IMG/VR virus record: IMGVR_UViG_3300031949_000001
Location: 155,305 to 219,304 of that record
DNA: 64,000 nt
DNA from: a virus
Lineage: Duplodnaviria > Heunggongvirae > Uroviricota > Caudoviricetes
Reading direction: 5' to 3' (one strand)
Positions 1 through 64,000 of this stretch are shown piece after piece; positions within the stretch are counted from its first letter, which is position 1; each line of letters starts with the position of its first letter. The position numbers and the translations under genes are program-made. The notes under the pieces were generated by a model. It ran no database searches, had not been told where the DNA came from, and saw only the letters and a list, made by a program, of their open reading frames with translations.

Positions 1-1717
1 TCGGAACGTAAATGAATTCTACAGAAAGTGTTGGCTTCAACGCAACATCGATAAACAACTGGTTTTGTTGAACAAGATTTGGTGGATTGTTTGCGGCATC
101 ACAAATCGTAGCAAAGTCTATGAGACCACGGTTAGCCATAATTACCTGAAGGAATGCATCGGTAGCTGTTTTTACTTGGTTTCTAGTCGTTTGGTCATTT
201 GGTTCAAATAGAAATGGAACCAAATTAATACGCAATTGACGAGCAACGTAAGCAACCAAACGAGAAACATTGATTCGGTCTTCGGAGCTTGCGACACCTT
301 GCGAAGTCTTTTGACCGAACAGCAATTTACCACGGTTAGGCATGTTTACAATCGGGTTGATGTTGGTGAAGTACTTGTATAGGTTAGCTTGCTGTCCATC
401 GCTCAATGCAATGGGAACAAAGGTTGTAGCTGTTCCTAGAGTGCCTGTGACGTAACCTAGATCATTTGCGTCTGGAACAATTCCGCGAGTTGTACCTGCT
501 GGGGCAAACCAAATCTGACCTTCGCTGTCGCTAATAGCCCATGTTTCAAGAGCGAAACCCGAAGCAGCAACGAAGCATGTAGCACCATCCAAGTTTGATG
601 CGATACCATGTGGATAGTAATATGCAAGACGGTTATTATGAACTCTGTTGGATGAGACATTGTCAGCCCATGTGCTGACCACATCTTCTGGATCTAGATT
701 GAATGGTGTGTCACCGATACACATAGCTTCATTTCGAATTGCGACAATAAGCGACATCAATTCGGTAACGACTTCCGGAAAACCAGGACATACAACGACG
801 TTCCATAGATAGGTATCTGAACGAATTGGTTGGTTGCTTACAATAGAAGCGCGCAAAGCAGCAACGATTGCATTTCTGCGTGCTGCATCATCTGAACCTA
901 GTGAAGTATCATTCAAGAATTCACGAGTGAACTGGAACTGAGCGGCTGCACTAACCAGAGTTTGTGCGGCTTCTGCTGGTGTCCATTCAGTTGCAACGAG
1001 GCTTCCAAGACCCAACGCGACCCATTGATCAGCAATACCAGTTAAACCGAGATATCCTTGGACTGATGGTGGCTGGTTGTATCCATTTGGAAACACCAAA
1101 AGCGGATCAGCGGTGTGATCATCTTCGAAGTCGGCTGTTGTAGTACGGAAGGAATATGAACTGTAGACATCTTCGACACATGCCGTGTGAGCGTTGGCGA
1201 GAAATTCCGCCTCTGTAAGAGTCTGCTTGTAGTTCGGATTGCCTGGGAAAAAACCGTTAACTAAGTTGTAGTTGTCAATAACAGATTGAGCAAGTGCTTC
1301 TAATAGCTCAGATGCTGAGGTAATGTGCGCACCGTAAAGAGAAAGAATTTGATTTCTTGTATCATCGGTGTTGACGAAAGCGCGGATAACGTAGGCAATA
1401 TTGATACCTGCATTGTTCAATGCTTGGTTCAACGCAAATAAGCCATATTCGTTACGACAGTCGCCGTTTAGAGGATTTCCATTGACATCTGTCAAAAAGA
1501 TTGGAAGTCCGTAAAGTTGTTCGCTCAATGTTATCGACGTAACGGTTCTAATCACGTTACTTTCATAAGTGCCAGCCGCTGGAGTGACCCCGTCAAGTTG
1601 GGTTTTTTCGTCAGCAGTCGCGATAAACAGGAGAGGAACCAGTGGCGCTGTAGCCGGAATGAAAAAAGATTGATCCGTTACAGTGACTGATACGCCTGGA
1701 GCTACTAGTTGTGCCAT
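1..1717 (-). CDS. gp18: Contractile tail sheath protein (T4 gp18-like), 3' end truncated by window edge
   Basis: Absent from the ORF track because the stop lies outside the window. Manual translation from ATG at 1717 gives MAQLVAPGVSVTVTDQSFFIPATAPLVPLLFIATADEK, the typical sheath N-terminus (xxPGVxV). SD AGGAGA upstream; adjacent to gp15. Confidence 0.9.
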   Translation of the reverse strand, partial: MAQLVAPGVSVTVTDQSFFIPATAPLVPLLFIATADEKTQLDGVTPAAGTYESNVIRTVTSITLSEQLYGLPIFLTDVNGNPLNGDCRNEYGLFALNQALNNAGINIAYVIRAFVNTDDTRNQILSLYGAHITSASELLEALAQSVIDNYNLVNGFFPGNPNYKQTLTEAEFLANAHTACVEDVYSSYSFRTTTADFEDDHTADPLLVFPNGYNQPPSVQGYLGLTGIADQWVALGLGSLVATEWTPAEAAQTLVSAAAQFQFTREFLNDTSLGSDDAARRNAIVAALRASIVSNQPIRSDTYLWNVVVCPGFPEVVTELMSLIVAIRNEAMCIGDTPFNLDPEDVVSTWADNVSSNRVHNNRLAYYYPHGIASNLDGATCFVAASGFALETWAISDSEGQIWFAPAGTTRGIVPDANDLGYVTGTLGTATTFVPIALSDGQQANLYKYFTNINPIVNMPNRGKLLFGQKTSQGVASSEDRINVSRLVAYVARQLRINLVPFLFEPNDQTTRNQVKTATDAFLQVIMANRGLIDFATICDAANNPPNLVQQNQLFIDVALKPTLSVEFIYVP

Positions 1718-1765
1718 ATTTGTTTCTCCTTAAGATCCGCTATATAGTTCAGAGATATACTCAGT

Positions 1766-1773
1766 TATTTATG
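1766..1773 (-). promoter_or_regulatory. T4-type late promoter (sheath)
   Basis: CATAAATA 49 nt upstream of the ATG. Confidence 0.7.
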
Positions 1774-1825
1774 TTTGAGTATGAAAATCGGAGGCAAATC
1801 TCAAAAAAGAAAAGCAGTAAGTGCT

Positions 1826-2620
1826 TTATTTTACAATCAAATCTTCGACCGTTTCATATAATTGGTACTCGGCACCCGAGTCGTTCAACTCATTTAGTAT
1901 TTCATGGGCGGCATTTTCTCCCCCATGAATAATTTCTCCTAAGCCAGCCAACCTGATCCATATTTGTTTAATATAATCTTGACGGAACTTTACTGGTGGA
2001 GAAATGTAAATTGGCACGTTTACTGAAAAAGTGTCAATAATCATACGTCTATCAGTTAATGAAGGATAGTTTTCTTCAAATCTTATATCATCATTCAATT
2101 GGATAATGGATATCTTAGTCCAATCAAACTCAGCATCGCTTCGTTGTATTTGTAGGTCAGGATCGAATAGCATTAGAATTTGTTCAATGATTTGAAATCG
2201 TTGATAGGTGTTGCTCGAATAGATAGAAAACTCAATTGTCGCTGTATACGGAATTGGCATGTATCGATGGATGACTTGAACACCATCAGGTAATAACACG
2301 CCCCGAGGCACAAATGACTCAGCATGTTCTTGTCCAACGAACTTTCTACGATCCGGCGCATGTTTTATACTTGTCATATAAGCGCTCATACACGGAAGAC
2401 GCATCGGCAGATTTGTTGTGTTATCACCAAGGATTGCAACCGAAACCCTATCTTTACTTCCATATTGAACTGGAACGTCAATGAAGTGTTCTTCGCCATC
2501 AGCCTGCTTTCCGGTCTTTACCTTCAGCATCTGAAATACAGCCATAACCTGAATAATATAGGTGGCTAGCTGCGCGTTGTAGAAATACGTTGGATGCGGA
2601 TTAGAGGTCGGTTCGTTCAT
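1826..2620 (-). CDS. gp15: Tail terminator / sheath stabilizer (T4 gp15-like)
   Basis: Motifs VPVQYG, LPxMS, PIPY...QIIEQILMLFDP; synteny with gp13/gp14/gp18. Confidence 0.85.
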   Translation of the reverse strand: MNEPTSNPHPTYFYNAQLATYIIQVMAVFQMLKVKTGKQADGEEHFIDVPVQYGSKDRVSVAILGDNTTNLPMRLPCMSAYMTSIKHAPDRRKFVGQEHAESFVPRGVLLPDGVQVIHRYMPIPYTATIEFSIYSSNTYQRFQIIEQILMLFDPDLQIQRSDAEFDWTKISIIQLNDDIRFEENYPSLTDRRMIIDTFSVNVPIYISPPVKFRQDYIKQIWIRLAGLGEIIHGGENAAHEILNELNDSGAEYQLYETVEDLIVK

Positions 2621-4287
2621 TTTTTCTTCTTATGTTTAGGCGCTACTTTAGTTCCGATTGGGCTTTTTCCTATTTTGTTAATAGGAACACGTCGAACATT
2701 GTCGATATAACTCTCCAAGGTAGGATTTGTGACGTTGTTGTATTTAGCGCGCTTGTCTTGTTCATACCAGAGCCATTGTCCCTTTACCACCGAAAACAAG
2801 AAAAGGATTGGTGGGATTGGATCTGGAAGCTGAAAGTATGTTTGACGATGCCAATCTCCATCATTTGGATTAGGTGGAAATTCTGGTCCTTCGGTGAATG
2901 GTTCACCATTCTTAGGAAGACCATCTTCCACATAAAGACCTCTTGGGTCTATATTCAATCTACCCAAATTTATTCCTGGTTTCTCTGCTTCCGCTTGTGC
3001 AATTTCCTCAACTGTAAATTGACGAACGTTGGCAATATCTTCGCCTTTTTCTGGTACTTCTGTATTGGCTGCTGCCCTTACTTTTTGGTCAAGGAAAAGA
3101 GCTTCGATATTGAATTTCTTATCAGTAAGATGCGCGTTGTTGTTTCTGTTCGAAGGTAAGTTCAAATTACCAAAAATAGCCATAGTTTCTTGTGTTGCCA
3201 ATGCCGGATACGCTGTAATGCGCTGCAACGTTGGAACCCATCCTGGCGTGAAGCCATCTGTAGCCCATGCTACGTCTTGAACCTCAAGATACTTTTTAAC
3301 TGATTTGAGTCCTGGTGTATATTGCGTTTCGCTTGGAACTTCGATGATATCTCCAATGACAAGTGCTCGACCCAAAATGTGAACAACAGATGAAAATGCC
3401 ACTTCTAGAATCCACGTTTGGGTATCTGAAATGTGACCACCCAACTTACCAACTTCAAGCATTGGATCGACAATGGTGTAGTATGCTTTGATCTGAAGAC
3501 TCGTTAGAGAATATGCGCGGTCTCTGTTTTCCAAGAATCCAAGTTCGTCTTGAACATCTTGGAAGCTCAAAGAGTTAAAATCGATTAATTGTAGTTTAAC
3601 AACAGCCCAAAAATCAGTCGGATTTCCATTGAACGCCAACGGTCGAATTCTCCAATAACGGGCAGGCGCAGACTGCCTGATTCGATATTGAATCGGATCG
3701 CTGGTGTTCGGAAGAGAAATGATATCGACACCATACCATAGTTTGGCATCCATAGATCGCTCGATACGAGCCTTGGAAATTCTATTTTGTGGGTCACAAC
3801 CTTGCTGAATGTTCAAGGTTGTGATATGCTCTTTAATAGACGTGTCGATTCCATAACGTACTCGTTTATTATCCAAACGAATTGGTCCGAAATCATAACC
3901 AAGATATGAACAACCGACGATGTTGTCTGCACCAAGCTGAATGCTCCTCCATTCAGAAATTGTATTGTCAAAAGCATTCGATGGTGGGAACGCATTGAAT
4001 GAGCCACTTGCAATTGGTTCGCCTTTGCCGGTCAAATCAATTAGTCTTGTTTGTTCATAGATTCCGAGAAGCTTGAAGACATTGATGTTTGCACCGGCAA
4101 TATTTAACGCCTCGGCAGCAAAATTGTTGGCGATGTTCGAATCCGCATCATTAATTAGAGAATACGTGCTTGGTGGGAGATTTAGTTCATAGACAGACGG
4201 AAGCACCGATTGCGGCGTGGCTAATGTGTCACTCGGAACAGGAGTGCTACCCGGTGTTTGAACTACCATTTTGTGATGCTTATTCAT
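2617..4287 (-). CDS. gp14: Neck / head-closure protein (T4 gp14-like) with inserted discoidin (F5/8C)-like domain and C-terminal extension
   Basis: gp14-like segments (EALNIAGANINVFKL; GDIIEVP...YLEVQDV) interrupted by about 150 aa containing PSNAFD...ARYWRIRP...WAVVKLQL. 556 aa versus 256 aa in T4. Confidence 0.75.
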   Translation of the reverse strand: MNKHHKMVVQTPGSTPVPSDTLATPQSVLPSVYELNLPPSTYSLINDADSNIANNFAAEALNIAGANINVFKLLGIYEQTRLIDLTGKGEPIASGSFNAFPPSNAFDNTISEWRSIQLGADNIVGCSYLGYDFGPIRLDNKRVRYGIDTSIKEHITTLNIQQGCDPQNRISKARIERSMDAKLWYGVDIISLPNTSDPIQYRIRQSAPARYWRIRPLAFNGNPTDFWAVVKLQLIDFNSLSFQDVQDELGFLENRDRAYSLTSLQIKAYYTIVDPMLEVGKLGGHISDTQTWILEVAFSSVVHILGRALVIGDIIEVPSETQYTPGLKSVKKYLEVQDVAWATDGFTPGWVPTLQRITAYPALATQETMAIFGNLNLPSNRNNNAHLTDKKFNIEALFLDQKVRAAANTEVPEKGEDIANVRQFTVEEIAQAEAEKPGINLGRLNIDPRGLYVEDGLPKNGEPFTEGPEFPPNPNDGDWHRQTYFQLPDPIPPILFLFSVVKGQWLWYEQDKRAKYNNVTNPTLESYIDNVRRVPINKIGKSPIGTKVAPKHKKKK

Positions 4288-4293
4288 AGTCTA

Positions 4294-7200
4294 TTAACCA
4301 AACGTAAATTCAGCAGCCATACCCCATTCTTCGAGGTTGCTATTTGCAATCCAGTCATTGATTTCCTGAAGACATCTTGTCTGTCTTTTTTCAGAGCTTA
4401 GACGTAAGTCTTGGGCGTTCAATGTAACTCCACCACCGGCTCCTGGCAATGATTGGAACTTGCCACGTACACCAGCCAAAATCAATTCAGCCTCGGAGAC
4501 TGCCCAATTGAGAAGCCATGTGTTCAAGAATCTATCTGCAAAAATATCGTTTTCTGTTCTTTCGCAAGCGCAGTCGATAATCATTGTTTCTGGTTGTCTG
4601 ATTGTTTGGAAAATATCCAATGCGTGATTCTTCTCATCCCATAGGTACATGACACGATTAGCAAACAAAATTTCCATCATCTTGATGTAATCGCTGATGA
4701 TGTGGTAACTGACCAAATCGAATGTTCCCATCTGATATAAGTGCTGTAGAACAAGTTGTCCGTATACTGCCTGACCTTCGGCTTGACCCAAGAAGGTTGA
4801 AGTACGACGGTTAATCGCCGTAACACGATGAATCGTATCGAATTGTTTGCTGATATCAGTCAAATAGTAGCGCTGTTTGTTTGGAAACACTTTCAAAAAG
4901 AAAAACTTGCGCGTATATGTAGATGAACTAAGACGACGCAATTCTTTCAATGCTTGTGTGACACAGAATTCAGCGTTCGCAGGAGTCAATTCAACTTGAA
5001 CGGATGAATATCCTAGAGCCAAAAAGACGTTTTGGACCATCTCACGCCGTTCACTCGTTTCAGCAGTTTTGCCGATACCCAACTGACGTTCTTGTGGATA
5101 ACGTGGAGGAGGATCAGAACCCGAGAAAGGAACCATTAACTTAGATGCGACGATAAGTTGATCACCATCGAAGATGAAGAATGGTTGAGCGGTTGGTGCT
5201 GTTGATGGCGGAACAACATAAATTGCTGTTCCATGACCGAGCATTCCGGTTGTCAAGTACAAATCAAATACAGTCTGAATTGGGTTTGGATTGAATGGAG
5301 CATTTGGGTCTAACGGTTCGCAATTTGCTTGCGGGACCAATGTAGCCTTGGCGATTGGAATTGCCAATACCCAAGCCGTACCATTCCATCTGAACAATTC
5401 ATCTGTTGTAGTATTGTACCACTGTGTTCCAGTGATTGGAATTGGTGGGGTTGTTGAGTAAGACAGCAATACCCAACCGGTACCATTCCACTGATATAGT
5501 TGTAATGTCGTGGAATTAATCCAGTATTCGCCTGCTGCTGGCGCGGTTGGTTGCGTTGCAAAGAAGACCGGGAAAATCTGAACCCAAACACCACCCTGGC
5601 GAATGTACCATAGATTGGTAGATGTGTTATGCCATACTACACCATCGATAATTATTGTTGGGTCAGTTGGATAGTTAATAACCGAAGTTACGATCCATTG
5701 AGAACCATCCCATATGTAGGAAATACCTGTGACTGGATTAAACCAAAACGCACCATGCGGCGAGAATTGCGGCGGCTGAGATGGATCATTTGGTTGATCG
5801 AAGAACGATGTAACTGGTATCCAAGTGCTGGTCAAAACATCCCACTCGGAAAGTGTATTTGTTGTTGTGTTCCACCACACACTCCCGGCTGGTGGATTTG
5901 CTGGATCTTTATCCCATACACGAACAGTTTGTCCAATGAAAGCAGAGCCATTCCATTGTGCGAGTTCTTCATTGCTTGGGTTGTACCAAAGTTGGTTAAG
6001 CGCTGGATTAAGCGGCTGTGTTACGGAAATTATTGCGTTGGAAACGATATCCCAAGCAGCACCGTTCCAGACTTTCACGAGGTTGTTCTTTAGATCGAAC
6101 CAATAGTCACCGATGACAAGTACATGTGGATCGGTCGGGAAAAGAATTGGGCTGACTGGAACCCAATTTCCATTAGCCAAACCGACACCATTCTTACAGG
6201 TTCCGGTTATGTCAACCCACTTGTATAGTGTGTTGTTGTTTGTATTGAACCAGTAAGAGCCGCAAGTTAGTATAGGCATTGCAGCAGGATCGGTATTCTG
6301 AATGAAAGTCAAAATCGGAATCCAAACAGTACCATCCCAAATGTATGCTTGTGTGCCATTGAACCATATCGTATCACAAGGGAACAACAATGTTGATGAT
6401 GCTCCGGTAGGTTCAGGTGGAAGAATGGTTGCTGGCTGTATAACCCAGGAAGTTCCATTCCATTGATACAACAAATTATCTACGGTATTGAACCAGAAAT
6501 CACCTACGGCTGGTGAAGCTGGTGCTATTGCTGCGGATGTTACATTTCCAACCAAGAGCAGCCAAGTAGTACCACTCCATTGATATAGGAGATTATCAGT
6601 TGTGTTATACCAATAATTCCCGACAGCAGGAGGCGGTAAAGTGCCAGAACCAACTGGTTCTGGTGGTAGAACGATTGTAGGTTGTTGTATAGCCCAAACA
6701 GTTCCATTCCATTTACCCAATTCATTCGTTGTTGTATTAAACCAATAATCGTTAAGAACTGGTGAAACCGGAGCGGTTGCTGAGGCAGTGAAATTAGTTA
6801 ATAGAACCCAAACAGTTCCATTCCATTGATATAGTTTGTTGTCTGGAACACTAACCCAAAATTCACCAATGGTAATTGTTAGCTGACCAACTGGATCGCT
6901 CCCGAGAGAGATGAAAGGAACTGGAATCCAGGCTGTGCCGTTCCACTGATACAACAAACCGTTTGTCGTGTTGACCCAATAGTCTCCGACGTTTGGAGCC
7001 GTTGGCATATTTGGATCGAAAATGTAAGACAACGGAATTAATGTGAATCCGTTCCATAGGAACAATTCTTTGGTTTGTAGATTGAAATAATAACCACCAG
7101 TGTTTGGTGGTGTGACACCAACAGCCGGATTACAAAGCAATGCGAACTGACGATTGAGTTCATCTACAAGCGCTTGCCATGTAAGAGCTACACTACCGTC

Positions 7201-8025
7201 AAAAACGATAATAACATTTGGTCTGATTCTTTCTTGTGGTCTTGTCATATCGTTTTCGTTAAACACAACATTAACGATGTTTATATCATCTAAGCCATCG
7301 AAAATCGGTCCGCAACAAGCATTGAAGTTTAGGAAATCACACCCGGTATTGCAATCCTGTTCTCTCAACACACCATCTTGTGCTGCGTACTGAGTATCCT
7401 TGTGTCTTGGCTTGTGAATAGCCAATGGGATTTGATATGTAGTTCCAGAGTGTAAGCCGGTCAAATCAGTCGGCTGAATGTTTAAATCTATTCTTTGGTG
7501 TCCTGGACAAGCAGGAGGAGGCGCTTGTGTTCCATATGTTTCGGAATAAGTGTGAACGCCTTCATAGTGATAACGAAGAACGTTATCAACAGCATAACCA
7601 CCAACATAATAAATTGTTGCTCGGTCTAGACCAGTGATGTTGAGTGATACTGTTGTTGTGTCATTGTAAAATGAACCAACGACGAATGCTGAACCAATTT
7701 TGTCACCAGCAAACAAATTTACATCTGCTGTAGGATCACCGACATATTGTTTTCCATCAACTGGAGTTGGACGTTCGAGTATAGCTTTGCCATTGACAAT
7801 ACCAGGATGTGTTCTTAGTTCCTGTGTGTCTAAAAGGATAACGATACCATAATACGCTAGCGGTGGAACCGTAGTAGGATCTGCGGCAGTTATTGGAGTG
7901 TTCCATGTGACGGTAGCAGTAGTAGGCGAAGTTCTTTTTAACGCAATCGTTATTGAACGACCTTCGTTTATAATGCGTTCCGGGGTATCAGCGTATACGC
8001 TGAAAGCTGTAGCCATCGTTCCCAC
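4294..8025 (-). CDS. gp13: Neck protein (T4 gp13-like C-terminal domain) fused to an N-terminal beta domain and about 15 Trp-rich repeats
   Basis: The last ~250 aa read VFLALGYSSVQVELT...GKFQSLPGAGGGVTLN, typical of gp13; position upstream of gp14 and gp15. Confidence 0.8.
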   Translation of the reverse strand: MGTMATAFSVYADTPERIINEGRSITIALKRTSPTTATVTWNTPITAADPTTVPPLAYYGIVILLDTQELRTHPGIVNGKAILERPTPVDGKQYVGDPTADVNLFAGDKIGSAFVVGSFYNDTTTVSLNITGLDRATIYYVGGYAVDNVLRYHYEGVHTYSETYGTQAPPPACPGHQRIDLNIQPTDLTGLHSGTTYQIPLAIHKPRHKDTQYAAQDGVLREQDCNTGCDFLNFNACCGPIFDGLDDINIVNVVFNENDMTRPQERIRPNVIIVFDGSVALTWQALVDELNRQFALLCNPAVGVTPPNTGGYYFNLQTKELFLWNGFTLIPLSYIFDPNMPTAPNVGDYWVNTTNGLLYQWNGTAWIPVPFISLGSDPVGQLTITIGEFWVSVPDNKLYQWNGTVWVLLTNFTASATAPVSPVLNDYWFNTTTNELGKWNGTVWAIQQPTIVLPPEPVGSGTLPPPAVGNYWYNTTDNLLYQWSGTTWLLLVGNVTSAAIAPASPAVGDFWFNTVDNLLYQWNGTSWVIQPATILPPEPTGASSTLLFPCDTIWFNGTQAYIWDGTVWIPILTFIQNTDPAAMPILTCGSYWFNTNNNTLYKWVDITGTCKNGVGLANGNWVPVSPILFPTDPHVLVIGDYWFDLKNNLVKVWNGAAWDIVSNAIISVTQPLNPALNQLWYNPSNEELAQWNGSAFIGQTVRVWDKDPANPPAGSVWWNTTTNTLSEWDVLTSTWIPVTSFFDQPNDPSQPPQFSPHGAFWFNPVTGISYIWDGSQWIVTSVINYPTDPTIIIDGVVWHNTSTNLWYIRQGGVWVQIFPVFFATQPTAPAAGEYWINSTTLQLYQWNGTGWVLLSYSTTPPIPITGTQWYNTTTDELFRWNGTAWVLAIPIAKATLVPQANCEPLDPNAPFNPNPIQTVFDLYLTTGMLGHGTAIYVVPPSTAPTAQPFFIFDGDQLIVASKLMVPFSGSDPPPRYPQERQLGIGKTAETSERREMVQNVFLALGYSSVQVELTPANAEFCVTQALKELRRLSSSTYTRKFFFLKVFPNKQRYYLTDISKQFDTIHRVTAINRRTSTFLGQAEGQAVYGQLVLQHLYQMGTFDLVSYHIISDYIKMMEILFANRVMYLWDEKNHALDIFQTIRQPETMIIDCACERTENDIFADRFLNTWLLNWAVSEAELILAGVRGKFQSLPGAGGGVTLNAQDLRLSSEKRQTRCLQEINDWIANSNLEEWGMAAEFTFG
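5371..7098 (-). repeat. Array of about 15 protein-level repeats G-x-[YF]-W-x-N-T-x(4)-L-Y-x-W-N-G-x-x-W with Pro-rich linkers
   Basis: Counted in the translation, e.g. GDYWVNTTNGLLYQWNGTAW, GDFWFNTVDNLLYQWNGTSW, GTQWYNTTTDELFRWNGTAW. Confidence 0.9.
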
Positions 8026-8055
8026 TCCTTTGATATTAAATTAATCTACTTAAAC

Positions 8056-8063
8056 TATTTATG
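8056..8063 (-). promoter_or_regulatory. T4-type late promoter (gp13)
   Basis: CATAAATA upstream of 8025. Confidence 0.7.
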
Positions 8064-8086
8064 CTGGACAGACTACGGGGCGGGTG

Positions 8087-8419
8087 TTAAATTTCTAAGG
8101 AATTTTTTGACAACCATTTAACCAATTTGGTGGCTTTCCAAGGGGTTTGGAATTCATCATCCGGTTCGAATTCTTTACAATCTTCGAAACGAATGTTGAG
8201 AGGTTGAGGAGTAAGGTCTTCGACGTTATCATACTGCCATTCGACTATGACAGTCTGTCCCGGCTTTAAGAGCACAGCTTTCTTATCGTCACGTTCACCC
8301 ACGATTAAGCGACAATACCTCGTTATATTGTAAGTCAGAGATTGGACGGGACATTCCCCAATGTTTTTGAGGAGTTGCTTCTTGGATTCCAAATACTCTT
8401 TGAACGACAATTTATTCAT
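8087..8419 (-). CDS. Hypothetical protein with capsid-targeting-like N-terminus (MNKLSFKEYLE)
   Basis: 110 aa ORF directly downstream of gp23 with its own AATAAATA at 8442-8449. Confidence 0.7.
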   Translation of the reverse strand: MNKLSFKEYLESKKQLLKNIGECPVQSLTYNITRYCRLIVGERDDKKAVLLKPGQTVIVEWQYDNVEDLTPQPLNIRFEDCKEFEPDDEFQTPWKATKLVKWLSKNSLEI

Positions 8420-8490
8420 AGTTGTTTCCAGTGTATGAGGATATTTATTTTGGAACCAACTCTGTGTGACAAAAACTGGAGTGTAAAAGG

Positions 8491-8515
8491 AAAAAGCCCG
8501 GAAACCGGGCTTTTT
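8491..8515. terminator. Intrinsic terminator after gp23 (bidirectional form)
   Basis: AAAAAGCCCGG-AAA-CCGGGCTTTTT perfect inverted repeat with A/T tails, 25 nt past the gp23 stop. Confidence 0.9.
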
Positions 8516-8539
8516 CGTTGTTGCTTTGCCTACTTCTGA

Positions 8540-9991
8540 TTAAGCAAACGTCAGATTAGTAACATTTATTTTTGCGTAATAATCGGCGCTGTTGCCCAAG
8601 CTAGTGGTTTTACTTAAAAATGCTGTCTTTCCGTAACGAGTCATCAAGCTGACAACTGGCTGGAACGTTGCTGGGTTAATAACAACGCCGCTGCTCATCA
8701 ATGGAATGTAAGGACAGTAAAAATATCCTACGTCCAATTCACCATTGCCACCCTTATAGCCCATAAGAATTGTATCGTTACCAGTGTTTAGACCGGCTGC
8801 GGTTGATTCTGTTGGGTTGACTTGGTTCCAGAGGTAGCTGTAAACCTTTACTGTGCCGTTTAGTGTACCAACCAACATTGAGTTGTTTGGACCCTTGAAG
8901 GCGCCTTGGATTGCTGGTGCGAAGACCGACTTGGTTGCGACCTGTAGGACGGAAACAATCATTGGTGAGCAAACCATAAAGTTTGCAGCGCCACGACGAG
9001 TCTTACGAGCAACTTCGTTTGCAACCCACATAACTTGCGCACCGAGGTTCGCAAAGCGGTCACCAACGAATGTTGGGTGGTAGTAACCTGGAGCAGCAGG
9101 TAGTGAACCATCGAACGTGCCGACTGTACCAGCGATGGTAATCAAGTCTGCTAGGATTTCGTTGTCGATTTCCTGAACGATGTGAGCGGATAGTGCTGTG
9201 GTCATTTCGTTTTCTAAATCTAGACCGTGCTGGGCTTGCATGTCCTGCATAGCTTCGATGGTCCATGATGCCTGCAACTTACGTGTACCAGCTTCAACAG
9301 CCTGGGAAACGATTTCTAGAGACATCTGACGACCACCTGAGCCTTCTAGCATGCCACCACCACCACCGTATAGTGAACCACCAACACTAACGCCGTTTAG
9401 AGCGGAAGCACCAGAAGCTGTGTATGCGGTTGAAGTGAAGCCTGCGTTTGCTGGCCAAGCGTAGCCTTGTGCTGTTGTATTGTCGATACTTGGGTCAAAA
9501 GATGTAGTATCGAAACCTGCTGGATCAAAACCGCCTGCGCCTGCTGGCTGACCCTTAGGGTTGGTAATACCGTCACCGGCTGCACCTGAGTAGAATCGAC
9601 GTAGTGCATTTACGTTGCCAAAGGCTTCGCTATCTACACCGACGTTAATTGCACCTGATGGTGTATCCCATGCAGCAATTGAGCCACCTGGAACACTTTG
9701 GTTATACTTGTAGCGTAGTGAGTAAACTAGTCCTACTGGACCACTCATTGGCTGAATACCGACGATTTCTGTGGCAATTGTGCCTGGGATGATACGACGA
9801 ATCATCGGAATCAAAATCTTACGGAAGCCAGCGATGGCTGTCGTGTCTGTTGATCCGGTTGCTGCCGTTTCATTTAGCAGATGCTGCTTTTGGTTTTCGA
9901 GAAGCTTGTCAACGAGACCCTTCTTGTGTGGTTCTAGACCTTCTAGCAAAGCACCCTTAATTTCACCCCAATTTTCAAATAGTTCCTTCAT
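8540..9991 (-). CDS. gp23: Major capsid protein (T4 gp23-like)
   Basis: IPMIRR...EIVGIQPMSGPVGLVYSLRY, RKLQASWTIEAMQDMQAQHGLDLENE, FYCPYIPL, MTRYG. Probable gp21 cleavage at LLNE|TAAT. Confidence 0.97.
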   Translation of the reverse strand: MKELFENWGEIKGALLEGLEPHKKGLVDKLLENQKQHLLNETAATGSTDTTAIAGFRKILIPMIRRIIPGTIATEIVGIQPMSGPVGLVYSLRYKYNQSVPGGSIAAWDTPSGAINVGVDSEAFGNVNALRRFYSGAAGDGITNPKGQPAGAGGFDPAGFDTTSFDPSIDNTTAQGYAWPANAGFTSTAYTASGASALNGVSVGGSLYGGGGGMLEGSGGRQMSLEIVSQAVEAGTRKLQASWTIEAMQDMQAQHGLDLENEMTTALSAHIVQEIDNEILADLITIAGTVGTFDGSLPAAPGYYHPTFVGDRFANLGAQVMWVANEVARKTRRGAANFMVCSPMIVSVLQVATKSVFAPAIQGAFKGPNNSMLVGTLNGTVKVYSYLWNQVNPTESTAAGLNTGNDTILMGYKGGNGELDVGYFYCPYIPLMSSGVVINPATFQPVVSLMTRYGKTAFLSKTTSLGNSADYYAKINVTNLTFA

Positions 9992-10027
9992 GTGAACTGC
10001 TCCTTTTTTAATTGGTTGTTGTTGTAG

Positions 10028-10993
10028 TTAGTTCGTCATACCAGCGAGTTTCAAGAAGTCACTCTTGAGTCTCTGTACAGGAGTTGTCTCTTGAGAGACA
10101 CTTTCCTCTACAACCTGATCTTCGGAATCACCAGTTTTGAGGATTACTGAACCCTCATCTACTCTTGATGAAATATTTGCGCTCTCAGCTAGTACTCTAG
10201 TTTCCTTCTCTGAGCCACCGCCCTTACTTTCATTATTTTTCTTACTGCCCTTAACGCTTACGTCCTCTTTTAATACACGACCAATAAAGGTCTTGTATCC
10301 TTCTTCCAACTGTTCAGTTGCGACGTTGGAAAGAATTGTTTCCATGACTTCTCTAGCAGTACCGTTAAGTGGCTTAAGAACGCTTTCCATCTTGATCTTA
10401 CGGGAAAGAACTGCCTTTTCACCAACTTCTGTTTCGTACTTAGACTTGAGTGCGTCAAGTTGTTCTTGTGTTTCGCGAAGTTCAGCCTCAACACTGAATT
10501 CATCAACGAAATGCTTGCGATACTCTTCGGAGAAAGCTTCATAGAGCTTACGACCGAATTCAAGTTTACGAGCTTCTTCGATATCTTCACGAAGTTCTTC
10601 AAATTCTGCTGCGATACGGATTTCAAGGAAGGCGTCTAGTTTCTCTACAAGAGACTTTAGATCCTTCTGAAGTTGTTCGCCCATAACACCCTTAGCTTCA
10701 ACAAGCTTCATTGCAAGTTCAGCTTCAAGGTCACGGAAGCTAGAAATGTCACCCTTGAGTTCTGAGAGTTCGTTATCACAGAATTCTGTGACCTTTTGGT
10801 CAATGGCTTCGATCAATGCATCGCGTTCTCCGATCCACTGTTCAGCAAGTTGTGCGCGAACTGTATCTTCAGCTTCTTTCTTAGCGGCATTGACTGCCTC
10901 TTCAAGTTGCTTCTTCACAGCCTCTTCCAATTCCTTCTTTGATTCTTCTGAAAGGATTTGGGCTTCTAGCAATTTCTTCAAAAGTTCTTCCAT
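10028..10993 (-). CDS. gp22: Prohead core scaffold protein (T4 gp22-like)
   Basis: Acidic coiled-coil protein between gp21 and gp23. Start reassigned from 11017 to 10993 (MEELLKK) because AAGGAGA lies 5 nt upstream. Confidence 0.85.
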   Translation of the reverse strand: MEELLKKLLEAQILSEESKKELEEAVKKQLEEAVNAAKKEAEDTVRAQLAEQWIGERDALIEAIDQKVTEFCDNELSELKGDISSFRDLEAELAMKLVEAKGVMGEQLQKDLKSLVEKLDAFLEIRIAAEFEELREDIEEARKLEFGRKLYEAFSEEYRKHFVDEFSVEAELRETQEQLDALKSKYETEVGEKAVLSRKIKMESVLKPLNGTAREVMETILSNVATEQLEEGYKTFIGRVLKEDVSVKGSKKNNESKGGGSEKETRVLAESANISSRVDEGSVILKTGDSEDQVVEESVSQETTPVQRLKSDFLKLAGMTN

Positions 10994-11023
10994 TGTTATC
11001 TCCTTGGAACTCTTCATTGTTAT

Positions 11024-11031
11024 TATTTATT
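11024..11031 (-). promoter_or_regulatory. T4-type late promoter (gp22-gp23)
   Basis: AATAAATA upstream of 10993. Confidence 0.6.
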
Positions 11032-11120
11032 AAGCTCTTGTAAAATCAGAGAAATTCTGTTTTTAGTTTAAAATTCCTCAATTAATTCAATAACTTACAA
11101 AAGCATGCGTTTTGTAGTTT

Positions 11121-11753
11121 TTACTTCTTTAACAGTATTTCAATAAACGCTTTAATCTCTTTTACGAGATATTTTTGTGCGACTGGATCATGACAAACCT
11201 CTTCTGAAAGAGTTAGAATTTTCTTGCCATTAGGAGCGTAACCAAGTGCTTCGTAAATAGAATTTGGTCTTGCACCTGGAGCCGAAGGTGTAGCGACAAT
11301 GTCAACTGTGATGAAGTTAAATCCTTCAACCATACCATTTTCCTGAACACTACCTGCGCCTCGGGAGCTAACACCGATACGAACACCACTTTCGATAAGT
11401 GTGCGTGCAATGTTGCCCATTGGGGTTGGAAGAATTCTTGCGCGACCTACGGCGTTATTACCCTCCATACGGAGGTCGGTGATCGCGTGAGAGATTCTTT
11501 CAAGATTGATGTTTAGAGTTTGTGGATGATCTAGTTCACCAAAAATTCCCTTTTGTTCCATGATAAGTTTTGATGCTTCTGAAACAGCCTTGGAAATTTC
11601 GGAGACTGGATATGTGCGATTGTTGCGGTTCTTAATGCCGCCCTGCATGAAGATACCAGCCAAGAAGCAGTTCTTACCATCAGCCGAAGATTCGTTGATG
11701 ATATTGGCTTGCATCGGGGTTAGTTCTTCGATAAGAATTTGTGGTGTAGGCAT
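11121..11753 (-). CDS. gp21: Prohead protease (T4 gp21-like)
   Basis: GIFMQ...KNRNNRTYP, GELDHP (His), GVSSRGAGS (Ser), DIVATPSAPGA. Confidence 0.95.
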   Translation of the reverse strand: MPTPQILIEELTPMQANIINESSADGKNCFLAGIFMQGGIKNRNNRTYPVSEISKAVSEASKLIMEQKGIFGELDHPQTLNINLERISHAITDLRMEGNNAVGRARILPTPMGNIARTLIESGVRIGVSSRGAGSVQENGMVEGFNFITVDIVATPSAPGARPNSIYEALGYAPNGKKILTLSEEVCHDPVAQKYLVKEIKAFIEILLKK

Positions 11754-11784
11754 TTAAGTGACTCCAGAATAAAAGGGTTAAGGA

Positions 11785-12105
11785 TTACTTGTCTTTCTTG
11801 TCTTCCTTTTTGTCCTTCTTATCCTTTTTATCGTCTTTATCGCCATCGTCATCTTTATCTTTTTTGTCCTTCTTGCCTTTCTTTTCGTCGCTCTTTTCTA
11901 GTTTCTGAGCGTCCTTAAGTTTGTCGATAGCTTCGTCTTCCATCTTTTCTGCCTTTTCTTCTTTTTTGTCGTCATCATCTTCTTTTTCGGAAACGATAGA
12001 ACGCATCTTGTCGGAGACATACTCGTGGAAATCAGTTGCAGCTTGTGCATTGTTGTCCTCAATGAGAGCATTGACCATGCTCATGAGCTTTTCTTTCTTA
12101 GACAT
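11785..12105 (-). CDS. Small highly charged prohead core protein (gp67/gp68-like position)
   Basis: K/D/E-rich (DKKDKKDK) and located between gp20 and gp21; SD AAGGAGA. Confidence 0.65.
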   Translation of the reverse strand: MSKKEKLMSMVNALIEDNNAQAATDFHEYVSDKMRSIVSEKEDDDDKKEEKAEKMEDEAIDKLKDAQKLEKSDEKKGKKDKKDKDDDGDKDDKKDKKDKKEDKKDK

Positions 12106-12141
12106 AGGTATTTCTCCTTGAAAGTCAGGTTGTTGTCTACT

Positions 12142-12149
12142 TATTTATG
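12142..12149 (-). promoter_or_regulatory. T4-type late promoter (core protein-gp21)
   Basis: CATAAATA upstream of 12105. Confidence 0.7.
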
Positions 12150-12331
12150 AACTAATTTATGGGGCGAACAAGGATTTCCTTAAGTGTTTGATATTTAAGA
12201 ATTTTCGTTCATTATAATTTATATAATCCAAAAATTATCCCAATAATTCATACGTTTAAAGAGACTAAATACAAGAGAAGGATCGTATGAACATATTATC
12301 AAACGCTAATGTTTTACAGTAATACTCCGAA

Positions 12332-14032
12332 TTAAGCTGGAGTAGCTCCGGCAACTGGAGGAGGTCCACCAGCACCGCCCATACCCATCGCTTCACCGCC
12401 TGGGGCACCGCCTTCAAGACCAGCCATCTCTTCGCCTCCCTCACCTGGAGGAGCGCCCATCGGACCGCCGATTCCTCCACCGCCTCCGATTCCTCCACCC
12501 ATACCAACTTCTTCACCACTCTGACCATAAAGTTTAATGAGGTCATCGTCGGTTCCCGTGTAAGGAATGCCCTTTTCTTGACGTAGGAGTCGTTCATTTG
12601 TAATGACTTCATCTTCCGAAAGCTGCATGATACGAGACAAGATGAATCTCTTAGCCAAGAAGGAAAGACCATCTGCTGTACCAACTGCATTGAGAAGTTG
12701 AGCATCCAATTCGACTTGGCGATACTTACCGAAGTTGCTTGGTTCTGGAAGTCTAATAATATAGGAGTATGGATCAATATTGACATCTACGTGGCGTAGA
12801 TATCTCTTGAACTCGTCGTCAAAAACGTGTTCAATATGGCGTTGTAGACGTTCGACAAACAAAGCAAAACGCAACTCTTCTATATAGGCGAGCCCGACTT
12901 TACCATCATTAAACATAACATCCTTAGCGTTTCTTGAAGCCTGAAGCCAACTAACTGGAACACGTAAGCCCATATAGACTTTAGTTTGGAAATAATCCAA
13001 ATCTGACAATTCTCCAAGGCTTTGACCACCAGGAAGTGTATCAACCTTGGAGCCCCGACCATCAGGACGAACAGTGAAGAAGAAGTCTTCAACCATAGCC
13101 TGTGGGTTGTAGACGCTATCGATTTGATCTTTACCGCCTTGGTGTGTTGGAACCTTTCTTTGGCGAATTTCATTTTTGAAAGTTTCGAGGTATTGTTTAG
13201 CTCGATGTGGTGGCATTTTACCAACATCGATGTAAAATACGCGTCGCTCTGGAGCACGCTGAATACGATAAATAACAATTGCATCTTCCAGCAATTCCTT
13301 CTGTTTGTGGGAACGATAGACACTTCGAAGAATAGAATCACCAAATGGAGCGGCTTCCGACATATCATCGTTTAAGGTGAAACGGATAACATCAGAGGAA
13401 GCGATGTATTCTGAATTGTATTCTTGACCTAACGCAACTGCGTGTCCTGGACCCCATGGACCTGGACCGCCTGCCCCACCAGCACTTCGAGGGCGGCGAG
13501 TATCAGTACGGATTTGATAGCCGACAATCTTGGTGACATCAACGGCGTCAACAACCGCAGCTAAAATGTTCTGTGGAGGAACCCATTCCCACTTTTTATC
13601 ATCACCATGACGGCGGAAAAAGCAATCACCATATTTGACGGTATTGCGGGCAATTTTATGAAGACGGATGCCAAGGTCGTTGATTCTAGACCATTGACGC
13701 AAAGCAATACGAAGAGTAGCAACCATTGTTCCGTCAAGTTGTTGACCTTCTTCTGTTTGAAGTTCTAGGTCAAATAATAGCTTTGTCTTGCGGTTTACAC
13801 CGGTCATTTCTTCGGCAATTGTATCAAGAGCACGAGCGACTTCAACGTCAGTATCCATGATATCATATTCGCGATATCTTGTTAGGCGCGTAGCTGATCC
13901 TTGAACAAGTCTTTGATACCAAGTATAGTTCCCGAATGAGGCATATGAGCCATCAATACCCTGACTGTCCTGCTGTAGAACCGTGTCTGGTTTTGGGGTA
14001 ACTATTCTAAAGAAACTTTCAATTTTTGACAT
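12332..14032 (-). CDS. gp20: Portal vertex protein (T4 gp20-like)
   Basis: LLEDAIVIYRIQRAPERRVFYIDVGKMP, EDFFF, GSKVDTLPGGQSLGELSD; Gly-rich C-terminal tail. Confidence 0.97.
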   Translation of the reverse strand: MSKIESFFRIVTPKPDTVLQQDSQGIDGSYASFGNYTWYQRLVQGSATRLTRYREYDIMDTDVEVARALDTIAEEMTGVNRKTKLLFDLELQTEEGQQLDGTMVATLRIALRQWSRINDLGIRLHKIARNTVKYGDCFFRRHGDDKKWEWVPPQNILAAVVDAVDVTKIVGYQIRTDTRRPRSAGGAGGPGPWGPGHAVALGQEYNSEYIASSDVIRFTLNDDMSEAAPFGDSILRSVYRSHKQKELLEDAIVIYRIQRAPERRVFYIDVGKMPPHRAKQYLETFKNEIRQRKVPTHQGGKDQIDSVYNPQAMVEDFFFTVRPDGRGSKVDTLPGGQSLGELSDLDYFQTKVYMGLRVPVSWLQASRNAKDVMFNDGKVGLAYIEELRFALFVERLQRHIEHVFDDEFKRYLRHVDVNIDPYSYIIRLPEPSNFGKYRQVELDAQLLNAVGTADGLSFLAKRFILSRIMQLSEDEVITNERLLRQEKGIPYTGTDDDLIKLYGQSGEEVGMGGGIGGGGGIGGPMGAPPGEGGEEMAGLEGGAPGGEAMGMGGAGGPPPVAGATPA

Positions 14033-14061
14033 TGTTTAGGTCTTAAGTTATTGTTTGGAAG

Positions 14062-14069
14062 TATTTATC
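14062..14069 (-). promoter_or_regulatory. T4-type late promoter (portal)
   Basis: GATAAATA upstream of 14032. Confidence 0.7.
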
Positions 14070-14090
14070 AACATTAAAAATAGGTATGCG

Positions 14091-16406
14091 TTACTGCCTC
14101 ATTTCCCGAGCCGCTTTCAGCGATGAACTAGGCGCAGTTAAGAGGCGTTGTAATTTTTGTGCTTCGGTATCGGAATATGTTTTAACTAATGTTTCAATAC
14201 CACCAGCAATTTGTTCTAATATTTTTTTGCTTTGTTGTTGCATGACAAGCATTGCTTCCATTGGATTTGAAGTTCCAGTTTCACCCATTGCTGCGCTTCC
14301 CGGAGCGGTATCTGATGATTCGTTTGTAGGAGCCTCAATGGCTGCGGCTTTGTATCCTGGTTTTTCCCAATAAGCAAGTTGTCCCTTAGAATGCAGGCGA
14401 GCCTGCAAATCTTCACGAGTATCAGTCTTAAGAATTTTTGCCATCTTGGCGTTTATTTCTTCTTCTTGCTCTTTGTTTTTATAGGCGATATAGGCTTCTT
14501 CTGCCCCAATAGCTAATCCACCAACTGCTCCAATAACACCTAAACGACTCGCAGCACCACTAGCACCACCCATAGTGCCGGTACCGCTTTTAATTAAAAT
14601 TCCAGCAAGACTTCCAAGAGATCCAAGTAGTTTTCCGATACCACCAGTGAGAAGAAGACCTATGCTTCCTAACAAAATACCAGCCAATCCATTTCCAGAG
14701 AGCCAGTTATAAATCTTTTCGACCCAAGAAGCGATATGTCCCGCTTCGACTATTGCCCTTTGAACTCCGGTGTTTATATCAAGCGATGCTTGTGCTTCTT
14801 TATCTGTTCGCGCTTTGCCGCCTGTAATGGTACCTTCAACACGGGCAGTATCAAATACAGCTTTCAATCCAGGAAGCGCTTCTTGCGCCCTACCCGCCAT
14901 TTCTTGTAAGGCATCAGCAAATGGATTACCAGCAGAATCTAATTCATTGAATCTTTTTTGATATTGTTGACCAAATTTAATCTGAAGTTTCTCGTATTGT
15001 TGTTCTTCTTTCGCGTCTCGCTTCTTTCGAGAAAGAAGCATCAATTGACGCGTGTCTTCAGGACTCATACCAATCTGAGTAGCCAAGACACCCAATTGAG
15101 CGGCGCCCCGGATTCTTTGAACAGGCGTTGCTTGGCGGCGTAATTTTTCGAAGCTTACTGCTAATTGTTTAGAACGCTCGATGCTTAGACCCATGACTTG
15201 AAATTCTTCAACACGACGGTGAATATTAGCAAGAACTTGTGCTCTCTCTTGTACTGTAGCCTTGGCGAGCCCTTCGCGAATTTCCTGATCGTTTAGAATT
15301 TGATTATCCATTTCAACAAGCTGTTCGGCTGTCATAGTGGTGGATCGTCGCATTCTTGTTAACTCTTCAATATATGATTTAGATCTTGCTTTTAGTTCTT
15401 TTGTAGAAAGAGTAGTGGAAGCTAACGATGTTGTTAAGTCCATTGCGGCTGCACCCAACTTACCACTAAGGATTGGGTCCATCCCAGCAAGCTTCATAGT
15501 TTGAGTTTGTAAATCGGTCAAAGTAGCATTAAAGGTTTCAGCACCACCTTTCATGGCGAATATTGTTTCTTTGTTCGCTTGCATTATATTCTGCAAGTCT
15601 GTCACCTGAAGAAGCAATCTACTCGAAGCACCAACAAACGGAGCAACACCGGTCTTATAGAAAGTGTTCGATGCGTCAATAAGTTGTCTTACTGCCTTTT
15701 CAACACCACCTATGAGCATTTCAGCAGATTGAGCTTTTAAGTAATTAATAAAAGAAGCTATTCCATTAGGACCACGAAGCGAGTCCGTAATTGCTCCTAC
15801 AATACCGCCACGTTTTTGAAGTGAATCACCGAGAGCTTCTTTTATACTGAGTTTTTTAAATTGTTTATCTAAGCTTTCAAGATGGTCCGTCGTGTCTTTA
15901 ATTTCTTGACCGAATTTATCAGCATATCCACGAAGGACAGCCGCCATTGCGACGACTTCTCCTTGACTCTTGGTACTATCTGTTAGGAATTGTTCAATCT
16001 GGTTATGGAATAATGCATAATCTCTACCGAGAGCCTTTTGAAGTTGACCATTTTCTTTTGCCGCTTTGATATAAGCTTGAGCACTAGCGGTGAATTGTTT
16101 TCTTGAATCCGAGCTTGCTGAATTCAAACCTTTCAAGGATGCTTTCACATTAGCGTATGATCTAACTTGTTCGTTTAGTGCTTTGACAAATTTAAGCAAG
16201 CCCCCATCTGCTTTATCAAGGCTTTTGCCCATTTTCTTGGCAATTTTTTCAACTTCTTGTTCTATGCGTGCTTTTTTAAATTTGTCTGATGTATTTGCCA
16301 ATGCTTCGGTAACTCCTAAAGTCGAACGGCTTAGCTTTCCGTATGTACCGGCTAAATTGTCCATCGCTTTAATTAAGGCTTGTTCTGAAGTCTGAAGGGT
16401 TGCCAT
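14091..16406 (-). CDS. Tape-measure-like protein
   Basis: 771 aa, Ala/Leu/Lys/Gln-rich helical composition with a Gly-rich hydrophobic segment near the C-terminus; late promoter; divergent from the gp26-like chaperone. Confidence 0.6.
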   Translation of the reverse strand: MATLQTSEQALIKAMDNLAGTYGKLSRSTLGVTEALANTSDKFKKARIEQEVEKIAKKMGKSLDKADGGLLKFVKALNEQVRSYANVKASLKGLNSASSDSRKQFTASAQAYIKAAKENGQLQKALGRDYALFHNQIEQFLTDSTKSQGEVVAMAAVLRGYADKFGQEIKDTTDHLESLDKQFKKLSIKEALGDSLQKRGGIVGAITDSLRGPNGIASFINYLKAQSAEMLIGGVEKAVRQLIDASNTFYKTGVAPFVGASSRLLLQVTDLQNIMQANKETIFAMKGGAETFNATLTDLQTQTMKLAGMDPILSGKLGAAAMDLTTSLASTTLSTKELKARSKSYIEELTRMRRSTTMTAEQLVEMDNQILNDQEIREGLAKATVQERAQVLANIHRRVEEFQVMGLSIERSKQLAVSFEKLRRQATPVQRIRGAAQLGVLATQIGMSPEDTRQLMLLSRKKRDAKEEQQYEKLQIKFGQQYQKRFNELDSAGNPFADALQEMAGRAQEALPGLKAVFDTARVEGTITGGKARTDKEAQASLDINTGVQRAIVEAGHIASWVEKIYNWLSGNGLAGILLGSIGLLLTGGIGKLLGSLGSLAGILIKSGTGTMGGASGAASRLGVIGAVGGLAIGAEEAYIAYKNKEQEEEINAKMAKILKTDTREDLQARLHSKGQLAYWEKPGYKAAAIEAPTNESSDTAPGSAAMGETGTSNPMEAMLVMQQQSKKILEQIAGGIETLVKTYSDTEAQKLQRLLTAPSSSLKAAREMRQ

Positions 16407-16436
16407 TGGAAAATATCCTAAAAAATCAACATCAAA

Positions 16437-16444
16437 TATTTATG
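16437..16444 (-). promoter_or_regulatory. T4-type late promoter (tape measure)
   Basis: CATAAATA upstream of 16406. Confidence 0.7.
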
Positions 16445-16522
16445 AGTAAAGCTAAAACCCTCGATTTTGTGTCTCAAACTAGGTGGATATATAAGAATAC
16501 GACTATTCAATGGAGCAATTTT

Positions 16523-17350
16523 ATGTCAGATGTTCAAAACGCCGTTCAAGATCAGGAAGTAAAACTTCTCAATCCTCTAATGCAACGAATTAAAATGCCT
16601 GGAGAAACCGTTAGGTTGCCATCCGGAGGTCTCTTTTATAAAAATGGAGAATTGTCTCAGAAGGTAAAAAACGGAGAAGTACATGTTTATCCGATGAGTG
16701 CTTATGATGAAATTGTTTTCAAAAGCCCGGAAAAACTAATCAACGGAACGGCAGTCGAAGAAGTTTTTAAGCGGTGTATTCCTGAAGTCGAGAAACCATT
16801 GGACTTGTTTGCCAAAGACGTTGATTATCTGACCACTGCTTTGAAGCGAGTGACTTTCGGACCGTTCGTTGATGTCAAGTACAATCACATGTGTTCGGAG
16901 ACCGCAACGGAACATGAATACAAGTGTGACGTTAATGTATTCATGAAAAATTCCAAGGTCATTGATCCGACGAAGTTAACTGAAAATTACGCAGTCAATC
17001 TTCCTAATGGACAGATGGTCGAAATCATTCCAATCCGTTTCAAGAGTGTTATTTCGATGATGGAAAGCGCTAATCTTCAACAGAAGGTTGAAGACGATGC
17101 TATTTATTTAACAAATAGAATGCTTGAATCGGTTTCACAAGTAATTGAATCAGTAGATAAAATAACTGATAAGAATTTTATTAAAGAATGGTTGCGCGCA
17201 ATTAGTGCAGGTTGGATGAAGCAGATTGGTGACGCCATTGAAAAATCAGGCGATTGGGGTCCAGACTTCAAATTCAAGACAAAGTGCGAAGACTGCAAAC
17301 AAGAAATTGAACTTGAAATTCCTCTTAATCCTGTAACTTTTTTTATCTAA
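16523..17350 (+). CDS. gp26: T4 gp26-like hub/tail assembly chaperone
   Basis: VRLPSGGLFY, PMSAYDEI, CIP, DVDYL..ALK..TFG, C-terminal CEDC...IPLNPVTFF. Start reassigned to ATG 16523 (GGAG at 16512-16515). Confidence 0.8.
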   Translation: MSDVQNAVQDQEVKLLNPLMQRIKMPGETVRLPSGGLFYKNGELSQKVKNGEVHVYPMSAYDEIVFKSPEKLINGTAVEEVFKRCIPEVEKPLDLFAKDVDYLTTALKRVTFGPFVDVKYNHMCSETATEHEYKCDVNVFMKNSKVIDPTKLTENYAVNLPNGQMVEIIPIRFKSVISMMESANLQQKVEDDAIYLTNRMLESVSQVIESVDKITDKNFIKEWLRAISAGWMKQIGDAIEKSGDWGPDFKFKTKCEDCKQEIELEIPLNPVTFFI

Positions 17351-17574
17351 TCCTTAGATGGAGAGGACCATCCGAGGTCAGTAAATTCTACGCCTCTACT
17401 CAAGCTGATGCGAAGCAGTTAATTACCAGCATCATCTCTATGGTTTATTTTATGCGCGGCTCGCTATCTTATGAAGAAGCCATGAATATGTGCCATGCGG
17501 AACGTTCTATTGTCATGGAGTTTTTGAAGGAACGTTTCGAACAAGAGAAAAAGAACCCACATCCTGTTTACTAA
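17338..17574 (+). CDS. gp51-like chaperone C-terminal segment, probably reached by -1 frameshift from gp26
   Basis: The -1 frame is open from 17329 to TAA at 17572-17574 (FFYLILRWRGPSEVSKFY...MVYFMRGSLSYEEAMNM...ER...FLKERFEQEKK). First ATG is at 17440; T7 run at 17338-17344. Confidence 0.7.
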   Translation, partial: FFYLILRWRGPSEVSKFYASTQADAKQLITSIISMVYFMRGSLSYEEAMNMCHAERSIVMEFLKERFEQEKKNPHPVY

Positions 17575-17577
17575 GTG

Positions 17578-17585
17578 GATAAATA
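17578..17585 (+). promoter_or_regulatory. T4-type late promoter (GNAT)
   Basis: GATAAATA, but only 5 nt before the ATG, so the transcript would be nearly leaderless. Confidence 0.5.
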
Positions 17586-17590
17586 TTAGT

Positions 17591-18298
17591 ATGAAAATCC
17601 ACGACCTCGCACTTTCCGAAAAAATCAACACCGATGTTACCTTTGAATACGATGCAGATTCTGAAGGGGATAACAATCGCGGTTTTCAAGTAGATAAAAT
17701 CGAAGCCTTCCTAAACGGTGTCAATGCCGGATATCTCAAAATTACCTACATACCAAAAGCTCGATTCAAAGCTCGCTATTCTAACATTCTCAATTTTCTT
17801 TGTAATATGGAAGGACATGTCAGCATCCTTCCGTATGCGTATCGAGAACTTGATTATCATGACATACCACCAGAAGAACTACGTAGGACTCTATGGCATG
17901 CCGCATCCGTTGGATTTGGATATGTGGATAATGAAGAATCGAAACAATTAGAAGAATTACCTACCGAACAAATAATTCCTACATACGAAAAAATCGAAGC
18001 AGCCGCTAAAAAGAGATATGGATTGAGATTTAGACAATTTAAAAATTATTACGTAGACAAGGCATATGTTGATTTTATTCGTGTACTTCCTGCATTCCAA
18101 CGGAAAGGGATAGGTATAGCTTTGTATCGAGCGGGATATGAGTGGATGAAAAAGAAAGGAATTCCATTTTACGCATCAGGCACACAAACAGACTCCGCTA
18201 AAGCTGTATGGTCAAAAATGAGTCAAGAATATCCAGTAGCATATGATAAAACTGTGCTTGGTAATAGAAAGTTTACCCGCCAACGATTCGACGCTTAA
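17591..18298 (+). CDS. GNAT-family acetyltransferase
   Basis: Acetyl-CoA motif A (VDFIRVLPAFQRKGIGIALY), then ASGTQTDSAKAVW. Late promoter GATAAATA at 17578-17585. Confidence 0.75.
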   Translation: MKIHDLALSEKINTDVTFEYDADSEGDNNRGFQVDKIEAFLNGVNAGYLKITYIPKARFKARYSNILNFLCNMEGHVSILPYAYRELDYHDIPPEELRRTLWHAASVGFGYVDNEESKQLEELPTEQIIPTYEKIEAAAKKRYGLRFRQFKNYYVDKAYVDFIRVLPAFQRKGIGIALYRAGYEWMKKKGIPFYASGTQTDSAKAVWSKMSQEYPVAYDKTVLGNRKFTRQRFDA

Positions 18299-19884
18299 CG
18301 CATTTCTTTATAGGCTTCCATCCACCAATCTGGAATCGTGTGTCGAGTTTTAGACATCAAGAAATTCCAGCTTGAATCCAAGATGTAAACAAATCCCCAA
18401 TCAGTCTTTGACCTAACCACGCGTCCGCCGCCCTGAATGACCTCTATAAGCGCTTGGCGAGCATACCACTCGTCGGAGATAAGCTTCCTAGTGAATACCC
18501 ATTGGTCTCCCAGGAATGGGTATGGGATTTTTGCGAAGACCGCAAAGCGGGCAACATCTCCAACTAAGTCCAAACCTTCTGTGATACTCGGGGAGAAGAG
18601 AATACAAGGCTTGTCTGATTTCTTAAACATGTCAATAACCTTCTCACGTTTCATGCCGCTTTCTGGATTATGGTGCATAATCTCGTGACTGGTTATGGTT
18701 TGAAGAGCGTCGGTCATCCATTTGGCAATTGCGAAGCTCGCAGTATGAACGATGCCCGAATCATTTTCGTGCATCTCCAGGATATGACTCATCGCATTAA
18801 TCATCTTATCCCTTCCATCCCGGTTTTCATCTAGATGCCAATCCTTATTCATTTTCATGGTAGGAATGAAAATGACAGGACGATTTTCGTGCGGGAATTC
18901 AGAATCCATTGTCAGGAATGCCGAATCATTATAATTTAATCCCAAGTCTTGACAGAATCCTTTATGGTTTAAAACAGTAGACGACATGAAAAGGAACTGT
19001 CCAGCCTGTGGCTCTAAGACATGATGGAAGCTAAAGCCAGCAAAAAGGCGCTTGAATTTGATGTTGCTTTTATCGTAGATCAAGGCAAAATCTTTCTGAA
19101 TTTGTTCAACTGGTGAATCAACGAGCCATTCAATCGTAGAACAGTGTTCCTCTAGAGAATTCAACTCACGTAACATGTTGAGTTCTGCTCCGGTAGGATT
19201 TCGATCCATCATACCACTTCGAAGTTCATCTGTTTTGTCTGCCAGTTCTTTAGCCTTTTCGATGATGATGGGAAGATAAGCATCTCTGATCCAATCAATG
19301 GCTTCGCGGATGTTTCTGGCGGCTTGGAATTTAATTCCATAGCGTTTGCATCGGGCTTCCGAAACCTCGATGGCATCGAGTTCACACAATTCCTGTTCAG
19401 AATTGTGACATTCGTCTAGGATCATCAATGGACGTGGTTTGAATACACCAGCGTACATGAAGGAAAGTAAAGCCAATTTGTAGTTCAATATAACGTGCGG
19501 CGAGTATTTGGCTATCTCTTTTGCGCCTCGATATGGACAGAATTCGCATTGTGGTTTGACCAAGCTACCAATATCGCAGGTTGTTTTATGCGGAGCGCAA
19601 TTGTAGTTGCTCTTGCCGTAAAAGCTGAAGACGCGGTTGCGTGGGAAGGAATCCTCATATTGTTTCTGAAGGATCTTCTGAGGCGTCAGAACGAATGACT
19701 TCCTAGCATCTGGACTTTGAATGTAATTAGCGTATGTGATTCCGATGTGACTCTTACCTGCACCTACTGGCGCTTCAAGGATAAGATATTTTGCTGTTTG
19801 TTGTTCGAGCCACTCCAATGCTTTGACTTGTGTATCTCGTGGTGGACTGGTGGGATGTGACCAATGTTCAAGGATTGTAGACAT
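18295..19884 (-). CDS. DinG/XPD-family SF2 helicase with Fe-S cysteine cluster
   Basis: EAPVGAGKS (I), ILDECH (II), EGLD, KIPYP, QGGGRVVRS (VI); four Cys in NYNC..TC..QCEFCPY. Start uncertain (19884, 19917 or 19944). Confidence 0.9.
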   Translation of the reverse strand: MSTILEHWSHPTSPPRDTQVKALEWLEQQTAKYLILEAPVGAGKSHIGITYANYIQSPDARKSFVLTPQKILQKQYEDSFPRNRVFSFYGKSNYNCAPHKTTCDIGSLVKPQCEFCPYRGAKEIAKYSPHVILNYKLALLSFMYAGVFKPRPLMILDECHNSEQELCELDAIEVSEARCKRYGIKFQAARNIREAIDWIRDAYLPIIIEKAKELADKTDELRSGMMDRNPTGAELNMLRELNSLEEHCSTIEWLVDSPVEQIQKDFALIYDKSNIKFKRLFAGFSFHHVLEPQAGQFLFMSSTVLNHKGFCQDLGLNYNDSAFLTMDSEFPHENRPVIFIPTMKMNKDWHLDENRDGRDKMINAMSHILEMHENDSGIVHTASFAIAKWMTDALQTITSHEIMHHNPESGMKREKVIDMFKKSDKPCILFSPSITEGLDLVGDVARFAVFAKIPYPFLGDQWVFTRKLISDEWYARQALIEVIQGGGRVVRSKTDWGFVYILDSSWNFLMSKTRHTIPDWWMEAYKEMR

Positions 19885-19941
19885 AGCTTTTCCGTTGTTA
19901 TTCTTCTTTACCATCATATCAGAGATAAGGAAACAAGACAA

Positions 19942-19949
19942 CATAAATA
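19942..19949 (+). promoter_or_regulatory. T4-type late promoter (nucleotidyltransferase)
   Basis: CATAAATA 19 nt before ATG 19969. Confidence 0.7.
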
Positions 19950-19968
19950 TTCAATCTTAGAGGAAAAA

Positions 19969-20709
19969 ATGCTATCATTCAAAGAGTTTTTGATGGAAAA
20001 AATAACTATATCTCACAAGGATATTAGTTTCGAATACCACGATGAATTACATCCTGATTTTTGGGATGACGGAAAGTTGCGTTCCGAGATTCGGAAGCAA
20101 CTGTTGAAGATAGCGGACAACTTCCTGGCGTCCTTTAAAAAAACAAAACTAAAAGTTTCAGACATTGTTTTCACCGGAAGTCTTGCAGACTATAATTGGA
20201 GTTCTTCATCAGATGTTGATGTCCATGTTATATTCGATGTAAAAAATGGAGGTAAGATTGATGCCGAAGAGTTCATAAGGGCTAAATTGAAGGACTGGCG
20301 TAAAGATCACAAAACAATTACTATCAAAGGGTTTCCGGTCGAAGTATCGATTGAGACGCCAAATGAATCTCACGACAATCGAGCAGCAGGCGCATACAGT
20401 CTGACCAACGATGAATGGATCACAAAACCAAAAGAAAAAGAAGAATCAGAACTAGACCATGACGCGATTAAAAAACGTGTCATGGAATTAGAAAAAGAAA
20501 TAGATTCGATGATGGTAAAAGACGCTTCTCCAAAAAAGATCGAGGCTTTTAAAGACCGTATCCGTGACGCTCGAAGCGCTGGCTTAAAAACCAAAGGCGA
20601 GTTCTCTGAAGAGAATCTCGCCTTCAAGGCTTTACGAAAAGAAGGTACATTAGATAAACTTTGGGATCATGCCAAGGCTATCGAGAATGCTGCTTTAACT
20701 CTGAAATAA
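19969..20709 (+). CDS. Pol-beta-superfamily nucleotidyltransferase
   Basis: FTGSLADYNWSSSSDVDVHV (GS...DxD) plus a later acidic strand (PVEVS) and a helical C-terminus. Start reassigned to 19969 (GAGG SD; late promoter 19942-19949). Confidence 0.8.
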   Translation: MLSFKEFLMEKITISHKDISFEYHDELHPDFWDDGKLRSEIRKQLLKIADNFLASFKKTKLKVSDIVFTGSLADYNWSSSSDVDVHVIFDVKNGGKIDAEEFIRAKLKDWRKDHKTITIKGFPVEVSIETPNESHDNRAAGAYSLTNDEWITKPKEKEESELDHDAIKKRVMELEKEIDSMMVKDASPKKIEAFKDRIRDARSAGLKTKGEFSEENLAFKALRKEGTLDKLWDHAKAIENAALTLK

Positions 20710-21186
20710 CATTCTGTTCTGAAGCAGGTTTTGAGCAACATACAAATCGTGCTCTACGTCCACTTCTTGCCAAATACCGTACAGGTATTCGTTGGTAATC
20801 CGCCCATAATCTTGTCCATCTGCTTGCCATGCGCCACAATCCTTAAGAGGAATGAGAATAAGCCATGTCACCGGAAGTGTGATGATTGCGATGTAGCATA
20901 GAGCGATAACCGAAATGACTACATCCAGTAACGCAAATACAAAAAAGAGTAGAAACAAGAATTTCCAAATAGACGGAACCCAACTACCACCGACAGGCTT
21001 TGTTATTTCCCGCCCCACCAACGAACCAAGAAGAAAGGGAAGAAATGTGCCGGGTGCATCCATTGCATTACAAAAAGCGTTTGCGAAGTGAGTAGCATCT
21101 CCGAGAACTTGACGCTCACCCCAAGGTTTGAACCAAGTCCAAATCTTAATGTGCAACTTCATGATTAATTTAATTAGGAACCGCAT
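20695..21186 (-). CDS. Hypothetical membrane protein, probably early
   Basis: Long hydrophobic segment (FLFLLFFVFALLDVVISVIALCYIAIITLPVTWLIL); sigma70 promoter upstream. Confidence 0.65.
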   Translation of the reverse strand: MRFLIKLIMKLHIKIWTWFKPWGERQVLGDATHFANAFCNAMDAPGTFLPFLLGSLVGREITKPVGGSWVPSIWKFLFLLFFVFALLDVVISVIALCYIAIITLPVTWLILIPLKDCGAWQADGQDYGRITNEYLYGIWQEVDVEHDLYVAQNLLQNRMLFQS

Positions 21187-21217
21187 TTTGCTACTCCAAT
21201 AGAGTTAAGGTGCCAAG

Positions 21218-21246
21218 ATGATATCATTAAAAAGCAAAAAGGTCAA
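21218..21246 (-). promoter_or_regulatory. sigma70-type promoter for the 163-aa membrane protein
   Basis: TTGACC-17 nt-TATCAT with TGn extended -10. Confidence 0.7.
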
Positions 21247-21264
21247 TACATGATTGACCTTTTT
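21236..21264. terminator. Intrinsic terminator after the acidic protein
   Basis: AAAAAGGTCAAT-ACATG-ATTGACCTTTTT, a 12-bp perfect inverted repeat. Confidence 0.8.
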
Positions 21265-21286
21265 ATTTGCCTTTTCGGAAAAGAGC

Positions 21287-21805
21287 TTACTTCATTCTAA
21301 AAACTTTATCGCTGTTGTTCTGTGTAGTGTCACCATTACGTAGTGGTGCATCACCTTCAGGATAATCATCACCACCCTCTGGAGCACCAAGATCTTGTTC
21401 ATCACCTATCTCATCACCACCCATCTCATCTTGGGATTCAGGAATTATTGATTCGTAATCATCCATAGTTATTGGAGACTTATCAAGTGCGAGCATATTC
21501 TCAACTACTGTATGAATTTCTTCGTCGCTTTGTGCTTCTTCATGCGCCCATTCGAGCAATTTGATCAAGAAAGGAACGTCACATTCGAGGCTATCTTCAC
21601 CTTCTAGCGGATCACCATATTCACTTTCGGTATCATCACTGTCGTCGGTTTTGAAATCTTTATAGTCATCCATACCATCGTCGCCGTTTGGCATTGGACC
21701 ATCTGTTACTTCTGGCTGTGGCTTTGCGCCGCCAAATTCAAAATCCATCTCTTTGACCGGCTTTCTGTTTAGACTGACGAGTTCTTTTAGCAAGGACATT
21801 CTCAT
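21287..21805 (-). CDS. Acidic hypothetical protein, probable head-associated protein
   Basis: D/E/G-rich with a conserved-looking core (DVPFLIKLLEWAHEEA..DEEIH.VVENM); SD AAGGAGA; late promoter 21827-21834. Confidence 0.7.
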   Translation of the reverse strand: MRMSLLKELVSLNRKPVKEMDFEFGGAKPQPEVTDGPMPNGDDGMDDYKDFKTDDSDDTESEYGDPLEGEDSLECDVPFLIKLLEWAHEEAQSDEEIHTVVENMLALDKSPITMDDYESIIPESQDEMGGDEIGDEQDLGAPEGGDDYPEGDAPLRNGDTTQNNSDKVFRMK

Positions 21806-21825
21806 ATCTCCTTCGTGTTATGTGT

Positions 21826-22323
21826 TTATTTATCTTGGGGATACTTTACTTGACCATATTTTGCCAGATGGTAGGCATCGGATAGATCCCCCAACCCCGT
21901 TGTTTTTTTAAAACCTGAGTTTTTAAACAAAGTTGCTGTATTGGTTGGAACTTTGTCAATCATGTCTTGCTTTTCGGCTCTACCGTTTCCAGTAGCGAAT
22001 TTCTTTAGAGTTGGAGGCGGTACAATAACAATTGTTGGTTCGTAATGAAGATGGTATCGAATGTAAATTATAATGGCGAATTGCAAACCAGCCAAATCTC
22101 TGGTCATGTTTCCCAAGTTCCCGAAAGACAATCCTTCAAGGATTACCAAATCGGGCTTAATTCGTGTTACTTTAGTTCCGATCTTTCTAGCGATAGCAGC
22201 CGCGTTATGATAGACATCTTCGGTATCATCTTTTTTAAATATTTCAAAATCAACGCATTGGTCATCGTTCATCACAACGACCGCACAGCTTTTATATGAT
22301 TGGTCTATTCCTAAAGTTATCAT
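21826..22323 (-). CDS. ruvC: RuvC-like Holliday junction resolvase
   Basis: LGIDQS, VILEG, PPTLKKFATGNGRAEKQDM, DLSDAY: all RuvC acidic catalytic positions present. Confidence 0.88.
   Translation of the reverse strand: MITLGIDQSYKSCAVVVMNDDQCVDFEIFKKDDTEDVYHNAAAIARKIGTKVTRIKPDLVILEGLSFGNLGNMTRDLAGLQFAIIIYIRYHLHYEPTIVIVPPPTLKKFATGNGRAEKQDMIDKVPTNTATLFKNSGFKKTTGLGDLSDAYHLAKYGQVKYPQDK
21827..21834 (-). promoter_or_regulatory. T4-type late promoter (acidic protein), overlapping the ruvC stop
   Basis: GATAAATA upstream of 21805. Confidence 0.65.
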
Positions 22324-22859
22324 TGTTGTTCCATATATTTAATTATTAATTTTAATTCTTCTATAGTTGCATCTCGCTTAAGTGTGTTCGCACGTCTACT
22401 TATGACATGACTATTATCTTTGGTATAACCTTTTGAATTATCGATCCTGTCGATGGTAGGAGAGAACGACGAATCTTTAATAGAAGTACGACTACTAACC
22501 GGAATAACAAAGGGTTTCCCGAAAACTGGGCACATTTTTGGTATAACTACATCTGAAACGGTTATATTAAATTCAAGATTTCGTTCTTTCGCTCTATATT
22601 TTGCATGAGACCACAAATTTAACGCGTAATTTGCAGCCCTCCGCTTAGGATAATAATTTGGATTTTTAGAAAGCCATTTGTTAACATGTTGTTTATGTTT
22701 TCCAGGATTATCTCTAATCCTCATATTATTACATTCTTTACAATTACCAGTTGATACATATCGAACTGATACGTGCCCGTTAGAACATATTTTATTTGTA
22801 AAGTATAGCTTATTGCCATCCAACTTAGCTTGTTTTCTGTTTTTAATTTCTGCTATCAT
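22320..22859 (-). mobile_element. Free-standing HNH-type homing endonuclease
   Basis: N-terminal C..GH...RY....C.EC module; CPVFG...SPTIDRIDNSKGYTKDN..VIS..AN..K nuclease motif; visibly AT-richer than the flanks. Confidence 0.8.
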
Positions 22860-22930
22860 ATGATCATTGTACTAGGAGTTAATGATATATATTCCATATA
22901 GTTAGCCCAATTGTATAAGGATTTATGTAA

Positions 22931-24211
22931 ATGTTACTTTGTGATTTATTCGAAGAAGCTGAAAATGAGAACAAAGATCTAGTTTCGCCTTATGCAGACG
23001 AAGCAGAAATCCCGGCTGATGCTTACCCAAGAGTCGTTGAAAAGATCGCCGCTCTTAATAAGCGAGCCGCAAAACTGAAAGTTCCGCATGTTCAACTTCA
23101 AATCGTTGAAGAAATCTATAAAGATGTTAAGAAGGATGAAGACGGACCCGCTAGGAAGATGAAATACTTCAAAGTTAAGGTCATCGGAGAATCCCCGAAA
23201 CTAGCCGGTTGGCACTTCATAGCAACCATTGAACACAAAGACTCTGGAAACATTATCCGCGCCGCCCCAGGACAAGAAAGTAACGAAAAGATTCGAGACT
23301 TCTACAATGCCGATCCAGATTATTGTGATTGGTGCAAAACTCGAAGGAATCGTATCGATACGTTCCTAGTTCAGAACGACAATGGCGAGATACGCCAGAT
23401 TGGTCGTAACTGCCTAACAAACTTCTTGGGTGGGATTGATCCTAAAGCCATCATTTGGTACTTCCGTTTCCGTTCGAGCATTGGTGAAATCATTAATGAT
23501 GAAGATGAACGCATGAATCGAGGCGGTAAACGACGTGCTGATTACTTTACTGCGGAGAGTGTTTTGGCTGTTGCTATTAAGGTTGCTGCGAAATTTGGTT
23601 ATGTTACTTCGGCGAAATCTCAAGAAACTGGTTCTTTATCCACTGCGGCAGAAGTTCGTAATTTATTCAATCGAGCCTTTTATAGCTTTCGTACTATGGA
23701 AGATTGGGAAAAAGAAATGATCAAAGCCGATCCTGCCGCTGCCGAGCAGGCAAGAACAATAATCGAATGGTTTAAGGCTCTTCCAGAAAAGGAAAGAGAA
23801 AGTAACAATTTCATGCATAGCTTAAACGTTCTACTTAACAGTCAGCAGATTTCTGGTCGTGACCTTGGATTCGTCATTGCTTTGATCCCGACTTACAAGC
23901 GTGCTCAAGAAAACCAACTAAAAGCAAGCAATCCTAAGTCCAATGATTGGCTCGGAGCCGTGGGACAGAAGCTTCCACCTACTCGTGTTACGGTTATTGG
24001 AACGCAGGATATTGCAAGTGATTACGGTACGAAGCAATTAGTTCGTATGGAAGATGAACAAGGTCATATGATCATTTGGTGGAATAGCAGTCAGCACAGA
24101 ATGGAGCAAGGAAAACAATACACCATCACTGGCGGTACTATCAAGAAACATGATGAATTCCGTGGTGTGAAACAAACCGTCTTGACTCGCGCCAAACTTA
24201 CGCCGGTCTAA
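22931..24211 (+). CDS. Hypothetical protein with Cys motif and C-terminal OB-fold-like domain
   Basis: YCDWC..RRNR...IGRNCL..FLG; C-terminus VTVIG...YG...LVRMEDEQGHMIIWW...G.IKKHDEFRGVKQTVLTR. N-terminus MLLCDLFEE. Confidence 0.6.
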   Translation: MLLCDLFEEAENENKDLVSPYADEAEIPADAYPRVVEKIAALNKRAAKLKVPHVQLQIVEEIYKDVKKDEDGPARKMKYFKVKVIGESPKLAGWHFIATIEHKDSGNIIRAAPGQESNEKIRDFYNADPDYCDWCKTRRNRIDTFLVQNDNGEIRQIGRNCLTNFLGGIDPKAIIWYFRFRSSIGEIINDEDERMNRGGKRRADYFTAESVLAVAIKVAAKFGYVTSAKSQETGSLSTAAEVRNLFNRAFYSFRTMEDWEKEMIKADPAAAEQARTIIEWFKALPEKERESNNFMHSLNVLLNSQQISGRDLGFVIALIPTYKRAQENQLKASNPKSNDWLGAVGQKLPPTRVTVIGTQDIASDYGTKQLVRMEDEQGHMIIWWNSSQHRMEQGKQYTITGGTIKKHDEFRGVKQTVLTRAKLTPV

Positions 24212-26288
24212 TGACTGAGAAGTCTTTATCTGTTTCAACTACAAACGCGTGATTGAACATGTTCTTCGACAAGCCTCTGTGAGAGATTAGGAACATACTA
24301 ATTTTTTCTTCCCGCGCTTTGGTTTTCAGAATCTTGGAAGCTAGATCGACCGTTTCATCGTCCAAACCAAAATCCAACACTTCATCAAGCAAGCATATAT
24401 TGATAGTTGGGTGGAGTACTTGATTGGTGTCTCGAAACGCCAACGCTAAACCAAAATTCACAGATGCCGACTGTCCGTTTGACAAAGAACTGAACGTGAT
24501 TTCTGATCCATACCTCGTGATCTTGGCTGTCAATTCAGGAGTGAATTCAACCTTGAATGGAAGATGAGACAAATACTTTCTAAGCTGCTTGTTGAGATAT
24601 GGGAGATTCTTGTTGATGAATGCCTTGCGGATGAAACTGTCCCTCTTGGTCAACAGCTTATATAAGAATTGTTGATGTTCAAGCTTCTTGGTTAATACGT
24701 TGATTTCGGTGAAATCGGCTTTCTCCAAAACGATGGCTTCTAGTTCGGACAGAGCATCGTAATGTGGATTTTCGGCTTTATGATGTGATTCTAGCTTAGC
24801 GAATAGGATTTGACTTTGGCTTTGGATTTCGATGAGTTTGTCCAGGTTTTCGACGGTCGTCTGTTGCTGAATTTTTTCTTTTTCAGTCCTGAGTTTTGAA
24901 ACGTCTTTATTATCATCAATTAACTCCTTGAGTTTGTCATTAAGTGATTCTAGCGCTTCTACGTGAGGATTAGTCACTTCTTTCAAGTCAGCTAGCTTTT
25001 GGGAGAGAGTCTTCTTTTGGTCCCGCGTCTCCAGCATTTTGGTGAAGTCGGGTATTTCTCTTGCGTATTCGAGAGTAAAACTACTGGCTTTTAAGTCTGG
25101 TAACGCTTTTTCTGTCTTGTCTAATTCCTTGACAAGTCTGTCTAGTTCTTTTTGCGCGGTCACCAGCTCTTTTTCAATTTCAGAAATTTTGTTTTTTACA
25201 TCTGCAAATACCTGCAAACAAAATGGGCACTTGTTATCGTGAAGCAGAGCAAGATTATTCTGATGTTTATCGGTTGCTTGTTTGTGTGATTTAATAGCAT
25301 CAGACAGTGTTTTTTGTTGTCTTAAAATTTCATGAAGCTTCTCAGTAACCTCTGTGTACTTGTGGTGTAGATCAGTTTCCTTGTCGAAATCAATCTTATT
25401 GAGATTTTCTAGTGTCTTCTCTACCGAAGCGAGTGTTTGAGCATGATTCTTTTCCCAGGCGACGACCCGCCCTTCCGCACTTGAAACCTGTTTCTGTTGA
25501 TCTTCGATTTTGATAATCATGTCGTTGATGTCCTTAATGCGTTTGAAAAGTTCTGTTTCCTTGGCATAGTCAATCTTCGGAAGGGTTGCTTTGGATTTTT
25601 CCAGACTGGTAATAGATTGTTCCTTGTTCAATTCCCAATCAACTACGCGCTTCTTGGCATTTACGATCTGTTCGTTATGACGCTCTTCAACTTTCTTTAG
25701 GTGTTCTATTTTGTTCTGAAACAGTTCGATTAGATTTTTCGTATCTTTGATCTGATCATTCAGAATTTTGGCTTTATCTGAGAACATGGTCAGATTGAAA
25801 ATATTCTCCACAAATGATGTCTGTTTAACCGATTCTAATTTCAAGAATGGTTCAAGCAAAGCAGAAATGACAACGATTCGAATGAATGTATCATGATTCA
25901 TCCCAATGATTCCTTCGATCTTTTCTTCTACATCGGCACTAGTTTTATCTTCACCTTCAATTGATAACTTAACCCAGGTGTCCTTACCGTTGAATCGTTT
26001 ACCTTTACGGACGCGCTCAATTTTGTAATTGATGCCATTCTTTTCAAACTCGACTGATACTTCAAGATTCTTCTTGTTGATATCGTTAATGAGTTCATCA
26101 ACATTTACCTTGTTGATGGGTTTGTTGTATAGAGCGTAGACTAATGCGCTCATGATGGTTGTCTTACCAACACCATTTTTACCGAGAATGAGTGTAACAC
26201 CCGGATTGTCTAGATTGATCATTACCGGAACGTTCCCGTAGGACATGAAGTTACGAAGAGTGAGTATTTTGAATTTGAACTGATACAT
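24198..26288 (-). CDS. gp46: Recombination nuclease ATPase subunit (T4 gp46 / SbcC / Rad50-like)
   Basis: LRNFMSYGN, Walker A GKNGVGKTT, zinc hook CPFC, signature LSNGQ, Walker B LLDEVLD. Confidence 0.95.
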   Translation of the reverse strand: MYQFKFKILTLRNFMSYGNVPVMINLDNPGVTLILGKNGVGKTTIMSALVYALYNKPINKVNVDELINDINKKNLEVSVEFEKNGINYKIERVRKGKRFNGKDTWVKLSIEGEDKTSADVEEKIEGIIGMNHDTFIRIVVISALLEPFLKLESVKQTSFVENIFNLTMFSDKAKILNDQIKDTKNLIELFQNKIEHLKKVEERHNEQIVNAKKRVVDWELNKEQSITSLEKSKATLPKIDYAKETELFKRIKDINDMIIKIEDQQKQVSSAEGRVVAWEKNHAQTLASVEKTLENLNKIDFDKETDLHHKYTEVTEKLHEILRQQKTLSDAIKSHKQATDKHQNNLALLHDNKCPFCLQVFADVKNKISEIEKELVTAQKELDRLVKELDKTEKALPDLKASSFTLEYAREIPDFTKMLETRDQKKTLSQKLADLKEVTNPHVEALESLNDKLKELIDDNKDVSKLRTEKEKIQQQTTVENLDKLIEIQSQSQILFAKLESHHKAENPHYDALSELEAIVLEKADFTEINVLTKKLEHQQFLYKLLTKRDSFIRKAFINKNLPYLNKQLRKYLSHLPFKVEFTPELTAKITRYGSEITFSSLSNGQSASVNFGLALAFRDTNQVLHPTINICLLDEVLDFGLDDETVDLASKILKTKAREEKISMFLISHRGLSKNMFNHAFVVETDKDFSVIRPA

Positions 26289-27337
26289 TATGCCGGTACT
26301 CTAAGGTCGCGATATATTGAAACCAATAATTCAGGCTCAATGTTCGGTACGTTGATTTCCAACAACATTGTTTCAAAGACTTGATCAACGTTACGCATAT
26401 CTCCTTCGATGGTCACTTCTGTCCCGCTGAGTGCGTCACTAGCATCACTCGATTCTGTTATAGAGAATTCGCGTAAGCCATAGTTGCTCATAAATTTTTC
26501 CTTGAGAATTGATTCTTCTTCGTAGGTGAGAGGAATGTCTGCAAGACACGTCACGCGCATCTTTGAGTCCAACTCAACCTTACCGTCTAGAATATCCGAT
26601 ATCTTGATTCTCGTGTACTTCGGGCATTCTTTCCAGTTGATGAATGTCGGTTTGTTCTTTGTATGGTCGTAGACCATCATACCACGGTCGTTGTCGTCCA
26701 TGTCACCATAGTCCATTGGGAACGTGTTTCCAATGTAGATTACATTACCAGATTCTTGGCGTTTGTGGAAGTGTCCTGAGAAGATATACTTTGGTCCCGT
26801 GAAGTCTTTTGGATCAGGAGCGGCTTCCATCTTCATGCCGCTACCGGTAATAATGAAGCCTTTGAACTCAAAATGTCCTGCCCAAATTGGAATCTTCTTG
26901 AATTCACTCAAACCAGGATATTCTTCATGAAAGAGGAATGGAGAAAACAACATCCCACCTTTCATATCATCAACAACAACAGGCTTGTCGATGACTCGGA
27001 AATTATCGAACTCATTGAAGTGAATAGTAGAGAAGATATCTCGGTCGTTTCGGTTTGCTAAGTCATGATTACCAACAACAAAGAAGACAGGCAAGCCAAG
27101 ACTGTTTAGCTTTTTCGCTCCCATGTAGGAATACATCAACGTTGTAGCGCCGATGGATGGTCTTGATTCATGCCAGTCACCTAAGAAGGCAACATAGTCG
27201 ATAGCGGGATCGTTCTTCACGTTCTCGCAGAACCAGTCGATGAAATCTAAACAGTCTTGATTATGCAGATCTGAATTATTTTTGCGTCCAAAATGGATAT
27301 CCGTGAGGTATGCCCCCCGCGAGAGATAGTTTCCCAT
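26288..27337 (-). CDS. gp47: Recombination nuclease subunit (T4 gp47 / SbcD / Mre11-like)
   Basis: TDIHFG, FLGDW, VGNHD, GHFE, FSGHFHKRQ, IYIGN metallophosphoesterase motifs. Confidence 0.95.
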   Translation of the reverse strand: MGNYLSRGAYLTDIHFGRKNNSDLHNQDCLDFIDWFCENVKNDPAIDYVAFLGDWHESRPSIGATTLMYSYMGAKKLNSLGLPVFFVVGNHDLANRNDRDIFSTIHFNEFDNFRVIDKPVVVDDMKGGMLFSPFLFHEEYPGLSEFKKIPIWAGHFEFKGFIITGSGMKMEAAPDPKDFTGPKYIFSGHFHKRQESGNVIYIGNTFPMDYGDMDDNDRGMMVYDHTKNKPTFINWKECPKYTRIKISDILDGKVELDSKMRVTCLADIPLTYEEESILKEKFMSNYGLREFSITESSDASDALSGTEVTIEGDMRNVDQVFETMLLEINVPNIEPELLVSIYRDLRVPA

Positions 27338-27356
27338 GTTCTTCCTTATTGTTTTT

Positions 27357-27427
27357 GTTATTTCGGAATATCAGAAACTGTGCTCGAAACTCCGCATTTT
27401 TGCGGTTATTTCGGAATATCAGAAACT
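27357..27427. repeat. Two copies of a 23-bp direct repeat in the gp55-gp47 gap
   Basis: GTTATTTCGGAATATCAGAAACT at 27357-27379 and 27405-27427; CCGCA-TTTT-TGCGG hairpin between them. Confidence 0.9.
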
Positions 27428-27430
27428 CCG

Positions 27431-28048
27431 TTATTCTTCTGTTCGTTCAGGATAGCGAGGCTTGGAGTCATCGTCCGAGCCTTCTTTGGAATTTTTTCTC
27501 TCTTCTTCATACTCAGCCATGTAATTAAAAGACGGCGACAGACCCAATGAAATGAGTGTCTCGTTCTTCACGTTGGCTTGCTTCTTTTCTAGGTTCAGGT
27601 ATTGTTTGAAGCTATTCGTTACACAAGTGGTAAAAAATGCAAATGGATTTTTCCCGCGCTTTTCATTGAAGGCAGTCCAAGTTTTAACGAGCATCAACAT
27701 TGCATAGGACTGCATGTCGTCGTTATAGGAATAACTTGCAAACTGCCCCTTCTTGGCATAACGTCGGCAAAGCGTTTGAAGCATAACGGCGAGGTTGTGT
27801 GACATCCCACCGTTTGCCTTACTTATCATGACTTCTGCAAGAAGGTCTTTATTGTTTATGTAGTTCTTCTTTCTCTTGGTGCCAGTATCTACCACCGGAG
27901 GAGTTTCGTCAAGTATTTCTTTCTCAAGCTTCAGGATTTCCGGGTCCACTTCATCGGATTCAAGGGAAATCAAAATTTCTTTTACTTTTTCTTCGTTTAT
28001 TTCAAAAATACCGCTTTTCTCGTCTATTGTAGATAATTCTTCTACCAT
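27431..28048 (-). CDS. gp55: Late-transcription sigma factor (T4 gp55-like)
   Basis: NYINNKDLL, YSYNDDMQSYA, F....KNPFAFFT...NSFKQYL..EKKQ. Start reassigned to 28048 (AGGAGG upstream). Confidence 0.9.
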   Translation of the reverse strand: MVEELSTIDEKSGIFEINEEKVKEILISLESDEVDPEILKLEKEILDETPPVVDTGTKRKKNYINNKDLLAEVMISKANGGMSHNLAVMLQTLCRRYAKKGQFASYSYNDDMQSYAMLMLVKTWTAFNEKRGKNPFAFFTTCVTNSFKQYLNLEKKQANVKNETLISLGLSPSFNYMAEYEEERKNSKEGSDDDSKPRYPERTEE

Positions 28049-28186
28049 ACTTTCGACCCTCCTTTTTATTTTTATTATTGGGTGTAAAGTGTTTGACAAT
28101 TTTTATCAGAAAAGTTCCATCATGTTCAATATTTCGTCTTGTTCACGAAACGTGGACAAAGGGAAATCCTGAACAACGATAAGTAC

Positions 28187-28215
28187 ATAATACTTCATGT
28201 ATTTTCAATAGTCAA
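28187..28215 (-). promoter_or_regulatory. sigma70-type promoter for the gp55-gp47-gp46 operon
   Basis: TTGACT-17 nt-TATTAT. Confidence 0.75.
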
Positions 28216-28221
28216 CCATCT

Positions 28222-28229
28222 GATAAATA
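28222..28229 (+). promoter_or_regulatory. T4-type late promoter (tube initiator-gp53-hub)
   Basis: GATAAATA upstream of 28257. Confidence 0.7.
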
Positions 28230-28256
28230 AGGTAATGATAACTTTAGGGTGAACAC

Positions 28257-29045
28257 ATGGCTATAACACGAGCACTACCGGGCACAATGACCCAAGCGTT
28301 TAAAGTTCGATTGGAGTCTTCCTCCGATCCAAGTGATATTGTTATCTTCGATGTCTCTCCAGAAGTTACCGAAGAATGTTCGGTTAATTATCAATCATTA
28401 AACCCGATTCATATGCCTGGGAACATTTGGGTCTATCAGAACACAGAATCCAGAAACTTCGGAATTAACGCTAGATTGGTAGCCCGTACCACCAAAGAAG
28501 CTAGACGTAACATGGAATATTTTAATTTGCTTCGTGGATGGTGTCAACCGTATTTCGGTTTGGGAACGGCGGGCTCACAAAGTCGAAACGCATCAGCCCA
28601 ACAAGTACCCGCGAATCCCTTTTCTCAGACTATATCTCCGACGATTCCCGGAACCGGGCAGCAGCGACTGAAAAATCTGTTGGGTGCTCCACCTGATGTT
28701 CTATATCTATATGCGTATTCCGGGGTGATGCCTCAAAGTTCTGTAAGTGGTCCTGGTGGGGGAACTGGCGCTGCCGCTAATAGAGCCTCAAGAGAACATC
28801 TTGGAAACATTTTTAAAGTCCCTGTGGTTATCAAAACATTCAGCCATACCTATCCAGCCGACGTGGATTATATTCCAACTGCTGGCGGCGGGGTTAATTT
28901 TTCAGAAAATGATAGCCGAACTGGTGTCCCATTTCCAACAATTATGACTGTTACGGTGGCTCTCATTGAGGTTCACTCACCGACCTCCTTTGCACAGAAT
29001 TTTGATTTGTCTAGTTATAAATTAGGCATACTCCCGGAGTTCTAA
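28257..29045 (+). CDS. Probable tail tube initiator / baseplate cap (gp48/gp54-like)
   Basis: Late promoter at 28222; followed by the gp53- and hub-like genes; tube-fold-like strands (IFDVSPEVTE..SVNY; PVVIKTFSHTYP; PTIMTVTVALIE). Confidence 0.55.
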   Translation: MAITRALPGTMTQAFKVRLESSSDPSDIVIFDVSPEVTEECSVNYQSLNPIHMPGNIWVYQNTESRNFGINARLVARTTKEARRNMEYFNLLRGWCQPYFGLGTAGSQSRNASAQQVPANPFSQTISPTIPGTGQQRLKNLLGAPPDVLYLYAYSGVMPQSSVSGPGGGTGAAANRASREHLGNIFKVPVVIKTFSHTYPADVDYIPTAGGGVNFSENDSRTGVPFPTIMTVTVALIEVHSPTSFAQNFDLSSYKLGILPEF

Positions 29046-29380
29046 TGGCTAACAATAACCCACAAGTGCGTGTACCAGTTTCATCTGCCAATGACGCGAC
29101 CTCTCGTTATGTCATGGGAGGGGCGACGGATCAATTAAACCCAGGATTTTTGGATTGGTGGGAGGAAACCATTTTCCCGCCAGCATTGGATGACATTCCG
29201 TTTACTATAACCCGAAAGTACGATAAGCGTCCGGATCTATTGGCATACGATACATATGGAAAGGATAAGAAAATGTGGCTTATCCTTCAATACAACAACA
29301 TACAAGACATCAACACAGAATTTGTCGAAGGCAAAGAAATTCTACTAATGTCTCCTCAAAGAGTTCTGTCATTGGGCTAA
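29045..29380 (+). CDS. gp53: Baseplate wedge protein, LysM-like (T4 gp53-like)
   Basis: YDKRPDLLAYDTYG....WLILQYNNI.D...F..G..I.L. Confidence 0.8.
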   Translation: MANNNPQVRVPVSSANDATSRYVMGGATDQLNPGFLDWWEETIFPPALDDIPFTITRKYDKRPDLLAYDTYGKDKKMWLILQYNNIQDINTEFVEGKEILLMSPQRVLSLG

Positions 29381-29381
29381 A

Positions 29382-31934
29382 ATGGCAATCAATACGCAGA
29401 CTGATTTAACTTTAAATTCAGACAATCCCTTACACAAATATAGAACGTATAGCTATCATCACGTTCTCTTGGCGTGCATCGACAACACGATTGTTGAAGA
29501 CGCGTTTACAAACATGCCATTCGATCAATTATTGCCATCCTCGGCAGCTATTGGAAATGTAACGGCTAGATGCCAGCCTCGATATGTGGATAATAATCCG
29601 GAAAAACCATATATTGTAATGATAAACACACAAGTTGATGCTGAATTTTTAATCAAAGGTATTACATTCAAACTTATTCCTGCTCCACCAGACAAGCCAG
29701 TTGAAGGATTGAAAGACTATCAGTGGGCTCGATCCGCATTCGTTAATGGTGGTACCATGGTAATCGAAGAACCTTTCGGAATTAGGTTTGGAGACATGAT
29801 GTCCCAAGTTTCTCAAAATTTGAATGCTCCACCGGAACGTGTTGTATTTGTTTTAAAGACGGCATTTTTTGGTTTTACTGATCAAGGTGTATCTACCATC
29901 CAACGAATTCGACCTCTTTCGCTTTGTTTTATAAAAATAGAGGCAAATTTTACGGCTGCTGGTGGGCATTACGAACTTGAGTTTGTCCCATACGCTAACG
30001 GTTTCGCTAATAGAAAAGAAGTTGCTAGCGTCGGCTCTTTCATCAAATTTCAATCAGGTTCTACCATCCAAGAAGCTATGTCGAAGATGGTTTCCGTATT
30101 GAACAATGAGCAAAAAAAATTAAACGAACGAGAACCTAGCTTACAGCCAGTCGAATACGACATCGTAGTGGAAGACCAGTTCAAAACATATACTTTTATT
30201 GATTCCATTAACGCGCCAAATAAAAATAAAAACGAGATTCAATTCTCTGCATCCGGTAATGATTCAATAACTCAAATCATTGAAAAAATTATGATGCTTT
30301 CGCCTCAAGTGCAAGAAGCATATTCGAGACCATCCCAAACTCCATCACAAACAGAATCGAATCCAAAAACTGATCGGTTTGTTTTTAAAATTTATTCCGA
30401 TGTAACAAATACACGCAAAGTGTTCAAAGTTACCTACCACATCTTCCCCCAAAAAGTCATTGTAGCTCCTATTGCTACCGAAGAAGACAAAAAGAATCCA
30501 ACGATCCTTATTCAAAAACGAAAAGATGCTGTAGCTACATTTATAGCCGATGCCAAGGCAGACAACAATTTTCTTGAATACAACTACATCTATAGTGGCA
30601 AGAATGTAGATATCCTGGATTTTGAGATGCGATTAAATCTATGGACAACATTCCAAGCATATTACCTCGAAGAGCAGCATTGGACGGCGCGGAGTGAGAT
30701 TAAAAACAATACGAATGCATGTTTTATGACGACGGGAAAAGACGATTTTATGGATAATCCAACTCCAAACAAATCTGGTAAACTACAGACTGTAGCTGAA
30801 TTACCACCAAAAATGAATCTAGCAATAAGAGACTTTAATAGTTTTGAAAAATTTAATGATTATTTGACACGAACTATTTCATTGTCTACTGGTGCTACAT
30901 ACCTTAATATGACAATCGCTGGCGACCCTCGTCTGTATGCTGGTTATTTGAGTAGTCCGTTTAAAAATGGTAAGTTAGTTGATCCCAAATCATTGGCTGG
31001 ACAATCTGCTGAAGTCATGAACAATTGGGCACAAGTTCCGGCTCTAGTAAAAATTAATGTGTTCATGCCAAATCCGCCAACGGCAATTACCCAAGATCAA
31101 ACAGTACAACAAGCCTTTTCCGCCCCCTTTTGGTTTGATGGTCTTTATCAAATCATGTCGATTACGAACGTGTTCGGTGAAGATGGTAAGTTTACGCAAC
31201 AATTAGAAATGTTACCAATATCTGGTGATTACAACATTGCTGACTTGACAGGACTCGGTACGACGGGCGAAACTGATACGGATACGATTCCTGCTGCATC
31301 ACCGAAGGTTGACCTTGTTGCTAAGTTGACAGAAGACCAGAAACAATGCTTGTCACATGCTCACAATGCCGCTAAAAACAATGGAATGTCTTCAGAAACT
31401 CTACAAGCTATTTTGTTGGTGGATTCCAATGCTTGTTTGGAATCGGCACGTCAAAATAAACTCGATAGAAATTCAAATATTGTTCGCGGCGCTACAATAT
31501 TGACGGTTTCGCGTGTTCAAGATTATCTTTCGAAAGATCCGACGCCTCTTACCACCCTCAGTAAAAAGAGAGGAATTACATATACAAACAATGCGGATAG
31601 TGTTCGTTTGTTGCTTTTCACTAACGATGAATTCAACCTGGATCTATGCGCAAAAATTTGGATACAGGATAGGTCGGTTATTGAGCAAATATTCAGAGCA
31701 TCTGGCGCCGGTTTGACGCCTGCTCAAAGCAATATTACGGATCAAGCTACATTGGCACATCATACTATGGCAACCAATCCAGCCGCCACTACGAAATTTG
31801 ATGATGTAAACTTCTCCATTGCCGCAGATGCGCCTGTAACTGCCCAAGAAGGTTATATTAAACAAATCAACACACAGAAAGAACTTATTATTCAATACAA
31901 CGCTGTCGTCTTTCCACAAGTCGCATCGCATTAA
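29382..31934 (+). CDS. Baseplate hub-like protein (gp27/VgrG N-terminal class) with a C-terminal degenerate SLT-like domain
   Basis: NPLHKYRTYSYH N-terminus, MTIAGDP, GLYQIMSITNVF..GKFTQQLEM hub motifs; C-terminal domain aligns by eye with ORF 32662-33384. Confidence 0.65.
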   Translation: MAINTQTDLTLNSDNPLHKYRTYSYHHVLLACIDNTIVEDAFTNMPFDQLLPSSAAIGNVTARCQPRYVDNNPEKPYIVMINTQVDAEFLIKGITFKLIPAPPDKPVEGLKDYQWARSAFVNGGTMVIEEPFGIRFGDMMSQVSQNLNAPPERVVFVLKTAFFGFTDQGVSTIQRIRPLSLCFIKIEANFTAAGGHYELEFVPYANGFANRKEVASVGSFIKFQSGSTIQEAMSKMVSVLNNEQKKLNEREPSLQPVEYDIVVEDQFKTYTFIDSINAPNKNKNEIQFSASGNDSITQIIEKIMMLSPQVQEAYSRPSQTPSQTESNPKTDRFVFKIYSDVTNTRKVFKVTYHIFPQKVIVAPIATEEDKKNPTILIQKRKDAVATFIADAKADNNFLEYNYIYSGKNVDILDFEMRLNLWTTFQAYYLEEQHWTARSEIKNNTNACFMTTGKDDFMDNPTPNKSGKLQTVAELPPKMNLAIRDFNSFEKFNDYLTRTISLSTGATYLNMTIAGDPRLYAGYLSSPFKNGKLVDPKSLAGQSAEVMNNWAQVPALVKINVFMPNPPTAITQDQTVQQAFSAPFWFDGLYQIMSITNVFGEDGKFTQQLEMLPISGDYNIADLTGLGTTGETDTDTIPAASPKVDLVAKLTEDQKQCLSHAHNAAKNNGMSSETLQAILLVDSNACLESARQNKLDRNSNIVRGATILTVSRVQDYLSKDPTPLTTLSKKRGITYTNNADSVRLLLFTNDEFNLDLCAKIWIQDRSVIEQIFRASGAGLTPAQSNITDQATLAHHTMATNPAATTKFDDVNFSIAADAPVTAQEGYIKQINTQKELIIQYNAVVFPQVASH

Positions 31935-31938
31935 CATC

Positions 31939-31967
31939 TTGCTTTCTGCTTCGAATTCTGATATACT
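31939..31967 (+). promoter_or_regulatory. sigma70-type promoter for the dsbA-like gene
   Basis: TTGCTT-17 nt-TATACT with TGn extension. Confidence 0.7.
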
Positions 31968-32006
31968 TACCTAGTAGTCTGTAACAATAAAAACAGGAGA
32001 TTAAAA

Positions 32007-32279
32007 ATGTCAGACAATAACCAAACATCGACCATTGCTAACAAGGAAGGTCGCGAGAAGTTCAAACTCTTGATTGACGAAATCGTCGCCGGGATGACCC
32101 GCAAGGCATCCGAAGACGAACAGATCAAAGAAACCGTCAAGCAAATCAAAGCAGAATTTAATATCAAGACAAAGGTTGTCAACGCTGTCGCCAAGGCTGC
32201 GTTTAAGTGCAACTTCAATGATGTTCGTGAAGAGTACAGCGAAATTGTTGACTTGTATGAGAACGTAATGACCACGTAA
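32007..32279 (+). CDS. dsbA: Double-stranded DNA-binding protein (T4 DsbA-like)
   Basis: 90 aa helical protein with pattern IKE....IK.EF.I..K.VN...K......F.....E...I.DLYE; SD AGGAG. Confidence 0.7.
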   Translation: MSDNNQTSTIANKEGREKFKLLIDEIVAGMTRKASEDEQIKETVKQIKAEFNIKTKVVNAVAKAAFKCNFNDVREEYSEIVDLYENVMTT

Positions 32280-32384
32280 GCTAATGGCATTTGTTAGAGC
32301 CTTCTCGCTTAATGGAATTCTTAGTTATCTCTTTGATTAATATGATAGAACCGACTCATATCTTTACCAACCTAATCTCATTGC

Positions 32385-32413
32385 TTGACAGCGAGCCTTA
32401 AATCGGATAAAAT
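32385..32413 (+). promoter_or_regulatory. Near-consensus sigma70 promoter upstream of the SLT / DNA polymerase operon
   Basis: TTGACA-17 nt-TAAAAT. Confidence 0.8.
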
Positions 32414-32661
32414 CCTGGTATGGATTAATCGCACACTCACAATGAAAGAGGATAAATACTACTATGGACGCGCTTGATTACGGCAAACAAACGCCTAACC
32501 TTTATCAAGAACCGTCCCTTTCCAAAGATTGGATCATTCAGTCAACCCCCTCGTTATTGTTCAATTAGCTTTTTCGTAAATTTAACTAGACAAGGTCATT
32601 AGTCGTATGTTGTGTTCGTTGTGAATTGTTGTAGATTTAATCCGTAAAACTATAGGAGGTA

Positions 32662-33384
32662 ATGATGAGAGTTGTTATTATCAGTATCTTCTTGTTAAAC
32701 CTATTGACAAGCTTCTATGTCGGGTTGGTTTTTCAAGATAAATTCCAAGAGTTGCGCGTACAGGAAGAACAAGAACAAATTACCCTTGTTCTGAAAGAAA
32801 GGGAAGAAGAGCAAAGATTAATCGATTTTAAGAAGTTTCCTAACCTTAGACTTGCAGGTTTCAATAAGGCGCAAACAAAGCTTATGGCGACCGCGTATGA
32901 GTTAGGTATGGATTATAACTACGAGACACGAGAGGTTGTCGAGGGTCTCCTTCTTCAAGAATCGATTGCCGGGGCGGTAGACAGAGTCGGTGGTAAACAT
33001 TTACCGGTCGGCTTGCGATACTACGGTGTTATGCAAATGAAGGTTACGGCAGTTCAAGATGTACTTGCGACACATCCTAAGTTTTGTGCGCAGTTTTTTC
33101 ATAAATCCTATGGAAAGATTTCGTCAGAGGAAATCATTGCTAAGCTGATAACCGATGATCCATTCACGATTCGAATGGCTTATGCCTATTACGACAAATA
33201 TAGAAAGCGCAGCAAAGATGTCTACCACGCAATCACCGTGTACAATCAAGGTCCAGGTGGAGCACGGTTGGTAGATGATCATGAAGAGTTTGAATACACG
33301 GCTAACGTCATTAGACATATACGCTATAACGTCCGCCCGTTTAACAAGCAATTAGAAAAAAAGTTTGATCTAAATAATACATGA
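32662..33384 (+). CDS. Lytic transglycosylase (SLT / goose-lysozyme-like) with an N-terminal membrane anchor
   Basis: LLLQES (catalytic Glu, 32959-32961), YYGVMQM, AITVYNQGPG; hydrophobic residues 4-24; SD AGGAGG. Confidence 0.8.
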   Translation: MMRVVIISIFLLNLLTSFYVGLVFQDKFQELRVQEEQEQITLVLKEREEEQRLIDFKKFPNLRLAGFNKAQTKLMATAYELGMDYNYETREVVEGLLLQESIAGAVDRVGGKHLPVGLRYYGVMQMKVTAVQDVLATHPKFCAQFFHKSYGKISSEEIIAKLITDDPFTIRMAYAYYDKYRKRSKDVYHAITVYNQGPGGARLVDDHEEFEYTANVIRHIRYNVRPFNKQLEKKFDLNNT

Positions 33385-36065
33385 GCTATATTTCTTCCCT
33401 CAGGCGCGGCAGCGACGTTCTGGTTTGGGAGAGAGGAGACAGTGGGGTACGCGAAGTAAAGCGCTACCCCGCCCCGTACTTTTTCTATACCGAAGATGAC
33501 GAAGGTGACGAAGTCAGCATTCTTGGAAAGAAGCTGAAGCGTCACGACTTTGATTCGTATGACGAGTTTTCTAAGATTCGCGACCAACTCAGACAGGCTC
33601 GTCATAATCTCTATGAATCGGATATTCCTCCAGAAATTAAGATTCTCTCACAGCACTATTACGGCAAGCCCGCCCCGAAACTCAATATCACATTTTTGGA
33701 TATTGAAGTTATCTACAATACCATCATAGGACCGGCGAAGCCAAGTAATTCCTATGCTCCTGTGACTTCGGTTTCTATCCACAATATGTGGCAGAATCGA
33801 ACAGTCATCTATGCGGTCCCACCAAAGGATTGGAATGGAAATATTGATCCAACTTTACATACTCTTGCTGAAATTAAAATCTGTAAGAATGAAAAAGAAT
33901 TGCTCTTGCGCTTTCTGGAAGAGATCGAAGACGCTGATGTTTTGAGTGGATGGAATAGCGGTGGTTTTGACATTCCATATCTCTGTAAACGTATTGAATC
34001 CCAATTAGGTCCAAAGCATCTCAAAAGGATGAGTTTTGATTTGGCTGATACACCTCGATATCGTGATGTTGAAAAATACGGACAACTTGCTTTAACAGTC
34101 GAACTTTCCGGACGAGTTCATTTGGATTATTGGGACTTGTTTCTGAAGTATGAAGAAGAAAAACGCCAGTCATATAAGTTGGAAAGTGTGTCAGAGGATG
34201 TTCTACCAGATATGCCAAAACTCAAGTATGAAGGATCGTTGAACAATTTGTACGAAAAAGACTTCAACTTCTTCATGCGATACAACATCCGAGATACGGA
34301 AATTCTTCGAGGATTCGAAGATAAACTAGGCTATGTGCGCTTGGCTAATGAAATGTGCCATATATCAGTTGGTCAGTTCCGTGACGTTACTGGAACAACT
34401 CGCTTGTCAGATTACGCTGTGATTAATTTCTGTCACTATGAGCATGATAAGAAACTAAGGGTTTTTGATTATGAAAACAAAGACACGGGTGAGGAAATCA
34501 AAGGCGCCTGGGTTTTGTTACCTCAGTCTGGCTTGCATTCCTACTGTGCCGCTATTGACGTAACCTCGCTATATCCGAACGTGATCATCGCCTTGAATAT
34601 CAGTCCCGAAACGCTAATTGGACAGTTCCCGGAAAAGATGATGGCTTGGGAAAAGATATCCAAAGGCACTGATGACATTTTGTTGTTCGAACACAATGAT
34701 GAAGCTGGAACTCTTGAAGAGCATACTGCCAAAGAATGGAAAGTAATAATTAAAAAGAACATATGGGCAATCTCAGGTTTCGGAACGGTCTTTGATCAGA
34801 AAGTAAAAGGCATCATTCCGACGATTCTTGCTGGTTGGTTTGATAAGCGTAAACAACACAAGAAATCCAAAGTAACAGAATACGACTTGTATAAGAAGCT
34901 CAAAGAGAGCGAGCCAGCCAAGGCAAAAGAACACTTAGACCTTTCTGGATACTTTGATCGTCTGCAATATGTCTACAAGATTAAGATGAACAGTTTCTAT
35001 GGCGCCTTCTTAAATGCTTTCTTTAGATACTTCGACCCTCGCATGGGCGGTTCTGTAACAGCTACAGGACGTATTGTTCTAAATCACCAAGCCAAGAAAG
35101 TCACCGAATTGTTGGATGGTAATTATGACGTTGACTTCCCATTATATGAAACTATCAAAGAAGCAGAAGAAGTAGGCTTATCGCCTGATGTTGCTCTTCA
35201 CGGTCCAAGGTTCAAGGGTGAATTCGAATCAAAGTGTATTATTTATGGCGACACAGATTCGGCATATTTCAAAACTTATGCTCAAAACACTCCGGAAGCA
35301 GAAGAGATAGCAAATGCAGTTGCCAAGATAGTCAATAGTTCATTCAAACCATTCATGCAGGAAGCTTTCCTTTGCAACCCAGGCTATGATGAAAGAGTCC
35401 AGACGGCTCTTGAATTGGTCTCGGATCGTGCATTGTTTGTTGTTAAGAAGCGTTATGTTCTGCACTTAGTAAATTTCGAAGGTAACAAGGTAGATAAGCT
35501 TAAGATTCGTGGTTTGGAAATGCGCAAAACCACCACACCGAAACCGGTCCAGAAGTTCCTGGAAAATGTTGTTACGATGTTGCTTAAAGACGTGCCAATG
35601 ACAGAAATCGATCAAAATATTATCGATTTTCGTGATAGAATCACCAACGATGTTCCATTCTTTGAACTCGGTTTACCGATAGGAATTAAAAATCTTGAGA
35701 ACTACACCCAAGAATACAAAATCCATGGTGAGAAAGCGAAGATGCCTGGGCACGTCGCAGCCTCTGTTTTCTACAATGAATGCCTCTCAAGATATGAAGA
35801 TAAGATCACAATGCCCATAACATCGGGTATGAAGATTAAAGTTTTCTACCTGAAGGAGAAACAAGGCAAATTTAAGTCGATTGCATTGCCTACAGATATT
35901 GACATTATCCCGGAATGGTTTACAATGGATTATCAACCCATAATAGATCGAGCACTACAAAGTGAAAAACTTGTCGATGATAAGCTTGGTTTGATCTTCA
36001 AAGCAATTGGTAAGCAAGTTCCTACAAGACAGACCGTCATGGTCATGGATTTAATCGGAGTATAA
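33381..36065 (+). CDS. gp43: Family B DNA polymerase (T4 gp43-like)
   Basis: Exo motifs FLDIE, GWNSGGFDIPY, YNIRD; polymerase motifs DVTSLYP, KIKMNSFYG, YGDTDS; KKRY. Uninterrupted. Confidence 0.97.
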   Translation: MSYISSLRRGSDVLVWERGDSGVREVKRYPAPYFFYTEDDEGDEVSILGKKLKRHDFDSYDEFSKIRDQLRQARHNLYESDIPPEIKILSQHYYGKPAPKLNITFLDIEVIYNTIIGPAKPSNSYAPVTSVSIHNMWQNRTVIYAVPPKDWNGNIDPTLHTLAEIKICKNEKELLLRFLEEIEDADVLSGWNSGGFDIPYLCKRIESQLGPKHLKRMSFDLADTPRYRDVEKYGQLALTVELSGRVHLDYWDLFLKYEEEKRQSYKLESVSEDVLPDMPKLKYEGSLNNLYEKDFNFFMRYNIRDTEILRGFEDKLGYVRLANEMCHISVGQFRDVTGTTRLSDYAVINFCHYEHDKKLRVFDYENKDTGEEIKGAWVLLPQSGLHSYCAAIDVTSLYPNVIIALNISPETLIGQFPEKMMAWEKISKGTDDILLFEHNDEAGTLEEHTAKEWKVIIKKNIWAISGFGTVFDQKVKGIIPTILAGWFDKRKQHKKSKVTEYDLYKKLKESEPAKAKEHLDLSGYFDRLQYVYKIKMNSFYGAFLNAFFRYFDPRMGGSVTATGRIVLNHQAKKVTELLDGNYDVDFPLYETIKEAEEVGLSPDVALHGPRFKGEFESKCIIYGDTDSAYFKTYAQNTPEAEEIANAVAKIVNSSFKPFMQEAFLCNPGYDERVQTALELVSDRALFVVKKRYVLHLVNFEGNKVDKLKIRGLEMRKTTTPKPVQKFLENVVTMLLKDVPMTEIDQNIIDFRDRITNDVPFFELGLPIGIKNLENYTQEYKIHGEKAKMPGHVAASVFYNECLSRYEDKITMPITSGMKIKVFYLKEKQGKFKSIALPTDIDIIPEWFTMDYQPIIDRALQSEKLVDDKLGLIFKAIGKQVPTRQTVMVMDLIGV

Positions 36066-36067
36066 TA

Positions 36068-36355
36068 ATGATATCAAAAGAAAAAACCATAGGTGATTAT
36101 CAAGCGTTCGCAGATGAACTTAAAGTTCTGTGCGATAAACACGAAATTGACATTATAGGTACATGTTCCAATGAAGGAGTTTATGGAGAAATTACCTTTT
36201 TTGATCGAAACCATAAAGACGATACCAAAGTTCATTGGATACAACTTCCTCAAGCAATTACATATACAGTCACATTTGATGAATATAGCAATATCTATTG
36301 TTTAGACAATGAGAACTCAAGATGGAAGGCGCGTGTCGGTCGGAGTATAACATGA
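36068..36355 (+). CDS. Hypothetical protein
   Basis: 95 aa ORF packed between the polymerase and the next gene (ATGA overlap). Confidence 0.6.
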   Translation: MISKEKTIGDYQAFADELKVLCDKHEIDIIGTCSNEGVYGEITFFDRNHKDDTKVHWIQLPQAITYTVTFDEYSNIYCLDNENSRWKARVGRSIT

Positions 36356-36537
36356 CAATAAAAACAAAAGAGCAGATAGCTGATGAAATCCTAGAAGCCA
36401 TCATGGACAATCTCAATGATCGCGCGGGTATCGGTGATGAACTCGGCTTGATTGATGAAGACATTTATGAAGAGATGAAGACAGAATTGACCGAACTCAT
36501 CGCAAAGAAAATCAACGACTGGACTGCAACACTATGA
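36352..36537 (+). CDS. Small acidic hypothetical protein
   Basis: Start reassigned to 36352 (GGAG SD); ATGA overlaps at both ends. Confidence 0.6.
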   Translation: MTIKTKEQIADEILEAIMDNLNDRAGIGDELGLIDEDIYEEMKTELTELIAKKINDWTATL

Positions 36538-37238
36538 GACTCGAACAAGACATTATAGATTGTCTAAAGAACATCGTTGATGCAGCCGGGGTAGCAAAGC
36601 TTCTGAATGTATCGGTAGAAAAAGGTATCATTCGAGGTATTGACGAAAGTAAGCGCGTCATTGTTTGGCAGGACCAAAATGTGCCAACGCTTCCATTTAC
36701 AATGCTTGGCTTGAATAGATTCGACGTTTTGATTCCGAGGTTGAACCTTCTTTACGGACAGCCAAACTTTTCAATTGATGCTACCATATCAGAACGCGAT
36801 TCATGTGTTTCGATTTTGACTATGAAGGTTCCAGGTTCGAAGGTTGATTTTCGGTGTGCAAACCCCAAAACATTAATGCTTCCGAAATCAAGAAACGACA
36901 CAATGGTTTTCCAGGTTCAGATAACCCCGGAAACTGTACAATTTTTAACTCGCAGCGAGGCTGCGATGAAGATGGATTTGGTTACTTTCGTGAGTAATGA
37001 ATCCGGAGTGAGATTCGAAATAGTGGACAACAACGGCGACGTGCTTTCACATACGTTTGCTGAGCAAGTTGAAAACGTCACAGGCGGAAACGATACCACA
37101 TTTGTTGGTCGTTATCCATTACGTGTCGTTCTGTCTCTATTTAAAAAGGCTACAAACGGTATCTTCACCATCGGTCAGAGAGGAATGATGAAGGTAGGCG
37201 TGAGTGGATTAGATTTATACATATTACCCCAAGTTTAA
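36534..37238 (+). CDS. Probable DNA polymerase sliding clamp (gp45-like)
   Basis: 234 aa alpha/beta pattern with C-terminal I.QRGMMKV.V.GLDLYILPQ; located downstream of the DNA polymerase. Confidence 0.65.
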   Translation: MRLEQDIIDCLKNIVDAAGVAKLLNVSVEKGIIRGIDESKRVIVWQDQNVPTLPFTMLGLNRFDVLIPRLNLLYGQPNFSIDATISERDSCVSILTMKVPGSKVDFRCANPKTLMLPKSRNDTMVFQVQITPETVQFLTRSEAAMKMDLVTFVSNESGVRFEIVDNNGDVLSHTFAEQVENVTGGNDTTFVGRYPLRVVLSLFKKATNGIFTIGQRGMMKVGVSGLDLYILPQV

Positions 37239-37248
37239 GGAGAACAAA

Positions 37249-38337
37249 ATGAGTCAGATGAAAGTTTATATGGGCATTAGCCGCGATCACAGTGGGTCCA
37301 TGAGTACCATTGCAAAAGCTGCCGCTCGCGATTACAACACAACAATCGAGCAAATCAAGGTAGCAGCCGAGAAAGAAAAGATTGACACTATCGTAACCGT
37401 TATCAAATGCGGTATACGAGCAGAATGGAATGAAGTTGGTTATGGACGTGGACATGGAATTAATGTGAAAGAATCCGTTAACTCAAGTATCTCCGTTCTA
37501 AAGCCGTTGAAGGAAAGTGAATATAAGGCGAATGGTCAGTCAACCCCACTATTCGACAGCGTCGGTGAATTGATTACGATCCTTGAAAACGTGCCAGATG
37601 CAAGCGATCCAGAAGTTACATTCTTGGTGCAAGTCGTCACCGATGGTGAAGATAATGATTCCCATATATGGACTGCTAGAAGTCTAAGCGACAAGATCAG
37701 AAAGCTTCAAGCGACTGACCGTTGGACATTTGTTTTCCGTGTTCCACGTGGTTACAAGAACCAACTCGAAGGATTTGGTATTCCAGGTGGAAATATTTTC
37801 GAATGGGAACAATCAGAACGTGGTATCCAAGTATCCACACAAGCTACACAGCAAGGTTATTCGAACTACTACTCAGGGCGTAGTACCGGTCAGCGTTCTA
37901 CTCAAACCTTCTACACCGATATTAAGGATGTTTCGATTTCTACAATCAAGGCAACCCTAGACAATATTTCCGGTCAAGTCAAATTCTGGACAGTCAACAC
38001 ACCAGAAGAAGGTGCATCGATTCGTGGTTTCTGTCAGAAGAAGCTTGGACGTGGCAAGGATATGAAGAAAGGTGCTGCCTTTTACCAATTGAACAAAACA
38101 GAAGCTGTTCAAGATTATAAACAGATAGCAATTGTCGATAAGACAACAACGGCGGTCTACAGCGGACCAGCAGCCCGTGATTTATTGGGTCTTCCTCAGT
38201 TTGGCGAAGCAAAGGTTGCTCCGGGTGAGCACGGTCAATATGATATTTTTATCCAGTCTACTTCCGTAAACCGCAAGCTTCTTCAAGGCACCAAGGTTAT
38301 GTATTGGGATGCAGTAGGCGTATCGTACAAGAGCTAA
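37249..38337 (+). CDS. von Willebrand factor A domain protein with a C-terminal beta domain
   Basis: MIDAS-like RDHSGSM, TPLFDSVG, VVTDGEDNDS. Confidence 0.8.
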   Translation: MSQMKVYMGISRDHSGSMSTIAKAAARDYNTTIEQIKVAAEKEKIDTIVTVIKCGIRAEWNEVGYGRGHGINVKESVNSSISVLKPLKESEYKANGQSTPLFDSVGELITILENVPDASDPEVTFLVQVVTDGEDNDSHIWTARSLSDKIRKLQATDRWTFVFRVPRGYKNQLEGFGIPGGNIFEWEQSERGIQVSTQATQQGYSNYYSGRSTGQRSTQTFYTDIKDVSISTIKATLDNISGQVKFWTVNTPEEGASIRGFCQKKLGRGKDMKKGAAFYQLNKTEAVQDYKQIAIVDKTTTAVYSGPAARDLLGLPQFGEAKVAPGEHGQYDIFIQSTSVNRKLLQGTKVMYWDAVGVSYKS

Positions 38338-38371
38338 AATACTCGCTAAATAATGCGAGGAGGAATATAAC

Positions 38372-38674
38372 ATGCTCAAAGGAATAAAGAAAGCACTCCA
38401 TGATTGGACCGCAGATGTTCAAGTGGAGAAGGTGGAAACTAATAATAAAGACAAAGATGGTGATGAACCTTGGGTCGAAGTCGTCAGTGACGGCATCGAT
38501 CCGCTTAAGGGTCTTCATATGAAGTTGGATTGGAATGACCATTTCATCGTTTACTTGCGCACAAGCGGATACACTGGCGCGTCTGATGAAACTGTCGTAG
38601 GAAAGTGGCTTGTTGACCTGTACAAACATATTTCCGATCAATTGGAAACCACCCAACGAAATGCCTTTGAATAG
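38372..38674 (+). CDS. Conserved-looking phage hypothetical protein
   Basis: Strong SD GAGGAGG; EPWV...LDWNDHFIVYLR..GY.G..DE.VV.KW. Confidence 0.7.
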   Translation: MLKGIKKALHDWTADVQVEKVETNNKDKDGDEPWVEVVSDGIDPLKGLHMKLDWNDHFIVYLRTSGYTGASDETVVGKWLVDLYKHISDQLETTQRNAFE

Positions 38675-38737
38675 GCACAAGTAAGACGTGCTCAGCCGCA
38701 TAGTAGCTGTGACGAAACTACACAAAGAAAATAAAAA

Positions 38738-39667
38738 ATGGAAATTGATGTAACGCAGAAGCACTACATGATCGTAGATGTTTCAAACCTGCTTCATCGT
38801 ACTTTTTATGTTCATACCCAAGAGGAGTTTAACCTCATAACGGCTATGGCATATAAATCAACGTTCATAACGTTGAACAAGTATTACAAAGATTTCAAAC
38901 CTAATAGGATTGTTCTAGCCTTTGATGATCATAACAACTGGCGTAAAAAGTACACAGCCAGCGGGGAATGTGTTACCAAACGTCAATACAAAGGCAATCG
39001 CCGGCAGAATCTAACTCCTAAACAGCACGAACAATATGTTCTTTTCTTGCACTTCATTGATGATTTCGAAGAATTGCTAAAGAAACACACGAGCATTGTT
39101 TGTATCAAAGGGAAAGAGCTTGAAGCTGATGATGTTATTGCAGGCTTCACTGAAGCTTTTGCGGAAGAACATAAGGTAACAATTTTATCTCAAGACAAGG
39201 ACTTCTATCAGCTTCTCCGCAATCCGAACGTTCAAGTCTGTGATCCGGCTACAAAAAAGATAACAACTCGTGAAGATATTGATGTTGAATATTTGTTGTT
39301 CGAGAAGTTCTTTCGTGGAGACGGTACGGATAATGTTCAGAATGCATATCCTGGCGTTAGTACAAAACGAATCCAAAAGGCTTTTACTGATAAGTTTGAA
39401 CTAGCAAACATGCTTCAACACACATGGAAAGATCCAAAAGATTTGACAACTTATCGGGTGAAAGACCTTTTCGAAGAGAATAAACTCCTTATGGATTTAT
39501 CCAAGCAACCAGAACATATTAGAGATCGCATCTTTGAAGCCATTGAAGAGGCTTTCATGAACCAATCTAAATATTCCCATTTCGATTTCCTTAGATTTCT
39601 CGGGAAATACGACCTTAAGGAAGTCTCAAAGAACGTCGAGAATTTAATCCCGCTTCTAAGCCATTAG
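38738..39667 (+). CDS. rnh: 5'-3' exonuclease / T4 RNase H (FEN-like)
   Basis: IVDVSN, LAFD, YKGNR, LEADDVI, SQDKDFYQL, GDGTDNV. Confidence 0.9.
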   Translation: MEIDVTQKHYMIVDVSNLLHRTFYVHTQEEFNLITAMAYKSTFITLNKYYKDFKPNRIVLAFDDHNNWRKKYTASGECVTKRQYKGNRRQNLTPKQHEQYVLFLHFIDDFEELLKKHTSIVCIKGKELEADDVIAGFTEAFAEEHKVTILSQDKDFYQLLRNPNVQVCDPATKKITTREDIDVEYLLFEKFFRGDGTDNVQNAYPGVSTKRIQKAFTDKFELANMLQHTWKDPKDLTTYRVKDLFEENKLLMDLSKQPEHIRDRIFEAIEEAFMNQSKYSHFDFLRFLGKYDLKEVSKNVENLIPLLSH

Positions 39668-40122
39668 CCAGGAGGAGGCGCGAAAGTTTTATTCTCTTCC
39701 ACTGGTGGTGGTACATCTGGTGGCGGATTAGTAGTTGGTGTTGTTTTCTTTGTAAGACCCCATCCAGTACCACCGAGTAGATACGTCAAATAGATACCGA
39801 AAATATCTAAGGTCAACTTTTCCTTATCCGTTAAAGAAACCACAACCCATGTGGCTACGATCATACCAATTAAATATCCAAGCTTGTATGGGCTTGTTTT
39901 TTTGGTATCCGAATCAATAATCAACTCTTCCCAAGAAACAGAACTGTTAGGATCGTGATTAGCTCGGACGAAAACAATAACAAAGAAGGCAATGATTGCT
40001 AAAAGAAACCAAGTAGCTCCGGTGAATGGTATTAAATTAAATGTGTTGATGATGGCTGTTATTGCGGTATCTACCATATTTTCGTCGCCTTTAGGTCTGG
40101 ACATAAGTCCATCGGTATCCAC
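39664..40122 (-). CDS. Three-TM membrane protein, holin candidate
   Basis: Three hydrophobic segments and a charged/Pro-rich tail; late promoter at 40146-40153. Start uncertain (40077, 40104 or 40122). Confidence 0.5.
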   Translation of the reverse strand: MDTDGLMSRPKGDENMVDTAITAIINTFNLIPFTGATWFLLAIIAFFVIVFVRANHDPNSSVSWEELIIDSDTKKTSPYKLGYLIGMIVATWVVVSLTDKEKLTLDIFGIYLTYLLGGTGWGLTKKTTPTTNPPPDVPPPVEENKTFAPPPG

Positions 40123-40139
40123 CGATATTGATAATAGGT

Positions 40140-40153
40140 ACTAAATATTTATG
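40140..40153. promoter_or_regulatory. Overlapping divergent late promoters on the palindrome TAAATATTTA
   Basis: ACTAAATA (+, 40140-40147) and CATAAATA (-, 40146-40153). Confidence 0.6.
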
Positions 40154-40173
40154 TTCAAATAGGAAAAATCCCG

Positions 40174-41196
40174 ATGCCAAATGTAACAAGAGTGAGCGAT
40201 CCATATGATGATGGTGATTTCCAAGCTATAGGCTCGGGTAGCGTCTTTGTTAATGGTCTACCAATTGCTAGGTTAAATGATTTAACAACTGGTCATGGAT
40301 GTTGGCCACCGGCTCAAATCCAAACTGCTTCACGAACTGTATTTGCTGATAACATCCCGATCAGTCGTGTTGGAGACCTTCACATCATTCATTGTTGCCC
40401 TAATGATTCTTGCCATCCAGGATCGTTTCTAGCGGGTTCTCCGAATGTTTTTGCAGATGATGGCATTCCAGGTTCCCAACCCGGTATTTCCTTCCCTGAA
40501 GCCGTTATGAAGCTTCAGGATGAAGAGCCAGAAATCGTCCCTCTTGCACCAACTGATCCTCGACAACTTAACAAGAACGTAGCCTACAAGACAGAATTTG
40601 GTCCGAATTTCGTTTTTGATAATAATAATCCTCCACCAGTCTTGGATATCAACCCTCCAGTAAATAAACCGACCATTCCATCGGATTGTGTTGAAATCTT
40701 TACTCATGTGGGTCAGTTTAATGGTGATTTTAAACTATCAACGAATTTCACCTTGGCTGACTTAACAACGGATACAGTTGTAAGCAACTATCGATTACGC
40801 TCTCAAGCTGGTCTAACCGAAGCGGAAATTGTGTGTAATCTGCGGAAATTGTGTGTAAACGTTTTGGAGCCATTGCTCAACACATATGGAAGTATTCAAA
40901 TCAACTCTGGATTTCGCCATGCGGGAAATGGAGCCACAAACAGCCAACACTTCTTGGGACAAGCCGCCGACATTACTTTCGCGAACTTACGGACATCGGA
41001 TGATTTCAATAATAGAGCCGAAGCACTTAAGAATACCGGATTGTATGACCAAATGATCTTTGAACAAAACAAACAAACAGCACCTTCTACGTGGTATCAC
41101 ATGTCGTACAAGGATGACAAGAGAGGACAGGTTTTAACGAAAAAGGCATTTTCTAATGTTTACCTTTCTGGTCTGTATAGATTGACGGTGGGATAA
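40174..41196 (+). CDS. PAAR spike-tip protein (gp5.4-like) fused to an M15 Zn-peptidase
   Basis: PAAR: SVFVNGLPIARLND...HGC...PISRVGD...HCC...CH...GSPNVFA. Peptidase: LSTNFTLADLT, INSGFR, SQHFLGQAAD, WYHMSY. Confidence 0.88.
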   Translation: MPNVTRVSDPYDDGDFQAIGSGSVFVNGLPIARLNDLTTGHGCWPPAQIQTASRTVFADNIPISRVGDLHIIHCCPNDSCHPGSFLAGSPNVFADDGIPGSQPGISFPEAVMKLQDEEPEIVPLAPTDPRQLNKNVAYKTEFGPNFVFDNNNPPPVLDINPPVNKPTIPSDCVEIFTHVGQFNGDFKLSTNFTLADLTTDTVVSNYRLRSQAGLTEAEIVCNLRKLCVNVLEPLLNTYGSIQINSGFRHAGNGATNSQHFLGQAADITFANLRTSDDFNNRAEALKNTGLYDQMIFEQNKQTAPSTWYHMSYKDDKRGQVLTKKAFSNVYLSGLYRLTVG

Positions 41197-41849
41197 TGAG
41201 CTTTACCCCTACCTTTTTCCAACCAGGAGTCACCCCTTGTGATTTACCGGTTACAGATGAAACTAAAGCAAGGCTTCAAATCGGCGGGACATTCTTTCGA
41301 AGTCGAGCTACTGGAAATGCAACGAACTTAATCTATATTCAAGGTAATTTGGTTTCAACCGGTCCATTCACATTTAACTATGTGTTGACTGCTGTTCAAA
41401 AAGATCCCCAAACATTTGCAAATGTGATAACAGAGACATTTAGTGTAAAATACGAAAATACACCAAATCTTCCGACAGTCTCACCACCAGGACCACCACA
41501 GTTTCCTACGATATTAGCCGACTCATCACCATCTATCATACAACTGCGAGCCCGTGTTAACGAACGAAGCCAAATAATAGAAATGCCAACACCTGGACAA
41601 GATTATCTTTTTATAAATAATTTCGACAACAACGTTCTTTCTGTAATCGCCGAAACCCCTCTGCGTGGTGGTAACGGCGCTCCAATTCCACCAGACCCAG
41701 CATTTTTTGCTATTAGAACCGGACCAGCATTTCTTCTGAGTTATATTGTGCGTAGAGACGCAGGATATGCCTTGATTGAGATCAATCAACTCCAGGCTTG
41801 GAATGGAACATCATGGCAACCATATTCTAGTGTTTCTGCAATAGGTTGA
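41196..41849 (+). CDS. Hypothetical protein, probably virion-associated
   Basis: 217 aa, Pro/Thr/Asn-rich, coupled to the PAAR gene (TAATG overlap). Confidence 0.6.
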   Translation: MSFTPTFFQPGVTPCDLPVTDETKARLQIGGTFFRSRATGNATNLIYIQGNLVSTGPFTFNYVLTAVQKDPQTFANVITETFSVKYENTPNLPTVSPPGPPQFPTILADSSPSIIQLRARVNERSQIIEMPTPGQDYLFINNFDNNVLSVIAETPLRGGNGAPIPPDPAFFAIRTGPAFLLSYIVRRDAGYALIEINQLQAWNGTSWQPYSSVSAIG

Positions 41850-41872
41850 TTTGCATGTCTGATTTTTGGCTA

Positions 41873-41880
41873 TATAAATA
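41873..41880 (+). promoter_or_regulatory. T4-type late promoter, exact TATAAATA
   Basis: Upstream of 41915. Confidence 0.7.
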
Positions 41881-41914
41881 ACCGTGTAATAACAAATTTT
41901 AAGGAGTTACGACA

Positions 41915-42337
41915 ATGGCACAACAATCACAGAATCAACAGCCGGTCACAACGATCCGTGCTTTCCGAGGCGCATACCCACACGTATTTTGGCTTGACCT
42001 AGAAGGCAATGGTTCTTTGACAGAATGCGCTGTTATGAAGATTTTCCCAAACGGCGACATTAACTACATCCCACTAGCTCAACTAGACAACGTTGACAAG
42101 GAGCGTATGCTCAAGATCATCAATAACCGTAATGCGCCTATGTATGAACTATGGGATTTGATGGGACAGATTACGCTAGGTAATGGTAAGAACGCTTTAG
42201 AATATTTCAGCCAGCTAGTTCGTGCCAAGACTGCCAGCGGTGTCGATATTCCAGTTGGTGCAGGACGTATGGGTGTTCCGCTTCACTTGCTACGTGCTTC
42301 TCCTCGTGCCGATCACGTTCAGCCAGTTCAACAGTAA
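41915..42337 (+). CDS. Conserved-looking phage hypothetical protein
   Basis: SD AAGGAG; TATAAATA at 41873-41880. Confidence 0.75.
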   Translation: MAQQSQNQQPVTTIRAFRGAYPHVFWLDLEGNGSLTECAVMKIFPNGDINYIPLAQLDNVDKERMLKIINNRNAPMYELWDLMGQITLGNGKNALEYFSQLVRAKTASGVDIPVGAGRMGVPLHLLRASPRADHVQPVQQ

Positions 42338-42522
42338 TGGATAGTATCAAAGACGAGAAGCGCTTGAAACAACAAGCGCTTCTTGATGATGCAATCATTA
42401 TCTACAAACTTGATTGTAGATGTGGCGGTAAACATGAGATTTTAATTCCTCAGGAATTAAATCAAGATCCTTACAATCCCTATTCAATAGTAGAAGATTT
42501 CTTTTTTCCAGCTACTAGATAA
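42337..42522 (+). CDS. Small hypothetical protein (CxC...H)
   Basis: TAATG overlap with the upstream gene; followed by a terminator. Confidence 0.5.
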   Translation: MDSIKDEKRLKQQALLDDAIIIYKLDCRCGGKHEILIPQELNQDPYNPYSIVEDFFFPATR

Positions 42523-42535
42523 AGCTTACAAAAAC

Positions 42536-42560
42536 AAAAGCCCGCGACAGCGGGCTTTTT
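42536..42560. terminator. Bidirectional intrinsic terminator between convergent units
   Basis: AAAAGCCCGC-GACA-GCGGGCTTTTT. Confidence 0.9.
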
Positions 42561-42577
42561 CATTTGGTACTTCCCGA

Positions 42578-43711
42578 TTAGAAGCTGCTTCTAGCGACAG
42601 ATATGGTCAAAGTATAAAGAATTGTCAAAGTTCTATTTGCTGACTTCAAAACTGGTGAAAATATAATATGCGTCAACATTCTAAATGCTTCTTGTGATGG
42701 ATCTGTTGGATTGTTCTGCAAACCGGCAGGTTCTCCGTTCACTGCTGGGAAGAAGGAAACGAATGCGTTTAAGTTCGGAAAAAACTGAAGATGTAAAGGT
42801 GGTAAAATTGAAGCATTTGCAAGGGCTATTGTGCTGCCGCTACCGGCAGTGGCGCTTGTGACTCGTAAATTACCGAAGGTATTTGTTGTTGGTGGATCGT
42901 TGTCGATACTTGCTAGCGCTGCTGGACCAATTTGAGCATTGATTAAGGTAATAACATCGCTGTAAGTAATGGCTCCTAGTGGACCAGAGCCTGCTGCTGG
43001 TGTGGTAAAGGTCTTGTTGATTGCACCGCCACCATCAATATTGATGCTAAAATCATATGCCGTACTGCCTAACAAACCAGAATCATCCGTTGCATCGCGA
43101 GTAGAAACGTTGACATCCTGATAACCTTGGGTAGTAGTCTGAGCCAACCCGGCTGTAAACAAACCAATTTCATCAAAAACGAACGTTCCTTCGTTGGATA
43201 GAACGTTTGGTGGACCGACCGTATCTGTTAGGAATTCACCCGTAGGTTCGGAAGGATTCAATACACATTCGATCAGAACCTGAGTCGTTAAACCCAATTC
43301 TGTGCTACGAACACCGGGTCCAGAGACCCATGGGACAAAAGGAGGATCGTCCGAAGGTACTGCACCTGGACCCGAACCCATTGCTCCATGTGTTTGTTGT
43401 GGATCAACAATTTCGGAATAAACTTCATTGTATAAAGCGGACTTCCATGTCTGAGGATCAGGCGCCTGACCGTCGTTCGGCGTTTTGTACGTAATCATAT
43501 TATTGGAGGAAACAATGGTTCCCCCATTTCCGAAAGCCATTCGATTAATGTAGAAGTTATCTAGCTGGTGGGCGAAGGCACGACCGATAATTCTAGCCAT
43601 GTTCTGTGGATGAACAGCATTGTGTTTATCAACATAAACTTTTTTAAGATCATCTTGGATAAAAAGATGACCATCAATGTGAACTGGTATGGCGGTAAAA
43701 GGTTGACTCAT
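42578..43711 (-). CDS. Virion structural protein (baseplate/fibre-attachment region)
   Basis: Late promoter at 43738; FDEIGLF and HIIFSPVLKSANRTL..YTLTI motifs; carries one copy of the module repeated in gp6. Confidence 0.6.
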   Translation of the reverse strand: MSQPFTAIPVHIDGHLFIQDDLKKVYVDKHNAVHPQNMARIIGRAFAHQLDNFYINRMAFGNGGTIVSSNNMITYKTPNDGQAPDPQTWKSALYNEVYSEIVDPQQTHGAMGSGPGAVPSDDPPFVPWVSGPGVRSTELGLTTQVLIECVLNPSEPTGEFLTDTVGPPNVLSNEGTFVFDEIGLFTAGLAQTTTQGYQDVNVSTRDATDDSGLLGSTAYDFSINIDGGGAINKTFTTPAAGSGPLGAITYSDVITLINAQIGPAALASIDNDPPTTNTFGNLRVTSATAGSGSTIALANASILPPLHLQFFPNLNAFVSFFPAVNGEPAGLQNNPTDPSQEAFRMLTHIIFSPVLKSANRTLTILYTLTISVARSSF

Positions 43712-43737
43712 AGTTTTCTCCGAGAAACTCTTTTTTG

Positions 43738-43745
43738 TATTTATG
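43738..43745 (-). promoter_or_regulatory. T4-type late promoter (377-aa protein)
   Basis: CATAAATA upstream of 43711. Confidence 0.7.
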
Positions 43746-43747
43746 GA

Positions 43748-43999
43748 TTAATCACCACTAACATTATTGCCTAGCATGCGACGAACTGAAGTCGTGAGTT
43801 GTTTTATGGCATTGTTGAAGGTAACTGGTTCAACCATGATTTTTCCAAGGTCGTAATCCGAAACAAATTCCTCAGGCACGTCTTTGAAGACGAAAATACC
43901 TTTGTTGGAATCTCCCTTCTTGATAGAGTCAAGCATGTGCCCGTTTATCTTCAGGCATGCCGCTAAAATAATATCTGTTGTCTTATAAATATCGTACAT
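43748..43999 (-). CDS. Small hypothetical protein (DUF5659-like pattern)
   Basis: YKTTDIILAACL...G..L.......KGIFVF; start 43999 with AAGGAG; TATAAATA at 44019-44026. Confidence 0.6.
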   Translation of the reverse strand: MYDIYKTTDIILAACLKINGHMLDSIKKGDSNKGIFVFKDVPEEFVSDYDLGKIMVEPVTFNNAIKQLTTSVRRMLGNNVSGD

Positions 44000-44018
44000 T
44001 TTTTCTACTCCTTTCAAG

Positions 44019-44026
44019 TATTTATA
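44019..44026 (-). promoter_or_regulatory. T4-type late promoter, exact TATAAATA
   Basis: Upstream of 43999. Confidence 0.7.
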
Positions 44027-44030
44027 TCAA

Positions 44031-46991
44031 TCAGAAGGATGACCCATATAAGCTGAGAAGGGTTGCCGTATCCTCATCAAAACCACCAACGTCCCAATAT
44101 GGATAATCCCATGAACCAACAACAGTACCAGCGTCTACACCGAATGTGACCGCAATTGAAAGGGTTTCTCCGATGGTCGCGTTAGCATATGTGTTAAGGA
44201 AGCTTCCTGGATCAGCCATATTAATTTTACCGGATGTATAGCTAATCCAAACACCTTCTTTTTCGATGAATTGATATTCTAAATTTCCAGTTGTTGTAGC
44301 TATGATAAAAATATTTGCTGCTAGGTTTGCAGAAGATGTTGCTAATTTAAATGTCGTTGCAGAATCAACGTGAACATAGTAGGATGTATCAGCAACCAAC
44401 GGCACTGGCAATGGTAAAGCACCAGAAACCGTAACTACATCTCCTTCAGAAAAACCGTGCGGAGTAATCGAGCCGCCTTCTGGAACGTATGAGGTAAATG
44501 TATCTGTCGGTGGGGCAAAAGTAAGCGCATATTGATATAATGTCAAGGCTGCTTGTGTATCCCATCCACAATCATCCCATCCGGTTCTAGCGAAAGATGG
44601 ATCAGCAGTGATTGGTTGAAACAGAATCGTTCCGTCAAAAATCGCCGAAGGAATGTTCTCATTCACCGTAACAGTCGAAAGGTCAGTTCCGATGTTGTAA
44701 GACACACTTACAACGTTATAACTATCATCATTCCCAGTCGAATTAATGACGTAAATTAAAGACGTGTAAATTGTTCCGATACCAGAATCAGTCACCGGAA
44801 TGCTTGAAACATTGATAGTTGTATTGAATCCGTCGAATGTTGAGGATAATGTCACATAACTTCCATTATTGGAAACAATTGTTGATATGTTACCATCGGG
44901 TGTAGCTCCCAATGGAACCGACCCAGCAACGACAATAAATGTATCCCCGGCAGAAAAACTAGAAGAGTTAACAGTGTAAGAACCATTTCCAGTTCCAGAG
45001 TTTCCTGATACCGTGAATATTTTTCCTGGTGTAAAAATATACGTTTGATCACCAGCAACTCTCCAAATACCACTCGTTCCAACTGTTACGAAGGTTATAG
45101 GAAATGGTAAATTGATTGTGCTATCTGCGAGGCTAAAGACCCTTCCGGTTGAGAAGATGTTTGTATGATCATCAGTGATGATAAAAGTGCTTAATGTATG
45201 ACTTGCTGAAACCAGTGCAAATGAACCTCCCAAGACCGTTGATATATCTCCTTGAACAAAGAACTGCTTTGATCCTTGGCTACCACCAATAATGTGGCGG
45301 AATTCCGAGCCATCACCTGCCCCCCAGCCGATGCTGGCGGTTAGATCACATATTTCAATATCCAAACTGTCATGGAATATAAGTTCGGTACTAGCAATGA
45401 ACTCCAACGTCTCCCCAATAAACGAAGATGTTGTTGTCAATGATGCTTGTTTACATAGTTCTGGTAAATCCCAATTGGATCTAGCGTAAACAAGAACTTG
45501 TCCATCAGTAACTTGGGTCGTTATGTTGCCGCTCGCGCCTTGGTTAGCTGGAACGGCACCATCAACTTCGATGGTTGTATTGAATCCATCGAACGTTGTG
45601 AATAGAACTATATACGAACCATCATTTGATGCGGTTCCAGAAACAACAAATTCGTCTTCAGGAGCAAAAAAAGGAGTTTGGTTGCCAGCTATAACAAAAT
45701 TGTCTAGGACGCTGCTACCAGAAATAATTGGAAAGGTCAACACTGGCACTGAAAAGATTTCGTTGAACTCAACCGTAATTCTGGTTAGATCGTTGATAGG
45801 GTCATAAACTGGTGCAGGCGATACAACAAGCCACTTTCCTTGATTTGGATTAAGGTTTATTAGGTCAACAGCATTCAAGAATGTACCCATACCAAAATCT
45901 GCTACATGATTACCAGCGACGAAAAACAGACTTGCTGTGGTGTTGATGGATAAAACCGGTAAAATCAAAAATGGATTCAATACTGGGCTGATCGTTAAGT
46001 TGACAAACGAAAGGTCCATAACGTGAGTTATACTGCTGATTCTAAAGTTGCCTCCTGGGAGTGGAGTGATGGCTGATATTAGCCATTCTGAGTTGTTGTA
46101 AGATTGAGTTGAATTTTGAATCTCAAACGCATCTCCAACGCTGTAATGTTGATCGAAATCAAAGCCGGCGATATCAAATTGGAACGGCGAGTTAAACGAA
46201 TTGATGTTGAAAACTGGCAGGAATGCATGAAATGCTGAAACGAAAACTACGCGAATTTCGGTTAGATTCGAAGTAGGATCGAAACCAGGAGGATTGTTTA
46301 TTCCAGTTTCATGCGTCGCGCTGGTGACTCTCCATATACCATCGTTGGCATGGGAGTTCTGAATTGTAAGATTACTACCCGGTGTGATCTGTGCAGAGAA
46401 ATCACCTTCAACAAAAAACGAGCCGACATTAACACTCAACGTACCTGCCGGGGTAGCACCTGTTGGTATTGGTTCATTGACAAAAATTGCTGTATTAGGA
46501 CCGGCTGGCACAACCGCTAGAATAGTATATCCGCCATTACCACCGCCACTGTTTTCATCAATATGAATCGGCTGTCCTACTATAAATTCAGATACATGAT
46601 TTCCGCTAATTGTCCATATACCCGTAAGTGGATTGACTCCTATAATGGTGTAGTACGCAAAGACGAACGGATCGATGTAGACAATCGGTAGTTGATGTCC
46701 TATGAGTGGATATGTGATGTATCCATTAATCGTCAAGTCTGGAATGTATGCGATGCTCATATCCGGACCACCGAAAGGTGCTACTCCAAAACCTTCATCA
46801 CAAGCGTAATCGGCATCGAAATCTTCGGTAATAACAATATCCATCACATGGCTATCTTGAATAGTAACCCTAACGTCATCATTAACCGCATAGTCAACAA
46901 GAATCTCAGCAATCTTGCTGTGATATGGCTTAATGTCAAGGATGTAATCAATCAATCCTTGAATCGGGTCTCTTCTAATAAAATTAGTCAT
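44031..46991 (-). CDS. Large virion structural protein with repeated beta modules
   Basis: 986 aa; about 8 copies of F-x-x-G-x-x-F-x-[VI]-x-G-[SN]-x-x-N-D-G-x-Y-x-V; N-terminus YILDIKPYHSKI. Confidence 0.7.
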   Translation of the reverse strand: MTNFIRRDPIQGLIDYILDIKPYHSKIAEILVDYAVNDDVRVTIQDSHVMDIVITEDFDADYACDEGFGVAPFGGPDMSIAYIPDLTINGYITYPLIGHQLPIVYIDPFVFAYYTIIGVNPLTGIWTISGNHVSEFIVGQPIHIDENSGGGNGGYTILAVVPAGPNTAIFVNEPIPTGATPAGTLSVNVGSFFVEGDFSAQITPGSNLTIQNSHANDGIWRVTSATHETGINNPPGFDPTSNLTEIRVVFVSAFHAFLPVFNINSFNSPFQFDIAGFDFDQHYSVGDAFEIQNSTQSYNNSEWLISAITPLPGGNFRISSITHVMDLSFVNLTISPVLNPFLILPVLSINTTASLFFVAGNHVADFGMGTFLNAVDLINLNPNQGKWLVVSPAPVYDPINDLTRITVEFNEIFSVPVLTFPIISGSSVLDNFVIAGNQTPFFAPEDEFVVSGTASNDGSYIVLFTTFDGFNTTIEVDGAVPANQGASGNITTQVTDGQVLVYARSNWDLPELCKQASLTTTSSFIGETLEFIASTELIFHDSLDIEICDLTASIGWGAGDGSEFRHIIGGSQGSKQFFVQGDISTVLGGSFALVSASHTLSTFIITDDHTNIFSTGRVFSLADSTINLPFPITFVTVGTSGIWRVAGDQTYIFTPGKIFTVSGNSGTGNGSYTVNSSSFSAGDTFIVVAGSVPLGATPDGNISTIVSNNGSYVTLSSTFDGFNTTINVSSIPVTDSGIGTIYTSLIYVINSTGNDDSYNVVSVSYNIGTDLSTVTVNENIPSAIFDGTILFQPITADPSFARTGWDDCGWDTQAALTLYQYALTFAPPTDTFTSYVPEGGSITPHGFSEGDVVTVSGALPLPVPLVADTSYYVHVDSATTFKLATSSANLAANIFIIATTTGNLEYQFIEKEGVWISYTSGKINMADPGSFLNTYANATIGETLSIAVTFGVDAGTVVGSWDYPYWDVGGFDEDTATLLSLYGSSF

Positions 46992-49900
46992 CTATTGCCT
47001 CTTTAGACGTTTCGAGTAGTCTGATACCATGTAGAGCAAGATACGAGGTTTTGAACAAACCAGCAAATTGAGACTGTAACGTTAATGCGTCCATCAATAC
47101 CGAGAACCAGATTCTGTTAACTACCAACGGTGGAAATGTATTGTAAATGGCGTTCATCGTGGTAATCGTATCAGTCGGGGTATCGAACGAATACGTATCA
47201 AAGAAAAGGTCTCGGTCAATTGGGCTAAGGTCAAATCTCGTGTCATTAATTTCATTTATTATAGTATTTACAGCTAATGTCGGATCGACAAAAGACTGTT
47301 CATCACCAAGACCCCATTGCGTCGAAGTACCATATTGCTGATCATAGAAGACTCGGTTTAAAGATGGTACTGGCGTTGTAGGATCATCTAGCTTGAATCC
47401 CACAAGAGATTCGGTAATAGCGTTCCATAATATGAGCGGAATGATTTCGCTTTGATTCTGACGGATTAATTCCCATTCTTCGTGCTTGTTTTTCAAGCTA
47501 ATAGTTCCTTCAAGTGAGTCACGCAAAGTAAGGTCTTTAGTAAATCGCAAACTGTAACGATCATTAGCTTGAATAATGTTGTTTCCAATGCCTTTGATGA
47601 TGATTTGGGAATAGTATCCTGGGGTGACATTAAGAAAACCAGATTCAGTATTCAAAACATTTTCAAGATATTCTGGACCTGGAAGTGGTTGGAAATCTTG
47701 GAAGAAAACATATGGCGAAGGTAAAATAGCCAACTGGCTGGATGCGTCGGAAACACTGAGGTCATGATCAGTAGAAGGAAATAGTTTTCCTTTAACCCAA
47801 AAATAGTACTTCGTAGAGACAATGTTACCAAAGTTGTCAACAAGATTTATAGCTGTGTATGGGTAATCTGTTTGAAATTGGACCGTGGTTGATGTATTAG
47901 TTGCAAGAGCGAATTGATCATCTGCTGAAACTGTTGGTAGTGGTTTAATTATACGAACAGTATCTGGCTGATTTAATGTGGTTGTTACGGTTACTGTCTT
48001 GAAAATATTATTTGGTACAGTCGTTCTATCTACAAGGTCTTGAACGATTGCTTCCTCAGAGAAGAACCCATTGATGTATATGTTAACCGAGTCTCCAGCG
48101 GTCGTATCAAAGTCTGTGATCATTAATGTTTGTGTTGCTCCAATAAGAGCCATATCATATTCTTGATAGAAATCGTTATCAAGTTCTACCCAAGGCGTAA
48201 ACGAATTGGTTATAGGATTAAGGGATCGAGTATACAAACGTTGTAATGGAGTACCGGTATGTTTCTGATCATTTGGAATTGTTAAATCATTTGCATCTTG
48301 TTGAACAAGTGCATTCCATTGTGATGGTAGAACATTAGATTCAACCCATTCGTAAATGTTGACAACTGCGAAGTCGGCTAGATGACCCCAAAAGAAAATT
48401 CTGGTGTTTTCGTCTAGCACCTTATCATCGTAATAGGTTTTGTAAACCAACGTTGATAGGTCTAGCCATGTAGTTCCGACTTGTAATTCATTCCATGGAT
48501 TAAGAGGTTGGAAAGATGTATTGTCAATATCGAGATTGTTTGTGTATTTTGCAGGATCACTTAATTCCTGAAGATCGATAGATTGCAACGACTCGGCATT
48601 TTGGAAACCTAGAGCCGGATTCCAATACTGCATATAGTCTAGAATAACGCCTGCGCGATTATCAAGTAACAATACTGGGCTACATGACTTCTTATTGAGT
48701 CTGAGTAAGTAAACAGTGTAGTCCACCAAACTGCTTAATTCAATTGATGTAAGCAGCATTTCGATAACTTTTTGATTGATTCGCTGATAATGAACACCAT
48801 CAATAAACACACCGACGCGTTTTTGAACTTTGATGTCGTCTGTGATTATTGGTGCTATCGCCAAAGTTATTGAAGATGGTGACGTTTCGGTGTAATCCAC
48901 ATCCTTAATGAGTAGGATATCATTCTTAAATACGTCCAAATTTTCCGCGTCTAGGATGTAGGTGAATCCAACGAAGGTAATCAATGTTGAGACAGTACTG
49001 AAAGATGCAGACTGCGTACCATTGTTGAATGTAATACGGACTTCGTCAGCAGGACTGTTAATCCTGATAAATGTAGAACCATCCACAACAGTGAATGGTG
49101 GATGCGGCATTCTTGCAAAAACTTCAGCATCGAAATAGAAATTACCATTTGCGCTATAGGCAAGAATAGCTTCAGATGCATTTGGTTGATTAACCCAGCG
49201 TGATTGATCACTGACTAGAATTTCTTGGAATGAATCTACTAATGGATCATCCGCACTTGTAAATTGCAAGCGAATTTCGTTCTTAACAACATCAGAAGTG
49301 AAAAGCTTCAATTCTGGTTGAATCTTCTCACGAGAATCACCATATTCTGAAACCTTGTATGCCCAAAATTCATCGACATCAGCACCGAGGAATAGTCTTG
49401 CGTTGATGAATGCGTTCACAGCCGCAACGGTACCTTTGTAATGGATTAATCCTTTCCAGAACAAGAATTTTGATTTTTCAGTAATACCTTCAATTTCTTG
49501 TAGATATGCCGGTTCTTGATAGCCAACGGCTGCTCGGGCATACGGAATGAATGGTGCCTCTTCATTGACAGTAAATGTATCATACAACAACGGAAGAGTT
49601 CCGATTGTTGCTTCGATATTCGGAATGAGATTGTTTCCTTGTAAGAATGCGCCTCCTGCATTTGGACGAAAAGTAATAGAGGAATTACGCTGGAACATAA
49701 CAGTAAATTTAGCGGTACTAAGACCAAGGAACGGATCATAAATCAAGTCATCGTTGACTGTGTAATTACTAAAAATGATGATGTTTTCATAGGTATCAAT
49801 AAACAACTTCAATCCACCAATATGTAGGTTATTAGCTGGAACACCAGCGGTCTGTTTGTTGTTGATGTTATAATTGCTTCCAACAGGAATTGGCAGGAAA

Positions 49901-52900
49901 ATTCTAGTCAACTTATCTTCACGCAACGCAACAATGTTACGTGGAGCTATCGGATTACCAAATTGATCGTATACGCATGGAGAAGTTCTGATATCGCTGA
50001 ATGGACCAGTATTTATATTTGAAACTATGCCCTTTTCTGGTGCGAACCAGATGGCGTTCTTGAATGGACTTACCTCGACAAAGCTTATCGTATTTGTTCC
50101 CATTTCTGCTTCAAGAATAGCCGTTGTTATTCCACCCAAACCATTATAGATGGTGTTAATTAGTTGCTCGATTTCAAATTGCCAGCTTACCATGCGCTCT
50201 GTAATTTGATCGGTTTCCGTAACAGAAGAATCGTTAAAAACGAATCCTTGATTCTGGTTGACCGCTACATAGCCGTAAATAAAGTCGATCAAATTTTGTA
50301 TTCCAACAATATTAAATGGTGGGAGATATACATTGACCGTGCGAGTATCCAACGCATATTGTTTCCATAGATGGGTTGTTGTCCTCCCTTCGAAAGCCAA
50401 AAATGATCTTGATATTTCAGTTACCGAAATGATACCGTTTCCTGGAGTCGTCGGGGTTACACCCAAGCCTACTTGAGCATCCGTGTAGGTAAATGCAAGT
50501 TTGTATTCAGTATCGTTTAGTGGTATCAAATAGTATGGTGTATCAGGCAAGAATGGTGCTGGTAATGAATTTGTAGATTCGATGAAGACTTGAGTGCCAA
50601 GCACCCACGTTAAATTTGGATTTGGTGTACTTGGTGTTGCTAGAGGCAAGGTTCCGCTAGTTACTGTAAAAATGCTATCTGTAAGGATACCACCACTTGT
50701 TTGAGTTGCTGGAACTGAAATAACAACAATAGTCGTGTTTCCGGCTCCAAAGGAGGAAGAAATCGTGGCATAGATGCTGTCGTTCGAGTTCGTTCCTAGA
50801 ACAGTAAAAACCTTTCCTGGTACGAATACCGCTGTTTCATTACCTGTGATAACAAAGGTGTTAGAGACCGAGCTTGCCGATACAATCGAGAATAAATTGT
50901 TGATCACCGATGGATACTTTTTAACCCCATAGGATTCTAAAACTCTGGAAACGGGTGAAGGAATCGAGAGGTTAAATGTCCAATCAGCACCATCCGTCAA
51001 AGGAATCTTGGAGTTACTGTAGATTGTGAATGCACCAACAGCATCAACAGTGACTTTGAGTTCATCGACGGTGAAACTCTCTACACCATATGACTTTTTC
51101 AAGGTGACGAAATAATCATTCTTACTCATGTCAAAGAACTTGTTCGTGATGTTCAAGGTCTTTGCACCAATCATGGAACTAGTTAGATAACTCAATACTG
51201 GTGACCAGCCAATCCACTTTGGCTTAAAATCTGATAAGTTGATGTCGTAAGCTCCAAATCGAACGAAGTTTATATACCATTGGTTAAGACCGTTTAATTG
51301 ATAGGTAACGTTAGTGTCAACTAAATCGCCATGGAAGATTGTGTCTCGATGGGAATAGATCTTCGACGTTCTAGTGTTTACCTGGAGACCAGCTACCAAT
51401 GTGTACGTTTCTCCCCATGCATAGTGTAAGAATCGAACTGGCTGCATACGATACGAAACTTTTAAAATGTCGTATCTAAATTCTGGTGATTCTCTCCATT
51501 GCTGTTCGGCTGGTCCATCATCACCGAATGGATAAGAATCAGAGATGTTACCAAGAGGAATGAATGAGATATTTCGAAGCAGCGCTTGTGCAACTAATAT
51601 TGGGTTGTTCGAATAATATGGAGGAATCAAATCATCTGACGCGTATCCATCAATTGTACCACCTGTGATGTTAACGCTAACGAATGCATATATCGTTGTT
51701 TCGCCTGCTACACCTGTACTTAAAGTTACACCATCAGGCAACAATTCACCGGCTGGCACGATACCAGCCATGATGTTTGACCACATTGCCGAAGTCCAAC
51801 GACGCAAACCTGTTATATCTGCGTATAGTCCATTCCACCAATCTGGAAGGGCGGCGTATCCTTGAAGAATCCATGGCTCAAGATGTGGATATGAAGTGCC
51901 ATAAATTAGACGGTAGATATCGATGTATCGTGCAGCCCACGGGAATGTTGCTGCCGATAATGCTGTTGGGTATACAACTACACCAGTTGCAACAGATTTG
52001 TAGTTCCAGGTGAACGCATCCATCATATCGAAGTCGGTATCAAATGGATTGAGATTGTACTTCTGCAAGTAGTTGTAATATTCTTCCTTCATGTATTCTT
52101 GGAAGGTAGCGATCTCAACAGGATTGAAAAGAAGCTGTGTTTGATAGTCAAACGCCAATGGTGTTGTGATTGGTGGTGAAACAGCGTACAATTCATTTTC
52201 GATGCCTATAATGATACTTGTTGTGATATCTTCCAGAATAACTTCTTGGAATGCTACATCGATTTGACCGACTGGACCAAGAGGGTACACCTTCGTCCAA
52301 CCGACGATTGGACCGAGTAGATTAGCTAGATCTCTGAAGTATAGATAATTGTCACTAGTATTGAACCAATATGCGCCAGCGGGTGATGTAATTGGTGGAA
52401 TGGTTGGTGCCACCGAAATAGCTATGAATCTATACAATCGCTTAGTCGTGGTGTTTAACCAATACAATCCGGAAAAAACCTGAGTGTATATTGGTTGTAT
52501 TGCGCTGCGAATACCACTAGTTAAACCCACTACTCTTTCGAAAATGTTCTGCGTCAAACCGATAGGAATTGAATATGTTGCTAAATGCCCATCATGGTGA
52601 ATGAGTTTGTCTAAGTTTAGATTCGGATCGACAAGTCTATAAGGGAAAACCTTGTGTGCTAAATTAAACACCGGAATCGTAGCAATCCAGTTTTGCACTC
52701 CAAAACCAGTCGTAGGATTGTATGCGGTTGTGTCTCCGTATATGATGTTCAATTCTTCATTATCTTCGTATCGGTCGATAACATCACTTACTATAGAGCC
52801 AGTCAAATCGGTAAGGAAAGGAACAGTCGTATTGGTCAAGTACGGAATAACATTGTTATAAAATGTTTCTAGTAAAATCTGTATTGAGTTGACGTACTGC

Positions 52901-55767
52901 GCCGCTGCAAAATCAATGACGCCTTGTGGGTTAGTGACATTATCATTGATTGCGGATAAGAATGTATCGTAGCTGTCGTTATAATCATGAATGGTACCAC
53001 CCAAACCGTAGTTATATTCTGTCAACAAACGGGTCGGAGATGACGTGACGAATTCAAAGCCAGGAAGAGGCGGTTGATCTGCGATGATCGTTGTATAATG
53101 TGTGACAAGATCAGAGTAATTAATCTGTTGACGATTTTCGTGTTCCGAGTTGAAGAATAGCTGATTAGGTAAATCCCATGTTCCGTTGTTTGTGTTGACA
53201 ATGGCTGTATCGGTGAGACCATCAAAATCAATGAATGTGTCTCCATTTTCTAATCGATATTGGTTAACGAATCCTGGTACATATTCTTCGTTGTTTAGAC
53301 CTCTTCTCCAAATCGTTTGGATGCCAGTTGGATCATCTCCAGTAATAGAATCCAAATCTAGATAAGCATACATTCCTCCAGTTGGTGACAACAAAAGCTG
53401 TTCGAAAATGTAATCTCTTCCATTGTTCAAAACAGCAGCACGAAAGCCAAGAAATGGATCGACTGGATAAATCGGATCAACGAAATATTGGAAAATGGAA
53501 TTTGCTATATTCGCCGATGTTCCATCAATGTTGAACAAATCAAATAATGGATATTGATTTGCGTTTGTTTTAACTTGCTCGACACGCCGAAAACGGATTA
53601 GATTCTTGATGGCTGTTGTCATCGTCGTACTGGTTGAAGTACGGACTTCTATTCCATCATGATTTGGACCATCATAACCAATGTCTACCACAGCAGCAGG
53701 ACTAATTTGAATTATGACTGTAGAGAGTGCTGGTGGTAGACTTGAAGGAAGAAAGCGAATAGCATTAGCATACAGAGTTAAGCCCGTTGTTACGGTGAAT
53801 GTCGTTCCATTCCAGACGCCTTCCTCGTAGGTTCCATAGCTTCTGATACCATCCACATACACGCGGATAGTGTTTGTATGAGTCAAGAAATGCGCTGCCT
53901 CTACTGGTGTAATTGGTGTATCTGGAGAACGAACGTTGAGTGGGAGCGCCAATTGCGTAGGAAGAATGAATGTATTAGTACCTGATGCAATAGAGGAGTA
54001 CGTTCCGTTATCCGGCAACGTGTTTAAACCTTGTAGGTTGATTGGAACCGGTGCGTTGATGCTTGTTAATGCCCATTGATTCAAAAATCCGATATATGCA
54101 TCTCCTTTACTTGAAGTCGTAAATGGGGCTAGTTCATCCGTATGATCGAACGTTCCCAACACCGAAGGTGCTGGAAATGCTTGGAAAGATGGATTAGAAG
54201 ATGTGTTTAATGTGACTTCTGTTCGAAGAAAAATATTGTTGTAGAATGTTGCTGTTATCGGGTATGTTCCATCATTTGATGGACCAGAAGATCCTTCAAT
54301 TTTAACCAAGTCAGCAAGGGTCAATTCAGCAGTCCTGTCTCCAGTAATGTATACTTGGTTTAAGTTTAGAGCGATTGGATTGTATCCAATAATTGGCGTC
54401 AAAACTCCACTGACCGTCAAAGGTAATTCCAGGATCGTTATGAATGTATTTCCAACGGCAAAAAATGATGAAACTGTCGTCCAATAAGAGACTACACCAA
54501 ACTCATTTTCGGTGGTAAACTCAAAACCAGGAATGAACAACGCTGTATGGTCATTAGCAATTGTAATCTGATTCGTAAAAGTATTGACTCCGATAACTTG
54601 ATAACGCAAAGTCATTTCATCCAAGGTTGGTTCAGTCGTTGATACCGACCACGGAGTTGAAAAATTGGCTCTGTATTGCCAGTTAGGCTTGGTATATGTC
54701 CACTCATTTAGTTCAATGTATGGATTGTATTCCAAGATTGGACGGCGAGCTTGAACAGCCGCGTTGATATTTGGAATATCAACACGATTATACCAGTTAT
54801 TTGATTGAGACCAAGGATCTGTTTGTGGGACACAAGCAGCAGAGTAATCCCAATTGTATAAACCCACACCTGGATTTTGTGTCGAAACGATCCACGCTAC
54901 ACCATCCCAAAACTTAAGAATAGCAATAGATAGATCCCACCAGAAATATGTGTCTTCAGAGAAACCTGCTCGTGGTCCTGGGGGTGGATTTGCTGTTGTC
55001 CAACTTCCAGGAGGAATAGCCGCACCATTAGTAGTAGCTCCAAAGTTACCAACTTGCATCCACCAATTCACTGGGTTGTCATCCCAATTTGTAATGTCCC
55101 AACCAATACCGTTTGCGTTACAAGCACAATCCATAAGGGCTTCAACCTCATCTAACTGTAGTTGCAAAGCATCTAAAACGGGTTGAGACGCCGGGATAGC
55201 CGCTTGCTCGGTGAGGTATGCGCTCAATTCATTGAATCGAGCTTGATAGACACGACAAAGATTCTTGATGGTAATGTAGTTCGGGGTCGTTAGACCGGTT
55301 GGATCATACCAATAATAATCGGTATAGTTCAAAAATTTGTCTGGATCGATAGGTGGCGCCCAATTGAATTGGAGAGCATTACCCCAAATCTGATCTCGAT
55401 TGATATCGACGTTGGTATTCGTTAGTTCATTTTCGACGTTTTCCCAAGAAATGATGCTTTCGACTGTTGCTAGCTTGATATATAGCACCGGCTGAAGCTG
55501 CCAAGCTTGTCTTAGGATGGTTGGCTCGGGAATACGAGTATCGTGGTAAATTGGTGTACCATTTACATAGTCTCCAGGAGGATCGAACGCCAAATACGAA
55601 GTATTTCGTTGTCCAATAGAACCAAAAGTGAATGTAGATTCATCTTTTGAGAGGAAACGATTGAATACGTTCGCGCTGATATACTTGTTTACATCGCCTT
55701 TGAACTTTAACGGAAGATAGTCGAAAAGATTGGTGAACGGCAATGAGTAGTCTGAGTTATTGCTCAT
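46984..55767 (-). CDS. Giant (2927 aa) baseplate-region structural protein
   Basis: Single uninterrupted 8.8-kb ORF between gp6 and the 986-aa gene; own late promoter at 55794; T/N/P/F-rich composition. Confidence 0.75.
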   Translation of the reverse strand: MSNNSDYSLPFTNLFDYLPLKFKGDVNKYISANVFNRFLSKDESTFTFGSIGQRNTSYLAFDPPGDYVNGTPIYHDTRIPEPTILRQAWQLQPVLYIKLATVESIISWENVENELTNTNVDINRDQIWGNALQFNWAPPIDPDKFLNYTDYYWYDPTGLTTPNYITIKNLCRVYQARFNELSAYLTEQAAIPASQPVLDALQLQLDEVEALMDCACNANGIGWDITNWDDNPVNWWMQVGNFGATTNGAAIPPGSWTTANPPPGPRAGFSEDTYFWWDLSIAILKFWDGVAWIVSTQNPGVGLYNWDYSAACVPQTDPWSQSNNWYNRVDIPNINAAVQARRPILEYNPYIELNEWTYTKPNWQYRANFSTPWSVSTTEPTLDEMTLRYQVIGVNTFTNQITIANDHTALFIPGFEFTTENEFGVVSYWTTVSSFFAVGNTFITILELPLTVSGVLTPIIGYNPIALNLNQVYITGDRTAELTLADLVKIEGSSGPSNDGTYPITATFYNNIFLRTEVTLNTSSNPSFQAFPAPSVLGTFDHTDELAPFTTSSKGDAYIGFLNQWALTSINAPVPINLQGLNTLPDNGTYSSIASGTNTFILPTQLALPLNVRSPDTPITPVEAAHFLTHTNTIRVYVDGIRSYGTYEEGVWNGTTFTVTTGLTLYANAIRFLPSSLPPALSTVIIQISPAAVVDIGYDGPNHDGIEVRTSTSTTMTTAIKNLIRFRRVEQVKTNANQYPLFDLFNIDGTSANIANSIFQYFVDPIYPVDPFLGFRAAVLNNGRDYIFEQLLLSPTGGMYAYLDLDSITGDDPTGIQTIWRRGLNNEEYVPGFVNQYRLENGDTFIDFDGLTDTAIVNTNNGTWDLPNQLFFNSEHENRQQINYSDLVTHYTTIIADQPPLPGFEFVTSSPTRLLTEYNYGLGGTIHDYNDSYDTFLSAINDNVTNPQGVIDFAAAQYVNSIQILLETFYNNVIPYLTNTTVPFLTDLTGSIVSDVIDRYEDNEELNIIYGDTTAYNPTTGFGVQNWIATIPVFNLAHKVFPYRLVDPNLNLDKLIHHDGHLATYSIPIGLTQNIFERVVGLTSGIRSAIQPIYTQVFSGLYWLNTTTKRLYRFIAISVAPTIPPITSPAGAYWFNTSDNYLYFRDLANLLGPIVGWTKVYPLGPVGQIDVAFQEVILEDITTSIIIGIENELYAVSPPITTPLAFDYQTQLLFNPVEIATFQEYMKEEYYNYLQKYNLNPFDTDFDMMDAFTWNYKSVATGVVVYPTALSAATFPWAARYIDIYRLIYGTSYPHLEPWILQGYAALPDWWNGLYADITGLRRWTSAMWSNIMAGIVPAGELLPDGVTLSTGVAGETTIYAFVSVNITGGTIDGYASDDLIPPYYSNNPILVAQALLRNISFIPLGNISDSYPFGDDGPAEQQWRESPEFRYDILKVSYRMQPVRFLHYAWGETYTLVAGLQVNTRTSKIYSHRDTIFHGDLVDTNVTYQLNGLNQWYINFVRFGAYDINLSDFKPKWIGWSPVLSYLTSSMIGAKTLNITNKFFDMSKNDYFVTLKKSYGVESFTVDELKVTVDAVGAFTIYSNSKIPLTDGADWTFNLSIPSPVSRVLESYGVKKYPSVINNLFSIVSASSVSNTFVITGNETAVFVPGKVFTVLGTNSNDSIYATISSSFGAGNTTIVVISVPATQTSGGILTDSIFTVTSGTLPLATPSTPNPNLTWVLGTQVFIESTNSLPAPFLPDTPYYLIPLNDTEYKLAFTYTDAQVGLGVTPTTPGNGIISVTEISRSFLAFEGRTTTHLWKQYALDTRTVNVYLPPFNIVGIQNLIDFIYGYVAVNQNQGFVFNDSSVTETDQITERMVSWQFEIEQLINTIYNGLGGITTAILEAEMGTNTISFVEVSPFKNAIWFAPEKGIVSNINTGPFSDIRTSPCVYDQFGNPIAPRNIVALREDKLTRIFLPIPVGSNYNINNKQTAGVPANNLHIGGLKLFIDTYENIIIFSNYTVNDDLIYDPFLGLSTAKFTVMFQRNSSITFRPNAGGAFLQGNNLIPNIEATIGTLPLLYDTFTVNEEAPFIPYARAAVGYQEPAYLQEIEGITEKSKFLFWKGLIHYKGTVAAVNAFINARLFLGADVDEFWAYKVSEYGDSREKIQPELKLFTSDVVKNEIRLQFTSADDPLVDSFQEILVSDQSRWVNQPNASEAILAYSANGNFYFDAEVFARMPHPPFTVVDGSTFIRINSPADEVRITFNNGTQSASFSTVSTLITFVGFTYILDAENLDVFKNDILLIKDVDYTETSPSSITLAIAPIITDDIKVQKRVGVFIDGVHYQRINQKVIEMLLTSIELSSLVDYTVYLLRLNKKSCSPVLLLDNRAGVILDYMQYWNPALGFQNAESLQSIDLQELSDPAKYTNNLDIDNTSFQPLNPWNELQVGTTWLDLSTLVYKTYYDDKVLDENTRIFFWGHLADFAVVNIYEWVESNVLPSQWNALVQQDANDLTIPNDQKHTGTPLQRLYTRSLNPITNSFTPWVELDNDFYQEYDMALIGATQTLMITDFDTTAGDSVNIYINGFFSEEAIVQDLVDRTTVPNNIFKTVTVTTTLNQPDTVRIIKPLPTVSADDQFALATNTSTTVQFQTDYPYTAINLVDNFGNIVSTKYYFWVKGKLFPSTDHDLSVSDASSQLAILPSPYVFFQDFQPLPGPEYLENVLNTESGFLNVTPGYYSQIIIKGIGNNIIQANDRYSLRFTKDLTLRDSLEGTISLKNKHEEWELIRQNQSEIIPLILWNAITESLVGFKLDDPTTPVPSLNRVFYDQQYGTSTQWGLGDEQSFVDPTLAVNTIINEINDTRFDLSPIDRDLFFDTYSFDTPTDTITTMNAIYNTFPPLVVNRIWFSVLMDALTLQSQFAGLFKTSYLALHGIRLLETSKEAIDD

Positions 55768-55793
55768 TATTCTAAAAAGCTCCTGTGATATGA

Positions 55794-55801
55794 TATTTAT
55801 C
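55794..55801 (-). promoter_or_regulatory. T4-type late promoter (2927-aa protein)
   Basis: GATAAATA upstream of 55767. Confidence 0.7.
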
Positions 55802-55837
55802 AGAAGAAAATATCCTTCAAAACCTTGATCATAGGTC

Positions 55838-58800
55838 TTAAGACGATTGCTTCAGAACAGCCTTACTCAAAGTGGTTACGATACTGATTTGATCGGCTGT
55901 CACATCAGGAATAAAGATTTCATTATCACCAGCTTGAATCTGGAACAAGTCACCAAAGGTGCCGGTTGAAGAGTTAGGAACTATAACGACAGAATTCAAG
56001 TCCGCCGGTAGAGCGTTTTGAATAGATGCAGCCAATTCTTCCCAATAGAATGTCTCACCGAAATCAAAATTGGCAATATCAAAGAAAGTCTGGACAGTTT
56101 GGATAATGGTTTGTTTAATTTCGTTATTAGTCAATGTGGTTGTAGGAGACGGAATAACGATAAACGTTCCTTGCAATGAAGGCTCTGCGTGCGAGCCAAA
56201 CAAGAATTTAAATGTTCCTGAACGAAGAACCATAGTATCTGATAACATACGATTATTTAACAAATATCCATAGCTGGTACGTAGATCGAATGGAGTAGGT
56301 GCTGCTGGTTGCTCTGTTACTAAACCATTCAACCAATTCTTTGTGTTCAAATAGTAAGCGCGTTGAATAATAAATCCATCAATGATGTTGGTCGAAGCCG
56401 GGTCGATCAAATGACGATCACGGGTTCTATGCATCCAGAAGAAGTTTATAGCGCTTCTGCCGAGTCGGCGAGAGTAGGTGGTACCGTCATTAGTATTCGT
56501 TGACGCGGTGTCGTTAATAAAAGCCTGGATGTTATCTGTGGTGGGTGGAATTGGAGTAGGCTCAGTATCCGCATCTAGTCTTGCAAAGTAAACATAATCC
56601 TTGACTTCAATTGTAGCCGTATTATTACCATTGAAGTTTGTTACAGCAACCGCGTTTTGAATAGTGTTGTTTACGTTGTAAGGGGAAATATTATTAAATG
56701 TAATTGGGAAACCCAAATCCCCAGTAACAGAGACATCACCACGACCTTGAATGTAAGGAATTGGAACTGGCACGATGAAAGTTGTCAACAACGTTAAAAT
56801 ACCGGTACCTATGGTAGTAGTGAGAGGAATAGTTCCTGGTGAAACGACAATGTCTGTATTACCTAGAACGTTAGTAGCAGAAACTACTACATAAGCTTTG
56901 TTACCTGCGGGATCGGGATTTCCAGTCACGACAATCGTTTGCCCAACTGTAAAGCTACCTGCGAAGTTACCAAGAATCGTCCAGGTGTTTGTTCCGGAGT
57001 TGACTCCGTTTATAGTGAATTGTGTTCCGTATGAACCTGTCACTGATGTATCAGAGAGAAAGACATGACCGAGATATGTTATATCCCAACCACCAATGAA
57101 TGCCACTACGATAGTGAACGGTGGAGTTGTAATCAGCGACGTGAAGCGCATGTTACCGCCAGGAAATGTAATCGTAACCGGAGGTGTTAAAGGAAGTTGT
57201 GCGAGAATCGTATCTGCCAATTGCTGATATGTTTGTGCTTGGCTTGTATTGAATGTGATGGTCGTTAGAACACCACCAACAGTAACTGTCATGCTGAATA
57301 TTTGGTCTGTTCCTTCCGTATCACCAGTGTAAATTGCATTAACCGGCTCAACTAATGCTGTAGCAAGAGCTTGGATAATACCAGATGGATCAGAATAATT
57401 GGTCACGTTGACTTTAGACAAAGAACCAAGTGTATTGCTTGTTATCTTAATATTTCCATCAACTAGTTGGGTGAGTGCTAAATTCTGAAGATTTGTATTA
57501 ATAATAGCCACCAAAGAACCATACGTTTGTATCTCTGTTCCAGTTACATTGAAAGATAGTTTAGATGAAGCCAAATGGTAGTTTAAGTTTCCATCTACGA
57601 CTGCGCTTGGGATTGGTTCATAAACCAAAAGCTCAGTACCCAATGTGTTTGTTCCAGCTATCGCAGCCTGGATTGCAACGAAAGCATCAAGTGAAGAAAA
57701 CAAATTCGGCGGCGGTCCATCTGTAATTAGCACCGTCGAAGAGGTTCCCAAGGTGTTACTGGTTACTTGGAGGTTACCAAAATTTAGACTTACGACACCA
57801 AAGCCAGATAAAAAACCGTTTAAAGTCGTGATCAAATCACTATATGTTTGACCTTGCCCACCAGTAATAGAAATAACATGAGGGGTGCCGTCGATTGTTA
57901 TTGTAGCTGAATACGTTACTGCGATAGTATTTGTTCCTGGTGTTGTAATCCATGAGCCGGGCGCGTCCACGTTTGTAAGAGACGCGAACAAAAGATTGAC
58001 ACCTACGTCCAAAATAGCAACGGACGCAAGCGCTCCAGTAGTAGCATTCGTTATTACTATATTACCACCGGTTTGTTGAATGGTCGCTAATGCACCCAAT
58101 TGTGCTTGGATGACACCCAATAGAGTTGCATAAGTCTGAGCAGTTGAACCGATGACGGCAAGGTTGACAACTATCAAGCTTGGACCTAATGTTACCTGTG
58201 CGGTGTAAACTGTTGCATTGTTAGCTAAACCAGTTACATCTGATCCACTATGCGGGATTGAAAATGTTACCGTTTGAGAACCAGGAGTTGCAGCGATATC
58301 GTTGGTTAAACCTGTTAAACTCCCAAGAACCTGCGTGCCTCCAACATTAACGATTTGGAAACCCGGTGTGCCATTGACGAATTGGAATGAACGAATGGTA
58401 TATGTCCCATCATTACCAGTCGAACCGGTTATGGTGAATTTACGATAATTGGATAGGACTTGTGTGATATCTGGTGTGACGTAGAACTTTTGTAGGTTTT
58501 GGACAACTCCACTAACGACTGTTGTGTTCAACGCCGGCTGTTGATCGATTTCTAATGTAAATTTGTAGCTCACTAGATCGTTCGGAATGTTGGTTGCTGT
58601 ATCTGGTGTAACGCCGCCGCCAACTTCTAAAAATGTGTAACCGGCTGTTGGAACCGGTAGACCGGTCGCGCCGTCAGCACTTGCGCGTCCATCTACATTA
58701 ACTGTATATGATGCTGGTGTTGAATTGGAGGTTAATACAATAGTTGGATTCAACAACGGCGATAAAAGAACGTCAGTTGGTAAACCAATGCTATTTTCAT

Positions 58801-60913
58801 CGGCAGGTACAACAGTGAGTCTATGGATATTTTCCAAGCCCGTGTTTAAATATTCAGCTAATCCTGTTATTACCAACGAAATGTTTTCTATCAGAACACC
58901 ATTTCGATTTGCATTGATGTTAGCATTCAATACCGCGATGATATCGTTTGCTGGATCGAGCGTGTCGAAACTGACAACTTCTGATGAGTTGGCAAACCAG
59001 AATTTGGTAACCTCGCTATCAGCGAACAAAGTTGCCGCTGTGTGTGTAATTATCCATGGAGTAACGGTTGGATTTGTATTGGCAACGAAGAAATAGTACG
59101 GATTCGTTGGATTTGATACTAGCCATGTACCAAAATAATCAGCACTACTGAATGCCATCCAAGTATCAGTTGGTACATCATGGACGAAATATACCGGGAA
59201 GCCAACAGATGGTAGTGGAATTGGATGCGTTGGCGTTGTATCACCGAGGCGGTATGGAAGTTCATTTATTTCCAAAGCATTGAATAGTCGTCTTCCTGGA
59301 TTTGAATCACCACGAAGAACACGAATGGAATAAACTGTTGGGTCAGAGAGTAACGGTTGGATGACGTTTTCGACTATGAATGTACCGGAAACCGAGGCTC
59401 CAATTGGGGGTGGTACGATGTCATCAGTATCATAAAAAATAGCCAAATCATTTCCGAAAATCTTAACGTTGTCGTAGGCTTCGCTAGGGTCAGAAAAGTT
59501 GATATAATTACTTTCACCAGCAAAGGTTCGATTGATAGAACGCAACTTAAGGATCGTTGGGTCTTGCAACATGAACGTGTTGTAATCTTGACCATTAACC
59601 ATACGATCTTGGGTGTAGTAAACCCCCGGAGCCGTTCTACGAATGTGCTCGATATCTTCAGTTGGTGCCGCGTTCTGAATCGATGTCGTCAAGCTAAATT
59701 GGAAAGACAATGTCTGGTTGTTTCCTTCGGCATCTAAGTATGTCAATTGTCCAGCCTGACCAGAAATGGAATTTTGAGGGACGGAAACGTCAGCGTTTGC
59801 TGACACACGATACCAAATATTGAACGTACCACTAGGAACATTAGCAAACTCACCATCTCCAAAAACTAGACGAACATCATCACCTTCCAAAGATTCAACT
59901 TCGTACTTATTTCGAATTGTATTGGTGTTGAAAATGATGTTTTGGGCACTTGAAATATCAACAGGAATCCATTCACCGGAACGTATTCCCGGTTCACTAC
60001 CATCATCGGTTACTGTTCCTGTTGTTGGATTGATATTGTTGAGCCATAAATCTGTTTCATTGATGTTATTTGCTCCAACGTCAAACGTTTGGTTTGGAGT
60101 AACACCGTCGAATGTCTGTGTTGTTTCAATCAATGTTCCTTGCTTAGTGAACATTAAGAAGCCAGTAGTTCCGGAGCCATCACCTAAGCCGTCCGTAGCA
60201 TATAAAACGGTAAATTCGGAATTGTTTTCTGGACGTTTTTCGATTGGTCCATTGTTTGTTAAAATGGTAGGAACGAGTTCGAAATCGTATGACGTGTTCG
60301 ATACCAAGGCGCTATATGGAATGACACCATTCGGTAGTGGATTGTTATTGAAGGTGTAAAGTTCAAATAGCACGTCTTGAACCTGGACTCTTTCATTTGG
60401 AGATACGTTTCCAAATGTGCCGTTTAAGGCACGGTTTATAACCAGAATAAATTGATCTTTCCAATTTGGGTTTGTAGGATCATTCCAAATAATATTTTTA
60501 TTAGTTAGAATGTTACCTTGCCCATCAATAACGGTTTCTGTTGTTCGTATTGAAATGAGCTTGACTAAACCCCTAGCTGGGATGTTTCTAGATGATTTAT
60601 AGGAAATGAATTTTGCGAGTCGTAGGACACTACCCATACGTTGTGCCACGGGCAATAAGTTTTCATGAGCGTTAAGATCCGTACGATACGCCATAAGCTC
60701 GCCAACATAAGCAAACAACTCCATCCAAGCAATGAATTCGTCCGATTCGATGAAGTCGTTAAAAATTTCAGGAAAGTACAATTTAACATAGTCGAGCGTA
60801 CTCTGCTTTATCGCATTGAAGTCAAACGCGGTGAAGTTAATATTTTGAAACTGCTCATAAACCTGTCTCCAGGTTTCGGCAGAACTGACCGTTGGGATTA
60901 ACCTGCCTGCCAT
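55838..60913 (-). CDS. gp6: Baseplate wedge protein (T4 gp6-like) with a ~1000-aa insertion
   Basis: FTAFDFNAIK...YFPE.FNDFIESDE...ELFAYVGE, SVLRLAKFISY, EDIEHIRRTAP..YYTQDRMVNGQDY; downstream of gp25. Confidence 0.85.
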   Translation of the reverse strand: MAGRLIPTVSSAETWRQVYEQFQNINFTAFDFNAIKQSTLDYVKLYFPEIFNDFIESDEFIAWMELFAYVGELMAYRTDLNAHENLLPVAQRMGSVLRLAKFISYKSSRNIPARGLVKLISIRTTETVIDGQGNILTNKNIIWNDPTNPNWKDQFILVINRALNGTFGNVSPNERVQVQDVLFELYTFNNNPLPNGVIPYSALVSNTSYDFELVPTILTNNGPIEKRPENNSEFTVLYATDGLGDGSGTTGFLMFTKQGTLIETTQTFDGVTPNQTFDVGANNINETDLWLNNINPTTGTVTDDGSEPGIRSGEWIPVDISSAQNIIFNTNTIRNKYEVESLEGDDVRLVFGDGEFANVPSGTFNIWYRVSANADVSVPQNSISGQAGQLTYLDAEGNNQTLSFQFSLTTSIQNAAPTEDIEHIRRTAPGVYYTQDRMVNGQDYNTFMLQDPTILKLRSINRTFAGESNYINFSDPSEAYDNVKIFGNDLAIFYDTDDIVPPPIGASVSGTFIVENVIQPLLSDPTVYSIRVLRGDSNPGRRLFNALEINELPYRLGDTTPTHPIPLPSVGFPVYFVHDVPTDTWMAFSSADYFGTWLVSNPTNPYYFFVANTNPTVTPWIITHTAATLFADSEVTKFWFANSSEVVSFDTLDPANDIIAVLNANINANRNGVLIENISLVITGLAEYLNTGLENIHRLTVVPADENSIGLPTDVLLSPLLNPTIVLTSNSTPASYTVNVDGRASADGATGLPVPTAGYTFLEVGGGVTPDTATNIPNDLVSYKFTLEIDQQPALNTTVVSGVVQNLQKFYVTPDITQVLSNYRKFTITGSTGNDGTYTIRSFQFVNGTPGFQIVNVGGTQVLGSLTGLTNDIAATPGSQTVTFSIPHSGSDVTGLANNATVYTAQVTLGPSLIVVNLAVIGSTAQTYATLLGVIQAQLGALATIQQTGGNIVITNATTGALASVAILDVGVNLLFASLTNVDAPGSWITTPGTNTIAVTYSATITIDGTPHVISITGGQGQTYSDLITTLNGFLSGFGVVSLNFGNLQVTSNTLGTSSTVLITDGPPPNLFSSLDAFVAIQAAIAGTNTLGTELLVYEPIPSAVVDGNLNYHLASSKLSFNVTGTEIQTYGSLVAIINTNLQNLALTQLVDGNIKITSNTLGSLSKVNVTNYSDPSGIIQALATALVEPVNAIYTGDTEGTDQIFSMTVTVGGVLTTITFNTSQAQTYQQLADTILAQLPLTPPVTITFPGGNMRFTSLITTPPFTIVVAFIGGWDITYLGHVFLSDTSVTGSYGTQFTINGVNSGTNTWTILGNFAGSFTVGQTIVVTGNPDPAGNKAYVVVSATNVLGNTDIVVSPGTIPLTTTIGTGILTLLTTFIVPVPIPYIQGRGDVSVTGDLGFPITFNNISPYNVNNTIQNAVAVTNFNGNNTATIEVKDYVYFARLDADTEPTPIPPTTDNIQAFINDTASTNTNDGTTYSRRLGRSAINFFWMHRTRDRHLIDPASTNIIDGFIIQRAYYLNTKNWLNGLVTEQPAAPTPFDLRTSYGYLLNNRMLSDTMVLRSGTFKFLFGSHAEPSLQGTFIVIPSPTTTLTNNEIKQTIIQTVQTFFDIANFDFGETFYWEELAASIQNALPADLNSVVIVPNSSTGTFGDLFQIQAGDNEIFIPDVTADQISIVTTLSKAVLKQSS

Positions 60914-60925
60914 TGTTAATTTACC

Positions 60926-61315
60926 TTATTGTTCAAACGTTATGTTAAGATTGAGGTTATCCGTAATATTTAGCTCAAGATAGAGTAAATCAGCAGACAC
61001 TGTAATAGCATGGTTATCGTAGTCAGGTGTGACTGTAAAACTTAAAGCTTGAACCCTTGGATCAAAATTGATGACACTTAAAACTTCGTCATGAACTTGA
61101 CGAATTGTAAATTCATCTAGTGGCTCAAAAACAAGGTCAGGAATAATGGTTCCAAAATTTCCCATCACGACGCGTTCACCCTTGCGCGTAAAAATGTGAT
61201 TAACAAGATCCTGTTTAACAATTTCAACATCTGTTTTAACGAATGTTCTGGTTGTCAGGAAATCTTCAGTTGAAAACCCTATGTAAATAGGCTTCTTAAC
61301 AACGTTGGTAGCCAT
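60926..61315 (-). CDS. gp25: Baseplate wedge / sheath initiator (T4 gp25-like)
   Basis: VKQDLVNHIFTRKGERV...FGTII.DLVFEP...FDPRV. Confidence 0.92.
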   Translation of the reverse strand: MATNVVKKPIYIGFSTEDFLTTRTFVKTDVEIVKQDLVNHIFTRKGERVVMGNFGTIIPDLVFEPLDEFTIRQVHDEVLSVINFDPRVQALSFTVTPDYDNHAITVSADLLYLELNITDNLNLNITFEQ

Positions 61316-61341
61316 TGAATCTCCGGTTTGTAATTATATTG

Positions 61342-61349
61342 TATTTATC
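61342..61349 (-). promoter_or_regulatory. T4-type late promoter (gp25-gp6)
   Basis: GATAAATA upstream of 61315. Confidence 0.7.
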
Positions 61350-61367
61350 AGGAGGGTCTTGGCTAAA

Positions 61368-62756
61368 TTATCGACGCCAGTTCGGACCTCGGGTGGTGAA
61401 CTGTCTACCAACTTGTGAATCATTGTAATCAAATATTGATTCGTGGGTAAAGTCATCGAGTGTCGTCATTCTCCCCCAAGGTTCATGTTCGGGGAGAATG
61501 TTTGTCCAAAACGCTTGTTGAGCATTAGATACATCGCCGACCATTGCTGGTGGTCCGTTCAATTGAATCGTCGTAGCGGTCTCTAGAATCGAACCAACAA
61601 CCGACATAATGTTTAGATTCTGTTGGGAAGATATGTACAAGGTACCACCAACCACATTAACTTCGCTTCCTTGAATGAAATAATTACCAACTGCGCCGCT
61701 TCGGATGCTTCCTTCACAAAAAATATGGAAATCATTAGTGGATTGGAATCTGATTTCGCCTTGAGAAACGATATGAACACCATTTTTGGCGAACATTCGT
61801 ATTGTACGATCCGCCGAGAAGTTTATATCTTCGGAAGCATGGTATGATATGTTACGACCGAAGACATAGATGTTTCCATCCTGATCTAGTTCGACCCAAT
61901 TATTACCTTGGGCAGTACTAATGTAAATTCTTTCATTCGTATCATCCAATATGATTTGTGCGCCAGATGTTGTTCGAAACCGCATGCGACAGTTATCTAA
62001 ACTATCATCCATCGATATAGCGTGGAAACCTGGAGTTACCCAAGCATAGACGTTTGAATCATTGACTTGGTTAGCGGTGACTCGACTTTGATTGTAACCT
62101 TGAGTTGAGGTAACAACGACGCCGTCGCCTTGGGTAAATCTAAAACCAGCGTCATCTGCTATTTCAGCATCAATATCATCTGCATACGTTGTGACAGTAT
62201 CGTTATCAATGGCTGCTAATTGATGCTCAGCGCCGCGTGACCGATATTCATAGTTGTCATTCCTGGAACCGAAAGCAGTCGTTTGATTAGCATAGAGAGG
62301 TTGGATTGGTTGTTCTTGAGAAGATAGTGGTCCTTCTGGCTCTCCATGCTGTGACAATTGAGATGTATCATAGAAATACCTACCTCCTGGCATTGTATGA
62401 GAAGTTGTTTGGGCTGGTATACAACCTAAACAAACACGGCTCATTGGGTCGCCATTAATACAGGTTATCAATACACTAGAACCCACCTTTGGTGTGTTCC
62501 AAAAACCATAAGAAACTTGACCGACTGTGGTATTATCTGTTGATGATCCACGGGAAGCATTTGCCGCTTGAACCATACCCATGAATGGAGATGCCATCAA
62601 TGCCCATGGTAAATCAGAAACTTCAGCATAATCACGATCTCCGTATGCTGGAACTCTCGCTCGAATACGCCCTTCCTGTTGCGGATCATTAGTATCCACG
62701 ACAGTGCCGATGGTTATCACCATGTAAATTTGGTCTTTATCTACTGCGTCAAACAT
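61368..62756 (-). CDS. gp5: Central spike protein (T4 gp5 / VgrG-like) without a lysozyme domain
   Basis: OB-fold GTVVDTNDP...GRIRARVP...DLPWA...PKVGSSV; beta-helix repeats (FRTTSGAQIILDD..ERIYI). Start 62756 by TAATG overlap and AGGGGG SD. Confidence 0.88.
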   Translation of the reverse strand: MFDAVDKDQIYMVITIGTVVDTNDPQQEGRIRARVPAYGDRDYAEVSDLPWALMASPFMGMVQAANASRGSSTDNTTVGQVSYGFWNTPKVGSSVLITCINGDPMSRVCLGCIPAQTTSHTMPGGRYFYDTSQLSQHGEPEGPLSSQEQPIQPLYANQTTAFGSRNDNYEYRSRGAEHQLAAIDNDTVTTYADDIDAEIADDAGFRFTQGDGVVVTSTQGYNQSRVTANQVNDSNVYAWVTPGFHAISMDDSLDNCRMRFRTTSGAQIILDDTNERIYISTAQGNNWVELDQDGNIYVFGRNISYHASEDINFSADRTIRMFAKNGVHIVSQGEIRFQSTNDFHIFCEGSIRSGAVGNYFIQGSEVNVVGGTLYISSQQNLNIMSVVGSILETATTIQLNGPPAMVGDVSNAQQAFWTNILPEHEPWGRMTTLDDFTHESIFDYNDSQVGRQFTTRGPNWRR

Positions 62757-63406
62757 TAGATGACCCCCTTGAACCACTCTGTATAATCACCAGGAAAATC
62801 TGCTGGAGAATGGAGATAAAAGCCATTGGTCTCTATGTAGAAACGAACTTGATAAAGATCACCGAATTTAATTTCGGTATTGTAATTTATGAAGTGAGGA
62901 CCACTAGGATAGGCGATCAATGTGCCGCGCTGAGGTTGGAAACTGAAACCATGTTGCGGAAACTCTAGTTTTCCGCCATAGACTTCATATGAGTTATCGA
63001 ATGGGATACTGTTGTTGTAATCATTTAAAAAGATGACACCAGAAAAATCTCGTAGAGCGCTTCGATTCCATCTGCCGTTGACATAAGAACTGTTATCACA
63101 TTTCAACTTATCTTGTGCTCCTGCCCCAAACCACTCAATAGAAATATCCTCTAAGTTCTTGTAATGAACGTTAAAATGAGATTCGATTAGTGGTACAACT
63201 CCGAGAATTGGGAGTTGAAGATATTGAGTTCCTAATTCTTTATAGACGGCTTTTATCGGTGGGGAATCAGCAAATACTTTGGTTGTTGGATTGTATTTTG
63301 TTTCTGTTGTTATTGACATGTTCGGAAGACATGCAATGATACGCTCACATGTGAGCGGAGAGATGAATCGTTGAATGACTATAAATGGAGATTTAACCAT
63401 ACCCAT
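62756..63406 (-). CDS. 2OG-Fe(II) oxygenase-fold protein (P4H-like) with metal ligands apparently lost
   Basis: FISPLTCE, RDFSGVIFLND, GGKLEFP, P.RGTLIAYPS; the expected HxD reads KCD and the distal His position reads N. Confidence 0.7.
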   Translation of the reverse strand: MGMVKSPFIVIQRFISPLTCERIIACLPNMSITTETKYNPTTKVFADSPPIKAVYKELGTQYLQLPILGVVPLIESHFNVHYKNLEDISIEWFGAGAQDKLKCDNSSYVNGRWNRSALRDFSGVIFLNDYNNSIPFDNSYEVYGGKLEFPQHGFSFQPQRGTLIAYPSGPHFINYNTEIKFGDLYQVRFYIETNGFYLHSPADFPGDYTEWFKGVI

Positions 63407-63425
63407 AAAATTCCTTTGTTTGAAG

Positions 63426-63433
63426 TATTTATG
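63426..63433 (-). promoter_or_regulatory. T4-type late promoter (2OG-fold gene-gp5)
   Basis: CATAAATA upstream of 63406. Confidence 0.7.
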
Positions 63434-63454
63434 GAGACGCTTTTCGACTTATTT

Positions 63455-64000
63455 TTAGCCCAATAGGTTCTTGACTTGGCGTCCGATATAGTTCCAATTG
63501 ATTGATTCTTTTGTAGGATCGATAAGGTACTTACCCTTTTGAAGTAGATTTGCACCAATCAATAATGGATCTTCCATATTTGAACGATCATTTAGATTAA
63601 ACAGGATATCATGATAGACCGCATCTTTAACTCTTACATCGAATCGAACAACTGGACGTTGATGCGTCCCACCATCAGCCGAAGAGATGGCTTGATATTG
63701 TTCTAGGTTCATAGAATATTTCATCTTGTTGAAAACGAAGGTAACTATTTCTTCTTCGCTTGTTCCAAATGGATCGCGCTTAACTTGAACATTTTCTGCA
63801 TGAAGAGAACAAAATTGAGCACCAGTATCAACCTTACCACGGAGAGTCTGATCTTGATTAAAACCAATGAGAGTAATATCAAGATACGTACCGATGGTTC
63901 GGTTTTCATAGTCTTGCTTAATTTTTTCGCCCTTGTCTGGCTGTTTATCAAATGTTGGCTGATTTATTGGGTGTGTTCCCAAGTGTCCTACCATGTTCAA
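63455..64000 (-). CDS. Retropepsin-like protease (RimK-associated 'ATP-dependent Zn protease' family), 5' end probably outside the window
   Basis: GKVDTGA..CSLHA, RPVV, NLNDRSNM..PLLIG.NLL. Confidence 0.8.
   Translation of the reverse strand: MNMVGHLGTHPINQPTFDKQPDKGEKIKQDYENRTIGTYLDITLIGFNQDQTLRGKVDTGAQFCSLHAENVQVKRDPFGTSEEEIVTFVFNKMKYSMNLEQYQAISSADGGTHQRPVVRFDVRVKDAVYHDILFNLNDRSNMEDPLLIGANLLQKGKYLIDPTKESINWNYIGRQVKNLLG

Follow-up and report, generated by a model that had tools for sequence, protein, structure and literature searches.

We found that, in an uncultured phage, a Pol-beta-type nucleotidyltransferase and two or more proteins unrelated to it share an N-terminal tag of the kind that loads proteins into the T4 head; they are thus likely to be packaged and to enter the host together with the DNA. 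The source phage is T4-related, 379 kb in size, known from an IMG/VR contig, and has XacN1/Rak2-type jumbo phages as its relatives; the window analysed here is a stretch of 64,000 nucleotides, to which all positions refer unless otherwise indicated. The phage has a T4-type head-assembly core (portal, gp67/68-like protein, S77 protease, scaffold, and gp23-like capsid protein), and in the proposed mechanism late-made proteins would dock on the scaffolding core during prohead formation by means of an amphipathic N-terminal leader of about 10 residues, which in the sequence is seen to have aromatics at residues 4 and 7 and [LI]-x-E at residues 8-10. The prohead protease would then cut after the Glu and the propeptide would exit, while the mature protein would remain among the packaged DNA and enter the host along with the genome. 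Taken as a whole, with packaging, cleavage, and injection as predicted steps, this T4-type capsid targeting sequence (CTS) explanation is the one we lean towards from the sequence comparisons. The mechanism is not new; what the sequences suggest is an extension of the T4 CTS/internal-protein principle.

The head module of the window lies on the minus strand. The prohead protease gene (11121..11753, -) encodes a T4 gp21 homolog of the S77 family (Pfam Peptidase_S77, 8.5e-26; PHROG 207, 2.9e-59), as the initial annotation had stated, and its product begins with MPTPQILIEE, compared with MNEPQLLIET in T4 gp21. Between the protease and capsid genes lies a gene for a gp22-like scaffold (10028..10993, -; PHROG 10922), which probably starts at 10993 (MEELLKKLLE) and has a late promoter box AATAAATA at 11024-11031. 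The major capsid protein (8540..9991, -) is gp23-like and shares 54% identity with the capsid protein of XacN1; judged by position against the T4 site between LTE and AEIGG, its propeptide probably ends at an L-x-E site between HLLNE and TAATG. A 106-aa protein (11785..12105, -) with an N-terminal helix, an acidic/basic tail, and a late promoter may, from its position and composition, occupy the place of the T4 prohead core proteins gp67/gp68. The genome therefore carries an S77 (gp21) protease together with a gp22-type scaffold, as a T4-type CTS system requires. When the DNA of the head module was searched against cultured phages no match was obtained, and searches for IMG/VR loci with single proteins returned near-identical copies only.

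The xATAAATA late promoter element is also present in the genome. We counted 124 copies of ATAAATA and 80 genes with a box within 150 nt upstream, 61 of which have the box 10-40 nt from the start, which marks ATAAATA as a true promoter element with a preferred position. Late boxes had been claimed for four of the five genes initially proposed to encode cargo; as promoter motifs, boxes at a working distance precede the nucleotidyltransferase gene, a gene for a 110-aa protein, and a gene for an acidic protein, but that of the fourth, a GNAT acetyltransferase gene, lies at 17579-17585, leaves only 5 nt to the ATG, and is thus outside the working range.

Among the five proposed proteins, the nucleotidyltransferase (19969..20709, +; 246 aa, 27 kDa) stands out from its sequence as the clear CTS-tagged candidate. 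Its leader (residues 1-10) reads MLSFKEFLME, with F4, F7, and L-M-E at positions 8-10, and is followed by a variable linker (residues 11-19) and a folded core. Profile matches to Pfam NTP_transf_2 (PF01909, 2.6e-5) and PHROG 36119 (1.5e-49) align from residue 12, and the G-S ... D-x-D catalytic motif is present, with G70, S81, D82, and D84 invariant in 33 homologs. A fold search gave nothing at E <= 0.001, the nearest structures being those of MNT, ANT, and CD-NTase, which matched weakly (E 0.007 or worse). Although the ATG at 19969 sits within a longer ORF, it is preceded by GAGG and, 19-20 nt upstream, by the late promoter box CATAAATA (19942..19949, +). The gene, the leader, the promoter box, and its spacing are all kept in L161, a syntenic relative (50% identity).

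Genetic work on T4 has assigned CTS residues 4 and 7 (Y and F in T4) to targeting and residues 8 and 10 to processing (PMC9026906). In the alignment of 33 nucleotidyltransferase homologs, the conserved leader positions are exactly these, with F4 kept in 22 of 30, F/Y7 in 21 of 29, L/I8 in 26 of 29, and E10 in 21 of 29, while positions 5, 6, and 9 are free to vary. Conservation is lowest, and gaps are most frequent, in the linker that follows E10, where similarity is 0.34, compared with 0.53 in the leader and 0.61 in the core; one homolog (P0020) has no leader and begins directly at the core. An AlphaFold2 model built from the family alignment places the leader outside the fold, with pLDDT below 50 for residues 1-19 and 85-98 for the core. 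The initial annotation had proposed to look for homologs that keep the leader while the adjacent sequence diverges, and this is the pattern of the nucleotidyltransferase; in the 110-aa protein the leader is likewise kept, but so is the whole protein.

This 110-aa protein (8087..8419, -) is encoded directly downstream of the major capsid gene, with a late promoter box AATAAATA (8442..8449, -) 22 nt before its ATG, and consists of the leader MNKLSFKEYLE and a small beta domain. F6 and Y9 reproduce the spacing of the targeting residues shifted by 2. The leader closes in Y-L-E, not [LI]-x-E, and the XacN1 ortholog has D instead of E at this place. Asp is known to block processing in T4. Residues S5, F6, K7, and Y9 do not vary among 10 orthologs, including XacN1 ORF270 and that of Stenotrophomonas phage RAS14; this conservation says less than that of the nucleotidyltransferase leader, because the entire protein is conserved across the XacN1 clade and no variable linker sets the leader apart. 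In the AlphaFold2 model, residues 1-20 have a pLDDT of about 55 and the compact beta domain 78-94; neither a family match (Pfam, PHROG) nor a fold match at E <= 0.001 was obtained. From its sequence, the 110-aa protein has the targeting residues without a canonical cut site, and may be either loaded untrimmed or a head-internal or assembly protein.

A third protein, encoded just outside the window, is Q/S-rich, low-complexity, and coiled-coil-like (195 aa), and begins with MLTFKEFLLAE (F4, F7, and L-A-E at positions 9-11); tblastn with its first 60 residues gave no match. Beyond about 10 residues the three leader-bearing proteins are unrelated to one another. For comparison, T4 IPII and IPIII begin with MKTYQEFIAE, IPI with MKTFKEFTS, and gp61.1 with MKTFKEFIKE. 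When the N-termini of the whole genome were compared pairwise, their similarity did not stand out against internal windows, because paralogs dominate, and a motif-position test was used instead. The heptad h-x-E-[FYW]-[LIVM]-x-E was N-terminal in 4 of its 10 occurrences here, against 3.5% expected (p=2.6e-4), and in 3 of 5 in T4 (p=3e-4), while T5, phiKZ, and XacN1, the nearest cultured relative, showed no such N-terminal enrichment. The FKE[FY]L leaders in this genome thus exceed chance.

We then scanned IMG/VR with the pattern M-x-[ST]-FKEFL-x-E (36 bits), for which about 3 stretches were expected by estimate. More than 120 stretches carry it, nearly all at true ORF starts, and in 80 loci of uncultured viral contigs the tag heads at least 39 unrelated protein families, including SAM lyase, NT5C, HAD phosphatase, methyltransferase, and DPBB proteins. 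Homologs of the SAM lyase in the T4-like cyanophages P-TIM68, S-N03, and S-H34 align with it from residue 1. Synonymous codons are free to vary within these leaders, and ATAAATA lies 8-45 nt upstream at 34 of 76 tagged sites (45%), compared with 0.9% of background windows. T4 homologs were found on 64 of the 80 tagged loci, while T5 queries matched 12 and phiKZ queries 3. A control leader of equal information content, the GNAT-type MKLHELLxE, was found in 12 stretches only and is thus about ten times rarer, and we rejected it as a second class of portable leader, since it is not widespread in IMG/VR. The leader is a separate, portable module.

The shared N-termini might instead represent a first amphipathic helix or a translation-friendly A/T-rich start of cytoplasmic enzymes that are never packaged. 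Indeed, starts of the loosest pattern, MK-h-x-E-h-h, occur often, in 36 of the 621 proteins predicted here and in 20 of 366 in phiKZ, and distant homologs of the nucleotidyltransferase in Lak megaphages and Maribacter/Molly phages also open with an amphipathic helix, so that the leader signal could partly be a trait of this family. Furthermore, T4 gp61.1 carries the leader yet is absent from the T4 head proteins listed in Table 1 of PMC9026906, which means that the tag may not be sufficient. We nevertheless regard this explanation as unlikely, given the N-terminal enrichment of the strict motif in T4 and this genome but not in T5, phiKZ, or XacN1, and the occurrence of one 10-mer on 39 unrelated families, almost only on T4-like contigs and with late promoters. 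The fixation of F4, F7, L8, and E10 although synonymous sites vary, the rarity of the matched control leader, and the AlphaFold2 models, in which the leader is packed onto neither the nucleotidyltransferase nor the 110-aa fold, also argue against it. A different possibility is that the leader does target the prohead core, but that the 110-aa, 195-aa, and acidic proteins belong to the core or serve in assembly and are degraded or stay behind, instead of being delivered as effectors. The position of the 110-aa gene directly after the capsid gene, its conservation across the XacN1 clade, and the coiled-coil-like nature of the 195-aa protein would fit this, as would T4 itself, in which the core proteins gp22, gp67, gp21, and gp24 also begin with h-h-x-E, and gp22, gp67, and gp68 are cut into fragments that are mostly expelled (PMC9026906). 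However, it leaves unexplained the tag on the folded nucleotidyltransferase and on the SAM lyases, phosphatases, and methyltransferases of related contigs, and the beta domain of the 110-aa protein is compact and predicted with confidence. We therefore hold it to be quite improbable as a full account.

According to the initial annotation, all five proteins, including the GNAT acetyltransferase and an "OB-fold" protein, form one injected-cargo system. All five ORFs are in the sequence with the N-termini given there, apart from a corrected start of the acidic protein, but three of the five (GNAT, acidic, and OB-fold) are weak or doubtful as cargo. The view that the first two leaders match well and the other three are weaker was borne out, in that only the first two pass the motif and match T4 IPI/IPII/IPIII, whereas MKIHDLALSE, MLLCDLFEE, and M(RM)SLLKEL fail the heptad/FKE[FY]L test. 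The GNAT acetyltransferase (17591..18298, +; 235 aa; Pfam Acetyltransf_1, 2.4e-7) begins with MKIHDLALSE, in line with a family-wide N-terminus, M-[KR]-h-x-[ED]-h-h-x-E, whose conservation would favor a common system; but this N-terminus is non-aromatic, with H4 and A7 in the protein here, the promoter box is too close to the ATG, and GNAT-type leaders are not a widespread portable module. Its role as cargo is doubtful. For the very acidic 170-aa protein (21287..21799, -), the second ATG, at 21799, is most likely the true start, giving MSLLKELV, because AAGGAG lies 8 nt upstream and the L161 ortholog begins with MSLLKELV; a GATAAATA box precedes this start by 27 nt. No family match was obtained for the acidic protein in Pfam, PHROG, or PADLOC, and at best it possibly has a short Alt-like leader with LKE at residues 4-6. 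Both GNAT and the acidic protein are thus possible but weak CTS cargo. The OB-fold protein (22931..24211, +; 426 aa; PHROG 2319, 4.1e-84, aligned from residue 24) begins with MLLCDLFEE, with C4 and F7; its N-terminal 24 residues fall outside the family profile, and its homologs, found in sipho- and many other non-T4 phages, align only from residue 25-38 on. Its gene sits among recombination genes, and no late promoter was found upstream, in agreement with the earlier observation. A PDB sequence search and Atlas gave no name for this protein, and PADLOC gave nothing useful. Most likely it is a common protein of DNA metabolism that works in the cytoplasm, and it is probably not cargo. L-S-E (GNAT), L-F-E (OB-fold), and L-K-E (acidic) could be cut sites, and the T4 Alt leader is likewise short and non-aromatic; yet the GNAT and OB-fold genes are both missing from L161, and a single system of all five proteins is very improbable. 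Of the trio proposed as packaged, the nucleotidyltransferase is thus supported by its leader, while the evidence does not carry the acetyltransferase and the nucleic-acid-binding protein.

As for published virion data, the three virion enzymes named in the text of the XacN1 paper (chitinase, lipase, and M23 peptidase; PMC5852040) are other proteins, and the XacN1 chitinase has no such leader at its N-terminus. In the available part of its supplement, ORF270, the ortholog of the 110-aa protein, is given as a predicted ORF only. The accessible part of the cyanophage S-SM1 proteome report mentions a virion "cytidylyltransferase"; on that part, a tagged IMG/VR cytidylyltransferase-like protein (L082) was ruled out as its counterpart, as it is a different gene.

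Tentatively, the tag M-x-[ST]-FKEFL-x-E could serve the T4 superfamily in general as an address label, marking a pre-loaded toolkit of at least 10 enzymes here and SAM lyase in cyanophages, although we consider this rather doubtful. If it were true, the injected proteome could be read from sequence alone, and the toolkit here would comprise the nucleotidyltransferase, two protein kinases, a lytic transglycosylase, GNATs, an Acb1 anti-CBASS nuclease, and an ART-like protein, acting before any phage gene is expressed. Should the tag work as in T4, the combination of leader, [LI]-x-E, and late promoter would be a rule for predicting delivered proteins in uncultured T4-like phages; such proteins are the first to act against host defences. 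The candidates include enzymes that are so far not known to be carried in virions (Pol-beta nucleotidyltransferase, SAM lyase, nucleotidases, and methyltransferase), and the tag could broaden T4-based protein-delivery tools. That the nucleotidyltransferase acts early, in anti-defence or takeover, as analogy to T4 Alt and IPI would have it, is only a guess.

The closest known system is the CTS/internal-protein system of T4, and a 2022 review suggested the CTS as an evolutionary device for loading varied proteins. Both systems have a 10-residue leader, M-x-[ST]-[FY]-[KQ]-E-F-[LI]-x-E, with aromatics at 4 and 7 and [LI]-x-E at 8-10, common to unrelated proteins, and in each the genome encodes an S77 protease along with a gp22-type scaffold. 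They differ in that the candidate cargo here comprises a nucleotidyltransferase of 27 kDa and a small protein with a beta domain, whereas that of T4 consists of small basic DNA-associated proteins; in that the genes here are dispersed with a late promoter each, and not in a hypervariable ip locus; and in that the host genome here is that of a 379-kb jumbo phage known from sequence alone. Polyvalent proteins and the P1 Dar system, whose enzymes reach the host with the virion and counter its defences (cited in PMC7824862; PMC9024508), resemble the proposed system in that enzymes (ART, GNAT, lytic transglycosylase, and others) are pre-loaded in the capsid and act on entry, but those are giant multidomain or DarA/Hdf-loaded proteins, and the proteins here would be single-domain, each with a 10-residue tag. 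The jumbo phages phiKZ, 201phi2-1, and SPN3US also deliver many internal proteins and have a gp21-related protease cutting after Glu, but their propeptides are mostly longer than 100 residues, with the motif A/S/G-x-E (PMC5694885). Nor is the leader of the source phage enriched in phiKZ. T4 packages and injects its ADP-ribosyltransferase Alt, both ends of which are trimmed by gp21. Like the nucleotidyltransferase in the proposed mechanism, Alt is a late-made enzyme, loaded into the head via a short propeptide ending in h-x-E, and acts before phage gene expression; it differs in enzyme class, and its leader (MELITE, 7 residues) is not an IP-type CTS. Elsewhere in the genome of the source phage (L033:1581-2498), we observed a putative, weakly ART-like late protein, for which Pfam PARP (E 0.0096), Atlas (score 0.80), and structural comparison (TM 0.35-0.40) gave weak leads.

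The window covers positions 155305-219304 of a 378,912-bp IMG/VR viral contig with a completeness estimate of 94%, whose major capsid protein shares 54% identity with those of the jumbo phages Xanthomonas XacN1, Xoo-sp13 and Stenotrophomonas RAS14/CM1, and ~43% with Rak2-like phage counterparts. The head module lies on the minus strand in T4 order (8087-14032): portal (12332-14032), a 106-aa gp67/68-like protein (11785-12105), prohead protease (11121-11753), scaffold (10028-10993), major capsid protein (8540-9991) and a 110-aa protein (8087-8419). The protease is the homologue of gp21, the T4 prohead protease, that had been claimed for this region, and its identity was confirmed by Pfam (Peptidase_S77, 8.5e-26) and PHROG (PHROG 207, 2.9e-59).

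The initial annotation had proposed five proteins as injected cargo with leaders resembling the T4 capsid targeting sequence (CTS), four of them with their own late promoter. This was partly confirmed. All five N-termini are present in the sequence, and two start sites need correcting. For the acidic protein the probable start is 21799 (MSLLKELV), with AAGGAG 8 nt upstream, and its orthologue in the syntenic relative L161 (a Logan contig) begins with the same residues. The ATG of the nucleotidyltransferase (19969) lies inside a longer ORF overlapping the helicase gene, with GAGG and CATAAATA just upstream. The claim of late promoters holds in general: the genome has 124 copies of the box ATAAATA, which lies within 150 nt upstream of 80 predicted genes, at 10-40 nt from the start codon in 61 of these 80, and the genes with a positioned box include portal, scaffold and other structural genes. 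In the genes of the nucleotidyltransferase, the 110-aa protein and the acidic protein, 19-27 nt separate the box from the start. The GNAT box (17579-17585) ends only 5 nt before the ATG; a T4-type transcript would then have its 5' end at the start codon or within it, and the box was therefore not counted. No ATAAATA box was found upstream of the OB-fold gene.

T4 protein N-termini were taken from NC_000866 for comparison: MKTYQEFIAE in IPII and IPIII, MKTFKEFTSTTTPVSTITE in IPI, MELITELFDED in Alt, MLKEQLIAEA in gp22, MNEPQLLIETW in gp21 and MAKINELLRES in gp24. IPI has the same [ST]-F-K-E-F as the leaders of the window. In the T4 CTS, targeting relies mainly on residues 4 and 7, and for processing the main determinants are residues 8 and 10; an Asp at position 10 prevents cleavage and leaves targeting unaffected, and Alt loses a 7-residue propeptide (PMC9026906). 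T4 gene 61.1 (NC_000866 18966-19130, minus strand) encodes a 54-aa hypothetical protein with a full IP-type leader, MKTFKEFIKE, which the table of T4 head proteins in that review (PMC9026906) does not list. As gp61.1 is tagged yet is no listed head protein, the tag, even if necessary, may not suffice. The mechanism is already known from T4, to which this genome adds new predicted cargo and a new phage lineage.

A 195-aa Q/S/T/P-rich, coiled-coil-like protein starting MLTFKEFLLAE (L003:1120-1707, genome 220424-221011, minus strand) is the third leader bearer in the genome, after the nucleotidyltransferase and the 110-aa protein; its gene lies ~1.1-1.7 kb past the window end, downstream of a 446-aa Ala/Gly-rich late gene. 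The three proteins are unrelated past the first ~10 residues. F-K-[ED]-[FY]-h is encoded at nine genome sites in any frame, and three of the nine are these N-termini. The heptad h-x-E-[FYW]-[LIVM]-x-E occurs 10 times in 621 predicted proteins, four times at positions 2-7 against 3.5% expected (p=2.6e-4), and a looser heptad is N-terminal in 9 of 37 cases (p=3.8e-6). When T4, T5, phiKZ and XacN1 were put through the same pipeline, the strict motif was N-terminal in 3 of 5 cases in T4 (IPII, IPIII and gp61.1; p=3e-4), 0 of 0 in T5 and 0 of 5 in phiKZ, and the first 324 kb of XacN1 (AP018399.1) showed no N-terminal enrichment (0/2 strict, 1/29 loose). Enrichment in T4 and this genome, with none in T5, phiKZ or XacN1, indicates that the signal is specific and does not reflect phage N-termini in general; and since XacN1, the closest cultured relative, lacks the enrichment, the tagged cohort is not a whole-clade trait. 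The N-terminus of the XacN1 chitinase has no such leader, and the virion enzymes named in the text of the XacN1 paper differ from the proteins studied here (PMC5852040). Given their T4-type leaders, the nucleotidyltransferase and the 110-aa protein, together with the third tagged protein nearby, are predicted from sequence to be head-internal proteins, a reading we consider rather probable. The cargo proposal is partly supported: better for the first two, whose leaders are kept in homologues, than for the GNAT, acidic and OB-fold proteins.

For the nucleotidyltransferase, 37 homologues were found at 23-91% identity, and 18 of them have an N-terminus fitting M-x(0-3)-[FY]-x-x-[FY]-[LIVM]-x(1-2)-E. 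The aligned homologues keep F4 (22/30), F/Y7 (21/29), L/I8 (26/29) and E10 (21/29), while positions 5, 6 and 9 are free to vary (13 residue types are seen at 9), a pattern that coincides with the mutational map of the T4 CTS. That a leader should be kept while the adjacent sequence diverges was borne out here: the linker that follows the Glu has the lowest conservation and the most gaps of all segments (similarity 0.34, 43% gaps; leader 0.53, core 0.61), and one homologue begins directly at the core. When AlphaFold2 was run with the family alignment, residues 1-19 had pLDDT <50 and the core after them 85-98; in this model the leader is conserved yet outside the fold. In L161 (50% identity) the gene again adjoins the helicase gene, with the leader MLTFKEFLKE and the CATAAATA box at identical spacing. 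By family (Pfam PF01909; PHROG 36119) the enzyme belongs to the Pol-beta-type nucleotidyltransferases, and its C-terminal half is helical. The nearest solved folds, all weak matches, are MNT antitoxins, aminoglycoside nucleotidyltransferases and CD-NTases. A caveat is that distant homologues in Lak and Molly phages also have an amphipathic helix at the start.

In the 110-aa protein, S5, F6, K7 and Y9 are kept in ten orthologues, including XacN1 ORF270 and RAS14. Its leader ends in Y-L-E, not [LI]-x-E, and the XacN1 orthologue has Asp there and no Glu. Conservation extends over the whole protein, so the leader is not marked off by a variable linker. In the predicted structure, an N-terminal helix (residues 6-19) has low confidence, and a small beta domain, for which a structure search gave no match, is modelled with confidence. 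The protein is probably directed to the head, possibly without trimming, and its role may lie inside the head or in assembly instead of being that of an effector.

The GNAT family has a conserved M-[KR]-h-x-[ED]-h-h-x-E, a short linker and then a strongly conserved VTFEY..D.EGD.NRG; its targeting positions are aliphatic or absent in the family (H4 and A7 in this copy), and the exact leader type is not widespread. Compared with window 16400-26288, L161 keeps the hub, helicase, nucleotidyltransferase, membrane protein, acidic protein, RuvC-like and gp46/47 genes and lacks the GNAT, HNH and OB-fold genes, with other small genes in their place, which marks those positions as variable insertion sites. 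The GNAT is a weak and rather doubtful cargo candidate. The acidic protein has the conserved MSLLKELV and a late box, and its L-K-E at residues 4-6 recalls T4 Alt (MELITE); a strongly acidic protein is an odd partner for packaged DNA, and its role as cargo is doubtful. The OB-fold gene neighbours HNH, RuvC-like and gp46/47 genes, and its homologues (KVP40-like, Aeromonas, Caulobacter and Streptomyces phages, roseophages) align only from residue 25-38; that this protein is cargo is very unlikely. The GNAT (17591-17660) and the nucleotidyltransferase (19969-20050) are also alike after the leader (E-K-I-[NT]-...-[VI]-[ST]-F-E-Y), which may be chance or a slightly longer common N-terminal module.

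IMG/VR was scanned for the DNA pattern encoding M-x-[ST]-F-K-E-F-L-x-E, and at least 120 stretches were found, against ~3 expected by chance by our estimate (pattern of 36 bits); MKLHELLxE, a control pattern with about as much information, was found in 12 stretches, and only a few of these were actual genes. Among the 80 loci listed, nearly all ATGs are true ORF starts (median ~5 codons to the upstream in-frame stop), and the 78 proteins with enough post-leader sequence to compare fall into at least 39 unrelated families. The families listed include SAM (S-adenosylmethionine) lyase with at least 16 members, DUF6267, NT5C nucleotidase, HAD phosphatase, methyltransferase, DPBB lytic transglycosylase, Zn protease and several small, very basic proteins. 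Leader codons in these loci vary synonymously at every position, and ATAAATA lies 8-45 nt upstream at 34 of the 76 distinct sites listed, peaking at 18-23 nt (background windows, 0.9%). T4 homologues (terminase, gp15, gp4, gp18, gp20, gp21, gp23) are encoded by 64 of the 80 loci listed, T5 queries matched 12 and phiKZ queries 3. Taken together, the many families, synonymous codons, T4-like loci and upstream ATAAATA indicate that in the T4 superfamily the leader is an N-terminal module that is portable between proteins and linked with late promoters.

The commonest protein behind MKTFKEFLxE among the loci listed is the SAM lyase (Pfam PF23780, 3.4e-17; L058:652-1164, 15 more IMG/VR loci, P-TIM68, S-N03 and S-H34), mostly with an ATAAATA box. 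P-TIM68, S-N03 and P-SSM2 are among the T4-like cyanomyoviruses that carry the family, and the leader suggests that the enzyme is a virion-delivered anti-restriction enzyme in T4-like cyanophages.

Other proteins of the present genome also have leader-like starts. An Acb1 anti-CBASS nuclease homologue (L038:1040-1561, minus strand; Pfam PF23474, 5.5e-38) has a 14-residue N-terminal extension, MKIKEILEEKRKTV, ahead of the domain that fits the loose leader motif. A 305-aa late-promoter protein (L033:1581-2498, plus strand) starts MKLHELLSEN and is a possible Alt analogue with weak ADP-ribosyltransferase signals (Pfam PARP E 0.0096; Atlas ART-PolyVal score 0.80, TM 0.35-0.40). Three leader-bearing genes cluster at L004:3431-5559: a 243-aa protein (MKISEFLIE) without a family match of its own, whose paralogue (L036:898-1620) matches a T7 gp0.7-type protein-kinase PHROG; a lytic transglycosylase (MHFSEFIKE) with a late promoter and an SLT domain by Pfam; and a small GNAT by Pfam (MKIVDLFE), which matches part of a 3925-residue PHROG profile. 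Finally, a 60-aa protein at genome ~268714 (window coordinate 113410, minus strand), MLLREILLIEKKRKKKRKRKSSKK..., has a leader-like start and then an extremely basic tail, resembling the T4 basic internal proteins and the IMG/VR protein L114 (MISFKEFLLEKRKRTTKKKRK...).
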